From positions 1-64,000 of IMG/VR virus record IMGVR_UViG_3300025668_000798: a stretch of DNA of 64,000 nt. One strand, 5' to 3'. The first letter of the stretch is position 1. The number at the start of each line of letters is the position of its first letter. A program made the position numbers and the translations under genes. Positions 1 through 64,000 of the stretch are shown here, piece by piece. A model generated the notes under the pieces. That model worked only from the letters and a program-made list of their open reading frames with translations. It was not told where the DNA came from and did not search any database. This stretch comes from a virus.

Positions 1-598
1 GTGCGTTGTTCCAGTCTTTTTCAAACCATTCCGGAACCATGACCATATTGATTGTAACTTGTACATCGTGTTCTTGACACAGGATTAGTTTATCTGCAAA
101 GTCCTGCATCTTCTCCGTTGTATTTAAGTGTTCTGTATGTAAACTAGCAGTTATACTAGCTCGATGGAATGGCTTAACTGCTTCTACATACTTTTCAAAC
201 CACGCCATATTGCGACTACAGTTTGATGTCATGTGTACACTGGTGTAGTTGGTGTTGTCTACGTCATCAGCCAGATGTTGTAGAATGTCCAAGTAGCCAG
301 GATGGAAAGTAGGCTCACCACCACTAAGACTAAAATGATAACTATTAAATCCGTTTTCACGTGCTTGCCTCTTTATCTCATCTATGGTCCGTAAGCATAG
401 TTCTGTAGGACGGTGGTCTTTACGGTCACTGCGGGCATAAGGCCAACAGTAGGAGCATTTGTAATTACAGAATCTTCCAAGTAGCCAACTAACAGTAAAT
501 ATGTCACGATACAGCAGGGTACGCTGACCAACACTAATAATGTCGTCAAAGGGTATTTGTGTAAAGTCATAATTTGACCATTTTAAATCATCTTTCAT
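1..598 (-). CDS. Radical SAM protein, 3' end truncated by window edge (absent from ORF track)
   Basis: Manual translation from ATG at 598: MKDDLKWSNYDF...SWLLGRFCNYKCSYCW...SLSGGEPTF...HMTSN...ASLH. Open to the window edge. Contains CxxxCxxC and GGEP. Confidence 0.9.
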   Translation of the reverse strand, partial: MKDDLKWSNYDFTQIPFDDIISVGQRTLLYRDIFTVSWLLGRFCNYKCSYCWPYARSDRKDHRPTELCLRTIDEIKRQARENGFNSYHFSLSGGEPTFHPGYLDILQHLADDVDNTNYTSVHMTSNCSRNMAWFEKYVEAVKPFHRASITASLHTEHLNTTEKMQDFADKLILCQEHDVQVTINMVMVPEWFEKDWNNA

Positions 599-604
599 AT
601 TTTA

Positions 605-633
605 ATTATACAACCTTTTATGTGTCTTGTCAA
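605..633 (-). promoter_or_regulatory. Consensus sigma70-type promoter, probably leaderless
   Basis: TTGACA (633-628), 17 nt, TATAAT (610-605), then 6 nt to ATG at 598; no SD. Confidence 0.8.
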
Positions 634-643
634 TACTTATTTG

Positions 644-1909
644 TTATCTATTATGTCCAACAGTTGTTAACCACGGAAATGTTACTTTCCAATCAGTACC
701 TCTGCGTTTATCTAATTCAGTCAGTCTCCATTTTAGCATCTTAATTGCTTCATAATCTGCAGGCGTTTCGTTTATTTCTTTAAAAATAGTATTCACATAA
801 TCCATATAAGAACTATTGTTACCCTGATACATTATTTGATTCAATTCTTGTAACTCTTGTATTGTATCGTCGTAGAATCCTTCTGGCATAATTTTAGGAT
901 CAAAAAACTTTGGATCATGACATCTGTTATAGTTAACACTTACATATCGATGCTTATTCCATTCAATTACTTTACGTACAAGTGCTGGTGTAGTTTTTAA
1001 ACTTAAATTAGTTACAGTCCAATTCATAGTAGGAATAATTTCTGGACATTCATAAATTAAATAATTTATGTTTTCCTCCATTACTTCCCAATTATGAGGA
1101 AATCTAATATATTCACTTTCTGGTCCAAATGTGTCTACACTAATTACAAATACAACTTCTTTAACTGTTTTACTAAGTTCTTTTAATTTCTCGCAACCTC
1201 TTTTAAATAGTTTGGGTTTTACTTCCATGTTACTGTATATTTCAATATCGCATTCAGGATTTGGATGTTCAATCATCCAATCTACACAATCCCAAGTTTC
1301 TTTTTGAATAAACGGTTCACCACCTAGTAAGTCAAATGCTTTTAAACTACTGTAATTTTTCTCCATCCATTTGTAAAACTTTTCAAGACGCTCGTTGTAT
1401 GATTTTTCTTTTTCACTTACATCTCTAATAAACTCGTGCTTTGGCTCATACTCTTTCATTTCATTGACCCATGCACTACTATATTGCGGGCCACAATAAA
1501 CGCATTTTAAATTGCACTTATTATTAAAATGCATACTAACTTGTGTAGGCTTGATACGTGTAGCAGTAGGGTTATCATATAACTCTTTGGGTACATAACG
1601 TTTGTTATTATCATTACTTAACCATTGCATACGATCACTAGTACCGCCAATCTCTTCTTGATCTTTACAATGTTCACAGCCCCATCCATCAGCAGGCCAA
1701 TCGCCTTTGAGCATTTTTTCTCTATGCTCTAACCATTTTGGTTCATTATGAAAATCAAAATCTTTACCGATCTGTGCCATACCATTCCTGTGGCAACTAC
1801 TACTCGTATTATCCCACAAACTTAAAGTTACTTGGCTCCATTTTAATAAACAAGCCCTATCTCCTTTTGCAGGGAACCAATCTGGATTTTTCCATTCTTT
1901 TTTGCTCAT
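644..1909 (-). CDS. N-terminal twitch-domain radical SAM protein
   Basis: N-terminal C..W...SSCH...CEHC, then CNLKCVYC, GGEPF, and C-terminal LDKRRG..W...FP. Confidence 0.88.
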   Translation of the reverse strand: MSKKEWKNPDWFPAKGDRACLLKWSQVTLSLWDNTSSSCHRNGMAQIGKDFDFHNEPKWLEHREKMLKGDWPADGWGCEHCKDQEEIGGTSDRMQWLSNDNNKRYVPKELYDNPTATRIKPTQVSMHFNNKCNLKCVYCGPQYSSAWVNEMKEYEPKHEFIRDVSEKEKSYNERLEKFYKWMEKNYSSLKAFDLLGGEPFIQKETWDCVDWMIEHPNPECDIEIYSNMEVKPKLFKRGCEKLKELSKTVKEVVFVISVDTFGPESEYIRFPHNWEVMEENINYLIYECPEIIPTMNWTVTNLSLKTTPALVRKVIEWNKHRYVSVNYNRCHDPKFFDPKIMPEGFYDDTIQELQELNQIMYQGNNSSYMDYVNTIFKEINETPADYEAIKMLKWRLTELDKRRGTDWKVTFPWLTTVGHNR

Positions 1910-3072
1910 ATATATTCTCTTAATTTTAATAAATTACTGTCTTTCTTTTGTGCAGCAATATTAGATATCCAATTATCTAAATGTATATCATTTTGTTCTT
2001 GTGTACCAATTCTATTATGTAATTGTTCCAACCATTTATATGTATGACTATATTGTCCATCGTCTAAAAATAAATCTTTATTATCTTTTATAATTTTTAA
2101 TGTTTCTTTTACATGTGCTTTATATGAAGAATCTAATCTAGCTGGATCTAACTCATTAGGCCAGTTGACCCAATTACCAAATATAGCTAATTTAGTATCT
2201 GTTTTACGCAGTTGTTCTATAACCCATAAAAAATATGTATTCATATGTTTAAGAGTAAAAATATTTGGCGTAGGTGCTAATGTAACATTTACAATTCGAG
2301 GATGATTTATATAATCTTTAAAATTACTTTGAAAACGATTCCAGTCTAGTCCGTATCTTACTGCTTCAGCAACTTCTCCTGTTGCTTCGTTGCTTATTCC
2401 TAAACTTATTCCCCATTTAGAAGGTAATCTATCAAACAAGTCTAACAACTTTTTTTGATTTTTAGCAGTTGCATTACCGTTTGTTAACACACTAAAATTA
2501 ATATTCTTGTTGTAAATAGAAGTCTTTTCTAAAATTAGTTCCATAAACTTATAGAAATTTTTACTATAACTTATTTCGCCTCCTAAAAAACTAAGAGGTA
2601 TAAATGGTTGCTTGATTGCAACTTTTTCAAACCAATCTATAAAAGTTTCCATATGCTCAGGATCAGGTACATTCATAACTTTTTTATGTCCTAATTCTTG
2701 TGCAATACGACTACTACTAGTAGCATCACAATACACACATGCCATATCACATATGTTATCTAAGGTGATTTCGATATTATCAATATTGCGATTTACCTGC
2801 GTTGCGTCTGTCCACTTATTTTTAAAATCTCTATATGCGGTATTTGTTTCTTTGTAGCTATTCCAACAAAAATTACATGCAGAATTTTCAACACCACTTA
2901 CTAAATCTTTTCTTAAATTTTGTATATGCGTACTATTGTTAAAAAAGTCTTCTGTGACTATCTCAGGAAAAGGTTCACGTTTGCTTTTGCAACAATGACT
3001 AAGTGTTTTAGCACCAAAGTCAATATTTAAATCATACCATGCTGCACTACATAATGTTTTATTTAATGCCAA
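1906..3072 (-). CDS. N-terminal twitch-domain radical SAM protein
   Basis: LCSAAW...HCCK...CNFC, then CDMACVYC and GGEI. Confidence 0.85.
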   Translation of the reverse strand: MALNKTLCSAAWYDLNIDFGAKTLSHCCKSKREPFPEIVTEDFFNNSTHIQNLRKDLVSGVENSACNFCWNSYKETNTAYRDFKNKWTDATQVNRNIDNIEITLDNICDMACVYCDATSSSRIAQELGHKKVMNVPDPEHMETFIDWFEKVAIKQPFIPLSFLGGEISYSKNFYKFMELILEKTSIYNKNINFSVLTNGNATAKNQKKLLDLFDRLPSKWGISLGISNEATGEVAEAVRYGLDWNRFQSNFKDYINHPRIVNVTLAPTPNIFTLKHMNTYFLWVIEQLRKTDTKLAIFGNWVNWPNELDPARLDSSYKAHVKETLKIIKDNKDLFLDDGQYSHTYKWLEQLHNRIGTQEQNDIHLDNWISNIAAQKKDSNLLKLREYI

Positions 3073-4031
3073 TGTATATATGTACCTATGTTTTGCTGAT
3101 TGCTTTTATGATAACTATTGTCTTTTGGAAAATCTTGCGGTTTATTTGTACGTGGATCAATAAAACTTGTAGCTTTATTATCTTTGTATCCTAATCCTAA
3201 TAACACTGTAACTTTCTTACCCGGTCTTCCTAATGCATCAGAGACCGCACTAGGATCTTGTATACACGCACAATAACCAGTACTTAATCCTCTACTTTGT
3301 GCATTCCAAATAATAAAACTACTTGCTATTCCTATTTCAAGAAAAGATTCGTAATCAACATCGCCCCTTGGAGTAAATGCAAAAAGATACGGTGCAAGCA
3401 CTTGTGGGTTTCCCCAGTCTTCTTCTGCACTATGATCAGGGTCTCTCCAACACCACTCAAATATATTATGTCTAAGTTTTTCATTTCCCCAATCCATAAC
3501 ATCTAAATAATACGGTGTTCTAGATTGTTTGCTAGGAGCATATACATGCAAATCTAATAATATATCTTCAACTGTACTTGCTGGTACTAGCTCGTTTTTC
3601 CATCCAAAAGTAGTTTTTCGTTCTTTGATTAAATCACTAAAATTTCTAGTATAATTTGCTTCTTCTAATTTTGTAAAATTTTCTTTTAAGAGTGCCATTG
3701 CTTCTATTGCAATATACAAATCATTATCTAAATCTTTGAAAAGTTGATGTAATCTGCTTTCTATATATGCGTAAGTAGCCAACTCTATTCTTATATCTTT
3801 TAATACCAACTTACCATTTTGTACAAACTTATGAGATATTTCAGTAATTCTATTTGCATCTTGATGTAATAAGCAGCGTGATATACCCCACAAAATATAT
3901 TTTATATCTCGTTTACATCTGTAATGATCGTTAGTACGTTGTCTAAAAAAATTATGTCTTACAAAGTTCATACTATCCTCACTGAGAGAATCAATTTCTT
4001 TGTGTAAAAAATGATATCCTATTAAGCTCAT
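3063..4031 (-). CDS. Nitroreductase-family flavoprotein with extra N-terminal helical domain
   Basis: C-terminal half has ERKTTFGW...APSKQSRTPY...EIGIA...AQSRGLSTGYC...LGLGY, typical of the nitroreductase fold. Confidence 0.75.
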   Translation of the reverse strand: MSLIGYHFLHKEIDSLSEDSMNFVRHNFFRQRTNDHYRCKRDIKYILWGISRCLLHQDANRITEISHKFVQNGKLVLKDIRIELATYAYIESRLHQLFKDLDNDLYIAIEAMALLKENFTKLEEANYTRNFSDLIKERKTTFGWKNELVPASTVEDILLDLHVYAPSKQSRTPYYLDVMDWGNEKLRHNIFEWCWRDPDHSAEEDWGNPQVLAPYLFAFTPRGDVDYESFLEIGIASSFIIWNAQSRGLSTGYCACIQDPSAVSDALGRPGKKVTVLLGLGYKDNKATSFIDPRTNKPQDFPKDNSYHKSNQQNIGTYIHWH

Positions 4032-4049
4032 ATTATTATATCTCCAAAG

Positions 4050-4065
4050 TATTTAGCACTAAATA
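4050..4065. promoter_or_regulatory. Back-to-back divergent TAAATA (late-type) promoter pair
   Basis: TATTTAGCACTAAATA between divergent genes starting at 4031(-) and 4095(+); resembles T4 late TATAAATA. Confidence 0.6.
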
Positions 4066-4094
4066 TACGCATATAATGAAGAAAAGGATCTAGC

Positions 4095-4829
4095 ATGTAC
4101 ACAGTAACAGAATGGGGAGTAAGCAACGAGCCTCCTGAAATTTTTGCAGACAGAAATAAGTATCCAGCAAAACCGTCTTATCCACAAGACTTAACAAACT
4201 CACGTGATATACACATGAGCAATAAATTAGATTATTTGCCAATTGTAGGCTTTGAAGATGCAGATTGGGAGAAGATGCTATCTGAGGCAAAAAACTTAGA
4301 AAAGCATTATGTACCGCATAGACACCACGAAAGTCATAGTGGATGGAGTAGTTTATGTATACACGGACTTAGCAGCGTACATACCGAATCGCATCATACA
4401 TATGGATTCGAAGATAGAAAAGATGCGCCTTATAGATGGACCGACGTTGCTGATTGGTGTCCTACAATTAGAGATTTTTTTGAAAATAGATTTGATTATA
4501 AGCAGTATGACAGAATAAGAATTATGAAACTATCCCCTGGTGGTTGGATCATTCCACACAGAGATAGTATTACATTAGACGAAAATCATATTGGTCCGAC
4601 TAACATAGCATTAAATAATCCAGAAGACTGCCATTTTTATATGGACAACATTGGTTACTTGCCTTGGGAACAAGGACGAATTATAAAACTAAATTTATAC
4701 AACTTGCATTGTGTATATAATTGGAGCAACGAAGATAGATATCATATTATTGCACACGGCCGACTAGGCGATGGATGGAACAATCGTATAGAAGAAAGTT
4801 ATCATCATTGGAGAAAAATTTATGTATAA
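4095..4829 (+). CDS. Aspartyl/asparaginyl beta-hydroxylase-like Fe(II)/2OG dioxygenase
   Basis: GWSSLCIHG, RIRIMKLSPGGWIIPHRD (HxD), distal HCVYN..EDRYH. Confidence 0.8.
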   Translation: MYTVTEWGVSNEPPEIFADRNKYPAKPSYPQDLTNSRDIHMSNKLDYLPIVGFEDADWEKMLSEAKNLEKHYVPHRHHESHSGWSSLCIHGLSSVHTESHHTYGFEDRKDAPYRWTDVADWCPTIRDFFENRFDYKQYDRIRIMKLSPGGWIIPHRDSITLDENHIGPTNIALNNPEDCHFYMDNIGYLPWEQGRIIKLNLYNLHCVYNWSNEDRYHIIAHGRLGDGWNNRIEESYHHWRKIYV

Positions 4830-6120
4830 TATACAACATGCCGTTGTTGTACCTAAACATATAAAAGAAACACTAGACCGTGATTTATATCAAAGTTGGA
4901 TGCTATACTATCAACGTGGACATTATGTAAAGCAAAGCACTAGCGAACATCCATTTGTTTTTGCTGAAACGGTTGACGAAATACTTGCTATTATAAAAGA
5001 TAAAGATACCGAATATTTAATATTAACATGGTTTGGTATGTATAGTTCAGACTTTTGGCATGTGCATGATCTTTGTATAGACAATATTGAAAGTCACAGA
5101 ACATTTGCACAAGACGAGTGGTCTGTTCTAAGTGACAATAATAAAAACACAATACAAATGGTAAATTTAAAAGAGTGGAAAAAGCAAGGATGTCCTGCGT
5201 ATGCCGACTTTAGTAAAAAATCTAAAACAATTAATAAGCGTATAGTAGAAAAATTACTAGATAGCAAGGCAATAGAAAATCCTAGAGCATGGAACGAAGA
5301 ACTTTTACATTTCACCCAGCTACCTATTATACAAACCAATATTACTGATTTGCTTACAAAGCTAATAACTACACGAAATCCAAGACATGCTAACACGCAC
5401 GATAAGGGCGTATTCTTCTTGTATAACACTGAAGCTATATGTACAGACAAAGAACGTCTAGGCACCGTACAGGGCGCTATAAACACTGTTATAGGCCCTT
5501 GTAGCATGTTTAAAGCATTCATACTAGGAAGTAAGTATTTAAATGCTGTTGACAATTATTTACACTTTGACATATTTGATCGAAACTTACAATGGAAAAA
5601 ACTTATTACCGAAAACTGGAATGGTACAAAAAAAGGACTTATAAAAACATTAGAATTATGTCACGACGATGGCGACGGAGATTTTAGTTTTTGGAGTAAC
5701 GGTAGTCAAAACATAATTGATAAACAATGGAATGTTTTAATTGAAGAGCTAGGTAGTGCAGAAAAGATTGAAGCAGCATGGAAAATATATCAAACAAAAC
5801 ATCATGCATATGCATTAAGTAACATGTTGTTTGACGACACTGAAATTATTAATTGTTTAGAAAATTTTAATATTACTGGTATATATCATGCTATAGGCGA
5901 CATACCTGGATTTAGAAGTAATGCTTTACAGTTTGGATTGCAACAAATTAATAGTCTAACAAGAACACACCTTAAACGTGTTGCCAAAGTAAATCAAAAT
6001 GTTTATGTAGATATAAAAGTTCCAGCGTCTGATTTACAGAAGTTTAAAAAGTATGATGAAATTATCGAAGATTTAGACAACGACTACGAAAAATTTTCTT
6101 TCGAACGATACTCAGAATAA
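4822..6120 (+). CDS. Hypothetical protein, paralog of 13816..15177 (possible GT-like plus Rossmann-like domains)
   Basis: 432-aa ORF overlapping the upstream gene; motifs VNLKEWK, FLYNTE, LHFD resemble LNIKK, YVYNTD, MFAD in the paralog. Confidence 0.55.
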   Translation: MYNIQHAVVVPKHIKETLDRDLYQSWMLYYQRGHYVKQSTSEHPFVFAETVDEILAIIKDKDTEYLILTWFGMYSSDFWHVHDLCIDNIESHRTFAQDEWSVLSDNNKNTIQMVNLKEWKKQGCPAYADFSKKSKTINKRIVEKLLDSKAIENPRAWNEELLHFTQLPIIQTNITDLLTKLITTRNPRHANTHDKGVFFLYNTEAICTDKERLGTVQGAINTVIGPCSMFKAFILGSKYLNAVDNYLHFDIFDRNLQWKKLITENWNGTKKGLIKTLELCHDDGDGDFSFWSNGSQNIIDKQWNVLIEELGSAEKIEAAWKIYQTKHHAYALSNMLFDDTEIINCLENFNITGIYHAIGDIPGFRSNALQFGLQQINSLTRTHLKRVAKVNQNVYVDIKVPASDLQKFKKYDEIIEDLDNDYEKFSFERYSE

Positions 6121-7325
6121 TTATCAAACAAGTTAGTGCCGTGATAGTTATCTAATGCGGCACTATAATCTAAAAACTGCTGCCATTTATCATTTCTATC
6201 TTCACTATTCATATAATTTAATGTATTAGTTGCAAACTTTTTGATTCTGTCAAGTTGTTTTTGTACATCAACCTTAACACTAACGTCTTGTATATATTCT
6301 TTTGCTTCATTATTGTACCATGCCCAAAATTCTTCCGTAATTTGGTGTTTTAATTCAGCAGGTAATAATTTTATGTTTAAAGCTTCTGGATATTGTACTA
6401 GACTTGAATGAAAATATACATCTAAACTACAGAAATACTTAACAATATTAGTAAATCTTGTTATGTTGTATAAATTTACTGTACACGTAGCACTGATATC
6501 AGTATTTGTCAGTGTATTATTTAATAATTTAATATTTTCTTCAACTTTATCTAAATTTCCTGCTGCTCTTACGTATTCGTAACAACTAGGATCGCCGTCT
6601 ATACTTACTCGTAGCCATATTTTTTTAAAATTCTTCCATAAATCTAACACACTCTTGCCTTTGTATTCTAATATGTTGAGATTTGTGTTGTAGCTTAGTC
6701 TAATATTTTTTGCATAAGGTTGCATGTCTTCTAAGAATTTGTAATGCTTACTATGATACAAAGGTTCACCGCCTGCAATCATTATTTCTTCTAGATTTGG
6801 TGCAAGCTCGTTTGCTATTTCGTCAACCATTTCCTGTGTTAGACTAACGTGTTTTACATCTTTTCTATATGTACCGTACTCTACCATTTTATCTAGTAGA
6901 GCAGAATCACGTTTTACTGCCTGTTCCCATACGCTACTAAAATCTGGACTACAATGCCTACACATAAGATTACAAATATTATCAAATCTTATTTCTACAC
7001 TTCGTATATACTTCTCAGGAAAACTATAATCTTCGCTAATATTTTCTTTTACAAACTTTTCATCAACATAAGGAAAGGTTTGTGTGCATTGTTGACGAGT
7101 GCTTATACTACCGCTTTTTTCCATATCCCAACAACTACGACATCCAGTATTTTGAACACCATTAAGTAAATCTTTACGAACCTGCTTTATAGCATCATCA
7201 TTCCATACTTCTTGTAATTTTTGTGTTCTGTAGTCACCAAGTTTATCTGGAAATCTCCAACAGGCACTTACTTTGCCTTCTTGTTTTATATTGAGATGTG
7301 TAAAAGGCATAGGACAGAAAGTCAT
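6084..7325 (-). CDS. N-terminal twitch-domain radical SAM protein
   Basis: FCPMPF...SACW...CRSCW..E..G..STR, then CNLMCRHC and GGEPL. Confidence 0.9.
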   Translation of the reverse strand: MTFCPMPFTHLNIKQEGKVSACWRFPDKLGDYRTQKLQEVWNDDAIKQVRKDLLNGVQNTGCRSCWDMEKSGSISTRQQCTQTFPYVDEKFVKENISEDYSFPEKYIRSVEIRFDNICNLMCRHCSPDFSSVWEQAVKRDSALLDKMVEYGTYRKDVKHVSLTQEMVDEIANELAPNLEEIMIAGGEPLYHSKHYKFLEDMQPYAKNIRLSYNTNLNILEYKGKSVLDLWKNFKKIWLRVSIDGDPSCYEYVRAAGNLDKVEENIKLLNNTLTNTDISATCTVNLYNITRFTNIVKYFCSLDVYFHSSLVQYPEALNIKLLPAELKHQITEEFWAWYNNEAKEYIQDVSVKVDVQKQLDRIKKFATNTLNYMNSEDRNDKWQQFLDYSAALDNYHGTNLFDNYSEYRSKENFS

Positions 7326-8686
7326 TACATTTTTCCTTTGTAATCTACATACGATTCAATCTGCTTCCACAATTCGGGCAATGCATCTTGTAATTTTTGT
7401 TTACGTAGTTTATCAAGGTCTGCACTAAATTCAACAAAGTCTTGTAAACTATTATTAGTTGGTTTGTTAAGACTGCTTATAATATGTTTTATCATATATC
7501 TAAATCGTACAAAGATTTCATATTCATCTAAATTATCAACTTGTTTTGATTGTTTTTTAATTATGTTTTCAAGTTTGGTAATTACGCCTTGTTTATCTGG
7601 CAACATTGTGCTAGTTAAATATGCAGGAGTTTGTAACATTGTAGGACTAAATCTTGCTATCTCGTATATGTAACTTACATCAGTACCTTGTTTATTTTTT
7701 CGAGTATACTTTGAATACAAATCATTGTTTACAATAAATTTAGGTCCATAAATTTCTGTTTGTAAATTTTCCCACCAATGCCACATATCAGGAAGTTGTA
7801 AAATATTATACAAACTAATAGTAGGTGAAAAGACAATATCAAAATTTTCATGTTCTTTGGCTAAACTTAACCATTTTTTTGCACTTTCTTCGACATCGCT
7901 CCATTTGCTAGGATATCTTATATAATCGTTTACATCTTCTAACCCGTCTACACTTAAATATATCTGCACTAGTCCAAACTGTTTTAGTCTATCAATAATT
8001 TTAGCTTTAGGTACCCAACTACAATTAGTATAAATTTGTAGCATAATATTATCAGTGTGTCCGCTTTCAATAACTTTATCAATAAAAGGTATAAACGTAG
8101 GAACAATCATAGGCTCCCCGCCTGTCATTTTTATTAATTGTGTTTCTTTAAAATCATCAGCTGTAAAATCTAAATTTATAATTTGAGGACGTTTACTAAA
8201 ATCATATCTATCATCATAGTGTTTGCTAAGTTCTTTATCATCAGCATCCCACGTTGTACTTAAATCACTACTACACATACGACATGCAAGATTGCAATAT
8301 CGACCTGTAGTTAGTTCTAAATATTTAAAACTAAGTTCTTCGTTTACAGGTATTGGCCTAAATTCGTTTTGTTCGTTCCATGCATTATTAGCATTGAAGC
8401 GCATACTAAATTTATCGCCGGAGTCTTCTTTATCGCACTTATGACACCCTGGTATTTTTTTACCATCTAGCATGTCTTGACGTAATTCACTCCAGAAGTC
8501 ACTTTCCATTATTTCTTTAAATGACTTTTCTTTTACATTATATTGCGTCATAACAGGCTCGCCTTTGTCATTCCTGTAGGCAGCGTTCATATGATCAAAC
8601 CGACAACAAGGTTTGGCTTGTCCGTTTGGTTTCAATTGCATATGAATCCAAGGATATATACAAAAACTATTTTTTACTACTGTCAT
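7325..8686 (-). CDS. N-terminal twitch-domain radical SAM protein
   Basis: FCIYPW...PCC...CHKC...SMR, then CNLACRMC and GGEPM. Confidence 0.9.
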   Translation of the reverse strand: MTVVKNSFCIYPWIHMQLKPNGQAKPCCRFDHMNAAYRNDKGEPVMTQYNVKEKSFKEIMESDFWSELRQDMLDGKKIPGCHKCDKEDSGDKFSMRFNANNAWNEQNEFRPIPVNEELSFKYLELTTGRYCNLACRMCSSDLSTTWDADDKELSKHYDDRYDFSKRPQIINLDFTADDFKETQLIKMTGGEPMIVPTFIPFIDKVIESGHTDNIMLQIYTNCSWVPKAKIIDRLKQFGLVQIYLSVDGLEDVNDYIRYPSKWSDVEESAKKWLSLAKEHENFDIVFSPTISLYNILQLPDMWHWWENLQTEIYGPKFIVNNDLYSKYTRKNKQGTDVSYIYEIARFSPTMLQTPAYLTSTMLPDKQGVITKLENIIKKQSKQVDNLDEYEIFVRFRYMIKHIISSLNKPTNNSLQDFVEFSADLDKLRKQKLQDALPELWKQIESYVDYKGKM

Positions 8687-9707
8687 TTACATATACCGTT
8701 TTGTTTTGAGTGTTCTTGCCACATGTTCTTGCACATGTTAACAGTTTGCCTTCTGCTATACTTTTTAATTTAAATCGTCTCTCAATATCATATAAATTTT
8801 CAATTGCTTCTTCAGGTGTAACTTTATGCAAATCAACTTTACTCATATCAAATTCTTGATTAAATTGATATGCTCCTGGACTATCGTGGTGCAATGTTCC
8901 TAAAAAACAACAAGGCATTAAATGACCTGTATGTGCTAAAAATAACTCTTTCCAATTTTGTATTTGACAATCAATTTCTACATTATCAAACGGAGTAGGT
9001 TTATCTAATTTAAATTTAAATTGTGCAGGACCAGGAAAATGGTTTTGCTCACCAACATTTGGATGTCTATATTCAGGTGTTTCAGGAGGCTCTAAATCAT
9101 ACAAGCGATCACCGTCTTCCATAACTGCCCAGTTTTTATGTCCTCTAAACTTTTGTGTTACTTTGAGTCTAAAGTCCATACCTAAACTAGCAGCAAGTTC
9201 TTTTGCTTCTTCAACTTGATGTTCGTTGTGTTTAAAAACAATAAACGTCCACGCACCGTTGCCGCCTGCTTCTTGGAAAGCATTTACATTACGCCATACC
9301 TTATCCCAAACAACGCCACGTCTATATAAATGATTTGTATCTTCTAACCCATCAAGTGCAAAATGTACTCTTGTATTCATTGCACCTAATTCTGCCCACC
9401 ATTTTGCACTACGATATCCAGCGTTGGTATCTATTGCAACATCAACTTTATGTTTTTTAAACCACTTGACATAATCTACTAAACTTTTATTTAGACAAGG
9501 ATCTCCGTATACGCCACTAAAGTATACATGATCTAAATTACCAGTTCGTTCTTCGGTAAAAAACTTATAAAACATTTCGTCTTCTAAGTCCATTGTATTA
9601 AGTCCTGGTTGTAAATATCCATCAGTGGTAAATCTACTGCACATAGGACATTTACTATTACATCTACCGCTGGCTTCTATATGTACACGTTTTAAATCAG
9701 GAACCAT
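8667..9707 (-). CDS. Radical SAM protein with C-terminal twitch/SPASM domain
   Basis: CNSKCPMC near N-terminus, SGVYGDP, C-terminal C...PCC...CARTC. Confidence 0.88.
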   Translation of the reverse strand: MVPDLKRVHIEASGRCNSKCPMCSRFTTDGYLQPGLNTMDLEDEMFYKFFTEERTGNLDHVYFSGVYGDPCLNKSLVDYVKWFKKHKVDVAIDTNAGYRSAKWWAELGAMNTRVHFALDGLEDTNHLYRRGVVWDKVWRNVNAFQEAGGNGAWTFIVFKHNEHQVEEAKELAASLGMDFRLKVTQKFRGHKNWAVMEDGDRLYDLEPPETPEYRHPNVGEQNHFPGPAQFKFKLDKPTPFDNVEIDCQIQNWKELFLAHTGHLMPCCFLGTLHHDSPGAYQFNQEFDMSKVDLHKVTPEEAIENLYDIERRFKLKSIAEGKLLTCARTCGKNTQNKTVYVNDSSKK

Positions 9708-10531
9708 TAAAGTTTCCTTGTTGTCATTAGGCTAAGTCCTGCTTTCATTGTTACTTTGTACTTAGGAAAGTCCATGCCACTATGAGCTTGACATCGATCA
9801 AAGGCAATTAAACTTCCTCTATCCCAATTGTACATTGCTTCAAAATCAAATCCATCTAACCAGCGAGCTGGAAAATGACTTAGGTATTTTTCTCTTACTT
9901 CTGGATCAAACGATTTATTCCAATCAACTTCTTTTATACTACCGTCTTTATTGTAGCATGTTAAGTTATCATAATTTCGAACTGTATAAAACACATCAGT
10001 ATCATATTTACTATCACTTTTTGCAAAATTAGTACCATATTTTATAAATCTATTATCAAATAAACATGTGCCGCCGGGAGGATACTTGTCAGTACCCTTG
10101 TATGTTTTGTTGGTATGTCCTACCCACAAAGGTATAATAATTTGTCTACCTGGTACTAGTCCGCGATCCATTAAATATTCTGGACGTCCTGTGTCAATAT
10201 GTAAATTGTAAGGACTTGCAGTCATGACAAAATTGCCTTCCCACATGCCTGTTTGCTCTAGCTCTGGTATATACTTTTTCCATTTATCAAAAAACTTATC
10301 TTCGATAGCAGCATTATCACTAAAGAAATGAAGTGTTCCAGTTTCTTTTACACGCATTTTATTATAGCGTTTTAACATGTGTTCTTTTAGCCATTCTAGC
10401 TCGTCTTCGTCCATGACGTCTTGAATTTGAAAACTATCAGCCCATGTTTCTTTCCATGCTGCATGATATTCTTCAGGAACTTCAAAATCTATTTTTTCAT
10501 TAGGGTCGGTGTCTAGTTTTGCTATACTCAT
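9707..10531 (-). CDS. Putative Fe(II)/2OG dioxygenase
   Basis: LHID (HxD) and W.RGSLIAFDRCQAHSG...K, consistent with a DSBH fold. Confidence 0.6.
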   Translation of the reverse strand: MSIAKLDTDPNEKIDFEVPEEYHAAWKETWADSFQIQDVMDEDELEWLKEHMLKRYNKMRVKETGTLHFFSDNAAIEDKFFDKWKKYIPELEQTGMWEGNFVMTASPYNLHIDTGRPEYLMDRGLVPGRQIIIPLWVGHTNKTYKGTDKYPPGGTCLFDNRFIKYGTNFAKSDSKYDTDVFYTVRNYDNLTCYNKDGSIKEVDWNKSFDPEVREKYLSHFPARWLDGFDFEAMYNWDRGSLIAFDRCQAHSGMDFPKYKVTMKAGLSLMTTRKL

Positions 10532-11085
10532 TCTTCATTCCAATACTTGTCTTGCATAGGGTCTATACTTATTTCGTTAATTGCTAAACCCTTAGGTTGT
10601 TCTATAACCCACTTAATATATTCTGCTGCTGTGTCAATATCCATACATTGACGCCGGGGGTGTTTCATTGTATTATTACTTAGCGTACCAAAACTAATAT
10701 AAGTAATTTTTGGACTTACTCCCCATACACCGCTTATACCTAGTGTGTTACTATAATCTCTCAATGCCTTTTTTTCAGCATTGTATCGCCATGCTTTACC
10801 GTTTTTTACTCTGTCAGTTGTACTACCAATATTAATAATATGCGGACGATGTTTATGCTCTACGCACACTTTATAAACTTCATCTAGTAAGTTTGTTTGA
10901 TGAAATTTATAAAGAGCTGCACAGTTAATAAAAACATCATGATCAAGAACCATTTCAGCTAGTTTTACTTGGTCTGTTCTTAAACTTAAATCAAAGCCCG
11001 TACTTTTACTACAATATTGAGCATATGGATATATTTTATATAAAGCTCCTGCTACGCCTTCGTTTATATTTCCTGTAATTATCAT
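10528..11085 (-). CDS. Short-chain dehydrogenase/reductase (minimal SDR)
   Basis: IITGNINEGVA nucleotide-binding loop, FINCA, IINIGS, catalytic YNAEK (YxxxK). Confidence 0.8.
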   Translation of the reverse strand: MIITGNINEGVAGALYKIYPYAQYCSKSTGFDLSLRTDQVKLAEMVLDHDVFINCAALYKFHQTNLLDEVYKVCVEHKHRPHIINIGSTTDRVKNGKAWRYNAEKKALRDYSNTLGISGVWGVSPKITYISFGTLSNNTMKHPRRQCMDIDTAAEYIKWVIEQPKGLAINEISIDPMQDKYWNEE

Positions 11086-12395
11086 ATGTACTCCGAAAAA
11101 ATTGGTGCTGCATCTAACAAGTTTTCATTGCGTATCTTATCTAAGTCTTGTGTGTATTTTAAAAACTCGTTCCAGTGTGTATCATAATAACTATCACTAG
11201 TCATATACTTGACAATACTATTTTTTATATCTAATGCTTTATTAAAAGTATTTTCTGATAGATCTGCTTCTTGGCACCATTCGATAAACAAATTAAACTC
11301 ATCAACTATACGTTGTTTCATTTCATCTGGTAACACTCTTATGTTAAGGTGCTTAGGATGGTGCGCTACATGATTGGTAATTATAGGACGTTTTTTGGTA
11401 CTATTAATTTTTTTAAAATTACTTTCTGTTAATTTCCATTTCATAAAATCAATCATATGATGTACGTTGTATGCTGTAACTGTAAATGCTAACCAACCCA
11501 TTATATTAGGCGGAGTATTATCTAGTATTTGTAAATTTTTTAAAACTTTGTTCCATTTTGCAGGATGGCGTTGATATTCAAGAACTGCACCCATGCCATC
11601 AACACTTGCACCTACACGAACTTGTTTGAAACTTTCCCATAGTTTAACAACTCTAGGAGGCAGTGTGCTCATGTTTGTATTATATTCTACAATCATTTGT
11701 TTTGCACTTCCGTTTTCAATACAGCGTTCTAAAAAATCGTAATGTCTTTCAATTAACAACGGTTCGCCACCAGCAAAGTACACATGCTTAATATTTTGTG
11801 CATTTGCTTCAAGTTGTTCCCAAAATGGTTCGTAATTAGGCCAATCAAATTCAGTAGCACACAATTTATTACCAATTTGTTTAATTTCAATTTCGCCACT
11901 AGTATCTTTAAAAGTATTTTTACCTGTAAGTTTTATCCAATCATCGTACCATGCATCGCTATCAGTAGGTCCACACATCCTACACTTTAAGTTACAAAAA
12001 TTACCAAAGCGTAAATCATAATATTCAACAGGTGTTTCGTCTATATCAATACTACCGTCAAATTCAGTTTGCTGCATTGCTTTTTCTTTAGTGAACTTTG
12101 GCCAATTTTGTTGTTCGTATTGTCGTCTGCTATTGAGTCCTGTTTCTTCTTCACTACGGCAACGTCCACACTCTTCGCTCCACTTGCCAGTAAGCATATT
12201 AGAACGTATAGTTTTCATGAAGTCGGCATTTCGAGCATCTTCTAAAACGTCAACACCAGCGTTATATGCAGTGCCATCTTCTTTTCGTATTACACCTTTG
12301 TTTTTTGTCACATTGGCTTGACAGCATACACGTATGTCGCCGTTTGCTCTTACTGCTTGAAATATCCAAGGAATAGGACAAAATGTATCAGACAT
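11082..12395 (-). CDS. N-terminal twitch-domain radical SAM protein
   Basis: FCPIPW...VCC...CGRC..EE.G..SRR, then CNLKCRMC and GGEPL. Confidence 0.9.
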   Translation of the reverse strand: MSDTFCPIPWIFQAVRANGDIRVCCQANVTKNKGVIRKEDGTAYNAGVDVLEDARNADFMKTIRSNMLTGKWSEECGRCRSEEETGLNSRRQYEQQNWPKFTKEKAMQQTEFDGSIDIDETPVEYYDLRFGNFCNLKCRMCGPTDSDAWYDDWIKLTGKNTFKDTSGEIEIKQIGNKLCATEFDWPNYEPFWEQLEANAQNIKHVYFAGGEPLLIERHYDFLERCIENGSAKQMIVEYNTNMSTLPPRVVKLWESFKQVRVGASVDGMGAVLEYQRHPAKWNKVLKNLQILDNTPPNIMGWLAFTVTAYNVHHMIDFMKWKLTESNFKKINSTKKRPIITNHVAHHPKHLNIRVLPDEMKQRIVDEFNLFIEWCQEADLSENTFNKALDIKNSIVKYMTSDSYYDTHWNEFLKYTQDLDKIRNENLLDAAPIFSEYI

Positions 12396-13788
12396 CTTTG
12401 AATATATCCTTCATTTGCGGAAATACATCTTGCCAATGTAATCCACGCTGTTTGTCACACAATTCTATAAATTCTTTCATTTCAGGCAAGCGTCTACTCC
12501 AGTCTTCACTTTCCATAAAACTAAGCATACCTTCTAGTCTTTTCTTACCATACGGAGCAGCTTCCCACATACTCTTTGTGACTTTGCCTTTGTGCCAACT
12601 AGGAACACCTAGTTCCCAGTTTTCTTCCCACCATGGATAGAACTCTTCATACTTTTTACGTACTTCTGCTTTAAACCATTCTGGCAGTACTTTAACATTC
12701 AAGTGCGGAGGATGGTAAACAAAGTGGTAGTTTATACCACCTGCACCAAACGGCCACATGTTTATTTTATTAAACTTTTGCTCTAACTTCCATTTGATAA
12801 AGTCTGGCAAATAGTAAATGTTTAATGCTTGCACTGCACATGCAACTGTAACTTCTACGTTATTACTAGTCTGTGTATCTAAAATACGAAACACTTCTTC
12901 CTGACGTTTCCATTTGCTTGGATAACGTATATAATCATTCATTTCGTGTATGCTATCTACCGAGTAGTGAAAACGCACCAGCTTGAATTCTTTCCATAGA
13001 TCAAATAAATCATCTCTCCATTCAACTCCGTTTGAGTTGTAACGTAGTTCAAGGTCTTTTGCATAACCCATTTTAATTGCATGTTCAAGTATTTCATAGT
13101 GTTCCTCGATAATAAGACTTTCGCCACCTGCAAAATATATCTGTTGCATACTTGGCATTTGCTCGTAAAACTGATCCCAAAACACATCATTTTGTTTGTG
13201 CCAGTTATAACTACTGCCGTTGGTGCTACCTTTGTCTTGCCATTGCATTGTTTCTTTTAGAGATTCATTTTCAACAGCAGGAAAAATCTTTTTGTAGTCT
13301 TTTATCCAACCACTACTATCGTGTGGTGAACACATTACACATGCCAACTGACATTTTGTTCCAAAACGCAAATCAATATATGCTAGTTGTGGAGGCACTT
13401 CGCCGTCTTCGGTTGTGTTTGCTATCAAGTCATCTACATTAGTGCGTTGACTCCAATATGCAGTTTCCCACATACGTTTACTATTATGTCCTGCTTCTTC
13501 TTCTCTATAACACTTTAAACAACTAGGAGGCTTTTCGCCATTCATCATTTGCTTACGAACATTTTTCATGTACTGACTATTCCAAGCAGTTTGAAAATCT
13601 GTTACATTTAAGTTGTTTGGCTTGCCATCATCTGTTTTAAGAATACCAACTTGTCCGCCATGTTCTTTGTCGTTGGTTGCGCCTACACTGCTGGCATTTG
13701 CAGTACAGCAAACTCGCATACTGCCGTCTGGTCTTGTGCTTAGATGTACCCACGGTAAGATACAAAATGTTTCTGATACTTTACTCAT
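12388..13788 (-). CDS. N-terminal twitch-domain radical SAM protein
   Basis: FCILPW...VCC...CLKC..EE.G..SKR, then CQLACVMC and GGES. Confidence 0.9.
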   Translation of the reverse strand: MSKVSETFCILPWVHLSTRPDGSMRVCCTANASSVGATNDKEHGGQVGILKTDDGKPNNLNVTDFQTAWNSQYMKNVRKQMMNGEKPPSCLKCYREEEAGHNSKRMWETAYWSQRTNVDDLIANTTEDGEVPPQLAYIDLRFGTKCQLACVMCSPHDSSGWIKDYKKIFPAVENESLKETMQWQDKGSTNGSSYNWHKQNDVFWDQFYEQMPSMQQIYFAGGESLIIEEHYEILEHAIKMGYAKDLELRYNSNGVEWRDDLFDLWKEFKLVRFHYSVDSIHEMNDYIRYPSKWKRQEEVFRILDTQTSNNVEVTVACAVQALNIYYLPDFIKWKLEQKFNKINMWPFGAGGINYHFVYHPPHLNVKVLPEWFKAEVRKKYEEFYPWWEENWELGVPSWHKGKVTKSMWEAAPYGKKRLEGMLSFMESEDWSRRLPEMKEFIELCDKQRGLHWQDVFPQMKDIFKDV

Positions 13789-13820
13789 AACGTATTTATT
13801 CCATTAACTACGCACTTAAT
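13789..13820 (-). promoter_or_regulatory. TAAATA late-type promoter plus upstream near-palindrome
   Basis: TAAATACGTT-ATG is identical to the sequence upstream of the gp25-like gene; ATTAACTACGCACTTAAT at 13803-13820. Confidence 0.6.
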
Positions 13821-15177
13821 TATTTTTTGTTTGATTCAAAAAATTCTGTGCTATTTTTTCAACTTTAATATATTTGTCTTTTGTCAAACCTGGATTTCCA
13901 TAAGGCATTGCAAAATCTCCAAATATATGTACAGTTGCTGGTATTCTACTTATTAAGTAGTCTTGCGCTCTGACTCTGTCGATTAGTCCGTGAAACATCG
14001 AAGTAGGTTTGTAGTGATATACATTACTTAGCCACAATATTTTGTTTCCATCTACATCTAAAAAATCATGTATTTTATCTGCTTGATCTGTTTGTTGTCT
14101 TACTAGTAAATAATTTACTCTTTCAAATTTTACTTTTATTTTACTTCTGAATTCGTTCCACCAACTGCACCATTGTTCAAGGCTACCCCAATGCTGAATA
14201 AAGTCTTTTTCAAAGTCTCCAAAGTTTTCTGCAACAAAATTTCCATTATAAATTCTTGTATCTATACTACGAATAAACTTTTCATAATCTTTACCGTCCC
14301 ATGTCTCGTACAGTTTTTTCATAACATATAAACTAAATCTATCATAATCTGCAAACATAAGTTCAAAATTATCAGCATATCCTATTTCGTGAATAGTTTT
14401 TAAATGATTAAGTCCTGCTGCTACTGTTACCATGCGTGTTAACGGCTGCTCATTTGTGCATTTTTTTACAAATTTTGGATTAGTGTTATTTGAATCAGTG
14501 TTATAAACGTAAAATTTACTTATATGTTGTTTGTCGATAAGTTGAGCTAATTTGTCGCTTGCATCATCAGTATCAGGATACAAATAAAATTTGCTCTTAC
14601 GCACGTAGTTGTCAAAACTTCTTATTGTATATCCGTTAGATAAAATATCATTTATAATCTTATAGCCAGGCTTTACATTTGTATACTCGTCTTTAAATAC
14701 ACTAGGAGCTATCCAATAAGGTGTGTACTCATCGTGATGATTTTCATCACTGCGTGTTGGTTTTGTGAGTGTTACTGTCTCTGAGTGTGAACTAAAATTA
14801 CAATCACTAATTTTGCTTAACTTTTTTATATTGAGATAAAATATTTGATCATGTAGTTCTATATAACGCTGTTGTCTATCTAAAACATGTCCAACTAATA
14901 TATCATCTTCGACTAGAAAACTATCTAATGTTTCTAAGAATCTACCGTCAACTTCTAAATCATTGCCTTTTGCAATACAAACAAGATGTTCTACATTGTT
15001 ATTTTTTGCATAATCTATTGCACTTTGATGAGAAGAAAATTGTTTTATATTAGTTAACCCTAATTGTGCGCCTAATTCTATCCACCAAAAGTCTGTAAGA
15101 TTTTCGCTAACACCTTTTACAATATCGTCATCTATTAGTAGATGATTATTAATCCATGCTACAAAAAATTTCCTCAT
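13816..15177 (-). CDS. Hypothetical protein, paralog of 4822..6120
   Basis: Long ORF; start moved from 15216 to ATG 15177, giving an ATGA overlap with the upstream stop. Confidence 0.6.
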   Translation of the reverse strand: MRKFFVAWINNHLLIDDDIVKGVSENLTDFWWIELGAQLGLTNIKQFSSHQSAIDYAKNNNVEHLVCIAKGNDLEVDGRFLETLDSFLVEDDILVGHVLDRQQRYIELHDQIFYLNIKKLSKISDCNFSSHSETVTLTKPTRSDENHHDEYTPYWIAPSVFKDEYTNVKPGYKIINDILSNGYTIRSFDNYVRKSKFYLYPDTDDASDKLAQLIDKQHISKFYVYNTDSNNTNPKFVKKCTNEQPLTRMVTVAAGLNHLKTIHEIGYADNFELMFADYDRFSLYVMKKLYETWDGKDYEKFIRSIDTRIYNGNFVAENFGDFEKDFIQHWGSLEQWCSWWNEFRSKIKVKFERVNYLLVRQQTDQADKIHDFLDVDGNKILWLSNVYHYKPTSMFHGLIDRVRAQDYLISRIPATVHIFGDFAMPYGNPGLTKDKYIKVEKIAQNFLNQTKNN

Positions 15178-16187
15178 ACTTTTATTACCCTTTTCTTTGT
15201 ACATACATCTGCACACCTTTTGATTTTATCACACTTACCTTCGCCAACTTTGTTATCAAAACTTGCAACTAAATCATTTTGAAAGAATTCATGTTGTACA
15301 ATTTCGTCCATGTTATTATGTAATAAACTGTTGAATGTGTCGCCGTAGTTTTTGTTAATTCTAGCTGTCAGATGATCAAACATGTTATGACGCATAAAAT
15401 AACCATTATGTAAAAAACAACAAGGCCAAATTTTACTATCATATCCCATGAAATACATTTTGCGTTCTAAGCTACGACAATTTACTGTACGTGTTTCTTT
15501 CTCACTATAATCTTTAGGCCATTGTTTATTGTGATAAGGTAAATTTAATTTTTTCTTCGAATTGATAGTTTCTACAGTTTCAGTCTCGGTTATGTGAGAT
15601 AAATCATAACGTTTTTCAAACTTACTGAATCCCATACTTTTTGCAAGTTCTTCGGCTTCGTCTTGTTGATGGCTATTCCACGGAAATATTAAAAATTGCC
15701 ATCTTACATGAGCACCTGTTTCTATTGCTGCTTTAGCATTTTCTATAATTTTATTGTAATCAGTATTCTGTCTGTATATATGATTAGTGTCTTCCAATCC
15801 ATCAATACTAAAATGCAAACTATGATATTTAAATTTCTTTAATGCATTGCCAACTTTTTTAAAATATTCAGGCGAACGTAAACTACCATTTGTATGTACA
15901 CTTGTTATAAGTTTAGGATTATGATTACTAGCAACATTCAAAAAATCTAAAAATTGCGGGTGCATTAAAGGATCGTCTATTGTTCCACAAAATTCAAGTT
16001 CAGTTAATGTACTCATTGTATCTGATTCTAATAATTTTTTAAAAGTATCAATTTCTACTATTTGTTTTTTTGGTATTGTTTTTTTTGATTCGTTGAAATT
16101 ATAAACTTCTGTTCTATGACATCCTAGACATAGTGCATTACACATACTACTTAATTCTATTTGTAAAACCTCAGCCTGTCCAAACAC
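15174..16187 (-). CDS. Radical SAM protein with C-terminal twitch/SPASM domain
   Basis: CNALCLGC, CGTIDDP, C-terminal C...WPCC...CADVC. Confidence 0.87.
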   Translation of the reverse strand: MFGQAEVLQIELSSMCNALCLGCHRTEVYNFNESKKTIPKKQIVEIDTFKKLLESDTMSTLTELEFCGTIDDPLMHPQFLDFLNVASNHNPKLITSVHTNGSLRSPEYFKKVGNALKKFKYHSLHFSIDGLEDTNHIYRQNTDYNKIIENAKAAIETGAHVRWQFLIFPWNSHQQDEAEELAKSMGFSKFEKRYDLSHITETETVETINSKKKLNLPYHNKQWPKDYSEKETRTVNCRSLERKMYFMGYDSKIWPCCFLHNGYFMRHNMFDHLTARINKNYGDTFNSLLHNNMDEIVQHEFFQNDLVASFDNKVGEGKCDKIKRCADVCTKKRVIKV

Positions 16188-17284
16188 TATTTAAATTGCT
16201 CCGCAAACGGATCAAATTCAGTGCCACATTTCTGCGCACACACACCTAGTTTACCATCTTTTACACTAGATAAATTCCAGCTGTTTTGTATATCAGACAA
16301 TAGTGTTCCATTCATTACATCTTGTAAATCGTTGTCAATAACGTCGATGCCTTCTTTACCTCCAGCACGATCAATAAAATCCCAAACCTGTTCTACTCTT
16401 GGATCAGGATGCCACCATTTATACATACGGCCGGCTGTCCAACAACACGGCATCATTAGTCCTTCAGCAGTAATAAAGATATTACCTTCTGCTGCAACTT
16501 TACATTTAATTTTACAAGTATCATAGTAATCGGCCATGCTGCCGTATTCTTTTGTTAATTGCTTTTCTTTTAATAATGCAAGATTTACATTTTCTATTTT
16601 TTTAGGCTTTGCTAAGTTTTGCGTATCTTCGCCTTTGCGATTTTTTGCTTGGTGTGTTTCTTTACCTGTGAGTTTTGCAGTACTAAAGAATCTTCCGGTT
16701 TTTTTCTTAATAAATTTTTCGCAGCCCCATTTGTTAGCAAGTGCTTCTGCTTCGTCTACTTGATGTTCGTTATGCTGGAATATAATATAATCCCAACGAG
16801 CTCTGCCGCCGGCATTTATAAATGCTCGCATATTACGTTCTACATTATCCCAGACAACATTCTGCCTGTATAAATGATTAGTGTCACTAAGACCATCCAC
16901 GCTAAAAATAACAGCACCCATTCTACCAAAGACTTGGGCAAGTTCACTCCACCACGCTTCATCTTTTGCTCCTGCGTTTGTATTCATTGAGAGCCACATA
17001 TTAGGATTGTGTTCTCTAAAGTAACGAAAAACTTCTAATGTGTCTTTAGCAACAATAGGATCGCCTAAGTTACCGCACATGAACATTGTTTTTAACTGTG
17101 CAATAAATTCGGGTTTAAAGATACGTTTGCAATCTTCTAAACTTAATTCTGCATTTGTAATATGAGGATTGTCTGCTCCGCCATTCATGTTTCTATCACA
17201 CATAGGACATGCTGCTTGACATTTTTGTGTAATCTCTAAATGAACTGTTCTAACATCACTATAACTATACATTCCTAGTCCCAA
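16187..17284 (-). CDS. Radical SAM protein with C-terminal twitch/SPASM domain
   Basis: CQAACPMC, CGNLGDP, C-terminal CKV...MPCC...CAQKC. Confidence 0.9.
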   Translation of the reverse strand: MGLGMYSYSDVRTVHLEITQKCQAACPMCDRNMNGGADNPHITNAELSLEDCKRIFKPEFIAQLKTMFMCGNLGDPIVAKDTLEVFRYFREHNPNMWLSMNTNAGAKDEAWWSELAQVFGRMGAVIFSVDGLSDTNHLYRQNVVWDNVERNMRAFINAGGRARWDYIIFQHNEHQVDEAEALANKWGCEKFIKKKTGRFFSTAKLTGKETHQAKNRKGEDTQNLAKPKKIENVNLALLKEKQLTKEYGSMADYYDTCKIKCKVAAEGNIFITAEGLMMPCCWTAGRMYKWWHPDPRVEQVWDFIDRAGGKEGIDVIDNDLQDVMNGTLLSDIQNSWNLSSVKDGKLGVCAQKCGTEFDPFAEQFK

Positions 17285-17625
17285 TACATTTTATTATTCT
17301 TTTGATAGAAGTATTCTTTTTCTAATTGTAACATATCATTATAGGTAAATCTATGATGAAATGTACCGTATCCTATACTTATACTAAAACGCACATACGG
17401 ATCTAACTTACGCTCAGGTCTAGGTCCGTGTTTTTTATATTCAATAACTGCATAACCGCCTTCAAATTCAAACTCTATGCCAGTTTGCCAATTATCAATT
17501 ATTTTTTCAAAGTCAGATATTGTAAATCTATAACCATTTACTAAAGTTTCATTTATCTTTACACTAACATCTACTCGATTTTGATCTTTGAATAGATAAA
17601 TTTTTAAAGGTTGTGTAAATTTCAT
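17275..17625 (-). CDS. Hypothetical protein
   Basis: 116-aa ORF overlapping both neighbours in the operon. Confidence 0.65.
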   Translation of the reverse strand: MKFTQPLKIYLFKDQNRVDVSVKINETLVNGYRFTISDFEKIIDNWQTGIEFEFEGGYAVIEYKKHGPRPERKLDPYVRFSISIGYGTFHHRFTYNDMLQLEKEYFYQKNNKMYWD

Positions 17626-17846
17626 TCTATCACCAACTTTACCTTTTTGCCTGGGCCAGTTTGACTTGGCAAATCACCGTATTCCTCAATATACCATTTG
17701 ATTACAGCTTTATACCATTGTTGACTATTATGGTGTGCTTGTTTATTAAATTGCCAAATATTATTATTTGTAGCCTGCATTGTACTCAGAGCTCTTGCAC
17801 TTTCTTTTTGTAACTGTCTTAAACTTAATATTTCTAAATCTATCAT
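17622..17846 (-). CDS. Small hypothetical protein
   Basis: 74-aa ORF with ATGA overlaps at both ends. Confidence 0.65.
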   Translation of the reverse strand: MIDLEILSLRQLQKESARALSTMQATNNNIWQFNKQAHHNSQQWYKAVIKWYIEEYGDLPSQTGPGKKVKLVIE

Positions 17847-18730
17847 GGACGTCCTATAACCATAAATCTTTTATATCCATATAATTCTTGTTCACCAGCG
17901 TATTCAAGTCGCTCCATTGGAAACTTTTTACACATATGATCTATACTATGTACGCAATTTACATGTTCTTCAACATCAAACAAGTTATTACTTTGAATAA
18001 CAAACAATGGATCGCTTTCCATTGGTCTATGCACAAATTTTTGATACCACGTACTAGGCATGTGTTCGGCACTTGTATTAAACACTAAACTTGGTTGTGT
18101 TTTTTCAAATATTTCTTTGTCAGTTGTATAATTTTTAACATTATAAGTACACCCTGTTCTGCTGATCCATTCCATGTTTTTATCTAAATCGCTGCTACTT
18201 GCCATTGGTAGTTTCATTTCAACAGATTTTACTTTATAACCTTCAATACGCTGTGCATTAAAAATCTTATCACTAATGTAACATGCTTCAGAATCAACAT
18301 CAAACACTCTCATTTTATTATATTCTATAACTTGCTCAAGGAACAAACGTATCTGTCCGTACCATCCTCCGAGTACATACACAGTATCAAATTCTTTTTG
18401 TATTTTTGCAAGTTCTTCCATTGCCCATATTTTACTATTTACTTGCCCTCTACTAAATGCATCTTGTAGGAAAATAGGATTATAATTATTTCTATAATAC
18501 TTGTCAAATATATCAAAAATATCGTTAGTTGTTTGTTTCTTTAAAAAATGCAAAAATTCTGCAATGTTAAGATCCAATGACAAATTTATCATATTGTCCT
18601 TTGAATACATCATTGATAAGAAAAAATCAACAAGCATTTTTGATTCTTTATCGTTGACAAAATCAAAATATTCTTGTAGGCCATGCAACCAACTTATATT
18701 ATCTACTGCAATTTCATTATTTACATTCAT
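17843..18730 (-). CDS. Class I SAM-dependent methyltransferase-like protein
   Basis: VYVLGGWYG (motif I), RVFDVD (acidic end of beta2), FNTSAEHM; ATG start at 18730 follows GAGGAG. Confidence 0.65.
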   Translation of the reverse strand: MNVNNEIAVDNISWLHGLQEYFDFVNDKESKMLVDFFLSMMYSKDNMINLSLDLNIAEFLHFLKKQTTNDIFDIFDKYYRNNYNPIFLQDAFSRGQVNSKIWAMEELAKIQKEFDTVYVLGGWYGQIRLFLEQVIEYNKMRVFDVDSEACYISDKIFNAQRIEGYKVKSVEMKLPMASSSDLDKNMEWISRTGCTYNVKNYTTDKEIFEKTQPSLVFNTSAEHMPSTWYQKFVHRPMESDPLFVIQSNNLFDVEEHVNCVHSIDHMCKKFPMERLEYAGEQELYGYKRFMVIGRP

Positions 18731-19748
18731 TACCAAATCTCTCCTCTAACCAATCAAAGTCATTAATCTTTTTTAATTCTTCACTGTTGTGTTTACTACG
18801 AGCACCAAATACTGCTCCTGACTTTGCACCTTGGAATGCATAATCAGCAAAGTCTCCTGTACCTTTTGTACACCAAGTAACAAGACGTTGTTGTGTTTCG
18901 TTATCTTTTTGTCTGTCTATTACACGACTACTTAGCTTTGCACATTCTCTAAATGCACTTTTCCATGTATTAAAAGGATCAGTGTTAAATCCAGTAATGT
19001 TGCTTACTTGCATCATTGCTACAAATTTGTTACTGATACTTGTGGTCATATCAGGCTTACTTGTGTCCATATTAATTGTTTCTTCTCTTGGAAACAACTT
19101 TACTCCGCCGTATCCATATTCAAGACCGTTTACCGGGTTAATACTGCGCCAAACGTGTACTGCTTTACTATTCCACCATTCAGGTACATAGTCAAAATTA
19201 AAGTTATCAACTATTTCAGCATCACCGTCAACTATCCAGACTCTGTCAGATGTACAAAGTTTTGCAGCTTCAATGTGTGCCTGGTGTATTCCTTTTACTC
19301 CATGTACCCGTTTAGCTCGTGGAAATCTTTCCAACAAATTTTGATAATTTTCATCTGCGTTTGGCTCTTGATAGCTGATGAAAACTATATCACTTGTTTC
19401 ACTTATTGGTGTGCTTGCAGAAATATCTGTAAACTTTTTGTTAATATAAAATCTAGCAGCAAGCTCTCCTGGCCCGTGATGGCTTCCTTTTGGCATAAGT
19501 GCAACACCGTCGTAATTTTTACCATTTAAAAATACGTGTGTATACTCTATATCAGCCGGCTTAGATGTGTATGTAAAATCCCAATCATTATTGAGTTCTA
19601 CTTCCGGATATACAATCCATAACATCTTTGTATTCGATTGTGCCTTTGCTGAAACAACGGATTCTGCCGTTTTAGCAATTATAAATTTTTGTTTTAACTT
19701 TAGGTACTGAGGGTGATCATTTGATCCAATAAAATATATATCATACAT
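18717..19748 (-). CDS. Glycosyltransferase-like (GT-A fold) protein
   Basis: DIVFISYQEP...AH..AA...WIVDGDA (DxD)...YGYGGVKLF; paralog of 27243..28163. Confidence 0.65.
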   Translation of the reverse strand: MYDIYFIGSNDHPQYLKLKQKFIIAKTAESVVSAKAQSNTKMLWIVYPEVELNNDWDFTYTSKPADIEYTHVFLNGKNYDGVALMPKGSHHGPGELAARFYINKKFTDISASTPISETSDIVFISYQEPNADENYQNLLERFPRAKRVHGVKGIHQAHIEAAKLCTSDRVWIVDGDAEIVDNFNFDYVPEWWNSKAVHVWRSINPVNGLEYGYGGVKLFPREETINMDTSKPDMTTSISNKFVAMMQVSNITGFNTDPFNTWKSAFRECAKLSSRVIDRQKDNETQQRLVTWCTKGTGDFADYAFQGAKSGAVFGARSKHNSEELKKINDFDWLEERFGNECK

Positions 19749-19754
19749 AAACTA

Positions 19755-19800
19755 ATTATTACACAGATCCGTGTTCCTGTCAACTATTTAATGATAAATA
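19755..19800. promoter_or_regulatory. Divergent control region: minus-strand sigma70 promoter plus back-to-back TAAATA pair
   Basis: Minus strand: TTGACA (19783-19778), 17 nt, AATAAT (19760-19755), 6 nt to ATG. TATTTA-ATGA-TAAATA at 19785-19800. Confidence 0.65.
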
Positions 19801-19826
19801 TTTTTTACATAAGGATATATGAATCA

Positions 19827-19967
19827 ATGGCCGTGCATAAAATAGATTATAAGTTTCCTAAAGATACGCTCTTACATGAGTACGAAACACTATTTGAAAC
19901 AAAGACCGAAATACAAGATCAAGTAGCAACTTTTGATAAAGTTAAGGAAATTATATGTCAGAAATAA
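19827..19967 (+). CDS. Small 46-aa ORF (peptide or gene remnant), absent from ORF track
   Basis: MAVHKIDYKFPKDTLLHEYETLFETKTEIQDQVATFDKVKEIICQK; follows TAAATA and AAGGA; overlaps start of the next gene. Confidence 0.5.
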   Translation: MAVHKIDYKFPKDTLLHEYETLFETKTEIQDQVATFDKVKEIICQK

Positions 19968-21577
19968 TCATATTTAATGATTGTAACGGACCATTAGGAT
20001 TTGGAAGATACGCAGGACCATATAGATTAGCAACAGACTTGAGAGACAACGGGTTTACTGTTCAAGTTGTTGAATTTTATGGTGACATGGAAGTTGAAGA
20101 AGTCGAACAGGTAATAGAATCATGTGTTACAGACGAAACTCTTTGGGTAGGGTTTGCAACAACGTTGTACGGTAAGCATCTTTCTTTCAAAGAACAACTA
20201 AAAGTATGGCTTACTCCTCCTATGGGCGCACTTTCGCAACTAGGTGAAATTTGGCATACGCTCTGGCCTCATACAGAAGAACAGACGCAAGGGTTTTTTA
20301 AAAAAATTAAAGAAACAAATCCCAAAACTAAAATTGTTGTTGGCGGCTATAAAGCATTATTAGAAAGTACTGAGAATGTAGACTATTGGATATTAGGACA
20401 AGGTGATGCATCTTCCGTTGCATTATCAAAGCACTTAAAATTTGGCGACAAACTTAAAGTTATCGAAATGGAAAACAGCAACGTAATTACAGATAAGATG
20501 TATGACTTTGCAGGATTTAATGATAGTAAAATTGTATGGCACGAATCAGATCATATTTTTCCAAATGAAGAATTACCAATTGAAACTGCTAGGGGATGTA
20601 TTTTTAAATGTGCGTTCTGTGCTTTTAATCTAAATGGAAAGAAGTTTGGAGATTATACTAAAAACGGTGATACATTAAGAGACGAACTTATGTATAACTA
20701 TGAACATTTCGGCACGACCGGTTATATGGTTAGTGACGATACAATGAACGACAGTTTAACAAAAATAAAATATTTGCACGAAGTAATTACCAGTTTACCT
20801 TTCAAAATTAATATTAGCGGATTCTTACGTTTAGATGTTATTGCTGCCCAGCGTGAAATGATTCCTCTTTTGCACGAAATGGGACTAGTCACTGCCAACT
20901 TTGGTATTGAAACATTTAATCAGGAAGCTGGAAAAGTTATAGGCAAGGGTGCAGATCCTCAAATGTTAAAAGAGTTTCTCTATGAATTAAAAGACGCATG
21001 GAAGGACGATGTTTACACAGGGGCCAATTTTATTATTGGATTACCAAAAGAAAGTAAAGAAAGTGTTTTAGATACAATGGAGTGGCTACATAGGCCCGAT
21101 GTACCGTTACATGTTATTGCATATAATAGATTATATATTAAACAATTTAATAGAGGGATAAACCCATTACACATAAGCGATTATGATATGTTTAAATATG
21201 GATTTAAAAAATCAGTAGACGGGTGGCAATATAACGCTACTAGTAAAATTGAAGACGACTCTCAAAAATACGACATCCAGCATAACGAAAACGACATGAA
21301 TTGGTTTGAATGGACATCTCCATATATGACAGCACAAGAAGCAGACCAACTTGTAGAACAATTCTATTATGATCCACGAAATGCACACAAGAAATTTACA
21401 CTTGCTGGATTTGTACAGTATAATAGAATTAAAAATTTAGGGTATAACAAAGAAGAAACATATAGAGCACAAACAAATGACCCTAAATTTATAGTAGATG
21501 CTATAAACCAACGCAGAGCTATGAAAGAACAATATCTACAAAAACTTCTGATAAATAAGTGTAGGAGACAAACATGA
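19955..21577 (+). CDS. Cobalamin (B12)-binding radical SAM protein (class B methylase-like)
   Basis: N-terminal B12-binding-like domain (YRLATDLR..G..V, WVGFATT, KIVVGG, GQGD), ETARGCIFKCAFC, SDDT, FGIET, FIIGLP.E. Confidence 0.88.
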   Translation: MSEIIIFNDCNGPLGFGRYAGPYRLATDLRDNGFTVQVVEFYGDMEVEEVEQVIESCVTDETLWVGFATTLYGKHLSFKEQLKVWLTPPMGALSQLGEIWHTLWPHTEEQTQGFFKKIKETNPKTKIVVGGYKALLESTENVDYWILGQGDASSVALSKHLKFGDKLKVIEMENSNVITDKMYDFAGFNDSKIVWHESDHIFPNEELPIETARGCIFKCAFCAFNLNGKKFGDYTKNGDTLRDELMYNYEHFGTTGYMVSDDTMNDSLTKIKYLHEVITSLPFKINISGFLRLDVIAAQREMIPLLHEMGLVTANFGIETFNQEAGKVIGKGADPQMLKEFLYELKDAWKDDVYTGANFIIGLPKESKESVLDTMEWLHRPDVPLHVIAYNRLYIKQFNRGINPLHISDYDMFKYGFKKSVDGWQYNATSKIEDDSQKYDIQHNENDMNWFEWTSPYMTAQEADQLVEQFYYDPRNAHKKFTLAGFVQYNRIKNLGYNKEETYRAQTNDPKFIVDAINQRRAMKEQYLQKLLINKCRRQT

Positions 21578-22851
21578 GTATAATACCTGGTGACACAGTA
21601 AGATTAACAATTACAGGCAGCGATAGCTCTGTTCTAGTAGATAGCTGGAGTAGTTCAATTAGAGGTCCTGTAGTAGGCAGTGACAATTCAACATTAGTCG
21701 ATACTGCAAACAACGTACTATTAGGAAAACTTGACGGAGTATTGGCTGGGAATGTTACAGCTAGTAACGGCTCTGTTGTTTTAAATCCAGGTAGCACAGG
21801 TGCTGATGCTGTGTTTATAGGAGATGTAACTGGCGACTTAGTTGGAGAAGTATTTGGAGATGTCACAGGTAATTTACAAGGTGACGTAATCGACGATCAA
21901 GAAAATGTTATATTGGATGCTACTAATCGTACACTAACAATAGATACTGTTACTGTACAAAACATTGTTTTACAAAATGATCTCACTGTTGCTGACTTGA
22001 CTTCGGCTACAGCAACTATCGGACAATTATACGGTACTCTGTTAGGCGATGTCTCTGGTCAACATTATGGAGAAGTGTTTGGCGATGTAACAGGTGACTT
22101 GACTGGTGATGTTACAGGTAATTTAATTGGTAATGTCGAAGGTGATGTTTTTGGAAACACAACCGGTGAGCACTTTGGCAATGTTGTTGGCGATGTTTTA
22201 GGCGACACTAGTGGCACACACACTGGCAATGTTGAAGGCAATGTTGTTGGCGATTTAGAAGGCATGGTTAGAAATGAAGACCATATAGGATTATCTATTT
22301 CAGACAATGGTATAATATCTATTGGCGGCAGTCCAAACATTACCACAATATCAACTGGGCCAGAACTTGCTGATACTACATTAGTTAATAACTTTAGAGA
22401 AAAGAACGATTTTATAGTTGTTCCTCATTCAACAAATTTAGCAGGACAACGTGCGCATTTTCATAGAGTAAGCAACGGAGAAAAAGCAAGTATAGCACCT
22501 GGCGAAATATTAGACTTTAAAGCAATATTAGCTCATAACGGAACTGATTATGCACAAGCAGGAGCATGGGGTTATATTGCAGACCCAGAGTCAACAATAT
22601 CAAACACAGGCAGTATTAGAACACTATTTGGTGTAAGTGTAGCCGACGGAACAAATCCACCGGATATAATAGGACCAAAAAGATTAAGTGTAAATCATCA
22701 AGGTACAGTTGGCGGATATGCATTTAAAGCACACCCCATTAACAGTACACAACGTAATGATTTAGACGCCGAAGCAGGTATGATTATTTTCAACAATAGT
22801 ACAAATAAATTCCAAGGATATAATGGCAGTATGTGGGTTGACATAAGCTAA
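21574..22851 (+). CDS. Virion fibre-like protein with G-[DNE]-[VL]-x repeats
   Basis: Many GDVTG/GNVEG/GEVFG repeats; C-terminal GMIIFNNSTNKFQGYNGSMW module typical of phage fibres; own TAAATA (21552-21557) and AGGAG SD. Confidence 0.6.
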   Translation: MSIIPGDTVRLTITGSDSSVLVDSWSSSIRGPVVGSDNSTLVDTANNVLLGKLDGVLAGNVTASNGSVVLNPGSTGADAVFIGDVTGDLVGEVFGDVTGNLQGDVIDDQENVILDATNRTLTIDTVTVQNIVLQNDLTVADLTSATATIGQLYGTLLGDVSGQHYGEVFGDVTGDLTGDVTGNLIGNVEGDVFGNTTGEHFGNVVGDVLGDTSGTHTGNVEGNVVGDLEGMVRNEDHIGLSISDNGIISIGGSPNITTISTGPELADTTLVNNFREKNDFIVVPHSTNLAGQRAHFHRVSNGEKASIAPGEILDFKAILAHNGTDYAQAGAWGYIADPESTISNTGSIRTLFGVSVADGTNPPDIIGPKRLSVNHQGTVGGYAFKAHPINSTQRNDLDAEAGMIIFNNSTNKFQGYNGSMWVDIS

Positions 22852-22866
22852 CCTTTATGCTATTAT
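22838..22866 (+). promoter_or_regulatory. sigma70-type promoter with extended -10, probably leaderless
   Basis: TTGACA (22838-22843), 17 nt ending TGC, TATTAT (22861-22866), 6 nt to ATG at 22873. Confidence 0.7.
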
Positions 22867-22872
22867 AATAGC

Positions 22873-23532
22873 ATGAGTAAATTATATTTTGGAGTGTGTC
22901 CATACGGAACAGTATGCGATGTTTTTATTAATACATTAGCAGGTTGGAGTGATGAATGGGTACAACCATGCACACCCGATATAACCAATACAGGACATCT
23001 AATACACAACAATCATGAACAATATGTTTTAGATTTAACCAACAATAATCCAATGCAATTTAGAAATATCGATTGGACAGATCGCCTGTCTGATATTGAA
23101 GCAGTTCTTAGTAATGCCGGAGATAAAAAAGTATGGATTGGTAATTTTTCAAGCAAACAAGCAAGACTAATTAAAAAACATTTTGGCAGTGATGCGACTA
23201 CTGTAGGAATTACATATACTCCTAACACACGTGATCTAGTATTAGAAAATGTAATTACATATTATTCTGGGTTATCTACTGAAACAGATAAAGAAAAATA
23301 CAATGTAGGATACAATGTAAGATATCAGATGAATAAAGACAAATGGGAAAAAATGGTTCCATACTCTTTTCAACTAGATACTGATTTTTCAATCGATCTT
23401 ATAGATTTTCTAAAGCCAGATAATTACATTGATGCAGTTGAACAGATCGACGGGCTGCGAAATGAAAAACAATTAGAATATTATTTTACATGGTTGTTTA
23501 GAACCAAGGAGAGATTAAATGAAAATAAGTAA
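22873..23532 (+). CDS. Hypothetical protein
   Basis: 219-aa ORF with its own promoter, overlapping the next gene. Confidence 0.65.
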   Translation: MSKLYFGVCPYGTVCDVFINTLAGWSDEWVQPCTPDITNTGHLIHNNHEQYVLDLTNNNPMQFRNIDWTDRLSDIEAVLSNAGDKKVWIGNFSSKQARLIKKHFGSDATTVGITYTPNTRDLVLENVITYYSGLSTETDKEKYNVGYNVRYQMNKDKWEKMVPYSFQLDTDFSIDLIDFLKPDNYIDAVEQIDGLRNEKQLEYYFTWLFRTKERLNENK

Positions 23533-24607
23533 AATACCCGGATGTGGAAGTTTTGGCGTTTTTATCGATGATGTCAACTTTAATAATATGACTGACGAAC
23601 AATGGACAGATATTGGTAAGATACATCTTAAAGAAATGGTTACAATAATACGTGGAGCAAAATTAGATAAAGACACGTATTATAAATGGATGAGAAAATG
23701 GGGTAAAGACCGCATGACATTTTGGGGATTGCTTTTCCAAAAGTATCCTTGGTGGAACGGTAAACTAGACAGCATTATGACACACCCAGATGTTAGCGAA
23801 GACGATAAAAATAGTATTTGGGGATTTTTCCGTGTAAGAGAAGGTGTTGGTCAAGAACAAGGCAATATTATCCGTGTTAGTGGCAAGAAAGACGAATACG
23901 GAAATCCATTAGGAATGTTTGCAGAAGGCGAGCTACTATGGCATAGTAATGAAAGTGGTAATATAGCATTTGCCCCTGGTGTAGCACTGCTCGGAATGGA
24001 AGGCACAACTAAAAGTGCTACCGGATTCTTGACAACAGTTGATTACTACCAAGATGTAAGCGAAAGTTTTCGCAGCGAATTAGACGAAATGATATTACTG
24101 CATAACTTTACGCCAGGAAAAATTAATCCAGGTTTAAATAGTAATCAAGATAATTTAATGTATAAAAATATGGCACCTGATCCTAATGCAGAGATTCCTA
24201 TGGTAATACGCAGCCCGGGCGGACATAAAGGTTTGCATTATAGTTTCAATACAGTTACAGGCATCAAAGGCATGTCTGACGCAGAAGCTCTCAAAGTACT
24301 AGAAAAAATTAAATCAGAACTAGAAGTTGACAAATACATTTACGATCACTGGTACCAAGAAGATGGCGATTTGTGTTTGTTTGATAATAGTATTACACAA
24401 CACAGACGTTTAGGTAGCACTGATAATAGACTATGCTTAAGATATCAATACGATTATACAAATTTGCAAGACGAACCGTGGATGCCCTATTTGCAACAAC
24501 CTTATATTAATAGCTATATTGATCGTATTAGCTTTGTAGTAAATGCAATGCAAAACAAAGAATTTAAATTACCAAAAAAGGAAACTTATGAAGCACTGGC
24601 ATCTTGA
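23519..24607 (+). CDS. TauD/TfdA-family Fe(II)/2OG dioxygenase
   Basis: FGVFIDDV, IIRG, LWHSNE, YDHW.QEDGDLCLFDNSITQHRR, R.CLR. Confidence 0.82.
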   Translation: MKISKIPGCGSFGVFIDDVNFNNMTDEQWTDIGKIHLKEMVTIIRGAKLDKDTYYKWMRKWGKDRMTFWGLLFQKYPWWNGKLDSIMTHPDVSEDDKNSIWGFFRVREGVGQEQGNIIRVSGKKDEYGNPLGMFAEGELLWHSNESGNIAFAPGVALLGMEGTTKSATGFLTTVDYYQDVSESFRSELDEMILLHNFTPGKINPGLNSNQDNLMYKNMAPDPNAEIPMVIRSPGGHKGLHYSFNTVTGIKGMSDAEALKVLEKIKSELEVDKYIYDHWYQEDGDLCLFDNSITQHRRLGSTDNRLCLRYQYDYTNLQDEPWMPYLQQPYINSYIDRISFVVNAMQNKEFKLPKKETYEALAS

Positions 24608-25199
24608 AACATATGACGGAACACAAGATTTAACAGAATTTTTTATTGAAGCAGAACGTAGACGCTTTTACAACAACAGCAATGCAGATATGTTGCTAAA
24701 GTCTCTTGAAAACGAAATAGATGCAAATTTATTTTTGTTGTATAATGCCGAAAGAATTATTGGTTGTGTAGTTAGTCATAAATTACAAGGACTTGAAATT
24801 TTAGGAAGTCCTGCTTATAGGATTGGTGCTAGAATTTGTGTACTAAGTCATTTGGTACAAGGACACCGTTTACACAATACTATGAGAAATTTAAGAAATG
24901 CACCACGTCCGCACGATCATCCTAGCGCACAATTTCTTATACCAGCGTGTATAGAACATTGCGGCAGAGATGCTAATATGTATATAAGCACACACCCTAG
25001 TCCTATTGCAAAACAAAGAGCAGTTCATACACGCTGGGCTCCAGAATGGCGTAAACAGGGCTTTTTAGAAGATCCTATTGAATTAGAGTACAGAGGTACA
25101 ATACAAAGTTTTTGGAAATTTAAAGTAGATAATTATTACAAAGAAATGCAAGACGAACGTTGGCCTGAGGCTGAAGAAATACTACCGGTTCTTACTTAA
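24588..25199 (+). CDS. GNAT-like (acyltransferase-fold) protein
   Basis: LFLLY..ERIIGCVVSH...YRIGARICVL topology; start at ATG 24588 after AAGGA. Confidence 0.4.
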   Translation: MKHWHLETYDGTQDLTEFFIEAERRRFYNNSNADMLLKSLENEIDANLFLLYNAERIIGCVVSHKLQGLEILGSPAYRIGARICVLSHLVQGHRLHNTMRNLRNAPRPHDHPSAQFLIPACIEHCGRDANMYISTHPSPIAKQRAVHTRWAPEWRKQGFLEDPIELEYRGTIQSFWKFKVDNYYKEMQDERWPEAEEILPVLT

Positions 25200-25880
25200 C
25201 ATTTCATCTGCTTGCTTCTTGCGTTTTTCATACTGGTTTTCTTCAAACAAGTCTTCCCAATTATCGGGTAGTTCAAAATCAACACCAAGATAATAGTCTT
25301 CAAATTTTTGATAACTTTGATTTAATACATTTACATACTCTTGATCGGTATAACTACCGTCCCAAGGTGCGCCTAATGCTAGAGTAAATTTTGTATCTCC
25401 TGATGTGTTGTGCATCTCGTGAGGCCATTTACCGCTCATTACAAATGGCTTATCTATTGCAGTTGGCGTTACACTGGTATCTTTTCCTATAAAGTCCAAG
25501 TCATCTACATTACCTTGCATAACATATCTAAACTTGTGCTGCGATGTGTTAAACATTTCAGGACTACAATCAATATGTAATGGATTCTTATAATCATTAG
25601 GTGTAGTAATAATCATTATTCTACTACGTTGTTTTGTAATTTTGAATAGTACGTCTTCGCACCATTGTTTTAGTTTAGGCATTTCAAATGCCCAAGGCAT
25701 CCATTGAAATTTATCTTTATCCGTTGGATTATACATAACTGGCACATGCCAACAATTTCTATATTCGTCTTGATATATTTTGCTAAAATCTAAACTGTTT
25801 AAATAATCCATATGATCTAATGGAGGATTTTCAATATCTAGAGGCAAGTATAGTAAGTCGTCAAATAATTGTTTATCCAT
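25182..25880 (-). CDS. Putative Fe(II)/2OG dioxygenase (AspH-like)
   Basis: RIMIITTP...PLHIDC (HxD)...WPHEMHN..K; start at ATG 25880. Confidence 0.65.
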   Translation of the reverse strand: MDKQLFDDLLYLPLDIENPPLDHMDYLNSLDFSKIYQDEYRNCWHVPVMYNPTDKDKFQWMPWAFEMPKLKQWCEDVLFKITKQRSRIMIITTPNDYKNPLHIDCSPEMFNTSQHKFRYVMQGNVDDLDFIGKDTSVTPTAIDKPFVMSGKWPHEMHNTSGDTKFTLALGAPWDGSYTDQEYVNVLNQSYQKFEDYYLGVDFELPDNWEDLFEENQYEKRKKQADEMLSKNR

Positions 25881-27246
25881 TTGTATCTTTACACAAATCA
25901 AAAAAGTCACTCATTTCAGGAAATGCTTCTTTGAAGTTTGTATTCCTTCTTTTATCATGTTCGTTAAAGAAACGCCAGAAGTCAATTCGTCCTTGCATAA
26001 CCTTGGCTGGATCATAGTTAGTACTATCCATATAATCTACTACCCGTCTAAAGCGTTCATATTCCATTGTAGTAAATGCATCTTTACGTTCGTCATCTAA
26101 GTTGTCTTTAATAAACTGTAAATGACTGTGCATATACTCCATGTATTCTTGTGGTAAAATATTTATATCGTACTGCAACGGCTCTTTCAAATAAGGTGTA
26201 TCAAAACTCAGTCTATTCCATCTGTATGTTTCAACATCGTTGTATTTACGGCGCCATTCGAGTATTTTTTCAAGTAGTGTTTGAAATGTTGTTACACTGA
26301 AAATATTAAACGTAATCATAATAGTCACAGGAGCATCAGTATTACGCATAAAATAATCTAGATTACGCTCAAATACATTAATGTCTAATCCATTACGTAT
26401 ATACTCAGCACGTTCTCCCCAAGTGTCAATACTTGTAAACAATTTAAATCTGCGTATCTTATTTTGACTAAGCAAACTATTTACTGCATCAGTAAACTTT
26501 TCCAGCTGCTTCGGCTTGCCTCCTAAGTTACTATTTACATTGAGCTCAAGGTTTGGCTTAGGATCGTTTTCTAATAAATCAAATAGTTTGTATGTGCTTT
26601 TTTGTATTGTTGGTTCGCCGCCTGTTATCCTTAAAATAGTTAATTCATTACTTAAATCTGGCCACCATTTCCAAAATGCATCTAAATAAGGATTGTTATC
26701 TTCTTCATATATTTTAAACCAATCAATATCACAACGATGATTTTTAACCATATTGTATGGACCATGTTGTTTAATTTCGTTGTAGTATCTACTGCTGGCT
26801 TTTGGATGGCAATAACCGCACTTGAAGTTACATTCGTTACCAAAGGATACTTCTAAATATTCTGGGTTAACATTAAACTCTGCGCCGCCTTGTTTAACAG
26901 CATTTAATCTTTTTTCGTTATAGATACTACTGCTACGAGTTTTACGATCACTAATATAATCTTCGCCCATATTTTCAATATTCCAGCAATATTGACACCC
27001 GCTTGGTTTTTCTCCACGCAGCATAGAATTACGTTCTTCAATTTTTTGTGCTGTATTATGAATTGCACTAGGATTTGTTAAAATAGCTTGTGTATCTATT
27101 TTATGAGGAGCAGGATGATAACAACTATGTGTCTCACCTGTTTGGAAATATATGTTTGCATGATACCATTTAGCAAAACAAAATGTAGGAGATATTTGTT
27201 CGTCTGTATATTTTGTTATACGGACTGCTTCATCTCTTTCGCTCAT
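25873..27246 (-). CDS. N-terminal twitch-domain radical SAM protein
   Basis: FCFAKW...HSCYH...CQYCW..E...SDR, then CNFKCGYC, GGEPT, and HDKRR.TNF..AFP. Confidence 0.9.
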   Translation of the reverse strand: MSERDEAVRITKYTDEQISPTFCFAKWYHANIYFQTGETHSCYHPAPHKIDTQAILTNPSAIHNTAQKIEERNSMLRGEKPSGCQYCWNIENMGEDYISDRKTRSSSIYNEKRLNAVKQGGAEFNVNPEYLEVSFGNECNFKCGYCHPKASSRYYNEIKQHGPYNMVKNHRCDIDWFKIYEEDNNPYLDAFWKWWPDLSNELTILRITGGEPTIQKSTYKLFDLLENDPKPNLELNVNSNLGGKPKQLEKFTDAVNSLLSQNKIRRFKLFTSIDTWGERAEYIRNGLDINVFERNLDYFMRNTDAPVTIMITFNIFSVTTFQTLLEKILEWRRKYNDVETYRWNRLSFDTPYLKEPLQYDINILPQEYMEYMHSHLQFIKDNLDDERKDAFTTMEYERFRRVVDYMDSTNYDPAKVMQGRIDFWRFFNEHDKRRNTNFKEAFPEMSDFFDLCKDTNG

Positions 27247-28163
27247 TTTAGTTCCTTGTCAATAAACTTAGGATTTCTTACTGGATTTTGATAAACTGTT
27301 TTAAAAAATGTGCTTTGCCCTGCTCTAAGAGGTTCTTGGTCTATTGGTGCTTGTAGCTCGCTTATTAATTCGTCGCCCAAACGTTCAGTTTCTTGTTCAA
27401 GTGTTTCTTCGGTTACTTCTAACGATTCCCAATACTGGTTGAGCCATTCAAAGTCACGTACATTAACAAAGTCCCAATCTGTACACATTGTTTTGTATAA
27501 GCCTTCTCTAGCACCATATACTGCCCAACGTCCGTTTTCGGCATCAGCACCTACCATTAACCAAATCCATAGTCTATGTAAATTTTTCCAATGGTTACGC
27601 TTGAAATCTTCTATATCGGGTCTAATGCCTTGATCGAGTGCCATTTTAACACCTTCACGAAAACCAGCACGCCACGCTTGATGAGGTGTAGCATTGTTGT
27701 AAATATCGCTAAATGTTCCGTTCATTTGTATGTATTGTAAGTCCCAACAAAAGTCTACTTGTGCATGTGGATTGTCAGGATCAGCATTTTCATGTGTACG
27801 CATACTAAGTACTTTTTCTTTAGGCCAACATTTGATACCGCCATTGCCGTACGTCAAACCATTTATTTGATTTAACGCTGTCCAACTAATAACTTTGTCG
27901 GTTAAGTCGTAGTCACTCAAATCTGCTTCTTGACTTAAAAAAGTTTCACGTATTCTGTTATCACCGTCAATAGTAATAAATCGATCTGTGTCACTCATAT
28001 TAGCAGCAGCTTTGTGTGCTGCATCACTTCCTTCAACTCCATGCACCCGTTTAGCCCATGGAACTTTTGTTAGCAAATCAGCATAATTCTGTTCTGCATT
28101 AGGTTCATCATATGACAAGTAAATTATGTCATGGTCTACTACTCTAAAAATATTATCAGTCAT
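27243..28163 (-). CDS. Glycosyltransferase-like (GT-A fold) protein
   Basis: DIIYLSYDEP...AHKAA...ITIDGDN (DxD)...YGNGGIKCW; paralog of 18717..19748. Confidence 0.65.
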   Translation of the reverse strand: MTDNIFRVVDHDIIYLSYDEPNAEQNYADLLTKVPWAKRVHGVEGSDAAHKAAANMSDTDRFITIDGDNRIRETFLSQEADLSDYDLTDKVISWTALNQINGLTYGNGGIKCWPKEKVLSMRTHENADPDNPHAQVDFCWDLQYIQMNGTFSDIYNNATPHQAWRAGFREGVKMALDQGIRPDIEDFKRNHWKNLHRLWIWLMVGADAENGRWAVYGAREGLYKTMCTDWDFVNVRDFEWLNQYWESLEVTEETLEQETERLGDELISELQAPIDQEPLRAGQSTFFKTVYQNPVRNPKFIDKELK

Positions 28164-28716
28164 TTATTACCTCGTGTGCGTAAGATCCAAACTTTTTTAC
28201 AGTATAAACGCTAATTGGCTCTTTGTCAAACTCAAAGTTGTCTTGGAAATCAATAGTGAAAGTATCTTCTTTAAAATTTAGCATACAATACAAATAATAA
28301 GGATTATTTTTCTTTGTGACACTAAAATTAGATATCATGTGATCCAAACTAACATTTTTTTCTTCAATTGTTTTAATTAGCTGTTCACTAAGTTTAATTT
28401 GCCATTTTTTCTGTACGTTATCTTGAACAATTGTTAGATCAGGTTCGTTGTCATTTTCAATTTTGTATAAAAAACTATCACTCGACCGTGCTTCAGTCCA
28501 GTAAGTACTATGTTTTAATACATAGTCTTTTGCAACTAAATCATATTCTACAGTATATTCATTTGAAGGAATTATTCCTTTTAATAAGTCTTGTACTTCA
28601 AATGAATCTACAGTAATGTATTGATCACTACTAGGTGTATTTTTAATTGATAATATACGCCCATTATCGGCAAACTCAATATATTTTTTCGTATTGCTTC
28701 TAACTACTATTGGCAT
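28156..28716 (-). CDS. Hypothetical protein
   Basis: 186-aa ORF within the operon. Confidence 0.65.
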   Translation of the reverse strand: MPIVVRSNTKKYIEFADNGRILSIKNTPSSDQYITVDSFEVQDLLKGIIPSNEYTVEYDLVAKDYVLKHSTYWTEARSSDSFLYKIENDNEPDLTIVQDNVQKKWQIKLSEQLIKTIEEKNVSLDHMISNFSVTKKNNPYYLYCMLNFKEDTFTIDFQDNFEFDKEPISVYTVKKFGSYAHEVIND

Positions 28717-28717
28717 C

Positions 28718-29557
28718 TTATATTCCTAAATATTTTTCATATGTGCTAATTATATTATTGTTAGCAAAATCTTTTTCTGTATAATGAAACACGCCGCTTT
28801 GTTTGTAATTTCCTACATATAGATCTAAATTATCATCAAGATAACTACTTACTCTAGTTTGCCATTTTTGTTCATCATATTTTTCCCAATGTTGTAATTT
28901 TGATTTCATGTGTACAAATGTAGGAAATTCTGTCTTACTTGTAATACTATGCTCGCAATTTAATATTTTTGCTGCTATTGCTGCACTTAGATCCATGCTA
29001 CATGTTTTCTGATATGTTTTGCCACCAGCATGATTTTTATAAAACAATTGCCAGTTATTTGTAATCATCTCTAGCCAAGTATAAAATTCTTTTGCTAATG
29101 GACGTTCCTTAAAATAATGTATACCACTATATAAATTTGGTAAATTAAATTGTGTAAATGCTTTCCTATAATAATCACTAGTTACAGTTTCTCCTCTATA
29201 CGTTAACACGTTGCTGGTATAATATAAATCATAATTGTTTAAAAAGGCAAACCATTTACTTAAATCTTGCAATACCAACATATCTGTATCCATTACTAAT
29301 GTGTCAGCATAAGGAGTAGCATGATAAATTTTCCAACGATTACTAATTTTCCAGTCTTCGTCCTTGGCATGATCTTTCCAAGGTATTTCTACAATATGAT
29401 CAAATAACTGTTTATATTTTTCTGGTACAGCATCATTGGTAATTAAAGAAACATTACTGTCTGGATTTGTAGCATGTATACTCATTGCACACAAACATGC
29501 TTGTTTTACATAGTCATCGTTGCTGTTTTGAGCAAGCAAAGTAAAATTTTTATCCAT
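28718..29557 (-). CDS. Glycosyltransferase (GT8-like)
   Basis: Y...A...A.SI, VSLIT, TPY..TLVMDTDMLV (DxD), FVHMK. Confidence 0.72.
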   Translation of the reverse strand: MDKNFTLLAQNSNDDYVKQACLCAMSIHATNPDSNVSLITNDAVPEKYKQLFDHIVEIPWKDHAKDEDWKISNRWKIYHATPYADTLVMDTDMLVLQDLSKWFAFLNNYDLYYTSNVLTYRGETVTSDYYRKAFTQFNLPNLYSGIHYFKERPLAKEFYTWLEMITNNWQLFYKNHAGGKTYQKTCSMDLSAAIAAKILNCEHSITSKTEFPTFVHMKSKLQHWEKYDEQKWQTRVSSYLDDNLDLYVGNYKQSGVFHYTEKDFANNNIISTYEKYLGI

Positions 29558-30374
29558 TAATAATTCTCTCTAAACTTATTTTATTCATAATATGAACATT
29601 TTGCTTGTTTGTTTTTAACCCCGTATACTGTCCTATATGTGATTGTTTTTCTATAAGAAATAACATTGTATCATTGTCTATATTATCAACAATGTCTCTA
29701 TCTGTAATAAAGTATTTCTTACCTGGAAGCGAAGCTATTTTTAGTTCATCTGTAAAACCATTCAATGTGTGAGCAGCAATACTAAAAGCAAAATCGTTTC
29801 TATACAAAGGAGATATTATTTGATATAGACTTTTATAGTGTGTATAATTTTCTCTAACATGTTTTACTAAGTCAAAGAAACATTGTGCTTGCTTGCACTT
29901 TTTAAAGTAAACAACTGTGGCCCAATAAAATTTTATACTTGTATCAGTTACCCTATCAAATTCTGTTAACTTTCTCCAATGACACAAATCTACAGCATTG
30001 CTATACATCATTAGATTTTGATTAGATCCAAAGCAGTTGTTTAAACTATCGTTGGCAAGTATAAAATCAGTGTCCATTACAATAGTTTCGTCAAACGGTG
30101 ATAAATCATATGCATTATATCTATCAGCATTATTAAAATTTGACATCGAAGAAGCCATATTACCATCGCGAAACTTTCGACTATTTTCAGATACACTTGG
30201 TTCTAATTTAATAACATGCTCAAAAAAATCAATACGTGAATCATCTGTCATATCAGTAGCAATTGCAACCGGAACATCTAAATACTTTTTAATACGTTCT
30301 GCACAATATATAGCTTGTTTAATATAATCTAATGCTTTGTTTTTTTTGGCAAAAAGTAAAACGCCTTTGCTCAT
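29550..30374 (-). CDS. Glycosyltransferase (GT8-like)
   Basis: GVLLFA, SPFDETIVMDTDFI (DxD), RNDFAFSIA, VHIMNK; tandem paralog of 28718..29557. Confidence 0.72.
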   Translation of the reverse strand: MSKGVLLFAKKNKALDYIKQAIYCAERIKKYLDVPVAIATDMTDDSRIDFFEHVIKLEPSVSENSRKFRDGNMASSMSNFNNADRYNAYDLSPFDETIVMDTDFILANDSLNNCFGSNQNLMMYSNAVDLCHWRKLTEFDRVTDTSIKFYWATVVYFKKCKQAQCFFDLVKHVRENYTHYKSLYQIISPLYRNDFAFSIAAHTLNGFTDELKIASLPGKKYFITDRDIVDNIDNDTMLFLIEKQSHIGQYTGLKTNKQNVHIMNKISLERIING

Positions 30375-30718
30375 AAATCTAGTATACCTTCAACACTTCT
30401 TTTGCTTTTTATTTTGTTGTATTCAACAAAGTATTCATTAGATGCTGTAAAATATGTATTTAAAATATTTTGATAGAAATCTTCTAAATTTGCAATCTCA
30501 ACAGGAATATCATTATCGTCGCTGATAATCACAGACTGCTGATCACTATCAATTAAACTTTTGATAAAATTAATCAACTCTCGCGATACTGTAAAGGTTG
30601 CGCCGTTAAAATAGTACACAAGATTTTCGTAATACTTTTCTTTTAAAATGCGTGTTTGATTGTTTAATGTAACCATATAGTTACTAATATCTAATGCTTT
30701 TTCAAGCCGCTCGTCCAT
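30371..30718 (-). CDS. Hypothetical protein (possible tail-fibre assembly factor)
   Basis: 115-aa ORF with GGAGG SD; first gene of the GT operon, adjacent to structural genes. Confidence 0.6.
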   Translation of the reverse strand: MDERLEKALDISNYMVTLNNQTRILKEKYYENLVYYFNGATFTVSRELINFIKSLIDSDQQSVIISDDNDIPVEIANLEDFYQNILNTYFTASNEYFVEYNKIKSKRSVEGILDL

Positions 30719-30741
30719 AAAAAACCTCCATATATACTGCT

Positions 30742-30770
30742 AGTATATATTATTGTTAGATAATTGTCAA
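30742..30770 (-). promoter_or_regulatory. sigma70-type promoter
   Basis: TTGACA (30770-30765), 17 nt, TATACT (30747-30742); -10 lies in one arm of the inverted repeat TATATACT-GCT-AGTATATA. Confidence 0.7.
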
Positions 30771-30781
30771 CCGATATATGA

Positions 30782-31840
30782 TTAAGTTACACTAGGACCG
30801 TTTGACGAAAAGCCAGGTCTGATTGCGTTACCGCCTAATGTAAAATCAGTGTCCGTAGTACCGTCATTTAATGTAATAGTACTATCAGGATAATATTGAG
30901 TCCATGTAATTTGTACGTTAGCAGTAACAGGTTCATCTACTGGAGTACTTTCAGGACCATCGGCAGGATCACCTGTGCCTGCATCGTTATCGTTTAATCT
31001 TACTTGTAAAGTTACACGATTAAAACTATCAATAACTGCTAATCTTATTTCAATTTGGTTATCATTGTAAATGCTTCCTGCACCAATTTTTGTGTACTTG
31101 GTAGTTAGAGCTATATCGTCAGTAATATTAGGAGTGGCTGTAATCGAGCCTGTTCCACTGTTACTTAAACTCTCTACTACCCATTCCCATCCGGTGCCTG
31201 CAGAATCAGGACGAACATATAATCTTACTGTACCCATATTTGATGCCATTGTTTGCCAGTTTAAGTTTTTTTCATAACTAGCTTGTCCTACACTACCAAT
31301 AGCATCAATATCAATATTTACACGTAGTTCGCCGCCGAGGGTGAAATATTCCTCCATATCCGATTGAGTAGACCATGTGAAAACGTTACTACCTGTTATA
31401 AAGTTCCACTGTGCAGTTACCTCGTCTATGTCTGTTACAACTGTGCCAAAGTCTCCACCAAACTCCGTTGTACGTCTATCAAACGATGCACATGCATTTG
31501 CAAGATCATATAATCCTTTAACATCCCCAGCATCACCCCAATCTGCCCATTCAATTACTTGACCAGTTTGTAAACCAGGATATGTAGTTCCGCTTGATAT
31601 TGTTTTTATAGCTCCGGTTTGATGATAGTGTATAAGCTGACCTACACTGAATAATCTTTCGACATCTGCTGACAATACACTATCGCTAGTAGCAATATTA
31701 TTGCCTCCTGTTACACTATTAGGAATGTCATTAGCACCAGTTCCGGATGCAAACCCATATTGACCTGGTCCAAAATTGTTCAATAATATTGATCTAATGT
31801 TATTAAAATCTGCTGCACTAATCGAACTGCCTACGGCCAT
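30782..31840 (-). CDS. Virion structural protein (tail/fibre associated), paralog of 32840..33736
   Basis: G/S/T/D-rich; shares F..GG.., W..M.SN.G.V, IY.[DN]N..EI and P.DE.V..N. with paralog; ATG 31840 after GGAG. Confidence 0.6.
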   Translation of the reverse strand: MAVGSSISAADFNNIRSILLNNFGPGQYGFASGTGANDIPNSVTGGNNIATSDSVLSADVERLFSVGQLIHYHQTGAIKTISSGTTYPGLQTGQVIEWADWGDAGDVKGLYDLANACASFDRRTTEFGGDFGTVVTDIDEVTAQWNFITGSNVFTWSTQSDMEEYFTLGGELRVNIDIDAIGSVGQASYEKNLNWQTMASNMGTVRLYVRPDSAGTGWEWVVESLSNSGTGSITATPNITDDIALTTKYTKIGAGSIYNDNQIEIRLAVIDSFNRVTLQVRLNDNDAGTGDPADGPESTPVDEPVTANVQITWTQYYPDSTITLNDGTTDTDFTLGGNAIRPGFSSNGPSVT

Positions 31841-31864
31841 AATTGTCTCCACCTACTTTTTTAT

Positions 31865-31905
31865 AGTATAACTTATTTATCTGTGTTTTGTCAAGTGGTT
31901 AAATA
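31865..31905. promoter_or_regulatory. Divergent promoter region
   Basis: Minus strand: TTGACA, 18 nt, TATACT (31894-31865) with TAAATA nested at 31879-31874. Plus strand: TAAATA at 31900-31905. Confidence 0.55.
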
Positions 31906-31906
31906 C

Positions 31907-32869
31907 ATGATGCAACGCTTTGAATATCAAAAGTCACGTGATTTTGTTTACATAGATTGGGATATGAGTAGTAGATGCAACTATGCTTGTGCATACTGTG
32001 AACCTGCTGCACATGATGGTAAATTTGACTTTCCTACCATAGATAACGCAAAACTACTAGTAGATAAAATTACTAAAACATATACAGATAAGTTTGCTGT
32101 ATATAATTTATTTGGTGGCGAGCCAACTATATGGAGACAAATACCAAACTTTTTTGAATATGTAAAAAAAGCAAATATAAAAAATAAAGTACAATTGCTT
32201 ACAAACGGCAACAAAACAAAAAAATGGTGGCTACGTAATAAAAATAATATTGATAGTGTAGTTGTTAGTGTTCATGTAGCACAAGTAGATATAGTTGAAT
32301 TAGTAGAAAAATTTAATGCGTGTGCAGGTTACTTTGATATACATTTTCAAATATGCATGGACATAGAAAATTTTGATTTAGCAGTTGAACAATACGATTA
32401 TTGTTTTGCAAATTTACACAAATACATTAGATTAGATTATAAACCTCTACGTATTAGTTTGGACCAAGCTGAATCTATGCCTTACACTAAAACACAAATA
32501 GAAACTATGAAATCCTTTGTAAAATTAGATGGAGTAAAAAAAGATAATTACGGCGTAACAATGGTTGACGAAAATAAAAATCCTGTTAACTTACAAAAAT
32601 TATTATTAGAAAAAAAGAATAAATTTAAAAACTGGGCGTGTTGGATTGGCATAGACACACTTAATATCACTAGAGAAGGCAATGTTACAATCGGTAGCCA
32701 GTGCTTTCCTAATTTTGTATTAGGTAGTATACACAATTTAGATTTTGATATTCCGTATCTACCTATAAAATGTCAATATGAATATTGTAGTTGTTTAACA
32801 GACTTAACAACTAAAAAAATAAAAAATTATAATGGTAAATTATTCGAAGACAGTAATATTGTTGTATGA
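31907..32869 (+). CDS. Radical SAM protein with C-terminal Cys-rich (twitch/SPASM-like) domain
   Basis: DWDMSSRCNYACAYC, GGEPT, LTNG, VSVH, C-terminal CWIG...C...C..YCSC; ATG start at 31907. Confidence 0.87.
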   Translation: MMQRFEYQKSRDFVYIDWDMSSRCNYACAYCEPAAHDGKFDFPTIDNAKLLVDKITKTYTDKFAVYNLFGGEPTIWRQIPNFFEYVKKANIKNKVQLLTNGNKTKKWWLRNKNNIDSVVVSVHVAQVDIVELVEKFNACAGYFDIHFQICMDIENFDLAVEQYDYCFANLHKYIRLDYKPLRISLDQAESMPYTKTQIETMKSFVKLDGVKKDNYGVTMVDENKNPVNLQKLLLEKKNKFKNWACWIGIDTLNITREGNVTIGSQCFPNFVLGSIHNLDFDIPYLPIKCQYEYCSCLTDLTTKKIKNYNGKLFEDSNIVV

Positions 32870-33736
32870 AGGTGTTGGTATTTCAACATAACTGCCAGTT
32901 GGCCTATTTTGTCTAACATAGCTGGTTATATTACCGTTTACTACTTCGTCAATTGGTCCAGCGCCGTCAGGATCTGTACCAACAGATTCGTCAGCTAATA
33001 CTATTTTAAAATAAATTACATTTGCATCTTTACGAGCAAAGATTTCTAAATCATTATTAGTATAAATTCCACTACCTAACTTCTCATATATTTTTACATA
33101 AGTATTTGTTAGGTCATAAATTCCAGTATTACTTTGAGCTGAGCCAGAACCAGTAACTTGTGTACCAGTGTAATCTATTGTCACGTTGCCAATATTTGAT
33201 AACATAGTTTCCCAGCCTTGAGATTTATCATCTGCGCCAACTGAGGTCATTGTAAATGACATTTCTATATTGCCGCCTGCGTTAAAAAATGCGTTTAAAT
33301 TATTTTGCTCTGCAAATGTAACGGAAAATTCATGAGTAATTGATTGCGGTGTACCAGTACCGCCCCAAGTACTTGTTCTAGAACTATCTATACCTGCAGG
33401 TTCACCTGTAATTTGAGATGAATCTACATCAAATCTATTAGCAAAAAGCAAAGGATAAAGTGTTTCGTATGCAACATATAGAGCTTCGGTAATTTCATTT
33501 TGATCAGTTACATTACTAATAGTAGCTGGCAAAGTGCCATTTTGATGTGCATATACAGCTACATAATCATTGTATAGTTTATTCATATCTTCTGCATAAA
33601 CTATTCTAGTCTTAGGTAATCTTTGACTTTCAACTGTTTGGTTATATCCAGAATCTCCCGAAGGTATTCCTAAAATATTTTCAATAGCTTCAAATAAAAC
33701 ATTGTATCTATATGCTGAAATTATCTGGTTAACCAT
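32840..33736 (-). CDS. Virion structural protein (tail/fibre associated)
   Basis: Paralog of 30782..31840; follows the fibre genes. Confidence 0.6.
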   Translation of the reverse strand: MVNQIISAYRYNVLFEAIENILGIPSGDSGYNQTVESQRLPKTRIVYAEDMNKLYNDYVAVYAHQNGTLPATISNVTDQNEITEALYVAYETLYPLLFANRFDVDSSQITGEPAGIDSSRTSTWGGTGTPQSITHEFSVTFAEQNNLNAFFNAGGNIEMSFTMTSVGADDKSQGWETMLSNIGNVTIDYTGTQVTGSGSAQSNTGIYDLTNTYVKIYEKLGSGIYTNNDLEIFARKDANVIYFKIVLADESVGTDPDGAGPIDEVVNGNITSYVRQNRPTGSYVEIPTPSYNNITVFE

Positions 33737-33760
33737 GCTCTTTTCCTTTGTATATAATAC

Positions 33761-35272
33761 TTATGTTTTTAAAACACATTCGACTAATTTTTCTTCTTCG
33801 GCTTCGTTGCTTTCTAGAGCTACTCCAATAAATGCAGTTGTTTGTACTGTTGTGCATACTCCGTCTTCCCAAGCATATACACCTTGACCTTTTTTTACTG
33901 CACCTTTAACACGTACAGGCAAACGACCTTTTAAACCAATGTATTGTCCTTCGGCTTCACTGTTCATCATGTACGCTGGATCTGTTGATACTACACCAAT
34001 AGCTATACTGCTAGACTTAGCAGGACCTACTTCATGATCTGTATCGCTGCATACTGCAACTGCGGTACCTGGTGCTAGTTCTTCGCTTGTTGTATATTTT
34101 TCTGCTAAGTCAGCATATCTAGCTCTACTTGCAACTCCGACAAATTCTACAGCATAAACTTTTTGGTCTGCGTCTCGTGCTACTACTGTATCTGCTGAAC
34201 TTGCTGTTGTTGCGCTTACATAACTAGATCCTAATTTTACAGTATCGGCTTTATCTGCAATACCCTTAAAATTGTTAGCCCATACAGCGTTCCATTTATT
34301 GGTTTCAATTCCTAATGTATAGGAATCTGTTGCGCCAGGTAATATACCTTTTCTTTCGTTATTGTTTATAACCTTTGCTATCACTGTTGCAGAAACATCT
34401 GTGTTTAATTTTGCACCAAGTCTAACTTCTTCGCCAACAGTATTTTCAATATAGCCTACATTGCCGTCGACAACTCTAACTGCTAAGTCATTACTATCCC
34501 CGACTCTCAATCCTACATCGTCAAAAGTTACTAGGCTTGTAAAGTCTGTTTCGTTTACTGTAATATAATCAGCAGCAGGAATACCGCCTAAACGTAAAGT
34601 ATCGCTTGTTGTTGCCCATATTACAGGCTCGTTTGCATTACCAGCATTAGTAGTAATACCATTTGTATCAGTATTGATTAGTGTGATACCTTTTTTAATT
34701 TTTTGGAAATTAGAACTATTTACACCAACAGGAACATTTGAATCTTGTGTAGATTTTAGAGTAAATTCTTCGTCGCTAATTATAAATTGTACATTATCGT
34801 TTACTAATGCTACAATTACAGGTTTAGTAACGCTTCCGGTATCAACAACTTCTATACTTCTCATTTGAGTTTGTCCGCTACCTGCGGCTTGTGGCCCTAC
34901 TAAGACAAAGTCATCTTGTGACGTTCTTGCATAAACTTGATTGGTTTCATTGTTAAACCAAAAGTCTCCTACTGTTAGCCCTGATGGTGCGCTACTACTT
35001 ACTTCAGCACCTCCGGTATTTTTCCATTGATTGCCTGTGTAAAATTTCAACTTGTTTAATGATGCATCAAACCAAATTTGTCCACTTATTGCCTTTGTTG
35101 GTGCTACTGTTCCAGAAAAGTTTTCTAACAAAAACAAATAGTTTTCGTTTTGTATTTCTCCGTAACCACTATAGTTCTTACCAACAAATTTAATATCTGT
35201 GGTATTATCAACTGTACCGTCTTCAACTGATAGCAGTTGTGTACCGTTAAATTTATTAATTATATATGCCAT
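33761..35272 (-). CDS. Tail fibre protein with C-terminal intramolecular chaperone-like domain
   Basis: Shared MAY.IN...LLENF...GQIWFD N-terminus; C-terminal YADLAEKY...GVVSTDPAYMMN...GRLPVRV.G.V.KG. Confidence 0.7.
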   Translation of the reverse strand: MAYIINKFNGTQLLSVEDGTVDNTTDIKFVGKNYSGYGEIQNENYLFLLENFSGTVAPTKAISGQIWFDASLNKLKFYTGNQWKNTGGAEVSSSAPSGLTVGDFWFNNETNQVYARTSQDDFVLVGPQAAGSGQTQMRSIEVVDTGSVTKPVIVALVNDNVQFIISDEEFTLKSTQDSNVPVGVNSSNFQKIKKGITLINTDTNGITTNAGNANEPVIWATTSDTLRLGGIPAADYITVNETDFTSLVTFDDVGLRVGDSNDLAVRVVDGNVGYIENTVGEEVRLGAKLNTDVSATVIAKVINNNERKGILPGATDSYTLGIETNKWNAVWANNFKGIADKADTVKLGSSYVSATTASSADTVVARDADQKVYAVEFVGVASRARYADLAEKYTTSEELAPGTAVAVCSDTDHEVGPAKSSSIAIGVVSTDPAYMMNSEAEGQYIGLKGRLPVRVKGAVKKGQGVYAWEDGVCTTVQTTAFIGVALESNEAEEEKLVECVLKT

Positions 35273-35305
35273 TGACGATTTCCTTACTCTACACTATATT
35301 TATGC

Positions 35306-37138
35306 TTATACTGCCGAACTTACCGTGCTGCTATATGTCCAAGCATTGCTGGCGTTCACACTATAAGTCATTATTGTTCTAGTATAAGTTGTTGTTACTG
35401 TTGTTGATACACTTGCTATACTAAAGTCACTTACTACCGATTGGTTCTGTACACCGTTACTATCAACGCTAACAAACGTTTTACTAACTGCACTATTTAC
35501 ATCAATCGGGTCTGTACTTGAACTACTTGCTACACAATAAACCTTTGCTACTGTGCCTACTTCTGCTTGTGCTGCTGGTGACAATTCATCTAAAACTGTT
35601 CCTACATTTGCTTGTAACGTTACACCCGTTCCCATTCCATCTGTAACAAGACTAAAAAATAGTGGTTGTGCATTAAGAGCAGTATCTACATATCCCTTTG
35701 TAGCAGCGTCCGTTGATGTTGTTGGTGCAGATAGATTTGCTATTTTTTGCTGGGTTACTAATTGAATTGTACCTGCGCTTTCAATTTGTAAACCTTGTAT
35801 CCTACTTTTTATTCTGTTACCATCTATGTCGATGTTATCTACTGTAAGAAATCCTAACGTACCGATATTTGTAAGTCCCGGTGCACTTACAACTGTACTA
35901 GATAAGGCATTTGCACTTAAAATATTATTACCATCAATCTTATATGCATAATTAGCAGGAATATCAATATTACTCGAACTTGTCCAACTATCAGTTGCAA
36001 GTTCCCAAGTCCAGTATTTGTCATCGCCCGATGCTCTAATTGCAATACCAGCACCATCTACATCTGCTTCCTCTAACAACGTACTGTCGCTTGTAATAGC
36101 TAATTCTATTAACTTATCTTCTACACGTAAATTAGCAACATCTAAGTTTGTTGTATCGCCTTCGACTCTTAAATTTCCTGTTATTCTTGCATCGCCAGTT
36201 ACATCTAAATTATATTCTGGATCTGTTTTAAATATACCAACACGTTGATTTATTGTATCAATATGAATAGCATCTACTACATCAGGAGCTAAGTCACCGT
36301 TGGTATCAACCTTGACTTGTATTTTTATATCAGTGTCTTCGGTTTCTGCCTTGATCAAAATATCAGAACCTGTGGCTATTCTAACTAAAGGACTTTGTCC
36401 TATAACAATGCCGTTGTTGTTATAAAAGTTAATTTCTGCACTAGTCGTATCTTGCCCTTGACCAGATTGTGTTGTTAAGAAGTCATTTTGTGTATATTCT
36501 ACACCAAGACTATCAGTTAGTTTTAAACTGTTTGCTGCTGTTCCGTAGAATTGAAAATTAAATAAACTGCTTATGTTTGTTCCAATTTTTATATCAGTAA
36601 ACCCTGTCTTTGGAATAGCAGGAGTAAATGCTGTTTTACTATGTATTAATACTAGACTTCCATTAATAAATTCTTCTGTAATGGTTTGATTTGTGCCTGT
36701 TGTATCTCTTATAGTTTCTATGAACTGACCTGATTTTAATTGACTTGTATTATAAGTTGGCCCTACAAGTTGTATGCCGCTATCGGTAGCAAAATACATT
36801 TGTTGATTAGCAGAGTCAATCCAAATATCGCCTTCAACTAATCCTGCTGGTTGTGTAGGTGTATAGGTACTGTTATCTGTACTCCTAAATGTTGTGCCGT
36901 TATAAACTTTTAATCTGTTTTCTCCAGTATCAAACCATAACTGCCCTTTTACAGGTTTACTAGGAGGTGCTGTATTAGCAAATGTTTCTAAAAGTTTGAT
37001 AAAATTTTCATTTAAATATTCACCGAAGCCTTTATAATTCCTACCAATAAAAGTTAAATTTGTACTATTTTCATCTATCTTGCCGTCTATTATTTCAGTA
37101 AGCAAAGTTCCATCTGTTTTGTTTAATTGATACGCCAT
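35306..37138 (-). CDS. Tail fibre protein
   Basis: Shared N-terminal module; RVGI...P.Y.LDVTG and DAATKGYVD fibre motifs. Confidence 0.72.
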   Translation of the reverse strand: MAYQLNKTDGTLLTEIIDGKIDENSTNLTFIGRNYKGFGEYLNENFIKLLETFANTAPPSKPVKGQLWFDTGENRLKVYNGTTFRSTDNSTYTPTQPAGLVEGDIWIDSANQQMYFATDSGIQLVGPTYNTSQLKSGQFIETIRDTTGTNQTITEEFINGSLVLIHSKTAFTPAIPKTGFTDIKIGTNISSLFNFQFYGTAANSLKLTDSLGVEYTQNDFLTTQSGQGQDTTSAEINFYNNNGIVIGQSPLVRIATGSDILIKAETEDTDIKIQVKVDTNGDLAPDVVDAIHIDTINQRVGIFKTDPEYNLDVTGDARITGNLRVEGDTTNLDVANLRVEDKLIELAITSDSTLLEEADVDGAGIAIRASGDDKYWTWELATDSWTSSSNIDIPANYAYKIDGNNILSANALSSTVVSAPGLTNIGTLGFLTVDNIDIDGNRIKSRIQGLQIESAGTIQLVTQQKIANLSAPTTSTDAATKGYVDTALNAQPLFFSLVTDGMGTGVTLQANVGTVLDELSPAAQAEVGTVAKVYCVASSSSTDPIDVNSAVSKTFVSVDSNGVQNQSVVSDFSIASVSTTVTTTYTRTIMTYSVNASNAWTYSSTVSSAV

Positions 37139-39138
37139 TATACTAGCACTCCATGATAAATTATGTAATTAATTGCAACATATGGCGGAGTAATGTCTAC
37201 AGAACTAGCCAATGTTGGATTATCAACGCCGCCAGTTTTTGTTATACCGCTTGCAGCAGTACTAGATATTTCTTGGTTGTAAACATCAACGTCTGTTTCT
37301 GCACTATTATCTACTTTACTAAGTGCATAATAAGTATCTCCACTGTCACTAGTTAATGTGTGTTTGTGGTCTGGTATGTTGTTAACATCTAGCGTAATGT
37401 TTTCTTCGCCGCCCACGCCGCCTAATTGTCCTATTGCAGGATCACTAATTAATCTATTAGGTCCAGAAAGTCCGTTGCTTATACCTGTTGGAAATCTTCC
37501 TCTAAGATCAGGAATTACGAAGAATGTAGCAGGATTGCTAGATGTGCCCCAATACCATGTATTGTTATCAGCAGCATCGTAGCCTATTGCAGTTGCTAGT
37601 AAAAAGTAATTTAACAAACTTTTTTCACTACCGTCACAAATAAACCAGCCTGTCGGTGCTGTTAATCCTGCATATGGAACCATTGTTCCTACAGGAATAA
37701 TTGGAATATTTGCAATTAAATTATTTTGTGTAATTTTCCTAAGACCAGTTCCGGGTCTGTTTATTAATATTTCATCAGCGCTCTCTGGCGTAGTTACAGC
37801 AGTTTTATCTGCAACAAAAGGTTGATTTATTTGTGTGTTAAATACTTTAGTTAAACCGCCTGTTTGTCCGTCAAATACTATTGTATTTGTACTACTAACT
37901 TCACCTGTCATACTAAATGACGTTGCACTAGTAAGTTTACCTGTACTTCCTGCACTACCCGTAACATTACCATTTACATCACCATCTAATGCACCTGTAA
38001 ATTTGTTTGCAAAAATGTTATTAAACTTATTTGCGTTAGTACCAATATTAGTTATACCAGCTTCGTCTGGAAAAACGTTGTCAGTAGTAAGCGAACCGCT
38101 CAATGACAAAGAACCAGCTATTGTTAAATTATCATTTAGGGTGGCAGCACCTGATACTGTTAACGTTCCTGCTGATACAATATTTCCTGTATTTTTAATA
38201 TTTCCTGTAACGTCTAATGCTTCATTAGGATCAGCAGTTGAAATACCAACATTACCATTATTTTTTATACGTATAGGAGTTATTTGTGTACCTTCGTTGT
38301 TTGTTCGTAAATCAAAAAATCCATTACTTTGAGCTTGGCTTATTATTGCAGTTGTGCCTTCAACTTCTAAAGCGATTGTACGTGTGTTACCAATTTCTAA
38401 TCCATCGTTTGTACGCACTGTAAACGGAAACGAAGTTATTGTAGCTTCGTCATTCCTTGTAAATTTATTACCATCAACAGGATTTCCATTTACAAGTAAC
38501 TGTTCAGCCTTGTCAGCAATGCCTTTAAATCTTCCAACTGTACCTGTAATGTTTGTAGAAACATTTATGCCAGGATATAATATACCAAATCCTGGTATTA
38601 ATATTTTTGGAGTAAACTGAGCACCTACAATTATACTAACTGCAACATTATCTACATAATTGATAATTGCTTGCCTATCTGTATTGTCGGTATCTGTAAT
38701 TACAACTGCTTTTGCACCAGTGTTTATACCGCCAGCAATTTCTGGCCCAACTAAGATCCATCCGCTTCCGCTATAAATGTATAATTGTTGTGTACCTGTA
38801 TTAACCCATATGTCGCCTAATACACTATTTGATATATCAGGCTCTGTTGTGCCTTTTTTAAGACCGCCTGCACTAACCCAATTGGTGCCATCATATACTT
38901 TTAACACATCATTTTGCGATGTATTATCATACCATAATTGTCCTTCGACAGGATTATTTGGAGGATTGTTATCTGCAAAATTTTCTAGTAAATGTAGAAA
39001 ATTTGTTAATACTGCTTCGCCAAAGTTTGTGGTATTTCTACCAGGCAGTCGTAAACTTGTATCTTGGTTTATATCGTTATCGATTACTTCGATACTTCCT
39101 TTGTTAACAGAATCAGTAAAGTTAATTTGGTATGCCAT
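37138..39138 (-). CDS. Tail fibre protein with tail-collar domain
   Basis: PVGTMVPYAG..PTGWFICDG...PDLRGRFP...PPYVAINYII collar/tip motifs. Confidence 0.82.
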   Translation of the reverse strand: MAYQINFTDSVNKGSIEVIDNDINQDTSLRLPGRNTTNFGEAVLTNFLHLLENFADNNPPNNPVEGQLWYDNTSQNDVLKVYDGTNWVSAGGLKKGTTEPDISNSVLGDIWVNTGTQQLYIYSGSGWILVGPEIAGGINTGAKAVVITDTDNTDRQAIINYVDNVAVSIIVGAQFTPKILIPGFGILYPGINVSTNITGTVGRFKGIADKAEQLLVNGNPVDGNKFTRNDEATITSFPFTVRTNDGLEIGNTRTIALEVEGTTAIISQAQSNGFFDLRTNNEGTQITPIRIKNNGNVGISTADPNEALDVTGNIKNTGNIVSAGTLTVSGAATLNDNLTIAGSLSLSGSLTTDNVFPDEAGITNIGTNANKFNNIFANKFTGALDGDVNGNVTGSAGSTGKLTSATSFSMTGEVSSTNTIVFDGQTGGLTKVFNTQINQPFVADKTAVTTPESADEILINRPGTGLRKITQNNLIANIPIIPVGTMVPYAGLTAPTGWFICDGSEKSLLNYFLLATAIGYDAADNNTWYWGTSSNPATFFVIPDLRGRFPTGISNGLSGPNRLISDPAIGQLGGVGGEENITLDVNNIPDHKHTLTSDSGDTYYALSKVDNSAETDVDVYNQEISSTAASGITKTGGVDNPTLASSVDITPPYVAINYIIYHGVLV

Positions 39139-39743
39139 TACGAATTACCTCCGCTTAGACTTTGTATTCTTACAGTATAATCAATTTGTATTAATCTATT
39201 CAAAGACTTTTGCACAGGATGGAAAATAACATGGGTAAGCAATCGTCCATTTCCATCTGCGGCATAACTACGTAAACCTAATTCGTCAAAAACAAATTGA
39301 TTTTCTGAATCACCACTAGTATCAAATGCATCTTGTCCGTTTGGTTCACTATAATCAAGTAAACAATTTACAAACAGATCTGTGTAATTCTGTCCACTTA
39401 CATGACGAATTTCCATTTTATTTCTTGTAGGATCAGTGTTGTTAACACTTCTATCATCTACAACTTTGCTGTATGTTTGATTATACAAACTTGCAGTTGT
39501 TCCTGTACTATTTGGTGTTAAATATGTAATAACACCTGTAGGATCTACACTTGTGCCACCATTACCAAAGCTCATTTCATAAACAAAGCCAGTGCCTTGA
39601 TTACCTAAACTTTCTGCTAGTGCAATACTCATATTTTCGTAATGTATTGCATTTCTTTTGTTAATTAAAACTTCTCCATTCGTAGGGTCATGTATTTTTA
39701 TATGCCCTTGAATATTAAGTTTATTTGAGTCGTTGTATTGCAT
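39138..39743 (-). CDS. Baseplate/tail-fibre attachment structural protein (putative)
   Basis: Lies between the giant wedge protein and the fibres; FDELGL...LLTHVIFHPVQKS..R...IDYTVRI. Confidence 0.55.
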   Translation of the reverse strand: MQYNDSNKLNIQGHIKIHDPTNGEVLINKRNAIHYENMSIALAESLGNQGTGFVYEMSFGNGGTSVDPTGVITYLTPNSTGTTASLYNQTYSKVVDDRSVNNTDPTRNKMEIRHVSGQNYTDLFVNCLLDYSEPNGQDAFDTSGDSENQFVFDELGLRSYAADGNGRLLTHVIFHPVQKSLNRLIQIDYTVRIQSLSGGNS

Positions 39744-39768
39744 TTGCTTACCTTTACTTATACTGTAT

Positions 39769-42700
39769 TTATTTGCTTAACTTAATTGTTCCTGCTCTTA
39801 CAAATCTAGCAATTTTAGCATCGCTAATTGATAGATCGTCTGTCCAAAGTTTACCCTCTTTACGCTGAACTACAATTCTTACACCAGTTGGAGCATCGTC
39901 TCTTAATGTTATTGTATTGTCGTCTGGGTTTATAGTAAACTCTGGTAATTCTATTTCGTCTGCTTCTGGACTATCTTGATCAATAGTTTTATTGAACACT
40001 TTGAAATCTTGTGTAGCTGGTTTTCTAAGTTTTTTGCCGCCTACTACAACTTCAATTTCGTTGTATGATGTAATATCAAAGTCCATAGTATATATGTTTG
40101 TACTACCGTCTGATACAAATATTTGTGTCAAGTCTTTGTCTGCGTAAGGAATAGTTTCTCTTTCACCTTGTTCCATTAAAATAGTACCAGCAGGGTATTG
40201 AGATTTTACACCTGTTCCTAATGTACCTCTGCGTATTTGTCTCAACAAATTGCCTTCAAGCACATAATACTCGATGCGTTCTCCTTCTATAAACACAACA
40301 CCAGGTTTACCTGTTGTTCTGTTAGGAATAGGAAGGTTTGTTGTATCTTCAACTGATATAAATTGATCATAAAAGTTTAGAGGCTGACTTAATTTTACAA
40401 CAGATTTTTCATTTAATCTTTTGTAATGTACACGGTTTAACATATCTTTAAATATTCTGAAACCATATTTTGTTGTTGTTAGTGTTGCTGCAAATTGTAT
40501 GATTTCAATAATTTCATTATCATTTGGTTTTTTAAACAAATTAACAATAGAATTATCACTTACTAATTCATAATCTATACTTGGTCTTAATAATTTATTA
40601 TTTTGTATTACCCAAACATAATTTACACCAGCAGCAGGTTGATTTAGTTTTATTCTACCATTGGTTAATGAAATTGCTGTAGGGTATTCTGGACTACTTG
40701 AACTTATTACAGGAGAATATAGTACTTCAAAACTCAACCTATCAAAGTTGTTAACGTCATGCTCACTAAAGGTTATAATTTCAACCTTTTCGTTTACAGC
40801 TGGAACTGTTTTAAATGTTAAATTTTCACTTTCAACAAAACGTACATTATCTATTCTTATTGCTGCCGGATATGCTTCGTCTTTAACACCTGTTAGTTGT
40901 AAAGGCACATCGTTTTCTGATGCTTTGACTTTTAATTCTTTAAAGTATCCATTTAATGTTAGTGTAACACCTGTATCTGTTTCAACTGAAGATTTTACAG
41001 TTGCAAATATTTGAGTACTGTCTTCCATTACAAAAGATATTAAATCACCTTCGTCGTGCAGTAACCCTTGCTTAGTACTGTCTTCCATATCAGTTAGATC
41101 AACTACAGTATCAATGAAATAGTATTCACCGTTACCTAAAACATATATTTCTAAAACATCACCTACTTTGCCTAACAAAGGATTTAAAAATTCAATTCTA
41201 CTGTTTATTGCATCCCATCTATAATCAACAGCATCAATAATAATTTTATTGTTTAATAAAACTAATACATCGTCATTTGAAATTTTTGTAGGTTGTCCAA
41301 ACTGCCAAGTTTGTATACCATAAACTCTGTCATTTGTTAAAACATGTCTTATGTTATAACCTGCATTTAAAAATTTATCACCTTGCTTGACTAACATTTT
41401 ATGAGTAAATGGTTTTTCAGTAAATGGCGTATTATTATTAAATTTGTACACGTAATTTACACCATCGCCGATAAACGATTTGTCAACTGTAATTTCACTA
41501 AACGATTTAGTGTCATTATTATATAAACTAAATCCAATAACTTCGCCAACTCTAGGTGGTATACCAAATCTTATAGCAGCACATTTTTCGTTTTTATATG
41601 TAGCATCAGTTTCAAAAATTTCATAAGCAAAACTAGGCTGTTGCACTACACCATTAATAGTTACAAAACTACTAATTGGGTTAGTATATTTTACACCTGT
41701 TACAAAAATACTAGTAGCACCGTCGCCAATAAATGTATCACTTTCTAAAATATCAGTACCGTTATTACCAATAACTAATATATGTAAATCCATATCATCT
41801 TGTATAGTGCTGTCATCTTCAAAAATTAACAAATTATTTTCATAATCTATTGTATAGCTTTCGTCATCAACCTTTTGTCCATTTATATTTACAATAACAG
41901 CTTGTTGACTTTGAGGAAGCATATCTATTGAATATGATAATATAGAACTTTTTGTTTTATAAATGTAACTTGTTTTGATTCCTTGACCGTCTGCAGGTTT
42001 ATGTTTAACTTGTATATCTAATGTATCTACAATTTGTCCAGGAACAACTTCTTCAGGACCTGCACTTGTAGTCTGTGTAACAAATCCATCGCCATCGACA
42101 GTAATTTCTCCACTCTCTAAACCTTTTGCAGTATTATCGTATCCGCCGCCACTCAGTTCTGTGTCAAGCACATTATCAGCTGGCTCAAAACTACCATCGC
42201 TAGTTTCTTTTCTTACAATAAAAATATCGCCTGCTGCTGTAGGAACAGTATCATCTATAGGAATTGTATCTTGAATCCCATCACCATATATTGTGTTCAT
42301 TAACGCATTTTTGTTGATTATTACACTGCTGCCATCAAAATTAGGATCGTCAATACGTACATTATTTTTATATATGTTGTAAGAAACACCGTCTTCTAAT
42401 GGCTTACTTAATGTGAATACCAATGTACTACCATCAAGAACAAATATTTCATCTTCGCTTTCGCTAAAGATATCCCAAGGAATAATACCAAAGCCACCAA
42501 CGTCGAACCCTTGATCAGTTGAAAAATCAACACTTTCAATGTTAACACCTTCGTAATCAAGTCCGGTCATTAACTGTCCTAAATTAATAGTTCCATCTTC
42601 GTTTTTAGTAATACCTGGCATGCCTTCTTTTGGATTATAAAAAGCATTTATTCTGTCTGCTGCGGAAAGCATTGCAGGATCTTTGTAATATGTAATTTCA

Positions 42701-45700
42701 ATAGTTGCATTATTAGCAGGAGCAGTTTCAAATAAAAGGTTGCCTAAATTTCTGCTATAAGTTTTTGTAGTATCTTCAACATTACTTAAAGTATAATTAG
42801 TGTATAGAACATTGTTGCCATCTACAGTTACGTTTACTCTTGATTTACGTAAATCTAGTGGCCATTTAGTGTTGAAAGATTTTTTTGCACCTGTTCCAGT
42901 AAATGTTTCTACAGTTTTTAAATCTGTAAACACAAAATTTCCCGACACTCTATCAAACTTCATTGTCATATGAGTTGATCGTACAGGACTATCGCCTAAT
43001 ATTGCTATTACTACTGGTAATTTGTAATCATCAGCAAAACTTCCATTTATAGTTATAGTAGGTTGTGAAGTATATACTGCTTCGTTATATGCAATATCAA
43101 TTGATGTTAACTTATCTCCTGTTCTATAACCTTTGCCTGTTAGTGTAGGACCATTGCCTCCAGATACAGTAACAACAGGTTGATTTAATAACCCATATCC
43201 AGCGTCATGTATTACCAATTCTTTGATTTTAAATTTATAATTATCTAACCAATTCTTTTGAGGATATGTGTTTACAAACTCTCTATTGCCTACAACATTT
43301 GAATTGTAAAACTTTATTGTTTCTGTAACAATTTTATTTTGTATATCGTCATATCGAGGAGGCAAATCAAAGTCAGTTGTTAGTGTTTGAGAATTTTCTA
43401 AATTCTCATATGCACTAATGTACTCTCTGATTTTACTACTGTAAGGCTTGACTTCATTTATAAACTCTTTGTAACTATCTAAATTATCTGATTTAAAATT
43501 AGTTCGCTGATCAAACATACCGATATTATGCTTTGCTGTTAGGAAACTTGTTTTGAAAATCCAATCAACTGTCTGCTGCTCATACAGCGCATATCTTATA
43601 GCAGTAAATAATATATCATTAAATTTTATACTTAAATCGTCAATAAAAACTTTATCTTTAAGTGTTTGTAAAATAATACGTCTTTCATTTACTGGCTCAG
43701 TGTCGTAAACTAAATTATCAAATCCTACCTTATCGAATCCAAAATTAGTGTTTTGATATAATTTAGAACTAAATTGGATAGTGCCGTTTTGTCTACCGAC
43801 TGTTTTATAATTTACAGTATAATCTACTTCTGTCTGCACATCAATTTTTTGTAGTAACAACCAGCCGCCTGTGCCAATGTCTTTTATTTTTACAACATCG
43901 CCTATAATATCATTAAGCCCATCTAATTGATAACTTCCATCAATTAAATAATTTATAGAAGTATTTTCATCATAGCCAGTTGCATACCAATCGGCATAAT
44001 TCCAAAAGTTTGCAACATTCCATTTTTGATATTGTACTCTATTATAATTTAATGAATAATCATATTCGTATAAAGCCCACTTACCATTTATTGTTGAATC
44101 ATTAGTGACAAGGAAAGTAAATGGACGTACTGAAACATTTATACTCGAATAGTTCTTGCCTGTATTAATAATTGTTGCACCGATGACTCTTCCAAGATTG
44201 TCTATTGTTGTTTGAATTTCAGCTTCTGTGCCATTGCCTGTGATAATAACTTTTGGTGCAGATTTATATCCATACCCTTGTTCGTCTATAGACACACTTA
44301 CTAATTTACCATCTAGTAATGTAGGAGTTATAACTGCTAATTTTGCATTAGCAACACCTATATTTGCAATTTCGTCAAGTGTAGCAACTTCAACATCAAA
44401 AATACCTTCTAATAATCTAGGCTTGATATCATTCTTATCTAGGTCTTTGAGATCTTTAAAATCTGTAATTATTTGTTGACGCAAAATATAGTTGATACGT
44501 TCTATGGTTTGTTTTAGTGCTTCTAAGCTATTTCTAAATAATCCTTGTCTTGGACGATTTTCAATACCGTACTTTTTACTTTCTCCTAATTCTAAATCAG
44601 GAACAGGTCTTAAGTTTTTATCATATCCAACTAAACTATCAATCCATTTTTCAATAAATGTGTCTGGAGGATTACTTCCTGCAAGTCCTTCGCTTAACAA
44701 TTTATATTCAGTATGAATATTTCTATCGTTGATTTCACCTTTATATACATCAATATGTAATGCAATATCTTTGTCCTTAACAAAAGGTTGTACATTATGC
44801 AAAGCAAATTTATCAGTACTCAATGCACTCATAAACACATACCCAGCACTTTGAGGATCTGTAATCAGTTGTTCTGCATCATATGAACTTATTTTTTTAT
44901 TTGTGTTTGATAGTAATCTATTGTTTTGTACCCAGAAATAATATTTGGTGTTAAATGTTTCTGTTACTGCATTATATTTTCTACCTACACTATATTTAAA
45001 ATCTCCATATTTACTAAAACCGCTTATACCTAATTCGATTCCTTCGTTTGTATCTGCTAATTCATCATATTCGCTAGGTATATAATCACTTTCTACCCAT
45101 TCATAAACTTGGGTATCACTATCAGGTAATAATTTATTCCAAAAACTAGTTTGTGTTTCTGCATTACCTTGAAAAGGATTATACCATTTTGTTGATTCTG
45201 TGTTCCACCAGTATGTTCCTACATATTCATTTGCCCAAAAATCTTGGTTATTTGATGTTGTAGTGTCAACACTATAAGAAGCAGGATCAAATGCTAATTT
45301 TAAATCAATTGCTTCATCAGCTACTCCTGCAATTTTTCCTTGTATAGGATCTATTACATCTAAGAAAGTAACAATATCATTTGTATTTTTGTCAAACAAG
45401 AAAGCACGTTTAATTTTACTAATATCAGGCGTATCAATTTGCTCAGATAATTTTGTCCAACTATAATTTTGCTTGTCTCTTTTAATATCTAATACTACAC
45501 CATAATCAGCTGTGTATTCTAATCTTGGATAGCTAATATAAATGTGATTTGCATTTGTAAGTAACACTGGAGTACTACTATTTTTTGTATCATAATTCCA
45601 ATCCAATTCTTCAGCATACAAATAATTGTTGTTGAAATTTTGGAAAATATACACTGTTCCTGCATTTGGAAATTTATTAAAAAACTTAGTTGTGTTACTA

Positions 45701-48700
45701 TCAAACGATGTATCATTGTTGCGAACAATTGTTTGGTCAAACAATGTTGGTACAAATCTACTACCATTTGCACTTGCAATTATAAGATTTTCTTCGCTAA
45801 AGTTTAAACTAATTCCAAATAATTCACCTGGTTCGCCTGTAGGAGGATATAATGTTTGATTTAAACCATACTCGTTGCCTGTATATCTGTATACAAAGAC
45901 CGCTCCGTTATTTGTTCCTGTGTCATCATTTCTAATAGCATTAATAGCAATTGCATTACCATTTGCACTTACAGCAACTTCACTTCCAAACTCTTGTGCT
46001 AAATTTGCTGTTTCAATTGTTTCATAGTATGCATATCTATTATTAACTCTTCTGTACACACTTACTACATTTGTGTTAAGTGTATCTTCGCCATTTACAA
46101 CTAAGACCTCTCCGTTAACACTTACATCAAAACTAGTTGCAATTTTTTGTCCACCAGCAACACCTAAATTGTCGCTTTCGTCGTTGAGTAGTTCGTTTTG
46201 TGGAGGTATATAACCTTTGTGGTCAACATACTGATCTAGTAATTCCCAATTAGTTTCGCTAAATGACTGTGCTGGAAGATCTTTGTTAGCACGCCATAAA
46301 TGACGATTGCCGTCTGCTCCGCCTGTTGTATTATACCATACAATTTCGCCTTGAATGTAATTTTCAGTTGGATTGAATGTTCCTCTGTAATTATCATCTC
46401 TACTATATTTCCAACTTCCATCAGTTGTGTCATTATCAAAAAAGTAGATTCTTCCTTCGGCTTCATTACTTGCAATGTAGAGTCTTAACACACCGTCAAT
46501 ATCTTTTCTACATTTTACTATTCTACCAAAATTGTCATCTGATACCGGCTCTGGGCTTAGAATAGTGGTTACTAATTCGTATTCATTTCCAACATCTTCT
46601 TTTTTATACACACAAACAGCACCTAGTATACTGCCAGTTAAACTTCCATCAGGATCAACATCAATTAAATTTGCACGTTCCCAATCTTGGCTCATTTTAT
46701 TAATAGTGCTTACATCGCTACCATCAACATCAACTTTTGCTCTCCACAATGTTCCTCTGTCGTTTACTATTTCACCTGCGCTATAACTTGTACCAGGTAA
46801 TATATTACCTTTATAACGTGTACGCAAGTTTGCAGCATTAGGAGCGCCTACGAATAAAAAATCACCGCTTGGAGATAATGCAACGCTGGCTCCGAATTGG
46901 CTGTTGGTTCCAACTACACTAGTGTCGGCTTGATAGTTTTCAGGAGAACTAAAGTCGCCGCCGTCTCCGATACGAGTATATACTATTACTCTGCCGTTTG
47001 TATTTGGATCGCCTACTGCTAATTTTGTGTTTGTTTGATTTACTGCTAACGAATCACCAAAATTAGTTACAAGTCCAGTTTGTGGATTGACTACTATGTC
47101 TTCAACATCATACACAGGTTTATTTTCTAACACAGCCCATTTGTTGTTGCCTATGTCATCTATCCATGCTTTGTTACCAACTTGCACATCTGTGTTTCTT
47201 AAAATTGTATTGTAGTCATCAAGATTTGTAAATCTACGTGGTGCTACTTGAATTACAATCCCAGCACTACTGTCAGATAAATCTATATCTTCTGTAATAT
47301 TTTCTTCAGTATAAAATTCTAATTCTTTATAACCTGTATAAATTACTTGTCTAAATCCATCTAACTCATCGTTAATATTTGTCAATCCAATAATATCACC
47401 ACTTTTTAGGTTGTGGTTGCTATCTAAACTGACTTTAAATCCAGTTAATGTTTTTGTAATGCGTTCAACTTGATAATTTGTTTTCTTAAATTCGTATACA
47501 TTCCAAGACAGCTTATCATTCGTTACCCAAACGTACTGCCCTTGTTTGACTAAATTAATATCAAATCCTAAAAGTTGATCTACTCCACTTGTAATAAAAT
47601 CGATTTGTGCAGGAGCAACATACCCAGCTGTTTTTGTAACTTCTTCATATTCAGCAAATGGAAATAATTTGTTATTATAATTTGCAGGTTTAATGTTTAT
47701 ATCAGATCTTGGAACTTGATATATAAAATCAGATCTAGTTTTGTCTACACTAGATACAAGTTCAAAAGGCTGAGGAGTAAGTTTATATTTTGATTCATCT
47801 ATAGTAATTTCAAATTCTTCAAAACTATCTGTGGCGCCGTATTGACCTGCTCTAATAGCCCATTCTTCAAAAAATTCAATACTGTCTTTACCAGACGAAC
47901 TAAGTTTATCAAACAATTTTGTAAGGACATTTTTAGTTCCTTTATCTTGTATCATTCCTTGATAAAATTTATATTGACTTATTTCATCATTTATTATATT
48001 TTTAAGGTATTCACGCTTTTGATAACCAATAAGATGCTGTGCTAGTCTTTGTTGTTCAGTATCGAAATTATCTGTGTCTAAATCATAAAAATCAGCAAAT
48101 TGAGAAGCTCTGTAATCAAAGTTTGGAATTAATTGATTCTTTGGAGTCTCTGTTAATACTGTCCAATTTGTTTGATCAAAAAATTCTCCACTAGTATGGC
48201 TTAGTGTTGCTGTGTAGTATTTGTCTTTGTAAGCAATTACATCGCCGATAATGTAATCAGAAAAACTCTTCCATTTAGTTGCTTTAGGTTCGTCAAATAC
48301 AAACCCTGGAATGTTAAGTGTACCTGACCAATCAGCTGTCCTGTATCCTATTACTTTTAATCTTTCTTGTCTATACCCACTTGTTTCATTATAAATGGTA
48401 TCTGCAAAAACAGTATCATTATCAATAACAATACAATGTTCTTTTTGAACTAGGAACAATCTAACAAAATATACACCAGTGCCTTCGTCATTACTTGCTA
48501 GGCTAAATGTGTTATCTGTTTCACGCACTAAATTTACAAAATCCGTTTTGAACAATTTTCCATCTTGATCTAAAATTTCATAATTGAATATGCTATCATA
48601 TAAATTGTCTGGTAAGTAAAAATCACGTTTGAATACAATTTTGTTTGCACTAGGCGATAAACTAATTACACTTTGATCTCCCCAGTTTTGCGTAGTCCAA

Positions 48701-51700
48701 AACAAGAACTCTTTTGCAGCTAATCTAAAGTTTTCAACTATACCATATTTTGCATTATTATAATCAAATCTAAATCCAAGATCTTGTAGTGCTTTATCGT
48801 ACCCTAACAAAAAGTCTATTACATCTTGATATCTAGGTAAAACAGTTCCGTATTGCAAATAAGAAACAGAGGCAGAGAATCTTTTACTAAACCTACCTGC
48901 TCGTCCGCCGACTGTAGGCAACTCTGCAAGTTCTGAAAATTTAGCACTCTCAAACTCGTCAACACTAGTATGTGTTTCGTTTACTCTGTAAAACTTTTGC
49001 GAATATCTTACAATGCCACCTGCCACGTATAATTTTTCAGCTGCCCATTCTGCAAACTCTTCACTTATTCCGCCTACAGTTATAAACGGATCGTTTGCAC
49101 TTTCTATTACTTTATTGTATGTAAATTTAGGATTATTTCTATCGTATCCGTTTATTTTATATCCTGTAGAAACCTTTTCAATTACAACGCCGCTGTATGT
49201 AACAACATCAATTGGAGAACTAGTCTTTAGGAACAAATTATAATTTTCTTGCGGAGTAAAGATATCTCCTGAACTATTAGGTGTTTTACTATCTAAAACT
49301 AAATTTACTTTTTCTTTATCACTAAATCCTGCCAATCTAAAACTTAAATTATAACGTAAATTTGCAATATTATTTTTATAATCATCAAAAGACATATTGT
49401 TGTATTTGATATAATCTTTTACATAATTTAACAATCCTGCACTAGGATTTACAAAATCTATTTCTTTTGCTGATATAGCATTCTTATGATTGTATATTAA
49501 GTTACCAGATAAACTTCTAGAAATTTTTGAATAGTCGTATGCATAACCAAATACTTTTGCAGGTTTTAAAAGCAATAATGCATTCAATAAGCTAAACGGA
49601 TATTCACTACTTCTACGCCAGGCAGTTTCAGCAGGTCCTTGATCGCCGAATTCAAATGTGTATCCTTCTTGGCTTGAAAAACTAAAGTCTTTTGAAAATC
49701 CAGTTTCAAACGGACTTCTAATTCTTCCATTTTCGTCAGTTGGTATTTGGCTAGTTAAATTTGGTCTTGCAAATCTAATATCTTTTCTTATTAATTTGCC
49801 TGGCTCTCTAATGATTCCAGCTTCTAAATCTTTCCATAATGGTATATTATTGCTAGTATAAGGAGCAGGACCGTAAACAGTTTCCCACCAGCTAGGCTGA
49901 ATCGAAAATCCTAACATTTTCCATGGTGTTAAATTTGGTGTATCGGTGTCGTAGGCATTATTGTAAACTGCACGCCAGAATCCTTCTAATTGCTTACCAC
50001 TAATATCACTTGTATTTCTATAATTATAACTGAAACTGTCACTTATGTCAATATTTTTATTTTCATTAAAATCATAAACTTGTGCAACATTAGTCCAATT
50101 AATAAAATCAGCTATCATTATATTTTCAATATCATTACGAGCTAATCCTGTAGATCTAAATCTACCAGGAATGTAATCAAATATATCAAATAATTCAGCA
50201 TTATATCTAGTTTTTACATTGTTAAAAATACGTTTTTCTAATTCAATTAAGAGGTCGTCGCGGAAGTCGTTAAATGCTACTGTTCTGCTTCCGTCATGTC
50301 CTTGGATAACTTTAGTAGGTGTACTAAATGTATTATCGAGTATAATTTGCGGTTCGTATAAAGGATACAATCCTAACTTACTTGGCGTTGGAGGAACAAA
50401 ACAACCATCTGTTGTTTCAAATTCATGTATATGAATTATATCATCATTTTCAACACCTGGAATATTTACAAATCCTTCATCGGTAAACATATAATCTTTT
50501 ATATATGTTAGCTGGACATTATTGTTATAAACTAAAACTGCTTTATGATTTAATTTGTTTAGATTAAATGCTGTAGTCAAAGGAAAATAAGGGTTTCCGG
50601 AATCTAATACAGTATACTCAATAATGTTTTTTGCACCAAACGGAACAACATCACTATCATAGTATGCATCTAATCTAGTTTTACTTGTAGCAAATTGCGC
50701 TAATAAATAATCAACATGTTTTTCTACAGTGTTGTTATAGCCGTCATATGTTGCAAGTCTTAAAAATTCTCTTTTAAATTTACTGTATTCTTGTAATGCA
50801 AGTTTTATAGAGTTTACTATATTATGTTCTTTAGAAGTGAAATGATATAAAGGCAAACCTATAGGGCCTGCATGTGTTACAAATCTATCTCCGTATATTT
50901 CAATATTACCCTTATCACGCAGATTTCCTACACCAGGATGTATGCCTTCAAAATTTTCTATATTTTCTACAATAGTTTGCACATGATCGTTTACTTCGCC
51001 TATTGTGAATTCTTTTACATCAAGGTTATTTGGATTACGTTCTAGATTGTATGCAGTTTCATAATATGCATTATCGTTTTTATCAGCACTAGTATAACAC
51101 TTAATAATTATTCTATCATCAGGTTCAATTGGAGTTGTTAGTGTTACTAGTACGTTTTCAGTAAGTGTTGCACCTAAGGTATAATCTATACCTTCTTTTA
51201 AAAACTTTCTATTTGTAAATATTTTTAATTTTAAGTCTGAGAGTGTGTTACTTTTTGTAAAACAATCTATTTCAAAATTATTTGTTTGATTTGCTCCTTG
51301 CACATCAATGATTACAGCCTGCCTACTTTTTGTATAATGCTTTTTCCAAGCATTTTCGTATAAGGTTTCTTTATCATAACTATCGGTAATTTTCACAAAA
51401 CCTTGACTAGCAAGTAAATCTATATTTTCCTCGTCTTGAATGTAGCTATCTTTTTGAGCTAACAAATCAAACTCAAATACAATATCGCCTACGTTATCTA
51501 TATTTTTATATGTTACAGGAAATCCTAATTCACTATCAAGTGCTCCTGTGCCTTCTTTGTAAGCAAAAATCTTATTGCCTGTAAACGTAGTGCTTTCGTA
51601 ATACGTTGTATTACTATAACTTGTTTCTGTTTTATCAAATATATCAAATACAGGTGTTTGATTTACTGAAGTTTTTTCTTGTGCTTTTTTCCATTTAGTA

Positions 51701-53355
51701 CCATCAAAGAAATATTGTTTACCTGCATTTACTTTGCCGTCTTTTATTAAAACAATATCATTTTCAGATGCTGTGCTATCAGTTGCTTCTATTAAACTAA
51801 TTTGTGTTTTGTTTTGAAATTTTATAAAATTCACTACATAAATTTTATTATTCACTACAGTGTCTGAATCATTAGTAAACAAAATACGCATTCCGTCTAC
51901 TAAATTTACATTGTCAATATTGTAACCTTCTTGTCCTTCGATAATAGAAAATATATCATTTGTCCAGTCATCTATTAGATCAATCGGATCTTTACATACA
52001 GTACCGTTATGATACATTTTGATGCCTGGCTTAAATTCAATAATTGGACGTTTTCCTCTACTGTTTGCAGGCAACGTATATTCTTGATTATTAATTTTTG
52101 CACTTTGTTCGATTACACTTATATGGAACCATCTGTTGTATCTTGCCCAAGGGTTTTTGTCTACACTAGAACGATTACTTACAATATAATCTTTTACAGC
52201 AGGATAACCAAGTGCTGTACTCCAAGGCAATCTATCAAACCCATATACATCAAACGCTACATCTTCGTCGCCTAAAAGCAAATCTGCTGTGCTTAAATCA
52301 TCAACAGAAATTAAAACAATTTCTTTGCCTACGCCGTCAACATAAAACACACCATCTTGATATTTTTCAGGAATTACTGTTCCGGTAAATTGCACTTTCA
52401 TGCCATTAGATAAATTCCACCCATCAGCAGTTGTGTAACTTACTTTGCCTAAAATTTCTTTATCTATATCAATAAAACTATTTTCTTCAATAGTCGATAT
52501 TCTTATAAGTCCGCTTGTATTAATATCTTCTTTACTAATATAAAAAAGTTCATCTGGAGCATTTTCAGGCACTGTAAACTCAATTACACCTTTGCTTACA
52601 TAACCATCTGCATCTGCATCTGTCGTTACAATACCGTCTGTATATAATGTGCTTTCGTTTGTTACACTATCTTCAAATGTAAGTCCAGGTAAAAATTCTC
52701 TACTTATTGCAAAAGCAAAAGGATTTCCTTCTGCATTTATTTCAAATCTATATGTCTGCCCTCTATACAAGTTAAGCAAAGGATTTCTAGTAAGTTTATC
52801 TGGTGTAAATAAATATGCAAAATTGTCTGTTTCTTCAACTACGTTGATTTTGTATGTGCTTTCGACATCACGCGAATTGCCAGGAACAGTTACAACTTGA
52901 GGACCGTTAGGTAACCAGTAATATTCACGAAAATTTGTAAATTTGTCAAAATCAATATGAGGGTTCCAAGAATATATTTCTTGTTCATTTAGTTTACTGT
53001 GATTGCTTGTGTTGCTATAAAAACTTTTTATTTGCCCTATATAGTCAATATAATCCTTATGAAAAGTAATATTGCCTAAATCGTCTCTGATGTTTACACT
53101 AGGATCTAATTGATAATTTGATCTTAGAGAATTTATTTCAGTAAGATATGTACTATTGTTTGCATTTGCTTTTGCATTTTTTCTTCCAACAAATGCATTT
53201 ATTTTTTCAACTGCACCCGAAGAAAATAATTGATCAATTGTAGAACTTGTAAGTTTTTCATTAGTACTTGTTCTAAAATAACGAGGTAAGAACCTACTAC
53301 TTTTTTTACTGTTATCACCAACTGGAAATTCTGGTTGCTGGTCTTCGTATGCCAT
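39769..53355 (-). CDS. Giant multidomain baseplate wedge/adhesin protein (4528 aa)
   Basis: Follows the gp6-like gene; contains a cupredoxin-like segment, FG-GAP-like repeats, CBM5/12-like W....Y..G..V.Y repeats and F.GDG repeats. Confidence 0.7.
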   Translation of the reverse strand: MAYEDQQPEFPVGDNSKKSSRFLPRYFRTSTNEKLTSSTIDQLFSSGAVEKINAFVGRKNAKANANNSTYLTEINSLRSNYQLDPSVNIRDDLGNITFHKDYIDYIGQIKSFYSNTSNHSKLNEQEIYSWNPHIDFDKFTNFREYYWLPNGPQVVTVPGNSRDVESTYKINVVEETDNFAYLFTPDKLTRNPLLNLYRGQTYRFEINAEGNPFAFAISREFLPGLTFEDSVTNESTLYTDGIVTTDADADGYVSKGVIEFTVPENAPDELFYISKEDINTSGLIRISTIEENSFIDIDKEILGKVSYTTADGWNLSNGMKVQFTGTVIPEKYQDGVFYVDGVGKEIVLISVDDLSTADLLLGDEDVAFDVYGFDRLPWSTALGYPAVKDYIVSNRSSVDKNPWARYNRWFHISVIEQSAKINNQEYTLPANSRGKRPIIEFKPGIKMYHNGTVCKDPIDLIDDWTNDIFSIIEGQEGYNIDNVNLVDGMRILFTNDSDTVVNNKIYVVNFIKFQNKTQISLIEATDSTASENDIVLIKDGKVNAGKQYFFDGTKWKKAQEKTSVNQTPVFDIFDKTETSYSNTTYYESTTFTGNKIFAYKEGTGALDSELGFPVTYKNIDNVGDIVFEFDLLAQKDSYIQDEENIDLLASQGFVKITDSYDKETLYENAWKKHYTKSRQAVIIDVQGANQTNNFEIDCFTKSNTLSDLKLKIFTNRKFLKEGIDYTLGATLTENVLVTLTTPIEPDDRIIIKCYTSADKNDNAYYETAYNLERNPNNLDVKEFTIGEVNDHVQTIVENIENFEGIHPGVGNLRDKGNIEIYGDRFVTHAGPIGLPLYHFTSKEHNIVNSIKLALQEYSKFKREFLRLATYDGYNNTVEKHVDYLLAQFATSKTRLDAYYDSDVVPFGAKNIIEYTVLDSGNPYFPLTTAFNLNKLNHKAVLVYNNNVQLTYIKDYMFTDEGFVNIPGVENDDIIHIHEFETTDGCFVPPTPSKLGLYPLYEPQIILDNTFSTPTKVIQGHDGSRTVAFNDFRDDLLIELEKRIFNNVKTRYNAELFDIFDYIPGRFRSTGLARNDIENIMIADFINWTNVAQVYDFNENKNIDISDSFSYNYRNTSDISGKQLEGFWRAVYNNAYDTDTPNLTPWKMLGFSIQPSWWETVYGPAPYTSNNIPLWKDLEAGIIREPGKLIRKDIRFARPNLTSQIPTDENGRIRSPFETGFSKDFSFSSQEGYTFEFGDQGPAETAWRRSSEYPFSLLNALLLLKPAKVFGYAYDYSKISRSLSGNLIYNHKNAISAKEIDFVNPSAGLLNYVKDYIKYNNMSFDDYKNNIANLRYNLSFRLAGFSDKEKVNLVLDSKTPNSSGDIFTPQENYNLFLKTSSPIDVVTYSGVVIEKVSTGYKINGYDRNNPKFTYNKVIESANDPFITVGGISEEFAEWAAEKLYVAGGIVRYSQKFYRVNETHTSVDEFESAKFSELAELPTVGGRAGRFSKRFSASVSYLQYGTVLPRYQDVIDFLLGYDKALQDLGFRFDYNNAKYGIVENFRLAAKEFLFWTTQNWGDQSVISLSPSANKIVFKRDFYLPDNLYDSIFNYEILDQDGKLFKTDFVNLVRETDNTFSLASNDEGTGVYFVRLFLVQKEHCIVIDNDTVFADTIYNETSGYRQERLKVIGYRTADWSGTLNIPGFVFDEPKATKWKSFSDYIIGDVIAYKDKYYTATLSHTSGEFFDQTNWTVLTETPKNQLIPNFDYRASQFADFYDLDTDNFDTEQQRLAQHLIGYQKREYLKNIINDEISQYKFYQGMIQDKGTKNVLTKLFDKLSSSGKDSIEFFEEWAIRAGQYGATDSFEEFEITIDESKYKLTPQPFELVSSVDKTRSDFIYQVPRSDINIKPANYNNKLFPFAEYEEVTKTAGYVAPAQIDFITSGVDQLLGFDINLVKQGQYVWVTNDKLSWNVYEFKKTNYQVERITKTLTGFKVSLDSNHNLKSGDIIGLTNINDELDGFRQVIYTGYKELEFYTEENITEDIDLSDSSAGIVIQVAPRRFTNLDDYNTILRNTDVQVGNKAWIDDIGNNKWAVLENKPVYDVEDIVVNPQTGLVTNFGDSLAVNQTNTKLAVGDPNTNGRVIVYTRIGDGGDFSSPENYQADTSVVGTNSQFGASVALSPSGDFLFVGAPNAANLRTRYKGNILPGTSYSAGEIVNDRGTLWRAKVDVDGSDVSTINKMSQDWERANLIDVDPDGSLTGSILGAVCVYKKEDVGNEYELVTTILSPEPVSDDNFGRIVKCRKDIDGVLRLYIASNEAEGRIYFFDNDTTDGSWKYSRDDNYRGTFNPTENYIQGEIVWYNTTGGADGNRHLWRANKDLPAQSFSETNWELLDQYVDHKGYIPPQNELLNDESDNLGVAGGQKIATSFDVSVNGEVLVVNGEDTLNTNVVSVYRRVNNRYAYYETIETANLAQEFGSEVAVSANGNAIAINAIRNDDTGTNNGAVFVYRYTGNEYGLNQTLYPPTGEPGELFGISLNFSEENLIIASANGSRFVPTLFDQTIVRNNDTSFDSNTTKFFNKFPNAGTVYIFQNFNNNYLYAEELDWNYDTKNSSTPVLLTNANHIYISYPRLEYTADYGVVLDIKRDKQNYSWTKLSEQIDTPDISKIKRAFLFDKNTNDIVTFLDVIDPIQGKIAGVADEAIDLKLAFDPASYSVDTTTSNNQDFWANEYVGTYWWNTESTKWYNPFQGNAETQTSFWNKLLPDSDTQVYEWVESDYIPSEYDELADTNEGIELGISGFSKYGDFKYSVGRKYNAVTETFNTKYYFWVQNNRLLSNTNKKISSYDAEQLITDPQSAGYVFMSALSTDKFALHNVQPFVKDKDIALHIDVYKGEINDRNIHTEYKLLSEGLAGSNPPDTFIEKWIDSLVGYDKNLRPVPDLELGESKKYGIENRPRQGLFRNSLEALKQTIERINYILRQQIITDFKDLKDLDKNDIKPRLLEGIFDVEVATLDEIANIGVANAKLAVITPTLLDGKLVSVSIDEQGYGYKSAPKVIITGNGTEAEIQTTIDNLGRVIGATIINTGKNYSSINVSVRPFTFLVTNDSTINGKWALYEYDYSLNYNRVQYQKWNVANFWNYADWYATGYDENTSINYLIDGSYQLDGLNDIIGDVVKIKDIGTGGWLLLQKIDVQTEVDYTVNYKTVGRQNGTIQFSSKLYQNTNFGFDKVGFDNLVYDTEPVNERRIILQTLKDKVFIDDLSIKFNDILFTAIRYALYEQQTVDWIFKTSFLTAKHNIGMFDQRTNFKSDNLDSYKEFINEVKPYSSKIREYISAYENLENSQTLTTDFDLPPRYDDIQNKIVTETIKFYNSNVVGNREFVNTYPQKNWLDNYKFKIKELVIHDAGYGLLNQPVVTVSGGNGPTLTGKGYRTGDKLTSIDIAYNEAVYTSQPTITINGSFADDYKLPVVIAILGDSPVRSTHMTMKFDRVSGNFVFTDLKTVETFTGTGAKKSFNTKWPLDLRKSRVNVTVDGNNVLYTNYTLSNVEDTTKTYSRNLGNLLFETAPANNATIEITYYKDPAMLSAADRINAFYNPKEGMPGITKNEDGTINLGQLMTGLDYEGVNIESVDFSTDQGFDVGGFGIIPWDIFSESEDEIFVLDGSTLVFTLSKPLEDGVSYNIYKNNVRIDDPNFDGSSVIINKNALMNTIYGDGIQDTIPIDDTVPTAAGDIFIVRKETSDGSFEPADNVLDTELSGGGYDNTAKGLESGEITVDGDGFVTQTTSAGPEEVVPGQIVDTLDIQVKHKPADGQGIKTSYIYKTKSSILSYSIDMLPQSQQAVIVNINGQKVDDESYTIDYENNLLIFEDDSTIQDDMDLHILVIGNNGTDILESDTFIGDGATSIFVTGVKYTNPISSFVTINGVVQQPSFAYEIFETDATYKNEKCAAIRFGIPPRVGEVIGFSLYNNDTKSFSEITVDKSFIGDGVNYVYKFNNNTPFTEKPFTHKMLVKQGDKFLNAGYNIRHVLTNDRVYGIQTWQFGQPTKISNDDVLVLLNNKIIIDAVDYRWDAINSRIEFLNPLLGKVGDVLEIYVLGNGEYYFIDTVVDLTDMEDSTKQGLLHDEGDLISFVMEDSTQIFATVKSSVETDTGVTLTLNGYFKELKVKASENDVPLQLTGVKDEAYPAAIRIDNVRFVESENLTFKTVPAVNEKVEIITFSEHDVNNFDRLSFEVLYSPVISSSSPEYPTAISLTNGRIKLNQPAAGVNYVWVIQNNKLLRPSIDYELVSDNSIVNLFKKPNDNEIIEIIQFAATLTTTKYGFRIFKDMLNRVHYKRLNEKSVVKLSQPLNFYDQFISVEDTTNLPIPNRTTGKPGVVFIEGERIEYYVLEGNLLRQIRRGTLGTGVKSQYPAGTILMEQGERETIPYADKDLTQIFVSDGSTNIYTMDFDITSYNEIEVVVGGKKLRKPATQDFKVFNKTIDQDSPEADEIELPEFTINPDDNTITLRDDAPTGVRIVVQRKEGKLWTDDLSISDAKIARFVRAGTIKLSK

Positions 53356-53373
53356 ACTGTCTTATTCCTCTAG

Positions 53374-56300
53374 TTATTCACTTAATGTACTACTTTGAAT
53401 GTTAACATTTTCAGTATTTGTTGCTGTAACTACTTGTCCGGTAGCTTTTAATCTTGTTGCTGTAATAGCATCGATAATTTCAATGTCGTTTACTGTTGCT
53501 GCGCTAACAAATATTTCATTGCTTTCCGCTTTAATTTCATAAAGACTACCAAAACTTTGATTTTCTTGAACCGGCACTAATACGATGCTGGCAATATCTG
53601 GACTTAATTTAGAAACAATATAAGTAGAAAGTTCACTAAAATAAAACGTTTCTCCAAAGTCCCAATTTTCTAAACTAAAAAATGTGTTAATAGCAGTAAT
53701 AACTCTAGCTTTTACATCATTGTCATTTAATACTTGTTCGTTATTTTTAACAATCTTAATTTTTGCTTGTAAATCAACAGCAGCTTTGTTACCAAATAAT
53801 GCTTTGTATTTTACCGGATGATATATTACTTCATCGCTTATGCTTTTACGTTTGTTGATTTCTTGTCCATATTGTATAAACAATTCATCACTACTCGGCG
53901 GCAGAGGTTTATCAACAATTTCATTGGTTAACCATTTTCTATATTCTGTGTCATAAGATCTAGTTAATAAAAAAGTATCAATCATGTTAGATACACTTGG
54001 ATCAAGTCTACGATTTTCGTTTGCAGCATGATAATATCTAAATTTTATATTATCTCTACCAATAAATGCACGATATTCATCTGTAATAACTAATCTATTA
54101 CCAGTAAGTTTTTTAAATAAATCTACTGCTCTAAAATAAAATACTGTACCTTCGGTGTACTGGCTTAATGCGCCAATGTTTTGTTCTACTTCAAAAGTAT
54201 CTACAATACCTTCTACTGAATTATCAACAGCATAAAACGCCTCTGCATCACCTTCTAACATTTTTTTCTCATATACATAAGTGTTGTTATCAACTGCTAC
54301 AAATTGAGTAAAAATATCAGGGTCATCAACTATTCCATCATCGTCGGTATCATAAAAGTCTATTTCAACTTTTGTGCTATCAACATAATTGTCTATGTTT
54401 ATATAATCACTAACAATTTGCCAATCAATATCTGTTGTAAAATAATCTAAAGATAATGGCTTATTATTAATATTCAAAAGTTGTATTTTATCTTTAACTA
54501 TTTTCTGCGTTCTACTATCGTAAATTTTATCTACTTTATCAAAGTAAAATCTTATTTCATCTAAACTACTGAAAACATAACGCAATCCTCTGTATGTTAC
54601 AGTATAATAAACACCATTGGTTTCAAATAATATCAACCAGCTGCCGTCTAAGTTTCTACCACTTATGTCTCCAGTACTACTTAAACTGAATTCTCTACTT
54701 GATGTTAAATCTTTGTCTAAAATTACATCCCATTGACTTTTGTTAAAATCATAACGTAAACCAAAACGTTTAAATGCAAACATCTGTTCTACAAACAGGT
54801 TTATAGTATCATCTGTAAACACTTTATTAAGTACAGGAATTATTTCAACAAGTTTACTATTTGTTGGAATATTATCATTTAAAATAACAGGTCCTAAATT
54901 AGTATTTGGATCGTTTACTGTTCCGTTTTCAAATACACTAATAACCTTTACCCATTTATAAAGTATTGCACCTTTAGTAGTTGGATTTCCTAGTACAAGT
55001 TTATTGTTATTTGTACTATCAAAATAATATCCAGTTGGTGCTTCAAATTTTAAGTAAGAGCCTGGCTTGACATATGTTAACAATCCGCTTGTAAAACTAC
55101 CTAGTGTTGCTACGATTGTATCACTATCTATAAATCTACCACTACATCTGTTTAGATCAAACGTTTCTTTGTTCCATGCTAATTCAAAATTACTAATAGT
55201 TTGATTGCGAGGATATTGATCTAAATAATAATTACGCATTTTGCTATCTTTAATTAAATCAATTATTGTGTTTCTTGCAAAAAATTCTATATCTGTTTGA
55301 TTTACAAATTCAAAGTTAATTTTTTCTTGCATATATTCGCGGTAAATGATTCCATCATTGCCGTAAAGATTTGTGTTACTGTATTTTCCAGTACTATCTC
55401 TTAAATCAAAATATCTACTTACGCCACTGCTAGTTCTGTTAACACTTTTAGTTTTAACAATTTCTTGGCTAACACTTAGCGGACCTACATTGTAGTCTTC
55501 GCCTGTAATAAGTCTATCTTGTGTGTAATAATTACTCGGTGCATTTTGTTTAATGCTTTCGTTTGTTTCACTTGTAGATGCATTAGTAACAGCATTTTGT
55601 AATTCTAGTACAAGTGATATTTTTTCTGCTTTTCCTGCTTTGCTTATGTAAGGTACAACTACGTTAATACCTGTAAATTCTGCAGGAACAATACGCACAG
55701 AACTATTAGCACTTTGTCTATAATAAATTCTAAACTGACCTTTTGGAATGTTGCCAAAAATTCCATCACTGAATACTAAACTTACTGTATCATTTACTTT
55801 TGTTAAAACTGTATAAATGTCTTTAACATTTTTTTCTAAACTGTTATATACAATGTTGTTGCCTTCAACTGCATCAACTTTATTCCATAAATCTGATTCA
55901 TTTCCGTCTGCATTAAGTTTGTATAACCAGACATCGTCATTGTTGATATTTGCAGTGTTTACATCTACCGTTTCGTGTGGTGCTGCTACTTCTAAATTAA
56001 ATTGATTATTAAGTAATTTACCCTGTCTAAAGTGTAAAAAATATCCACTGTTTGAACTACCTGGTCCTCGACCATTGTCTCTATATAAAAATGCTAAATT
56101 ATTTCCAGGTAATGGTGCTTCTTCATATATTGAATCATTATCAAAGTTAGTGCTAACAACTTCAAACGATTCTTTTTTGTTATCTATTGCTTTTGAAAAT
56201 TCATATACTGGCACAGTGTTACTTGTGCTGTTAAATCTATACAACTGTGTTGTAACTCCATTAACCGAACCTGCTTTTAAAGGTTTGCCAATACCATTTT

Positions 56301-56799
56301 GCACTGGTAATGCAGCATTTAAAATTCTTGTATATTGCTCACGCCAGTTTGTGTTTGTAGTATCATTCCACAATATACTTTGATTTGCTAAATTAAGATT
56401 ATTACTGTCAACAATAGATTCAGTAGTACTCAAACTTACAAGTTTGAGTAGTCCGTTTGCAGGTTTGTTTCTTTTTGGATTATAACTTAATAATCTAGCA
56501 TGTCTTAACACACTTTCTCTACGCTCAGCAAGTTCTAAAAAGTTATCTCTGGCATTTAGATCAACACGATAACTGATGTTTTGACCTAAAAATGCAATCA
56601 AGTCAATAAGTGCAATATATTCACTGCTTTCAATATAATCGTTAAAATCTTCTGGATAGTTTTCACGAAGATAATTGATCATTGTTCTGCGAAGATTGTC
56701 AAAATCATAACTCTTAAAGTCAGCATTGCGGAAGGTTTGATATATACGCTTCCAGTCTTCGGCTTTTAGCAGTTTGTTTTGTCTATCAGTTATAGCCAT
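53374..56799 (-). CDS. Baseplate wedge subunit (T4 gp6-like)
   Basis: DFDNLR..MI.YL...DFND, LSYNPKR, FSDG.FG.IP, TQDRLITGEDY. Confidence 0.8.
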   Translation of the reverse strand: MAITDRQNKLLKAEDWKRIYQTFRNADFKSYDFDNLRRTMINYLRENYPEDFNDYIESSEYIALIDLIAFLGQNISYRVDLNARDNFLELAERRESVLRHARLLSYNPKRNKPANGLLKLVSLSTTESIVDSNNLNLANQSILWNDTTNTNWREQYTRILNAALPVQNGIGKPLKAGSVNGVTTQLYRFNSTSNTVPVYEFSKAIDNKKESFEVVSTNFDNDSIYEEAPLPGNNLAFLYRDNGRGPGSSNSGYFLHFRQGKLLNNQFNLEVAAPHETVDVNTANINNDDVWLYKLNADGNESDLWNKVDAVEGNNIVYNSLEKNVKDIYTVLTKVNDTVSLVFSDGIFGNIPKGQFRIYYRQSANSSVRIVPAEFTGINVVVPYISKAGKAEKISLVLELQNAVTNASTSETNESIKQNAPSNYYTQDRLITGEDYNVGPLSVSQEIVKTKSVNRTSSGVSRYFDLRDSTGKYSNTNLYGNDGIIYREYMQEKINFEFVNQTDIEFFARNTIIDLIKDSKMRNYYLDQYPRNQTISNFELAWNKETFDLNRCSGRFIDSDTIVATLGSFTSGLLTYVKPGSYLKFEAPTGYYFDSTNNNKLVLGNPTTKGAILYKWVKVISVFENGTVNDPNTNLGPVILNDNIPTNSKLVEIIPVLNKVFTDDTINLFVEQMFAFKRFGLRYDFNKSQWDVILDKDLTSSREFSLSSTGDISGRNLDGSWLILFETNGVYYTVTYRGLRYVFSSLDEIRFYFDKVDKIYDSRTQKIVKDKIQLLNINNKPLSLDYFTTDIDWQIVSDYINIDNYVDSTKVEIDFYDTDDDGIVDDPDIFTQFVAVDNNTYVYEKKMLEGDAEAFYAVDNSVEGIVDTFEVEQNIGALSQYTEGTVFYFRAVDLFKKLTGNRLVITDEYRAFIGRDNIKFRYYHAANENRRLDPSVSNMIDTFLLTRSYDTEYRKWLTNEIVDKPLPPSSDELFIQYGQEINKRKSISDEVIYHPVKYKALFGNKAAVDLQAKIKIVKNNEQVLNDNDVKARVITAINTFFSLENWDFGETFYFSELSTYIVSKLSPDIASIVLVPVQENQSFGSLYEIKAESNEIFVSAATVNDIEIIDAITATRLKATGQVVTATNTENVNIQSSTLSE

Positions 56800-56851
56800 A
56801 GAGATATTCCTTTAATACAGTAATATTTATCGCTTTGAATAAACTACGCAG

Positions 56852-57280
56852 TTAAATTAAACCAGCATTTTGGTCGAAGCGCATTTGTAATTTTTCGCTG
56901 ATACTATAAGGCAAATATGTAAGTTGAACTTCAATTTGTAGACCGTGTTCATAGCTATCTATTGCAACTTTATCTACACTTACTCTTGGATCGTAATTTA
57001 CTATATCTGTAACATTTTTTTCTACTGCTAATTTTAAATCGTCGGTAAGAGGTTCAAATAATATATCCCAAATAATTGTACCAAAGGTAGGATTTTCTAA
57101 TTTTTCGCCCTGTCTTATATGAAAATGATTTAGAATGTCTTGTTTAATTAATTCTAAATCATATAATTTAAATTTTTTAGGACGGCCAACAGTGCTAACA
57201 CCTTTATAGGATTTACTTTTCACAGGTGATTGAACAGTGTTTATACCAACAGTAGTATTTTTGTATATCTTTTGTACCAT
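56852..57280 (-). CDS. Baseplate wedge subunit (GPW/gp25 family)
   Basis: LIKQDILNHF..RQGEKL.NPTFG...LFEP...YDPRV. Confidence 0.88.
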   Translation of the reverse strand: MVQKIYKNTTVGINTVQSPVKSKSYKGVSTVGRPKKFKLYDLELIKQDILNHFHIRQGEKLENPTFGTIIWDILFEPLTDDLKLAVEKNVTDIVNYDPRVSVDKVAIDSYEHGLQIEVQLTYLPYSISEKLQMRFDQNAGLI

Positions 57281-57316
57281 AACGTATTTACCTTAAAAAA
57301 TTAACCTATAATATTG

Positions 57317-58816
57317 TTACCGAGGACCTGTAACAGGAGTTCCGTATCTATCTCTTACAACATTTTGAGATGTGTTATTTCCTATTGTGCCATTGGATCT
57401 TAAATTTCTATCAGCAGCATTGCTAAATCCGTTTGCTGCACTTGTTAAGTTAAGCAAATTTCCTGTATTTGTGATATTATTTGCTGTTGCTATATTGACT
57501 AAATTTCTAGCTGATGTACCCATATCAATTGATAATTGTCCCATTGGCGAATCAAATTGCAAACCTGCTAATACAGCATTTCTATCATCAATACTTAAAC
57601 TGATACTTCCGCCGCTTAACCTAGTTGCAAATGCACCAGCAACTATAGCTTTAACTTCAGGTGGCGAATTTAAAATTGCATCGCCTATATCACCTACAAA
57701 TGCACCTACTCCGTTTCCAAACGCAGACAAGGAAGGTCCGATGCCCGGAATGCTATTCAACGAATCACCTAATCCGCTTGCAAAATCTCCTACAACGCCA
57801 GTTATTGAACTACCTATCTTGTCCATTGCATCGCCTAATCCATTGGCGCCAATTGCTTTAAATAAATCTCCCGAAAGGCTTGATAACAATGCTGCTCCGC
57901 CAATGCTGCCTAACAGTCCTGCTAACAATCCTCCTAAGCCTGCTGCGCCGCCGCCACCTTTTAAAAATGTATCAATAGCTATTTCAACTTTACTTTCAGT
58001 TGGATTAGTTACTTGAGTTGGATTTTCTTTTTGATATCTATCAATGGCTCCAGTACCGTTGCCGCCAACTGTGTGCGGGCCTCCGCCACCGAATCCAAAA
58101 TAACTTCCACCAAGACTTAAATTAAATCCGCCGCTGCCTATACTAAAGTTTAATCCACCTACACTACCGCCTATTCCAAATCCACCTGGACCAAAGCCTG
58201 CTGTTATACCACCAGCACTAAAACTGCCACTTGTAATACCTTGTGGACCAAATTGGAAGTTTGCAGGTCCAGCACTAAATCCACCGCTTAATCCGCCTTC
58301 AGTTAAACTTAAACTTAGAGGTCCAGCGGTTATGTTACCGCCTGAAATGTTACCTGCGCCGTCAAAACCTAAACTTAATGGTCCAGCAGTTATACCTTGT
58401 ATCTTTCCGTCTTGAAATCCAATACCTGCATTACCTACACGAAACCCGCCAAGCTGACCGTCTTGTATTATTACACCAGCATTTCCGTTATCAAAGCCAA
58501 AACTTGTATTATCTTGTGTTACCCTAGCAAACAAACCGCCCGCGTTTATATTAACTCTTACATCATTGCCAATAGTGTTAGCAATAGAATTACTAGCTTG
58601 CCTGCTAAAACTTTGAGGACTACGATAGTCTGTATTTTGTCCTCCAACATTTATTCCTAGAGATTGCAACGCATTACTAACTGGATTTTGAGGTAATCCA
58701 ATCGGTGTAGTGCTTACAGCACCGTTGTTTACTCCATATACTTGCGGAGTACTTCTTACTGGATTTCCCCTGCTATCTCTAACAGGATTTCCGTTTCCAT
58801 CTGTTACAATACTCAT
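57317..58816 (-). CDS. Glycine-rich hypothetical virion protein
   Basis: 499 aa with AGPLSL/FSAGG/GGF repeats and GxxxG helices; located between gp5-like and gp25-like genes. Confidence 0.6.
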   Translation of the reverse strand: MSIVTDGNGNPVRDSRGNPVRSTPQVYGVNNGAVSTTPIGLPQNPVSNALQSLGINVGGQNTDYRSPQSFSRQASNSIANTIGNDVRVNINAGGLFARVTQDNTSFGFDNGNAGVIIQDGQLGGFRVGNAGIGFQDGKIQGITAGPLSLGFDGAGNISGGNITAGPLSLSLTEGGLSGGFSAGPANFQFGPQGITSGSFSAGGITAGFGPGGFGIGGSVGGLNFSIGSGGFNLSLGGSYFGFGGGGPHTVGGNGTGAIDRYQKENPTQVTNPTESKVEIAIDTFLKGGGGAAGLGGLLAGLLGSIGGAALLSSLSGDLFKAIGANGLGDAMDKIGSSITGVVGDFASGLGDSLNSIPGIGPSLSAFGNGVGAFVGDIGDAILNSPPEVKAIVAGAFATRLSGGSISLSIDDRNAVLAGLQFDSPMGQLSIDMGTSARNLVNIATANNITNTGNLLNLTSAANGFSNAADRNLRSNGTIGNNTSQNVVRDRYGTPVTGPR

Positions 58817-58828
58817 GTTGCCCCCTTT

Positions 58829-60724
58829 TTATCGATCACGTTGTGGTATCTCAGGATATTTTATGCCCTCGCCGCTATCCCATACATCACTAATTAATGA
58901 TCTGTCTTTTGCTAGTCTTGATTCGTCTTCAACTGGAATATGAATATCTTGACTATCTGGCTTTGCTTCTGTTTTATCAGGAGTAACTGCTGCCGGATCC
59001 CAATTTTCATGCCCACTCCACGGTTCGTGCTGTGGTACTCTTGCAGGAAATAATGCTGCTAACGCAACTTCTTCGATTATTTTCGATTCTTCCGAAACAG
59101 TTGCTTCGGTTGCTTCAGTAGCTGCTGTTGCTTTGGCTGCTGTAGGTCCGTTCATGTGAATCGGGTTAGCAGTTTCGTAATGACCTTTACTGTTTATATT
59201 GCTATTACCACTACTGGTTATGTTTGTATTGCCTGTTGTAAGTGTTTCAAAGTTGCCGCCACTGGTGATTTTTGTAGTTTCTCCTACAAGTATTTCCATA
59301 TTAGTACCAACTTTTAATTTCATACTACCGCTTCCAGCAATACCTTCAATGCCTTCTAGTGCATTTATAAACAAAGATTTATCTGCTGTGATATGTGTGT
59401 TTTCAAATGAATGACTAAACAGATTCTTTTCAGTTAAAACGTGCATATCTTGAAGCGCAGTAACATATGTTTGCAAATAACTGTTGAATAAGTTTCTTTC
59501 TCCTGCTGTAACATAATTGTCTTGTACAGCGTACAGTTCAATATTTTTTGCAGCACTAGTTTTGTATGTTTCGCCTACACGATTTTCTATATTCTTACCA
59601 ACAGTATGATATTGATTTTCTACAGCATTAGTGTTTATATTTCTACCTGCTTCTAGATTAATATCTCTATCTGCAACAAAATTTATATCCTGTTCACTGT
59701 GAACACTAATACTATCTTGTGCATATATGTCAATCTTGCCATTGCTAGTAAGTTCAATCCAACTAGTTCCTCTACCGTTACCAATATAAATTAAATCTTC
59801 ACTATTATGCAGCAAAATTTGATGACCTGTACGTGTTCTAAAACGTATCATTTCGTTATGAGGAATTGCTTTGTCACCACCAGATGATGTTTCTTGATCT
59901 ATATACTCATAAGGAGTATCTTGAGCAGATCCTTTACGCAGTCTTTTATCATCACCGTCATCAATAACAAAACTTTGTCCACCTAATCTACTTTTTGGTA
60001 CAATAGCTTTGTTATTCTTAGTTCCTCGTTGTGCTCTTGGTCCTGCTTTATCACTTGGTCCAGGACTACTGATACCATATACACTACTAGGTATTTCTCT
60101 TCTTGCACTAGTGCTTGTTATTCCTCTAATGTCGTCTTCGGCTAATCCACTTTCTTTTAATTTTTCAATAAATTTTAAATTTAATGCTTTTTTATTTTTT
60201 GTAGGATCTTTTTGCTTGTCGCCATCAGTCCTTTTATTATATTCTGCGGTTGGTAATTTTTTACCTTTAACACCTTCGGGCGGTTTTCCTTTATAAAATT
60301 CAGTAGCTGGTTGACCACCAGGTACCATAAAATTCATAAATCTGTCTTGAACACATGCAAACCAATATCCTCTATTAATATCACCATCTACAAATCCGCA
60401 TAACACTCTTGTTCCTACATCCGGCGGCACTGCCCAAAATCCATAGCTTTGCTGTGTATCAGAATATGCATCACCAGGCGTTAAATGTTCTGCAGGAGTA
60501 GTGCCATAAAACACTGGTGCATAATCTACATCAACAGTTTCGCCTTCATCCTCTAATTCGTTTCCTGATGTATCAAAATTAATTAATGTTACTTTTAGTG
60601 CGCCCATGTAATGAGGATCCATATGACTAACAATACGTCCTATTTTAAAGCCATATTTTTTTGCAGCTTCTGAATCCTCCTGAGTTCTAGTCACTTGATT
60701 ATTTTTTGTATTATCTTGTGTCAT
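58829..60724 (-). CDS. Baseplate central spike (gp5/VgrG-like)
   Basis: OB-fold-like DP..MG.LKV, SYGFWAVPPDVGTRVL; RTRTGHQILLH, WIEL...GKIDIYA; beta-helix repeats. Confidence 0.78.
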   Translation of the reverse strand: MTQDNTKNNQVTRTQEDSEAAKKYGFKIGRIVSHMDPHYMGALKVTLINFDTSGNELEDEGETVDVDYAPVFYGTTPAEHLTPGDAYSDTQQSYGFWAVPPDVGTRVLCGFVDGDINRGYWFACVQDRFMNFMVPGGQPATEFYKGKPPEGVKGKKLPTAEYNKRTDGDKQKDPTKNKKALNLKFIEKLKESGLAEDDIRGITSTSARREIPSSVYGISSPGPSDKAGPRAQRGTKNNKAIVPKSRLGGQSFVIDDGDDKRLRKGSAQDTPYEYIDQETSSGGDKAIPHNEMIRFRTRTGHQILLHNSEDLIYIGNGRGTSWIELTSNGKIDIYAQDSISVHSEQDINFVADRDINLEAGRNINTNAVENQYHTVGKNIENRVGETYKTSAAKNIELYAVQDNYVTAGERNLFNSYLQTYVTALQDMHVLTEKNLFSHSFENTHITADKSLFINALEGIEGIAGSGSMKLKVGTNMEILVGETTKITSGGNFETLTTGNTNITSSGNSNINSKGHYETANPIHMNGPTAAKATAATEATEATVSEESKIIEEVALAALFPARVPQHEPWSGHENWDPAAVTPDKTEAKPDSQDIHIPVEDESRLAKDRSLISDVWDSGEGIKYPEIPQRDR

Positions 60725-60733
60725 TACGTTTCC

Positions 60734-62848
60734 TTAAAACGGGCTGTACGGCCCAGACTGACCTGATTGTAGTATTGGTTGAGAATCTTCACTCGGTACT
60801 TCGTCTTGATTTCGAAGCCTTAATAAATTTAATCTCTGTGTAAATTTACCGCTATTAATTGTATTTGTAATAGTCAATACTCTATATAATCCACTAAATG
60901 CGTTTACTGCTATACTTTGATCTTCTGGAAAATACATTGTATTATTTTCATTATAATCTATAGGTGTTCTAAAATTAACAATTACACTAGTTTCACTTCT
61001 TTGATAATCTAAGCTACCATCGCTATTGAGAAACAGAGCTGCTTCAGTACTATTATAATTTCCCATGCCGCTATCTGCCATAAAATACGGATCACCAAAT
61101 ATATCTATATCTAACTCTAATAAATCTACATCACTATTAATAATTAAATTATGAAATTGCTGTGCAGCAGAAATTTTACTGTTACTAATGCCATTGCCGC
61201 CGGCAGAACTAGTATTAGAAGTTAACACATTTCCAGTTTTTGCTAAACCTCCTGGATTTTGTGCATTGGAACTGCCTCCTATTTGCACATATTCAACTGC
61301 GCCTTGCCTTGTATTATCCTGTGTATTGCCAGTTGCATGATCTCCAGTAATATTGCCAAGATCTGTTTTTAAACCAACAAAAAACGCTGCATTAAGTCTT
61401 ATATCAAAATTTATAATATCGCTATTAGCACCAGTGTAGATGTAATTGTATTCTTTTGCTACAGCATTAGCCATAGGACTGTATCCAGGGCCTCCTGTAG
61501 TAGGCATTTGTATGGTACTCATATGAACTTTATAAGGAACTACTTCATATATGTAAGTTCTTGCTAATCTTCCGCTGTGTCTTTGCTGAGTTTTATTTGA
61601 ATCTAGTAATACTTTACTTTGTACTCTAAACCAATCTACATAACCATTAGAGTCAGGAGAAACTTCAGTTAAACCTTGCCCCCATTTACTGCTTAATATA
61701 ACATCTTCTATAATTTTTGTAACTTTTGTATTTTGTCCATAGTTGTAAACACGTAATTCGTCATTAAGTGTAATATTACTCCTATCAAATACATCATTTT
61801 TATATTTTGATCCTTCGGTAGGCATCGGACTTTTACCTGCTTCTGAAAATCCATCGATAATTTTAGCTGCACCAAAGTCATTGAGTCCTATTGACTCTGC
61901 TACACCAAACTGCGTACCTTGTGTTGCAACAAAGTTATCAACATAATTTTTTATACTAGGATCGATTGTATTTTGCCCTACTCCGCTATCCAGTATACCT
62001 GTTTGAAAACCTGATATTACTGCGCCAGGCACTCCTGGGTTGTCTACATCAATAAATTGCGCTGCTCCTATTTGAGTAGCTTGTAATGTTCCTAAATTAT
62101 TAGTAGACGAAACACTTGTTGGAAATATAATTGCAATACTATCAGCTTCTACTTCTTTACCTTCAGCAGTTTGACGTTGTAAGTTTGCATTTAGTACTGT
62201 AGATAAACTAAAAGGCCCATCTTGTAAGACTTCTGCTACTGTTCTTCCGGTAATTTGTATATCGCTATTTGTTCTTTCAATTTGATCAAAAAATGCAGTT
62301 TCGTTCCAAGGAATAGCTTCTATATTATATGTACTACCGCTTGAGTTTACATTAAATTGCAAATCTGTTAGTTGGATAGGATAGTGTCTTGTTAGGTTGT
62401 CAGTAACTACCACAGGATTTCCGTTGTCATCATATCCTATAAATTCAATTGTTAACAAATAAGGAGTATCTAAATAATTTACGTATTCATTTCCATAGGC
62501 TTCTTTAGCTGCAATTGCCAAAGTTTGTAAGAAAAGTCCCATACTATATGGTTCTACTACTTCAAAATTTACTGAAGTAGCGTTTGAACTTCTTGTTGTA
62601 CTATTATTAGTAACTAAACTTTCAATGTTTACATTATCAATAAAATATTCTAATTTGATACCTAATCTATCTTCATAATAGGTTGTTGTTTTGTTTGTGG
62701 CTCCGCCGCCTGAACGTAATAATACATTGCTAGGCTCTCTTATTTTATAAGTCGAGTTAGGTGAATTTACTTCGTTTGCAGTTAAAACTGATAACGTAAA
62801 AATTGTGTTAAATGTACTAAATGCATGAAGCGGATTAATTAAAGCCAT
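60734..62848 (-). CDS. Baseplate hub / tail protein (gp27/GpD-like, putative)
   Basis: F.VVEPYS..LF, PYLL.IEF.GYDD, I.GDPYF, FSGLYRV..I...I..GKFTQ.L.L.R; synteny before the spike. Confidence 0.6.
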   Translation of the reverse strand: MALINPLHAFSTFNTIFTLSVLTANEVNSPNSTYKIREPSNVLLRSGGGATNKTTTYYEDRLGIKLEYFIDNVNIESLVTNNSTTRSSNATSVNFEVVEPYSMGLFLQTLAIAAKEAYGNEYVNYLDTPYLLTIEFIGYDDNGNPVVVTDNLTRHYPIQLTDLQFNVNSSGSTYNIEAIPWNETAFFDQIERTNSDIQITGRTVAEVLQDGPFSLSTVLNANLQRQTAEGKEVEADSIAIIFPTSVSSTNNLGTLQATQIGAAQFIDVDNPGVPGAVISGFQTGILDSGVGQNTIDPSIKNYVDNFVATQGTQFGVAESIGLNDFGAAKIIDGFSEAGKSPMPTEGSKYKNDVFDRSNITLNDELRVYNYGQNTKVTKIIEDVILSSKWGQGLTEVSPDSNGYVDWFRVQSKVLLDSNKTQQRHSGRLARTYIYEVVPYKVHMSTIQMPTTGGPGYSPMANAVAKEYNYIYTGANSDIINFDIRLNAAFFVGLKTDLGNITGDHATGNTQDNTRQGAVEYVQIGGSSNAQNPGGLAKTGNVLTSNTSSAGGNGISNSKISAAQQFHNLIINSDVDLLELDIDIFGDPYFMADSGMGNYNSTEAALFLNSDGSLDYQRSETSVIVNFRTPIDYNENNTMYFPEDQSIAVNAFSGLYRVLTITNTINSGKFTQRLNLLRLRNQDEVPSEDSQPILQSGQSGPYSPF

Positions 62849-63150
62849 TAGATTCCTAATACCCTTTTAATGTTTGAACTCTTAGGAAGATAGATTTGTG
62901 TGCCTGCTTTAAAATCGTTAACTGGATCTTCAATTGTATCCATATTACGTTGAGTAAATACCCACCATAACTTACTCGTTCCGTAAATATCGTAAGCTAA
63001 CAAATCTGGTCTGTTTTCATATTGTGCTTCAATTGTGTAAACAATATCATCATCTTGTGCAGGAACCGGTCTTATAGAAAAATATCCTAAAGACCCGTCT
63101 TGTGCATATGGAGTTGTTTTATAAGGACTGGAACTACTATAATCTGGCAT
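62848..63150 (-). CDS. Baseplate wedge protein (gp53/LysM-like)
   Basis: Y..RPDLLAYDIYG...LWWVF..RN...DP..DF..G..IYLP. Confidence 0.78.
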   Translation of the reverse strand: MPDYSSSSPYKTTPYAQDGSLGYFSIRPVPAQDDDIVYTIEAQYENRPDLLAYDIYGTSKLWWVFTQRNMDTIEDPVNDFKAGTQIYLPKSSNIKRVLGI

Positions 63151-63959
63151 TATAAATATCCTTGTTCAATTAAATTACCATTAACAAAATCGTCTAAACT
63201 AAAGTTGTTAACTTTATTTCTGCTGTATGCTACTTTAAATACACATGTAATAGTGCTAAGTGTAGGCACCATACCGTTATTACTTAAACCAAAACCATCA
63301 ATGTCTGCTCCTGTAGCAAATTCAGATCTAATGTAATCAACATCTGCAGGCAAGTCAACTGTAAAAGAAGTTAATAATACAGGAATGTTTTTCATTACAT
63401 AATCACCATACCCGTTTAATCTCATAAGAGGAGGAGGTGATCCTTTATTACTAGTTTGACCATACGCCATTTTGCTTACACTTCGTAAAAAGTGTACTGC
63501 TGCAATCCAATACTTGCCATCTTCAGAATTTTGCACAGGAAATTGTCCTGCAATTTGAATATCTTCAACTCTACTGTTCTCATACTGAGGAAAAGCATAA
63601 TTATTATGAGTAGGACCAAACTCAGAATAGTTTGCACTATGGCTAAGTAACACTGTAGGAACGGTAGGCCATACCAAGGAGTTATTTGTATTTTTTAATG
63701 GAGCTAAAACAGGGCTACTACTAAATGCACCAGTAGTGGGGACACTTACACGCACTCTCCAATCATCGGTATAATCATTTGTGTAGCTAAAACTTGCTTG
63801 TGCAGCATTAGCTTGCGCAGGTTCAGCACCTGGCAATATGTTTCTACTCCTAAATCCAGACATTAGGTCATTTACATTACCTAAAAAGTCTGCTATAGGT
63901 GTGTTGTTGTTAGGTTGGTTGCCAGCAAAGGTTGACGGCGAACTTACTCTATTACTCAT
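63150..63959 (-). CDS. Tail tube initiator / baseplate protein (gp48/gp54-like, putative)
   Basis: P..P......ANY....PTH.NY, HFLRSVSKM.YG, G.PPP...L.GYG, .PV...SF..DLP.DVDY; synteny before gp53-like. Confidence 0.6.
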   Translation of the reverse strand: MSNRVSSPSTFAGNQPNNNTPIADFLGNVNDLMSGFRSRNILPGAEPAQANAAQASFSYTNDYTDDWRVRVSVPTTGAFSSSPVLAPLKNTNNSLVWPTVPTVLLSHSANYSEFGPTHNNYAFPQYENSRVEDIQIAGQFPVQNSEDGKYWIAAVHFLRSVSKMAYGQTSNKGSPPPLMRLNGYGDYVMKNIPVLLTSFTVDLPADVDYIRSEFATGADIDGFGLSNNGMVPTLSTITCVFKVAYSRNKVNNFSLDDFVNGNLIEQGYL

Positions 63960-63976
63960 GGTAGTCTCCTATATAG

Positions 63977-64000
63977 TATTTAGTTGACAAAATTAAGTGC
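63977..64000. promoter_or_regulatory. TAAATA late-type promoter (-), outward TTGACA (+) and half of the near-palindrome
   Basis: TATTTA at 63977-63982; TTGACA at 63984-63989; ATTAAGTGC at 63992-64000. Confidence 0.5.

Follow-up and report, generated by a model that had tools for sequence, protein, structure and literature searches.

Radical SAM genes beside the fibre genes

What would a phage make with a dense run of radical SAM (rSAM) genes placed next to its tail fibres? The question is raised by the left half of the 64,000-nt stretch of DNA analysed here (the window), whose source is a jumbo myophage of about 350 kb, marine and uncultured. Base 1 of the window is also base 1 of an 80,363-bp contig, so the rSAM cluster runs off the left edge, as an earlier note on this DNA had claimed, and g01 is truncated there at 199 aa (orthologs, 373-393 aa). 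The same note had considered that the contig might be a host/phage chimera. It is not, since the same 10 kb recurs in 18 metagenome runs on seawater, which come from at least 8 studies (2016-2025; a run was counted when it held at least 90% of the sampled words), independent DNA contigs cross the region and differ little from it, and the orthologs are viral. The island is real and stable; metagenome depth at g13 is about 4x that of the flanks.

The gene map bears out the description of mostly overlapping operons right after the tail-fibre genes. The island genes are tightly packed or overlapping and directly follow three fibre paralogs, g35, g36 and g37 (33761-39138, minus strand), which have a common N-terminal stretch of about 190 aa, g37 carrying a Tail Collar domain. 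Next to these, g38 and g39 (39138-53355, minus strand) form a conserved island boundary on the virion-gene side, g39 being a giant protein of 4,528 aa (CBM5/12, FG-GAP). Another fibre-like gene, g21 (21574-22851, plus strand), with period-4 Gly repeats of the Gly-x-Val-x type and conserved N- and C-termini, lies inside the island; it has 21 orthologs, and 31 of 80 loci carry a member of its family within the island.

A motif scan of positions 1-32,869 returned 13 ORFs with CX3CX2C, the number first reported, and 12 of the 13 reach the Pfam PF04055 cut-off, g26 falling below it. The rSAM genes take up 47% of that stretch (15,486 of 32,869 nt) and comprise seven N-terminal-twitch proteins, three of a C-terminal-twitch family (family B), two of a third family (family C) and one B12-rSAM-like protein. 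All seven N-twitch proteins pass the curated cut-off (170 bits) of NF033640 (N_Twi_rSAM): g02 and g03 (644-3072; 248 and 175 bits), g07 and g08 (6084-8686; 313 and 298 bits), g12 and g13 (11082-13788; 376 and 422 bits) and g26 (25873-27246; 316 bits), the last gene of a conserved fibre-proximal operon, all on the minus strand. Pfam SPASM matches lie N-terminally in g07 (residues 4-66) and g08 (residues 9-85), and the structure model of g07 has a pLDDT of 93. Because the SAM-cluster Cys and four twitch Cys are invariant, g02 and g03 included, despite pairwise identities of just 18-33%, all seven paralogs look functional. The most conserved gene of the island is g13, with orthologs of 80-92% identity on more than 140 viral contigs. 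The nearest solved structures to the N-twitch proteins are generic, comprising peptide-modifying enzymes (CteB, SkfB, anSME) and sugar- or nucleotide-modifying ones (BlsE, viperin, BtrN), and we know of no N-twitch rSAM enzyme with an assigned substrate.

Family B consists of g09 (8667-9707, minus strand), with a C-terminal C..PCC..CxxxC auxiliary-cluster motif, and of g15 and g16 (15174-17284, minus strand). To family C belong g01 (2-598, minus strand; PF04055 58.4 bits), whose orthologs are 76-92% identical and in relatives sit at the far end of the island or close to it, and g33 (plus strand, within 30782-33736), on either side of which lie g32 and g34 (30782-33736, minus strand), paralogs of unassigned function. 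The B12-binding-type rSAM gene g20 (19955-21577, plus strand; PF04055 58.4 bits) overlaps the start of g21 with its stop. Its B12-binding domain match scores 18.2 bits, under the 32.1 cut-off, its best NCBIfam matches are PhpK-type and RiPP C-methyltransferases, far under their cut-offs, and only 2 orthologs were found in relatives.

Glycosyltransferase-like genes and candidate tailoring enzymes

Four DxD glycosyltransferase-like genes had been proposed, and two of them gain support as GT-A-type proteins. The predicted GT-A fold of g27 (27243-28163, minus strand), with an invariant D66-x-D68 and a model pLDDT of 89.3, matches B4GALNT1 (Z 10.6, rmsd 3.1 over 140 residues), STIV A197 (Z 10.1) and ThuS (Z 9.7), and Foldseek matches (ThuS/SunS, PBCV-1 A64R) likewise include peptide/protein glycosyltransferases and a chlorovirus capsid glycosyltransferase. 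Its paralog g19 (18717-19748, minus strand), the first gene of its operon, is GT-A-like, its relatives being fused forms of 546-938 aa. The other two, the tandem paralogs g29 and g30 (28718-30374, minus strand), have an invariant DxD and are weakly GT8-like, their sole family support being a weak profile match to glycogenin (E 7e-4); as Pfam GT8 matched neither them nor their 120 best homologs, GT8 membership is weak.

Two of four claimed Fe/2OG dioxygenases likewise stand: g05 (4095-4829, plus strand), of the Asp/Asn beta-hydroxylase family (PF05118, Asp_Arg_Hydrox, 37.8 bits, cut-off 22.6), a family found 4 times in the islands of relatives, and g23 (23519-24607, plus strand), of the TauD family (PF02668, 56.3 bits, cut-off 27). 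Profile-profile tests linked no further window family to either, and the other two are dropped. A nitroreductase, an SDR and a methyltransferase are retained in weaker form. Against PF00881, g04 (3063-4031, minus strand) scores 20.0 bits where the cut-off is 23.5; the islands of relatives contain two proteins that match this family (best E 1.8e-10). The ortholog profile of the short SDR-like g11 (10528-11085, minus strand) matches SDR structures at E 2e-3, and a Gly-rich N-terminus and S...YxxxK are conserved. As for g18 (17843-18736, minus strand; 64 orthologs), a class-I methyltransferase-like assignment is a lead from its motifs and from a language-model neighbour cluster of the atlas, 21% of whose proteins have Methyltransf_31 (score 0.95); no PDB match was found by sequence. 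The GNAT-like protein of the earlier note found no support in profile searches of the window proteins, nor did family searches support such a reading of g24 (plus strand) and g25 (minus strand; together 24543-25910), whose family is not assigned.

No family can be assigned to about one third of the island genes. On the plus strand these include g06 (4822-6120; 432 aa; no Pfam, PHROG or NCBIfam match), which is rare, with two orthologs among the loci searched, and g22 (22873-23532; 219 aa). On the minus strand they include g10 (9707-10531; 274 aa), g14 (13816-15216; 466 aa; seven orthologs), g28 (28156-28716; conserved within its operon), g31 (30371-30718; 115 aa), the first gene of a conserved operon, and g17 (116 aa) with a 74-aa ORF (17275-17846), neither of which resembles a RiPP precursor.

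Synteny and gene turnover in relatives

In all three long relatives examined (G001, G002 and G005; 137-257 kb) the island follows the giant protein and the fibres, as it does in the window, and the order giant protein, fibres, g34, g31-g26, then rSAM cassettes is kept even though the fibres are only 38-54% identical. The linkage to the fibre module thus holds. Of 12 close loci inspected, a single one is colinear with the window. A conserved scaffold recurs, made of the glycosyltransferase-like g30, g29, g27 and g19, the methyltransferase-like g18 and five or six rSAM genes (g26, g16, g13, g12, g01). Between the scaffold genes cassettes are gained and lost, consisting of extra rSAM paralogs and, in relatives, also of NDP-sugar enzymes. 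Across 80 loci the three rSAM families account for 615 of 1,349 ORFs.

A Pfam search of 90 non-rSAM island proteins from the three relatives detected UDP-Glc/GDP-Man dehydrogenases (4), NAD epimerase/dehydratases (2), DegT aminotransferase, carbamoyltransferase, TylF-type O-methyltransferase, a sugar C-methyltransferase domain, Man-6-P isomerase, cytidylyltransferase, RmlD and Polysacc_synt_2. An AMP-binding enzyme is also present, the carbamoyltransferase is TobZ-like, and a PP-loop ATPase family with a Cys cluster and weak TtuA/NcsA-like matches is common. The NDP-sugar enzymes lie within the same overlapping gene strings as the N-twitch rSAM genes (for example dehydrogenase, epimerase, rSAM at 166,956-169,773 of G002), an interleaving that supports glycan tailoring over RiPP or DNA modification. 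Since no Epimerase, UDPG dehydrogenase or DegT was found in the window's own record, the sugar reading for this phage rests on its relatives and on the glycosyltransferase-like folds. The earlier proposal, a viral pathway for building and tailoring a glycan, is therefore upheld in general, mainly through the NDP-sugar enzymes of relatives rather than through the window itself.

The author of the earlier note also knew of no characterised phage pathway with this enzyme set. This holds for characterised pathways, but pelagimyophages have been described as carrying islands of fibres, GT8 and radical-SAM cassettes (PMC7029224), and 12 rSAM genes have been noted in a marine T4-like genome (PMC5332604). 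Similar islands and rSAM-rich marine myophages were mentioned in passing in 2017 and 2020.

Expression signals and solubility

Near-perfect sigma70-like promoters head the enzyme operons at g01 (633-605), g19 (19783-19755), g22, g27, g31 (30770-30742) and g32, a hint of early expression that would suit host remodelling or nucleotide chemistry no less than decoration of the virion. The heptamer ATAAATA occurs 11 times against about 51 expected, and six copies stand 5-25 nt upstream of start codons, at g13 (5 nt), g21 (17 nt), g32 and the virion genes g35, g38 and g40. These point to a late-type expression signal common to island and virion genes, which we count in favour of a role in the virion. 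No membrane segment is predicted in any of the 34 island proteins; the pathway is soluble and membrane export proteins are absent.

What the island may build

The most likely product of the island is a sugar coat with unusually heavy tailoring. Our preferred explanation, held tentatively, is a hypervariable sugar/glycan tailoring island fixed beside the host-recognition (fibre) genes, with the fibres as likeliest acceptor. A 5'-deoxyadenosyl radical, together with a Cys4-bound auxiliary Fe-S cluster, would abstract H from unactivated sugar carbons, resulting in oxidation, epimerisation, deoxygenation or C-methylation, in the manner of BtrN, SpeY, NeoN, BlsE and GenK-type enzymes. Substrates could be NDP-sugars, host-derived or phage-made, or sugars within a growing glycan. 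In the cytoplasm, the soluble GT-A and GT8-like transferases would next join the product to an acceptor, most likely a virion surface protein, namely the fibres g35-g37 and g39 beside the island and g21 inside it.

The same enzymes could instead act on LPS, capsule or another surface glycan at the inner membrane face, with host flippases and ligases exporting the product, receptors masked and superinfection blocked; we regard this as unlikely. GT8 and Asp/Asn-hydroxylase families include LPS-modifying members (LPS core glycosyltransferases, LpxO), and this speaks for it, as do the O-antigen-type NDP-sugar enzymes of relatives and the early-type promoters ahead of six enzyme operons. Zaragoza-Solas et al. 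proposed such a role for GT8 genes in pelagimyophage host-recognition clusters (PMC7029224). Yet the island holds no membrane protein, flippase, polymerase, ligase or priming transferase, seroconversion would presumably benefit a strictly lytic jumbo phage less than a temperate one, and a link to the virion is indicated both by the late-type ATAAATA of the g13 operon and by the fibre-like gene within the island.

Somewhat less probable still is direct protein modification, where most rSAM enzymes and dioxygenases would act on fibre side chains or backbones, such as the Gly-x-Val-x repeats of g21, by epimerisation, C-methylation, cross-linking or hydroxylation, with the glycosyltransferases adding sugars on top. 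This would resemble proteusin or sactipeptide maturation, but with a structural protein as target. The best N-twitch matches in sequence and fold do include SkfB, CteB, anSME and the YydG/EpeE epimerase, but all similarity scores against peptide maturases are far under the family cut-offs; g20 is similar to RiPP C-methyltransferases and its end overlaps the g21 start, a coupling that is not conserved (2 against 21 orthologs). Asp/Asn beta-hydroxylases are protein hydroxylases, and ThuS and SunS, two of the GT-A matches, are peptide S-glycosyltransferases. Against this, the searches turned up no PqqD/RRE domain, no protease, no exporter and no small ORF of leader type, and in relatives the rSAM genes share operons with NDP-sugar enzymes.

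We give little credence to a diffusible glycosylated small molecule resembling aminoglycoside or nucleoside antibiotics, made in the course of infection by BtrN/BlsE-type rSAM enzymes, aminotransferases, a carbamoyltransferase and glycosyltransferases. No enzyme that would form a scaffold (cyclitol synthase, PKS or NRPS), no exporter and no resistance gene was seen, and the fixed place in the virion module and strain-level cassette turnover better fit a recognition surface, even if there are weak profile matches to BtrN and BlsE and the DegT, TobZ-like, TylF, C-methyltransferase and AMP-binding enzymes of relatives are also typical of antibiotic sugar pathways. Least probable of all is hypermodification of DNA or nucleotides to evade host restriction or defence, for although known phage thymidine hypermodification pathways employ rSAM enzymes, the early-type promoters are compatible, g01 and g33 are faintly viperin/QueE-like and relatives carry the PP-loop ATPase family, the matches to QueE, QueC and viperin score far under cut-offs, the window has no hydroxymethylase/thymidylate-synthase homolog, DpdA base-exchange enzyme, nucleotide kinase or GT-B DNA glucosyltransferase, and in every relative examined the island belongs to the structural module and not to that for replication.

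Returning to the sugar coat, if the fibres are indeed the acceptor, each phage strain would display its own glycan.

Radical SAM genes of the island

The island at 1–32,869 holds 34 tightly packed ORFs (genes are numbered g01, g02 and so on in window order), and radical SAM (rSAM) genes make up 47% of its DNA. The earlier note had counted 13 of them, and the count held: a CX3CX2C motif is present in 13 island ORFs, 12 of which reach the PF04055 cut-off, while g26 (25.8 bits, cut-off 29.5) falls short of it and passes that of NF033640, the N_Twi_rSAM family (hereafter N-twitch). Full-length membership of this family was found for g02, g03, g07, g08, g12, g13 and g26, with scores of 175–422 bits against a curated cut-off of 170 bits, which none of 14 control genomes reached. 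These seven paralogs are mutually 18–33% identical, and C9, C27, C90, C93 and C146/C150/C153 (g13 numbering) are invariant in all of them; in 45 diverse family members each of the same seven cysteines is either invariant or conserved to at least 90%. A Pfam SPASM match at residues 4–94 of the N-twitch proteins places the auxiliary-cluster cysteines N-terminal to CX3CX2C. To our knowledge this twitch-then-rSAM order is absent from solved structures, and we know of no characterised member or substrate of the family.

A profile search returned 2,249 N-twitch homologs at E ≤ 1e-10, the nearest clusters being 92–100% viral, and the paralog-profile search gave phage orthologs only, among the matches listed. 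When genome contigs were scanned for g13 orthologs (a single-protein search), one contig, L099, was found in a Candidatus Dojkabacteria MAG; it carries a lone g13 ortholog (58% identity) at 9959–11362. With its length of 38 kb, GC of 30%, small ORFs and one 1,508-aa ORF, it probably stems from a phage and was binned with a CPR genome. The plasmid search gave a single irrelevant Streptomyces match.

A second rSAM family (family B), composed of g09, g15 and g16 (8667–9707 and 15174–17284), has the core first, followed by a C-terminal C..PCC..CxxxC pattern. In the N-twitch proteins the corresponding C..CC..CxxC pattern is N-terminal, and because of this mirror arrangement of core and Cys motif the two families appear to be permuted versions of a single domain design. 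A third family comprises g01 and g33. As for g20, its rSAM domain scores 58.4 bits, its B12-binding domain 18.2 bits (cut-off 32.1), and its top NCBIfam match is the PhpK family (72 bits against a cut-off of 600); it looks like a B12-rSAM enzyme, with a sub-threshold cobalamin domain. The structural model of g07 (pLDDT 93) has CteB, SkfB, BlsE, anSME, NifB, viperin and MoaA as its PDB neighbours in Foldseek, at TM 0.3–0.4, and sequence profiles give the same generic picture.

Elsewhere in two related genomes, outside the main island, an N-twitch match of 215 bits (G001:C1:223219-224286 and G004:C1:31854-32921) contains a single in-frame TGA in each genome, for which a broken gene, a pair of ORFs and recoding are possible explanations.

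Glycosyltransferases and other enzymes

Four glycosyltransferase-like genes had been proposed, two of which found structural support. The model of g27 (pLDDT 89) matches many GT-A transferases at Z 9–10.6 over ~140 residues, and its DxD residues, D66 and D68, do not vary across 29 sequences; it also matches the same-fold nucleotidyltransferases IspD and MobA at Z ~9. On this model g27, and g19 by paralogy, are predicted to have a GT-A fold with a DxD metal site, and a sequence-profile search of the PDB with either found nothing. The other two, the tandem paralogs g29 and g30, have an invariant D90-x-D92 and H258. They gave no match to PF01501 (CAZy GT8) at a Pfam E ≤ 0.01, no precomputed Pfam domain is recorded for any of their 120 best homologs, and their profile of 8 sequences matches glycogenin-1 weakly (E 7e-4 over 107 residues).

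Likewise, two of four claimed Fe/2OG dioxygenases were recovered above the Pfam cut-off, namely g05 on PF05118 (Asp/Asn hydroxylase family, 37.8 bits) and g23 on PF02668 (TauD, 56.3 bits). No further window family was linked to them by hhalign; among the island families, the comparisons completed linked only TauD-like clusters and rSAM fragments. The accompanying SDR stands as a short, weakly supported SDR-like protein, g11; the methyltransferase survives as a lead, g18, and the nitroreductase match of g04 is below the Pfam threshold. PDB sequence-profile searches with g18 and g24 found nothing.

For about ten island genes, neither Pfam nor PHROGs nor NCBIfam gave a family. In PHROGs, 19 of 20 unknown proteins had no match and the single match, that of g38, was to an unannotated family; nine unknown window proteins had none in NCBIfam. 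g21 is fibre-like, with period-4 Gly repeats and with conservation at the N-terminus and in a C-terminal motif.

Contig integrity and phage lineage

The source is a linear IMG/VR contig of 80,363 bp (CheckV completeness 22%), the window being its first 64 kb, along which GC (30–38%) and strand skew are uniform. At 33.7–64 kb lies a contractile-tail baseplate and fibre module, including a gp25-like wedge protein, a DUF2345 spike, a gp53-like protein and a 1,141-aa protein. At 33761–39138 lie three consecutive fibre paralogs (g35–g37), one with a Tail Collar domain, which have their first ~190 residues in common (31–36% identity) and diverge beyond; from their sequences they look like alternative fibres for a single attachment site. 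The virion-side boundary is formed by g38 and a giant ORF of 4,528 aa (g39, 39769–53355) with CBM5/12 and FG-GAP motifs, which may be the counterpart of VrlC, a giant protein in marine myophages. In the related genome G005 a protein of 4,592 aa corresponds to it, with 44% identity.

Two objections that the earlier note had raised against itself and that can be checked in sequence, a host/phage chimera and loss of the linkage to tail genes in relatives, both fail, because the contig proved not to be chimeric and the cluster is tail-linked in relatives. At least 90% of the sampled words of one 10-kb stretch were present in 18 metagenome runs (marine or seawater; at least 8 studies, 2016–2025), independent DNA contigs span this stretch with few differences, and more than 140 g13 orthologs occur on IMG/VR contigs at 80–92% identity. 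The gene order is kept in G001, G002 and G005, the three long relatives.

Since the long relatives reach 137–257 kb at 38–72% estimated completeness, and one contig bearing a g13 ortholog measures 353,636 bp, we take this to be a jumbo phage with a genome of ~350 kb. Among the cultured phages searched, only three weak matches to g13 (RsoM2USA and Vibrio K566/K567) were obtained, none to window gene g42, and faint ones from the PA5oct group to g44. By such sequence comparison the system is absent from cultured phages.

Island architecture and variability across relatives

In all three long relatives the order runs from the giant protein through g38, the fibres, the g34 family and g31-g30-g29-g28-g27-g26 to the rSAM region, the fibres being only 38–54% identical to those of the window. 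The long relatives (137–257 kb) have 10–19 rSAM genes each, with up to 16 N-twitch genes above cut-off. The recurring scaffold consists of g31 to g26, the g21 family, g19-g18-g16, g13, g12/g11 and g01, and the genes between are swapped: only one of 12 loci inspected (L009) is colinear with the window, and most non-scaffold window genes have 2–13 orthologs. The three rSAM families account for 615 of 1,349 ORFs in 80 loci, a share somewhat inflated because the loci were centred on g13. In metagenome contigs from two runs, depth over g13 (12304–13631) is ~4x that of flanking island genes, which fits a conserved anchor common to many co-occurring island variants with differing neighbours.

A Pfam tally of 90 non-rSAM proteins from the relatives' islands gave four UDP-Glc/GDP-Man dehydrogenases, two NAD epimerase/dehydratases plus GDP-Man-dehydratase-type domains, a DegT aminotransferase, a carbamoyltransferase, a TylF O-methyltransferase, a sugar C-methyltransferase domain, Man-6-P isomerase, cytidylyltransferase, RmlD and Polysacc_synt_2, as well as further Asp/Asn hydroxylases, nitroreductases and cupins. 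The NDP-sugar genes share overlapping gene strings with the rSAM genes; in the window's own record such NDP-sugar enzymes were not found. An AMP-binding enzyme and a fatty-acid-desaturase-like protein also recur in the islands. A PP-loop ATPase with a Cys cluster, present in 47 of 80 loci and not in the window (e.g. L026:13557-14384 and L004:11109-11987), is ~280 aa long, has an SGGxDS motif and an invariant C..CxxCxxC, alternates with N-twitch genes and weakly matches the Fe-S-dependent tRNA thiolases TtuA and NcsA. The related genome G003 encodes an A-type Fe-S carrier.

Two further observations were made on these islands. At the far end of that of G001 (G001:C1:187613-188902) lies a TctA-family transporter-like protein, the sole multi-pass membrane protein among the three relatives' islands examined. 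In two independent 2024 seawater DNA runs, the intergenic (promoter) region between the divergent g19 and g20 (window 19817–19914) has 29 other letters, identical in the two runs, in place of 96 bp; the flanks are otherwise nearly identical.

Expression signals

The motif ATAAATA is five-fold depleted in the window (11 copies against 51 ± 8 expected), and six of the 11 copies lie on the coding strand 5–25 nt upstream of start codons (13793, 21551, 31874, 35297, 39766 and 56824). These precede island genes g13, g21 and g32 and virion-module genes g35, g38 and g40, and the motif looks like a candidate late promoter common to island and structural genes. Use of T4's TATAAATA was rejected, there being 2 copies where 16 would be expected. 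Near-perfect sigma70-like sites head g01, g19, g22, g27, g31 and g32; the total of such sites is not above chance, and it is the placement of the 11–12/12 matches alone that is suggestive. Judging from these motifs, the island may be expressed both early and late, and thus the signals do not settle the acceptor. Two metatranscriptome runs gave short, nearly identical contigs on g09, g16, g18, g19, g21, g22 and g23, which are no proof of transcription because DNA carry-over is possible.

Relation to known systems

In the PBCV-1 capsid (A64R), the Mimivirus fibril and mycobacteriophage virion O-glycosylation, virus-encoded soluble glycosyltransferases and sugar-nucleotide enzymes decorate virion proteins without host membrane machinery. 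Among GT-A folds, the predicted structure of g27 matches A64R and Mimivirus R699. We know of no rSAM enzymes and no cassette-like hypervariability in those three systems, nor of any characterised viral glycosylation system with such rSAM sugar tailoring. On the enzyme side, twitch-domain rSAM enzymes acting on sugars or cyclitols include the dehydrogenases BtrN and SpeY and the decarboxylase BlsE, and GenK-type B12-rSAM enzymes C-methylate sugars. The N-twitch proteins resemble BtrN, SpeY and BlsE in having an rSAM core plus one Cys-ligated auxiliary [4Fe-4S] domain, in weak profile and fold matches, and in the company of NDP-sugar enzymes; however, the twitch is N-terminal here and C-terminal there, and similarity to any characterised enzyme is at superfamily level only. 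In the literature searched we found no analysis of these rSAM families and no proposed chemistry.

The closest genomic counterpart is the hypervariable "host recognition cluster" (HRC) that follows the giant VrlC gene of pelagimyophages and contains fibres, GT8 genes and rSAM cassettes (Zaragoza-Solas et al. 2020, mSystems, PMC7029224). It occurs also in cyanomyophages, is bounded by VrlC and the neck protein gp14 in a T4-like (Tevenvirinae-type) genome, and close relatives differ by added rSAM cassettes (PMC7029224). Both are large non-syntenic islands inside the structural module, and the present one is hypervariable, carries fibres, glycosyltransferases and rSAM cassettes and adjoins a giant protein. 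Yet the lineage here is another and much larger one (up to 257 kb at 72% completeness, with one contig of 354 kb), its virion proteins match cultured phages, including T4-like ones, only faintly, and rSAM genes dominate, with 13–19 in each island and 47% of the DNA, mostly from the one family NF033640.

In the marine T4-like environmental viral genome TARA_ERS488813_N000010, genes for Fe-S assembly occur together with 12 for rSAM enzymes (Nishimura et al. 2017, mSphere, PMC5332604). It is likewise a marine myophage with a double-digit rSAM count and Fe-S carrier genes, as with the carrier of G003, but that paper gives the count only, in the context of Fe-S metabolism, with no island structure, family assignment or fibre/sugar link (PMC5332604). 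Islands of this type are thus known already, and what is new lies in the lineage, in the scale and in the predominance of a single uncharacterised rSAM family.

Functional interpretation

On its domain content, the relatives' enzyme set reads as the vocabulary of rare-sugar biosynthesis and not as that of RiPP or DNA modification. We consider sugar or glycan tailoring, taken alone, to be probable, and its combination with a virion fibre acceptor to have somewhat less than an even chance. As the window's record has no NDP-sugar enzymes, the phage would have to use host sugar nucleotides; and as no membrane segment is predicted in the window's island proteins, any glycan must be built on a cytoplasmic acceptor.

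Remodelling of the host envelope is the alternative closest to what was proposed for the HRC, whose authors suggested modification of the host O-chain (PMC7029224). We regard it as unlikely here. Direct protein modification, in which the enzymes would act on polypeptide itself, appears quite unlikely. An Asp/Asn hydroxylase-family protein is present (g05), and the neighbours of the g07 model, being generic rSAM proteins only, do not discriminate a sugar from a peptide substrate. The island as a RiPP biosynthetic cluster was rejected: no Pfam domain of a precursor, RRE/PqqD-like domain, leader protease or exporter was found in its proteins, the small ORFs at 17622–17846 and 19791–19967 showed no core-peptide features, and membrane proteins are lacking. 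A diffusible small molecule as the product of the island is in our opinion improbable. DNA or nucleotide modification seems similarly improbable, and Pfam finds no base hydroxymethylase, base-exchange enzyme, nucleotide kinase or DNA glycosyltransferase among the window's proteins.

Returning to glycan tailoring on fibres, a more speculative extension, which we hold as rather doubtful, is combinatorial diversification. N-twitch cassettes would each carry out a different C-H functionalisation on the sugars of a fibre-attached glycan, and cassette exchange would, beside fibre sequence, create surfaces for host recognition or anti-recognition that differ between strains of an abundant marine jumbo phage lineage. 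If this is true, the system would add a new level to the evolution of phage host range and offer a large, so far unexploited source of new radical carbohydrate chemistry.

Significance

The large N-twitch family has no known substrate, and the conserved anchors g13, g26 and g01 are thus concrete entry points for enzymology. The island also bears on the reason for Fe-S assembly genes in marine phages. Its fixed fibre-side position, together with the turnover of cassettes, makes it testable whether phages vary recognition, or the evasion of immunity or defence, via glycans besides fibre sequence. If the glycan reading is true, an abundant and globally recurring marine lineage would devote about half of a 30–60 kb island to oxygen-sensitive Fe-S radical enzymes for the tailoring of sugars.
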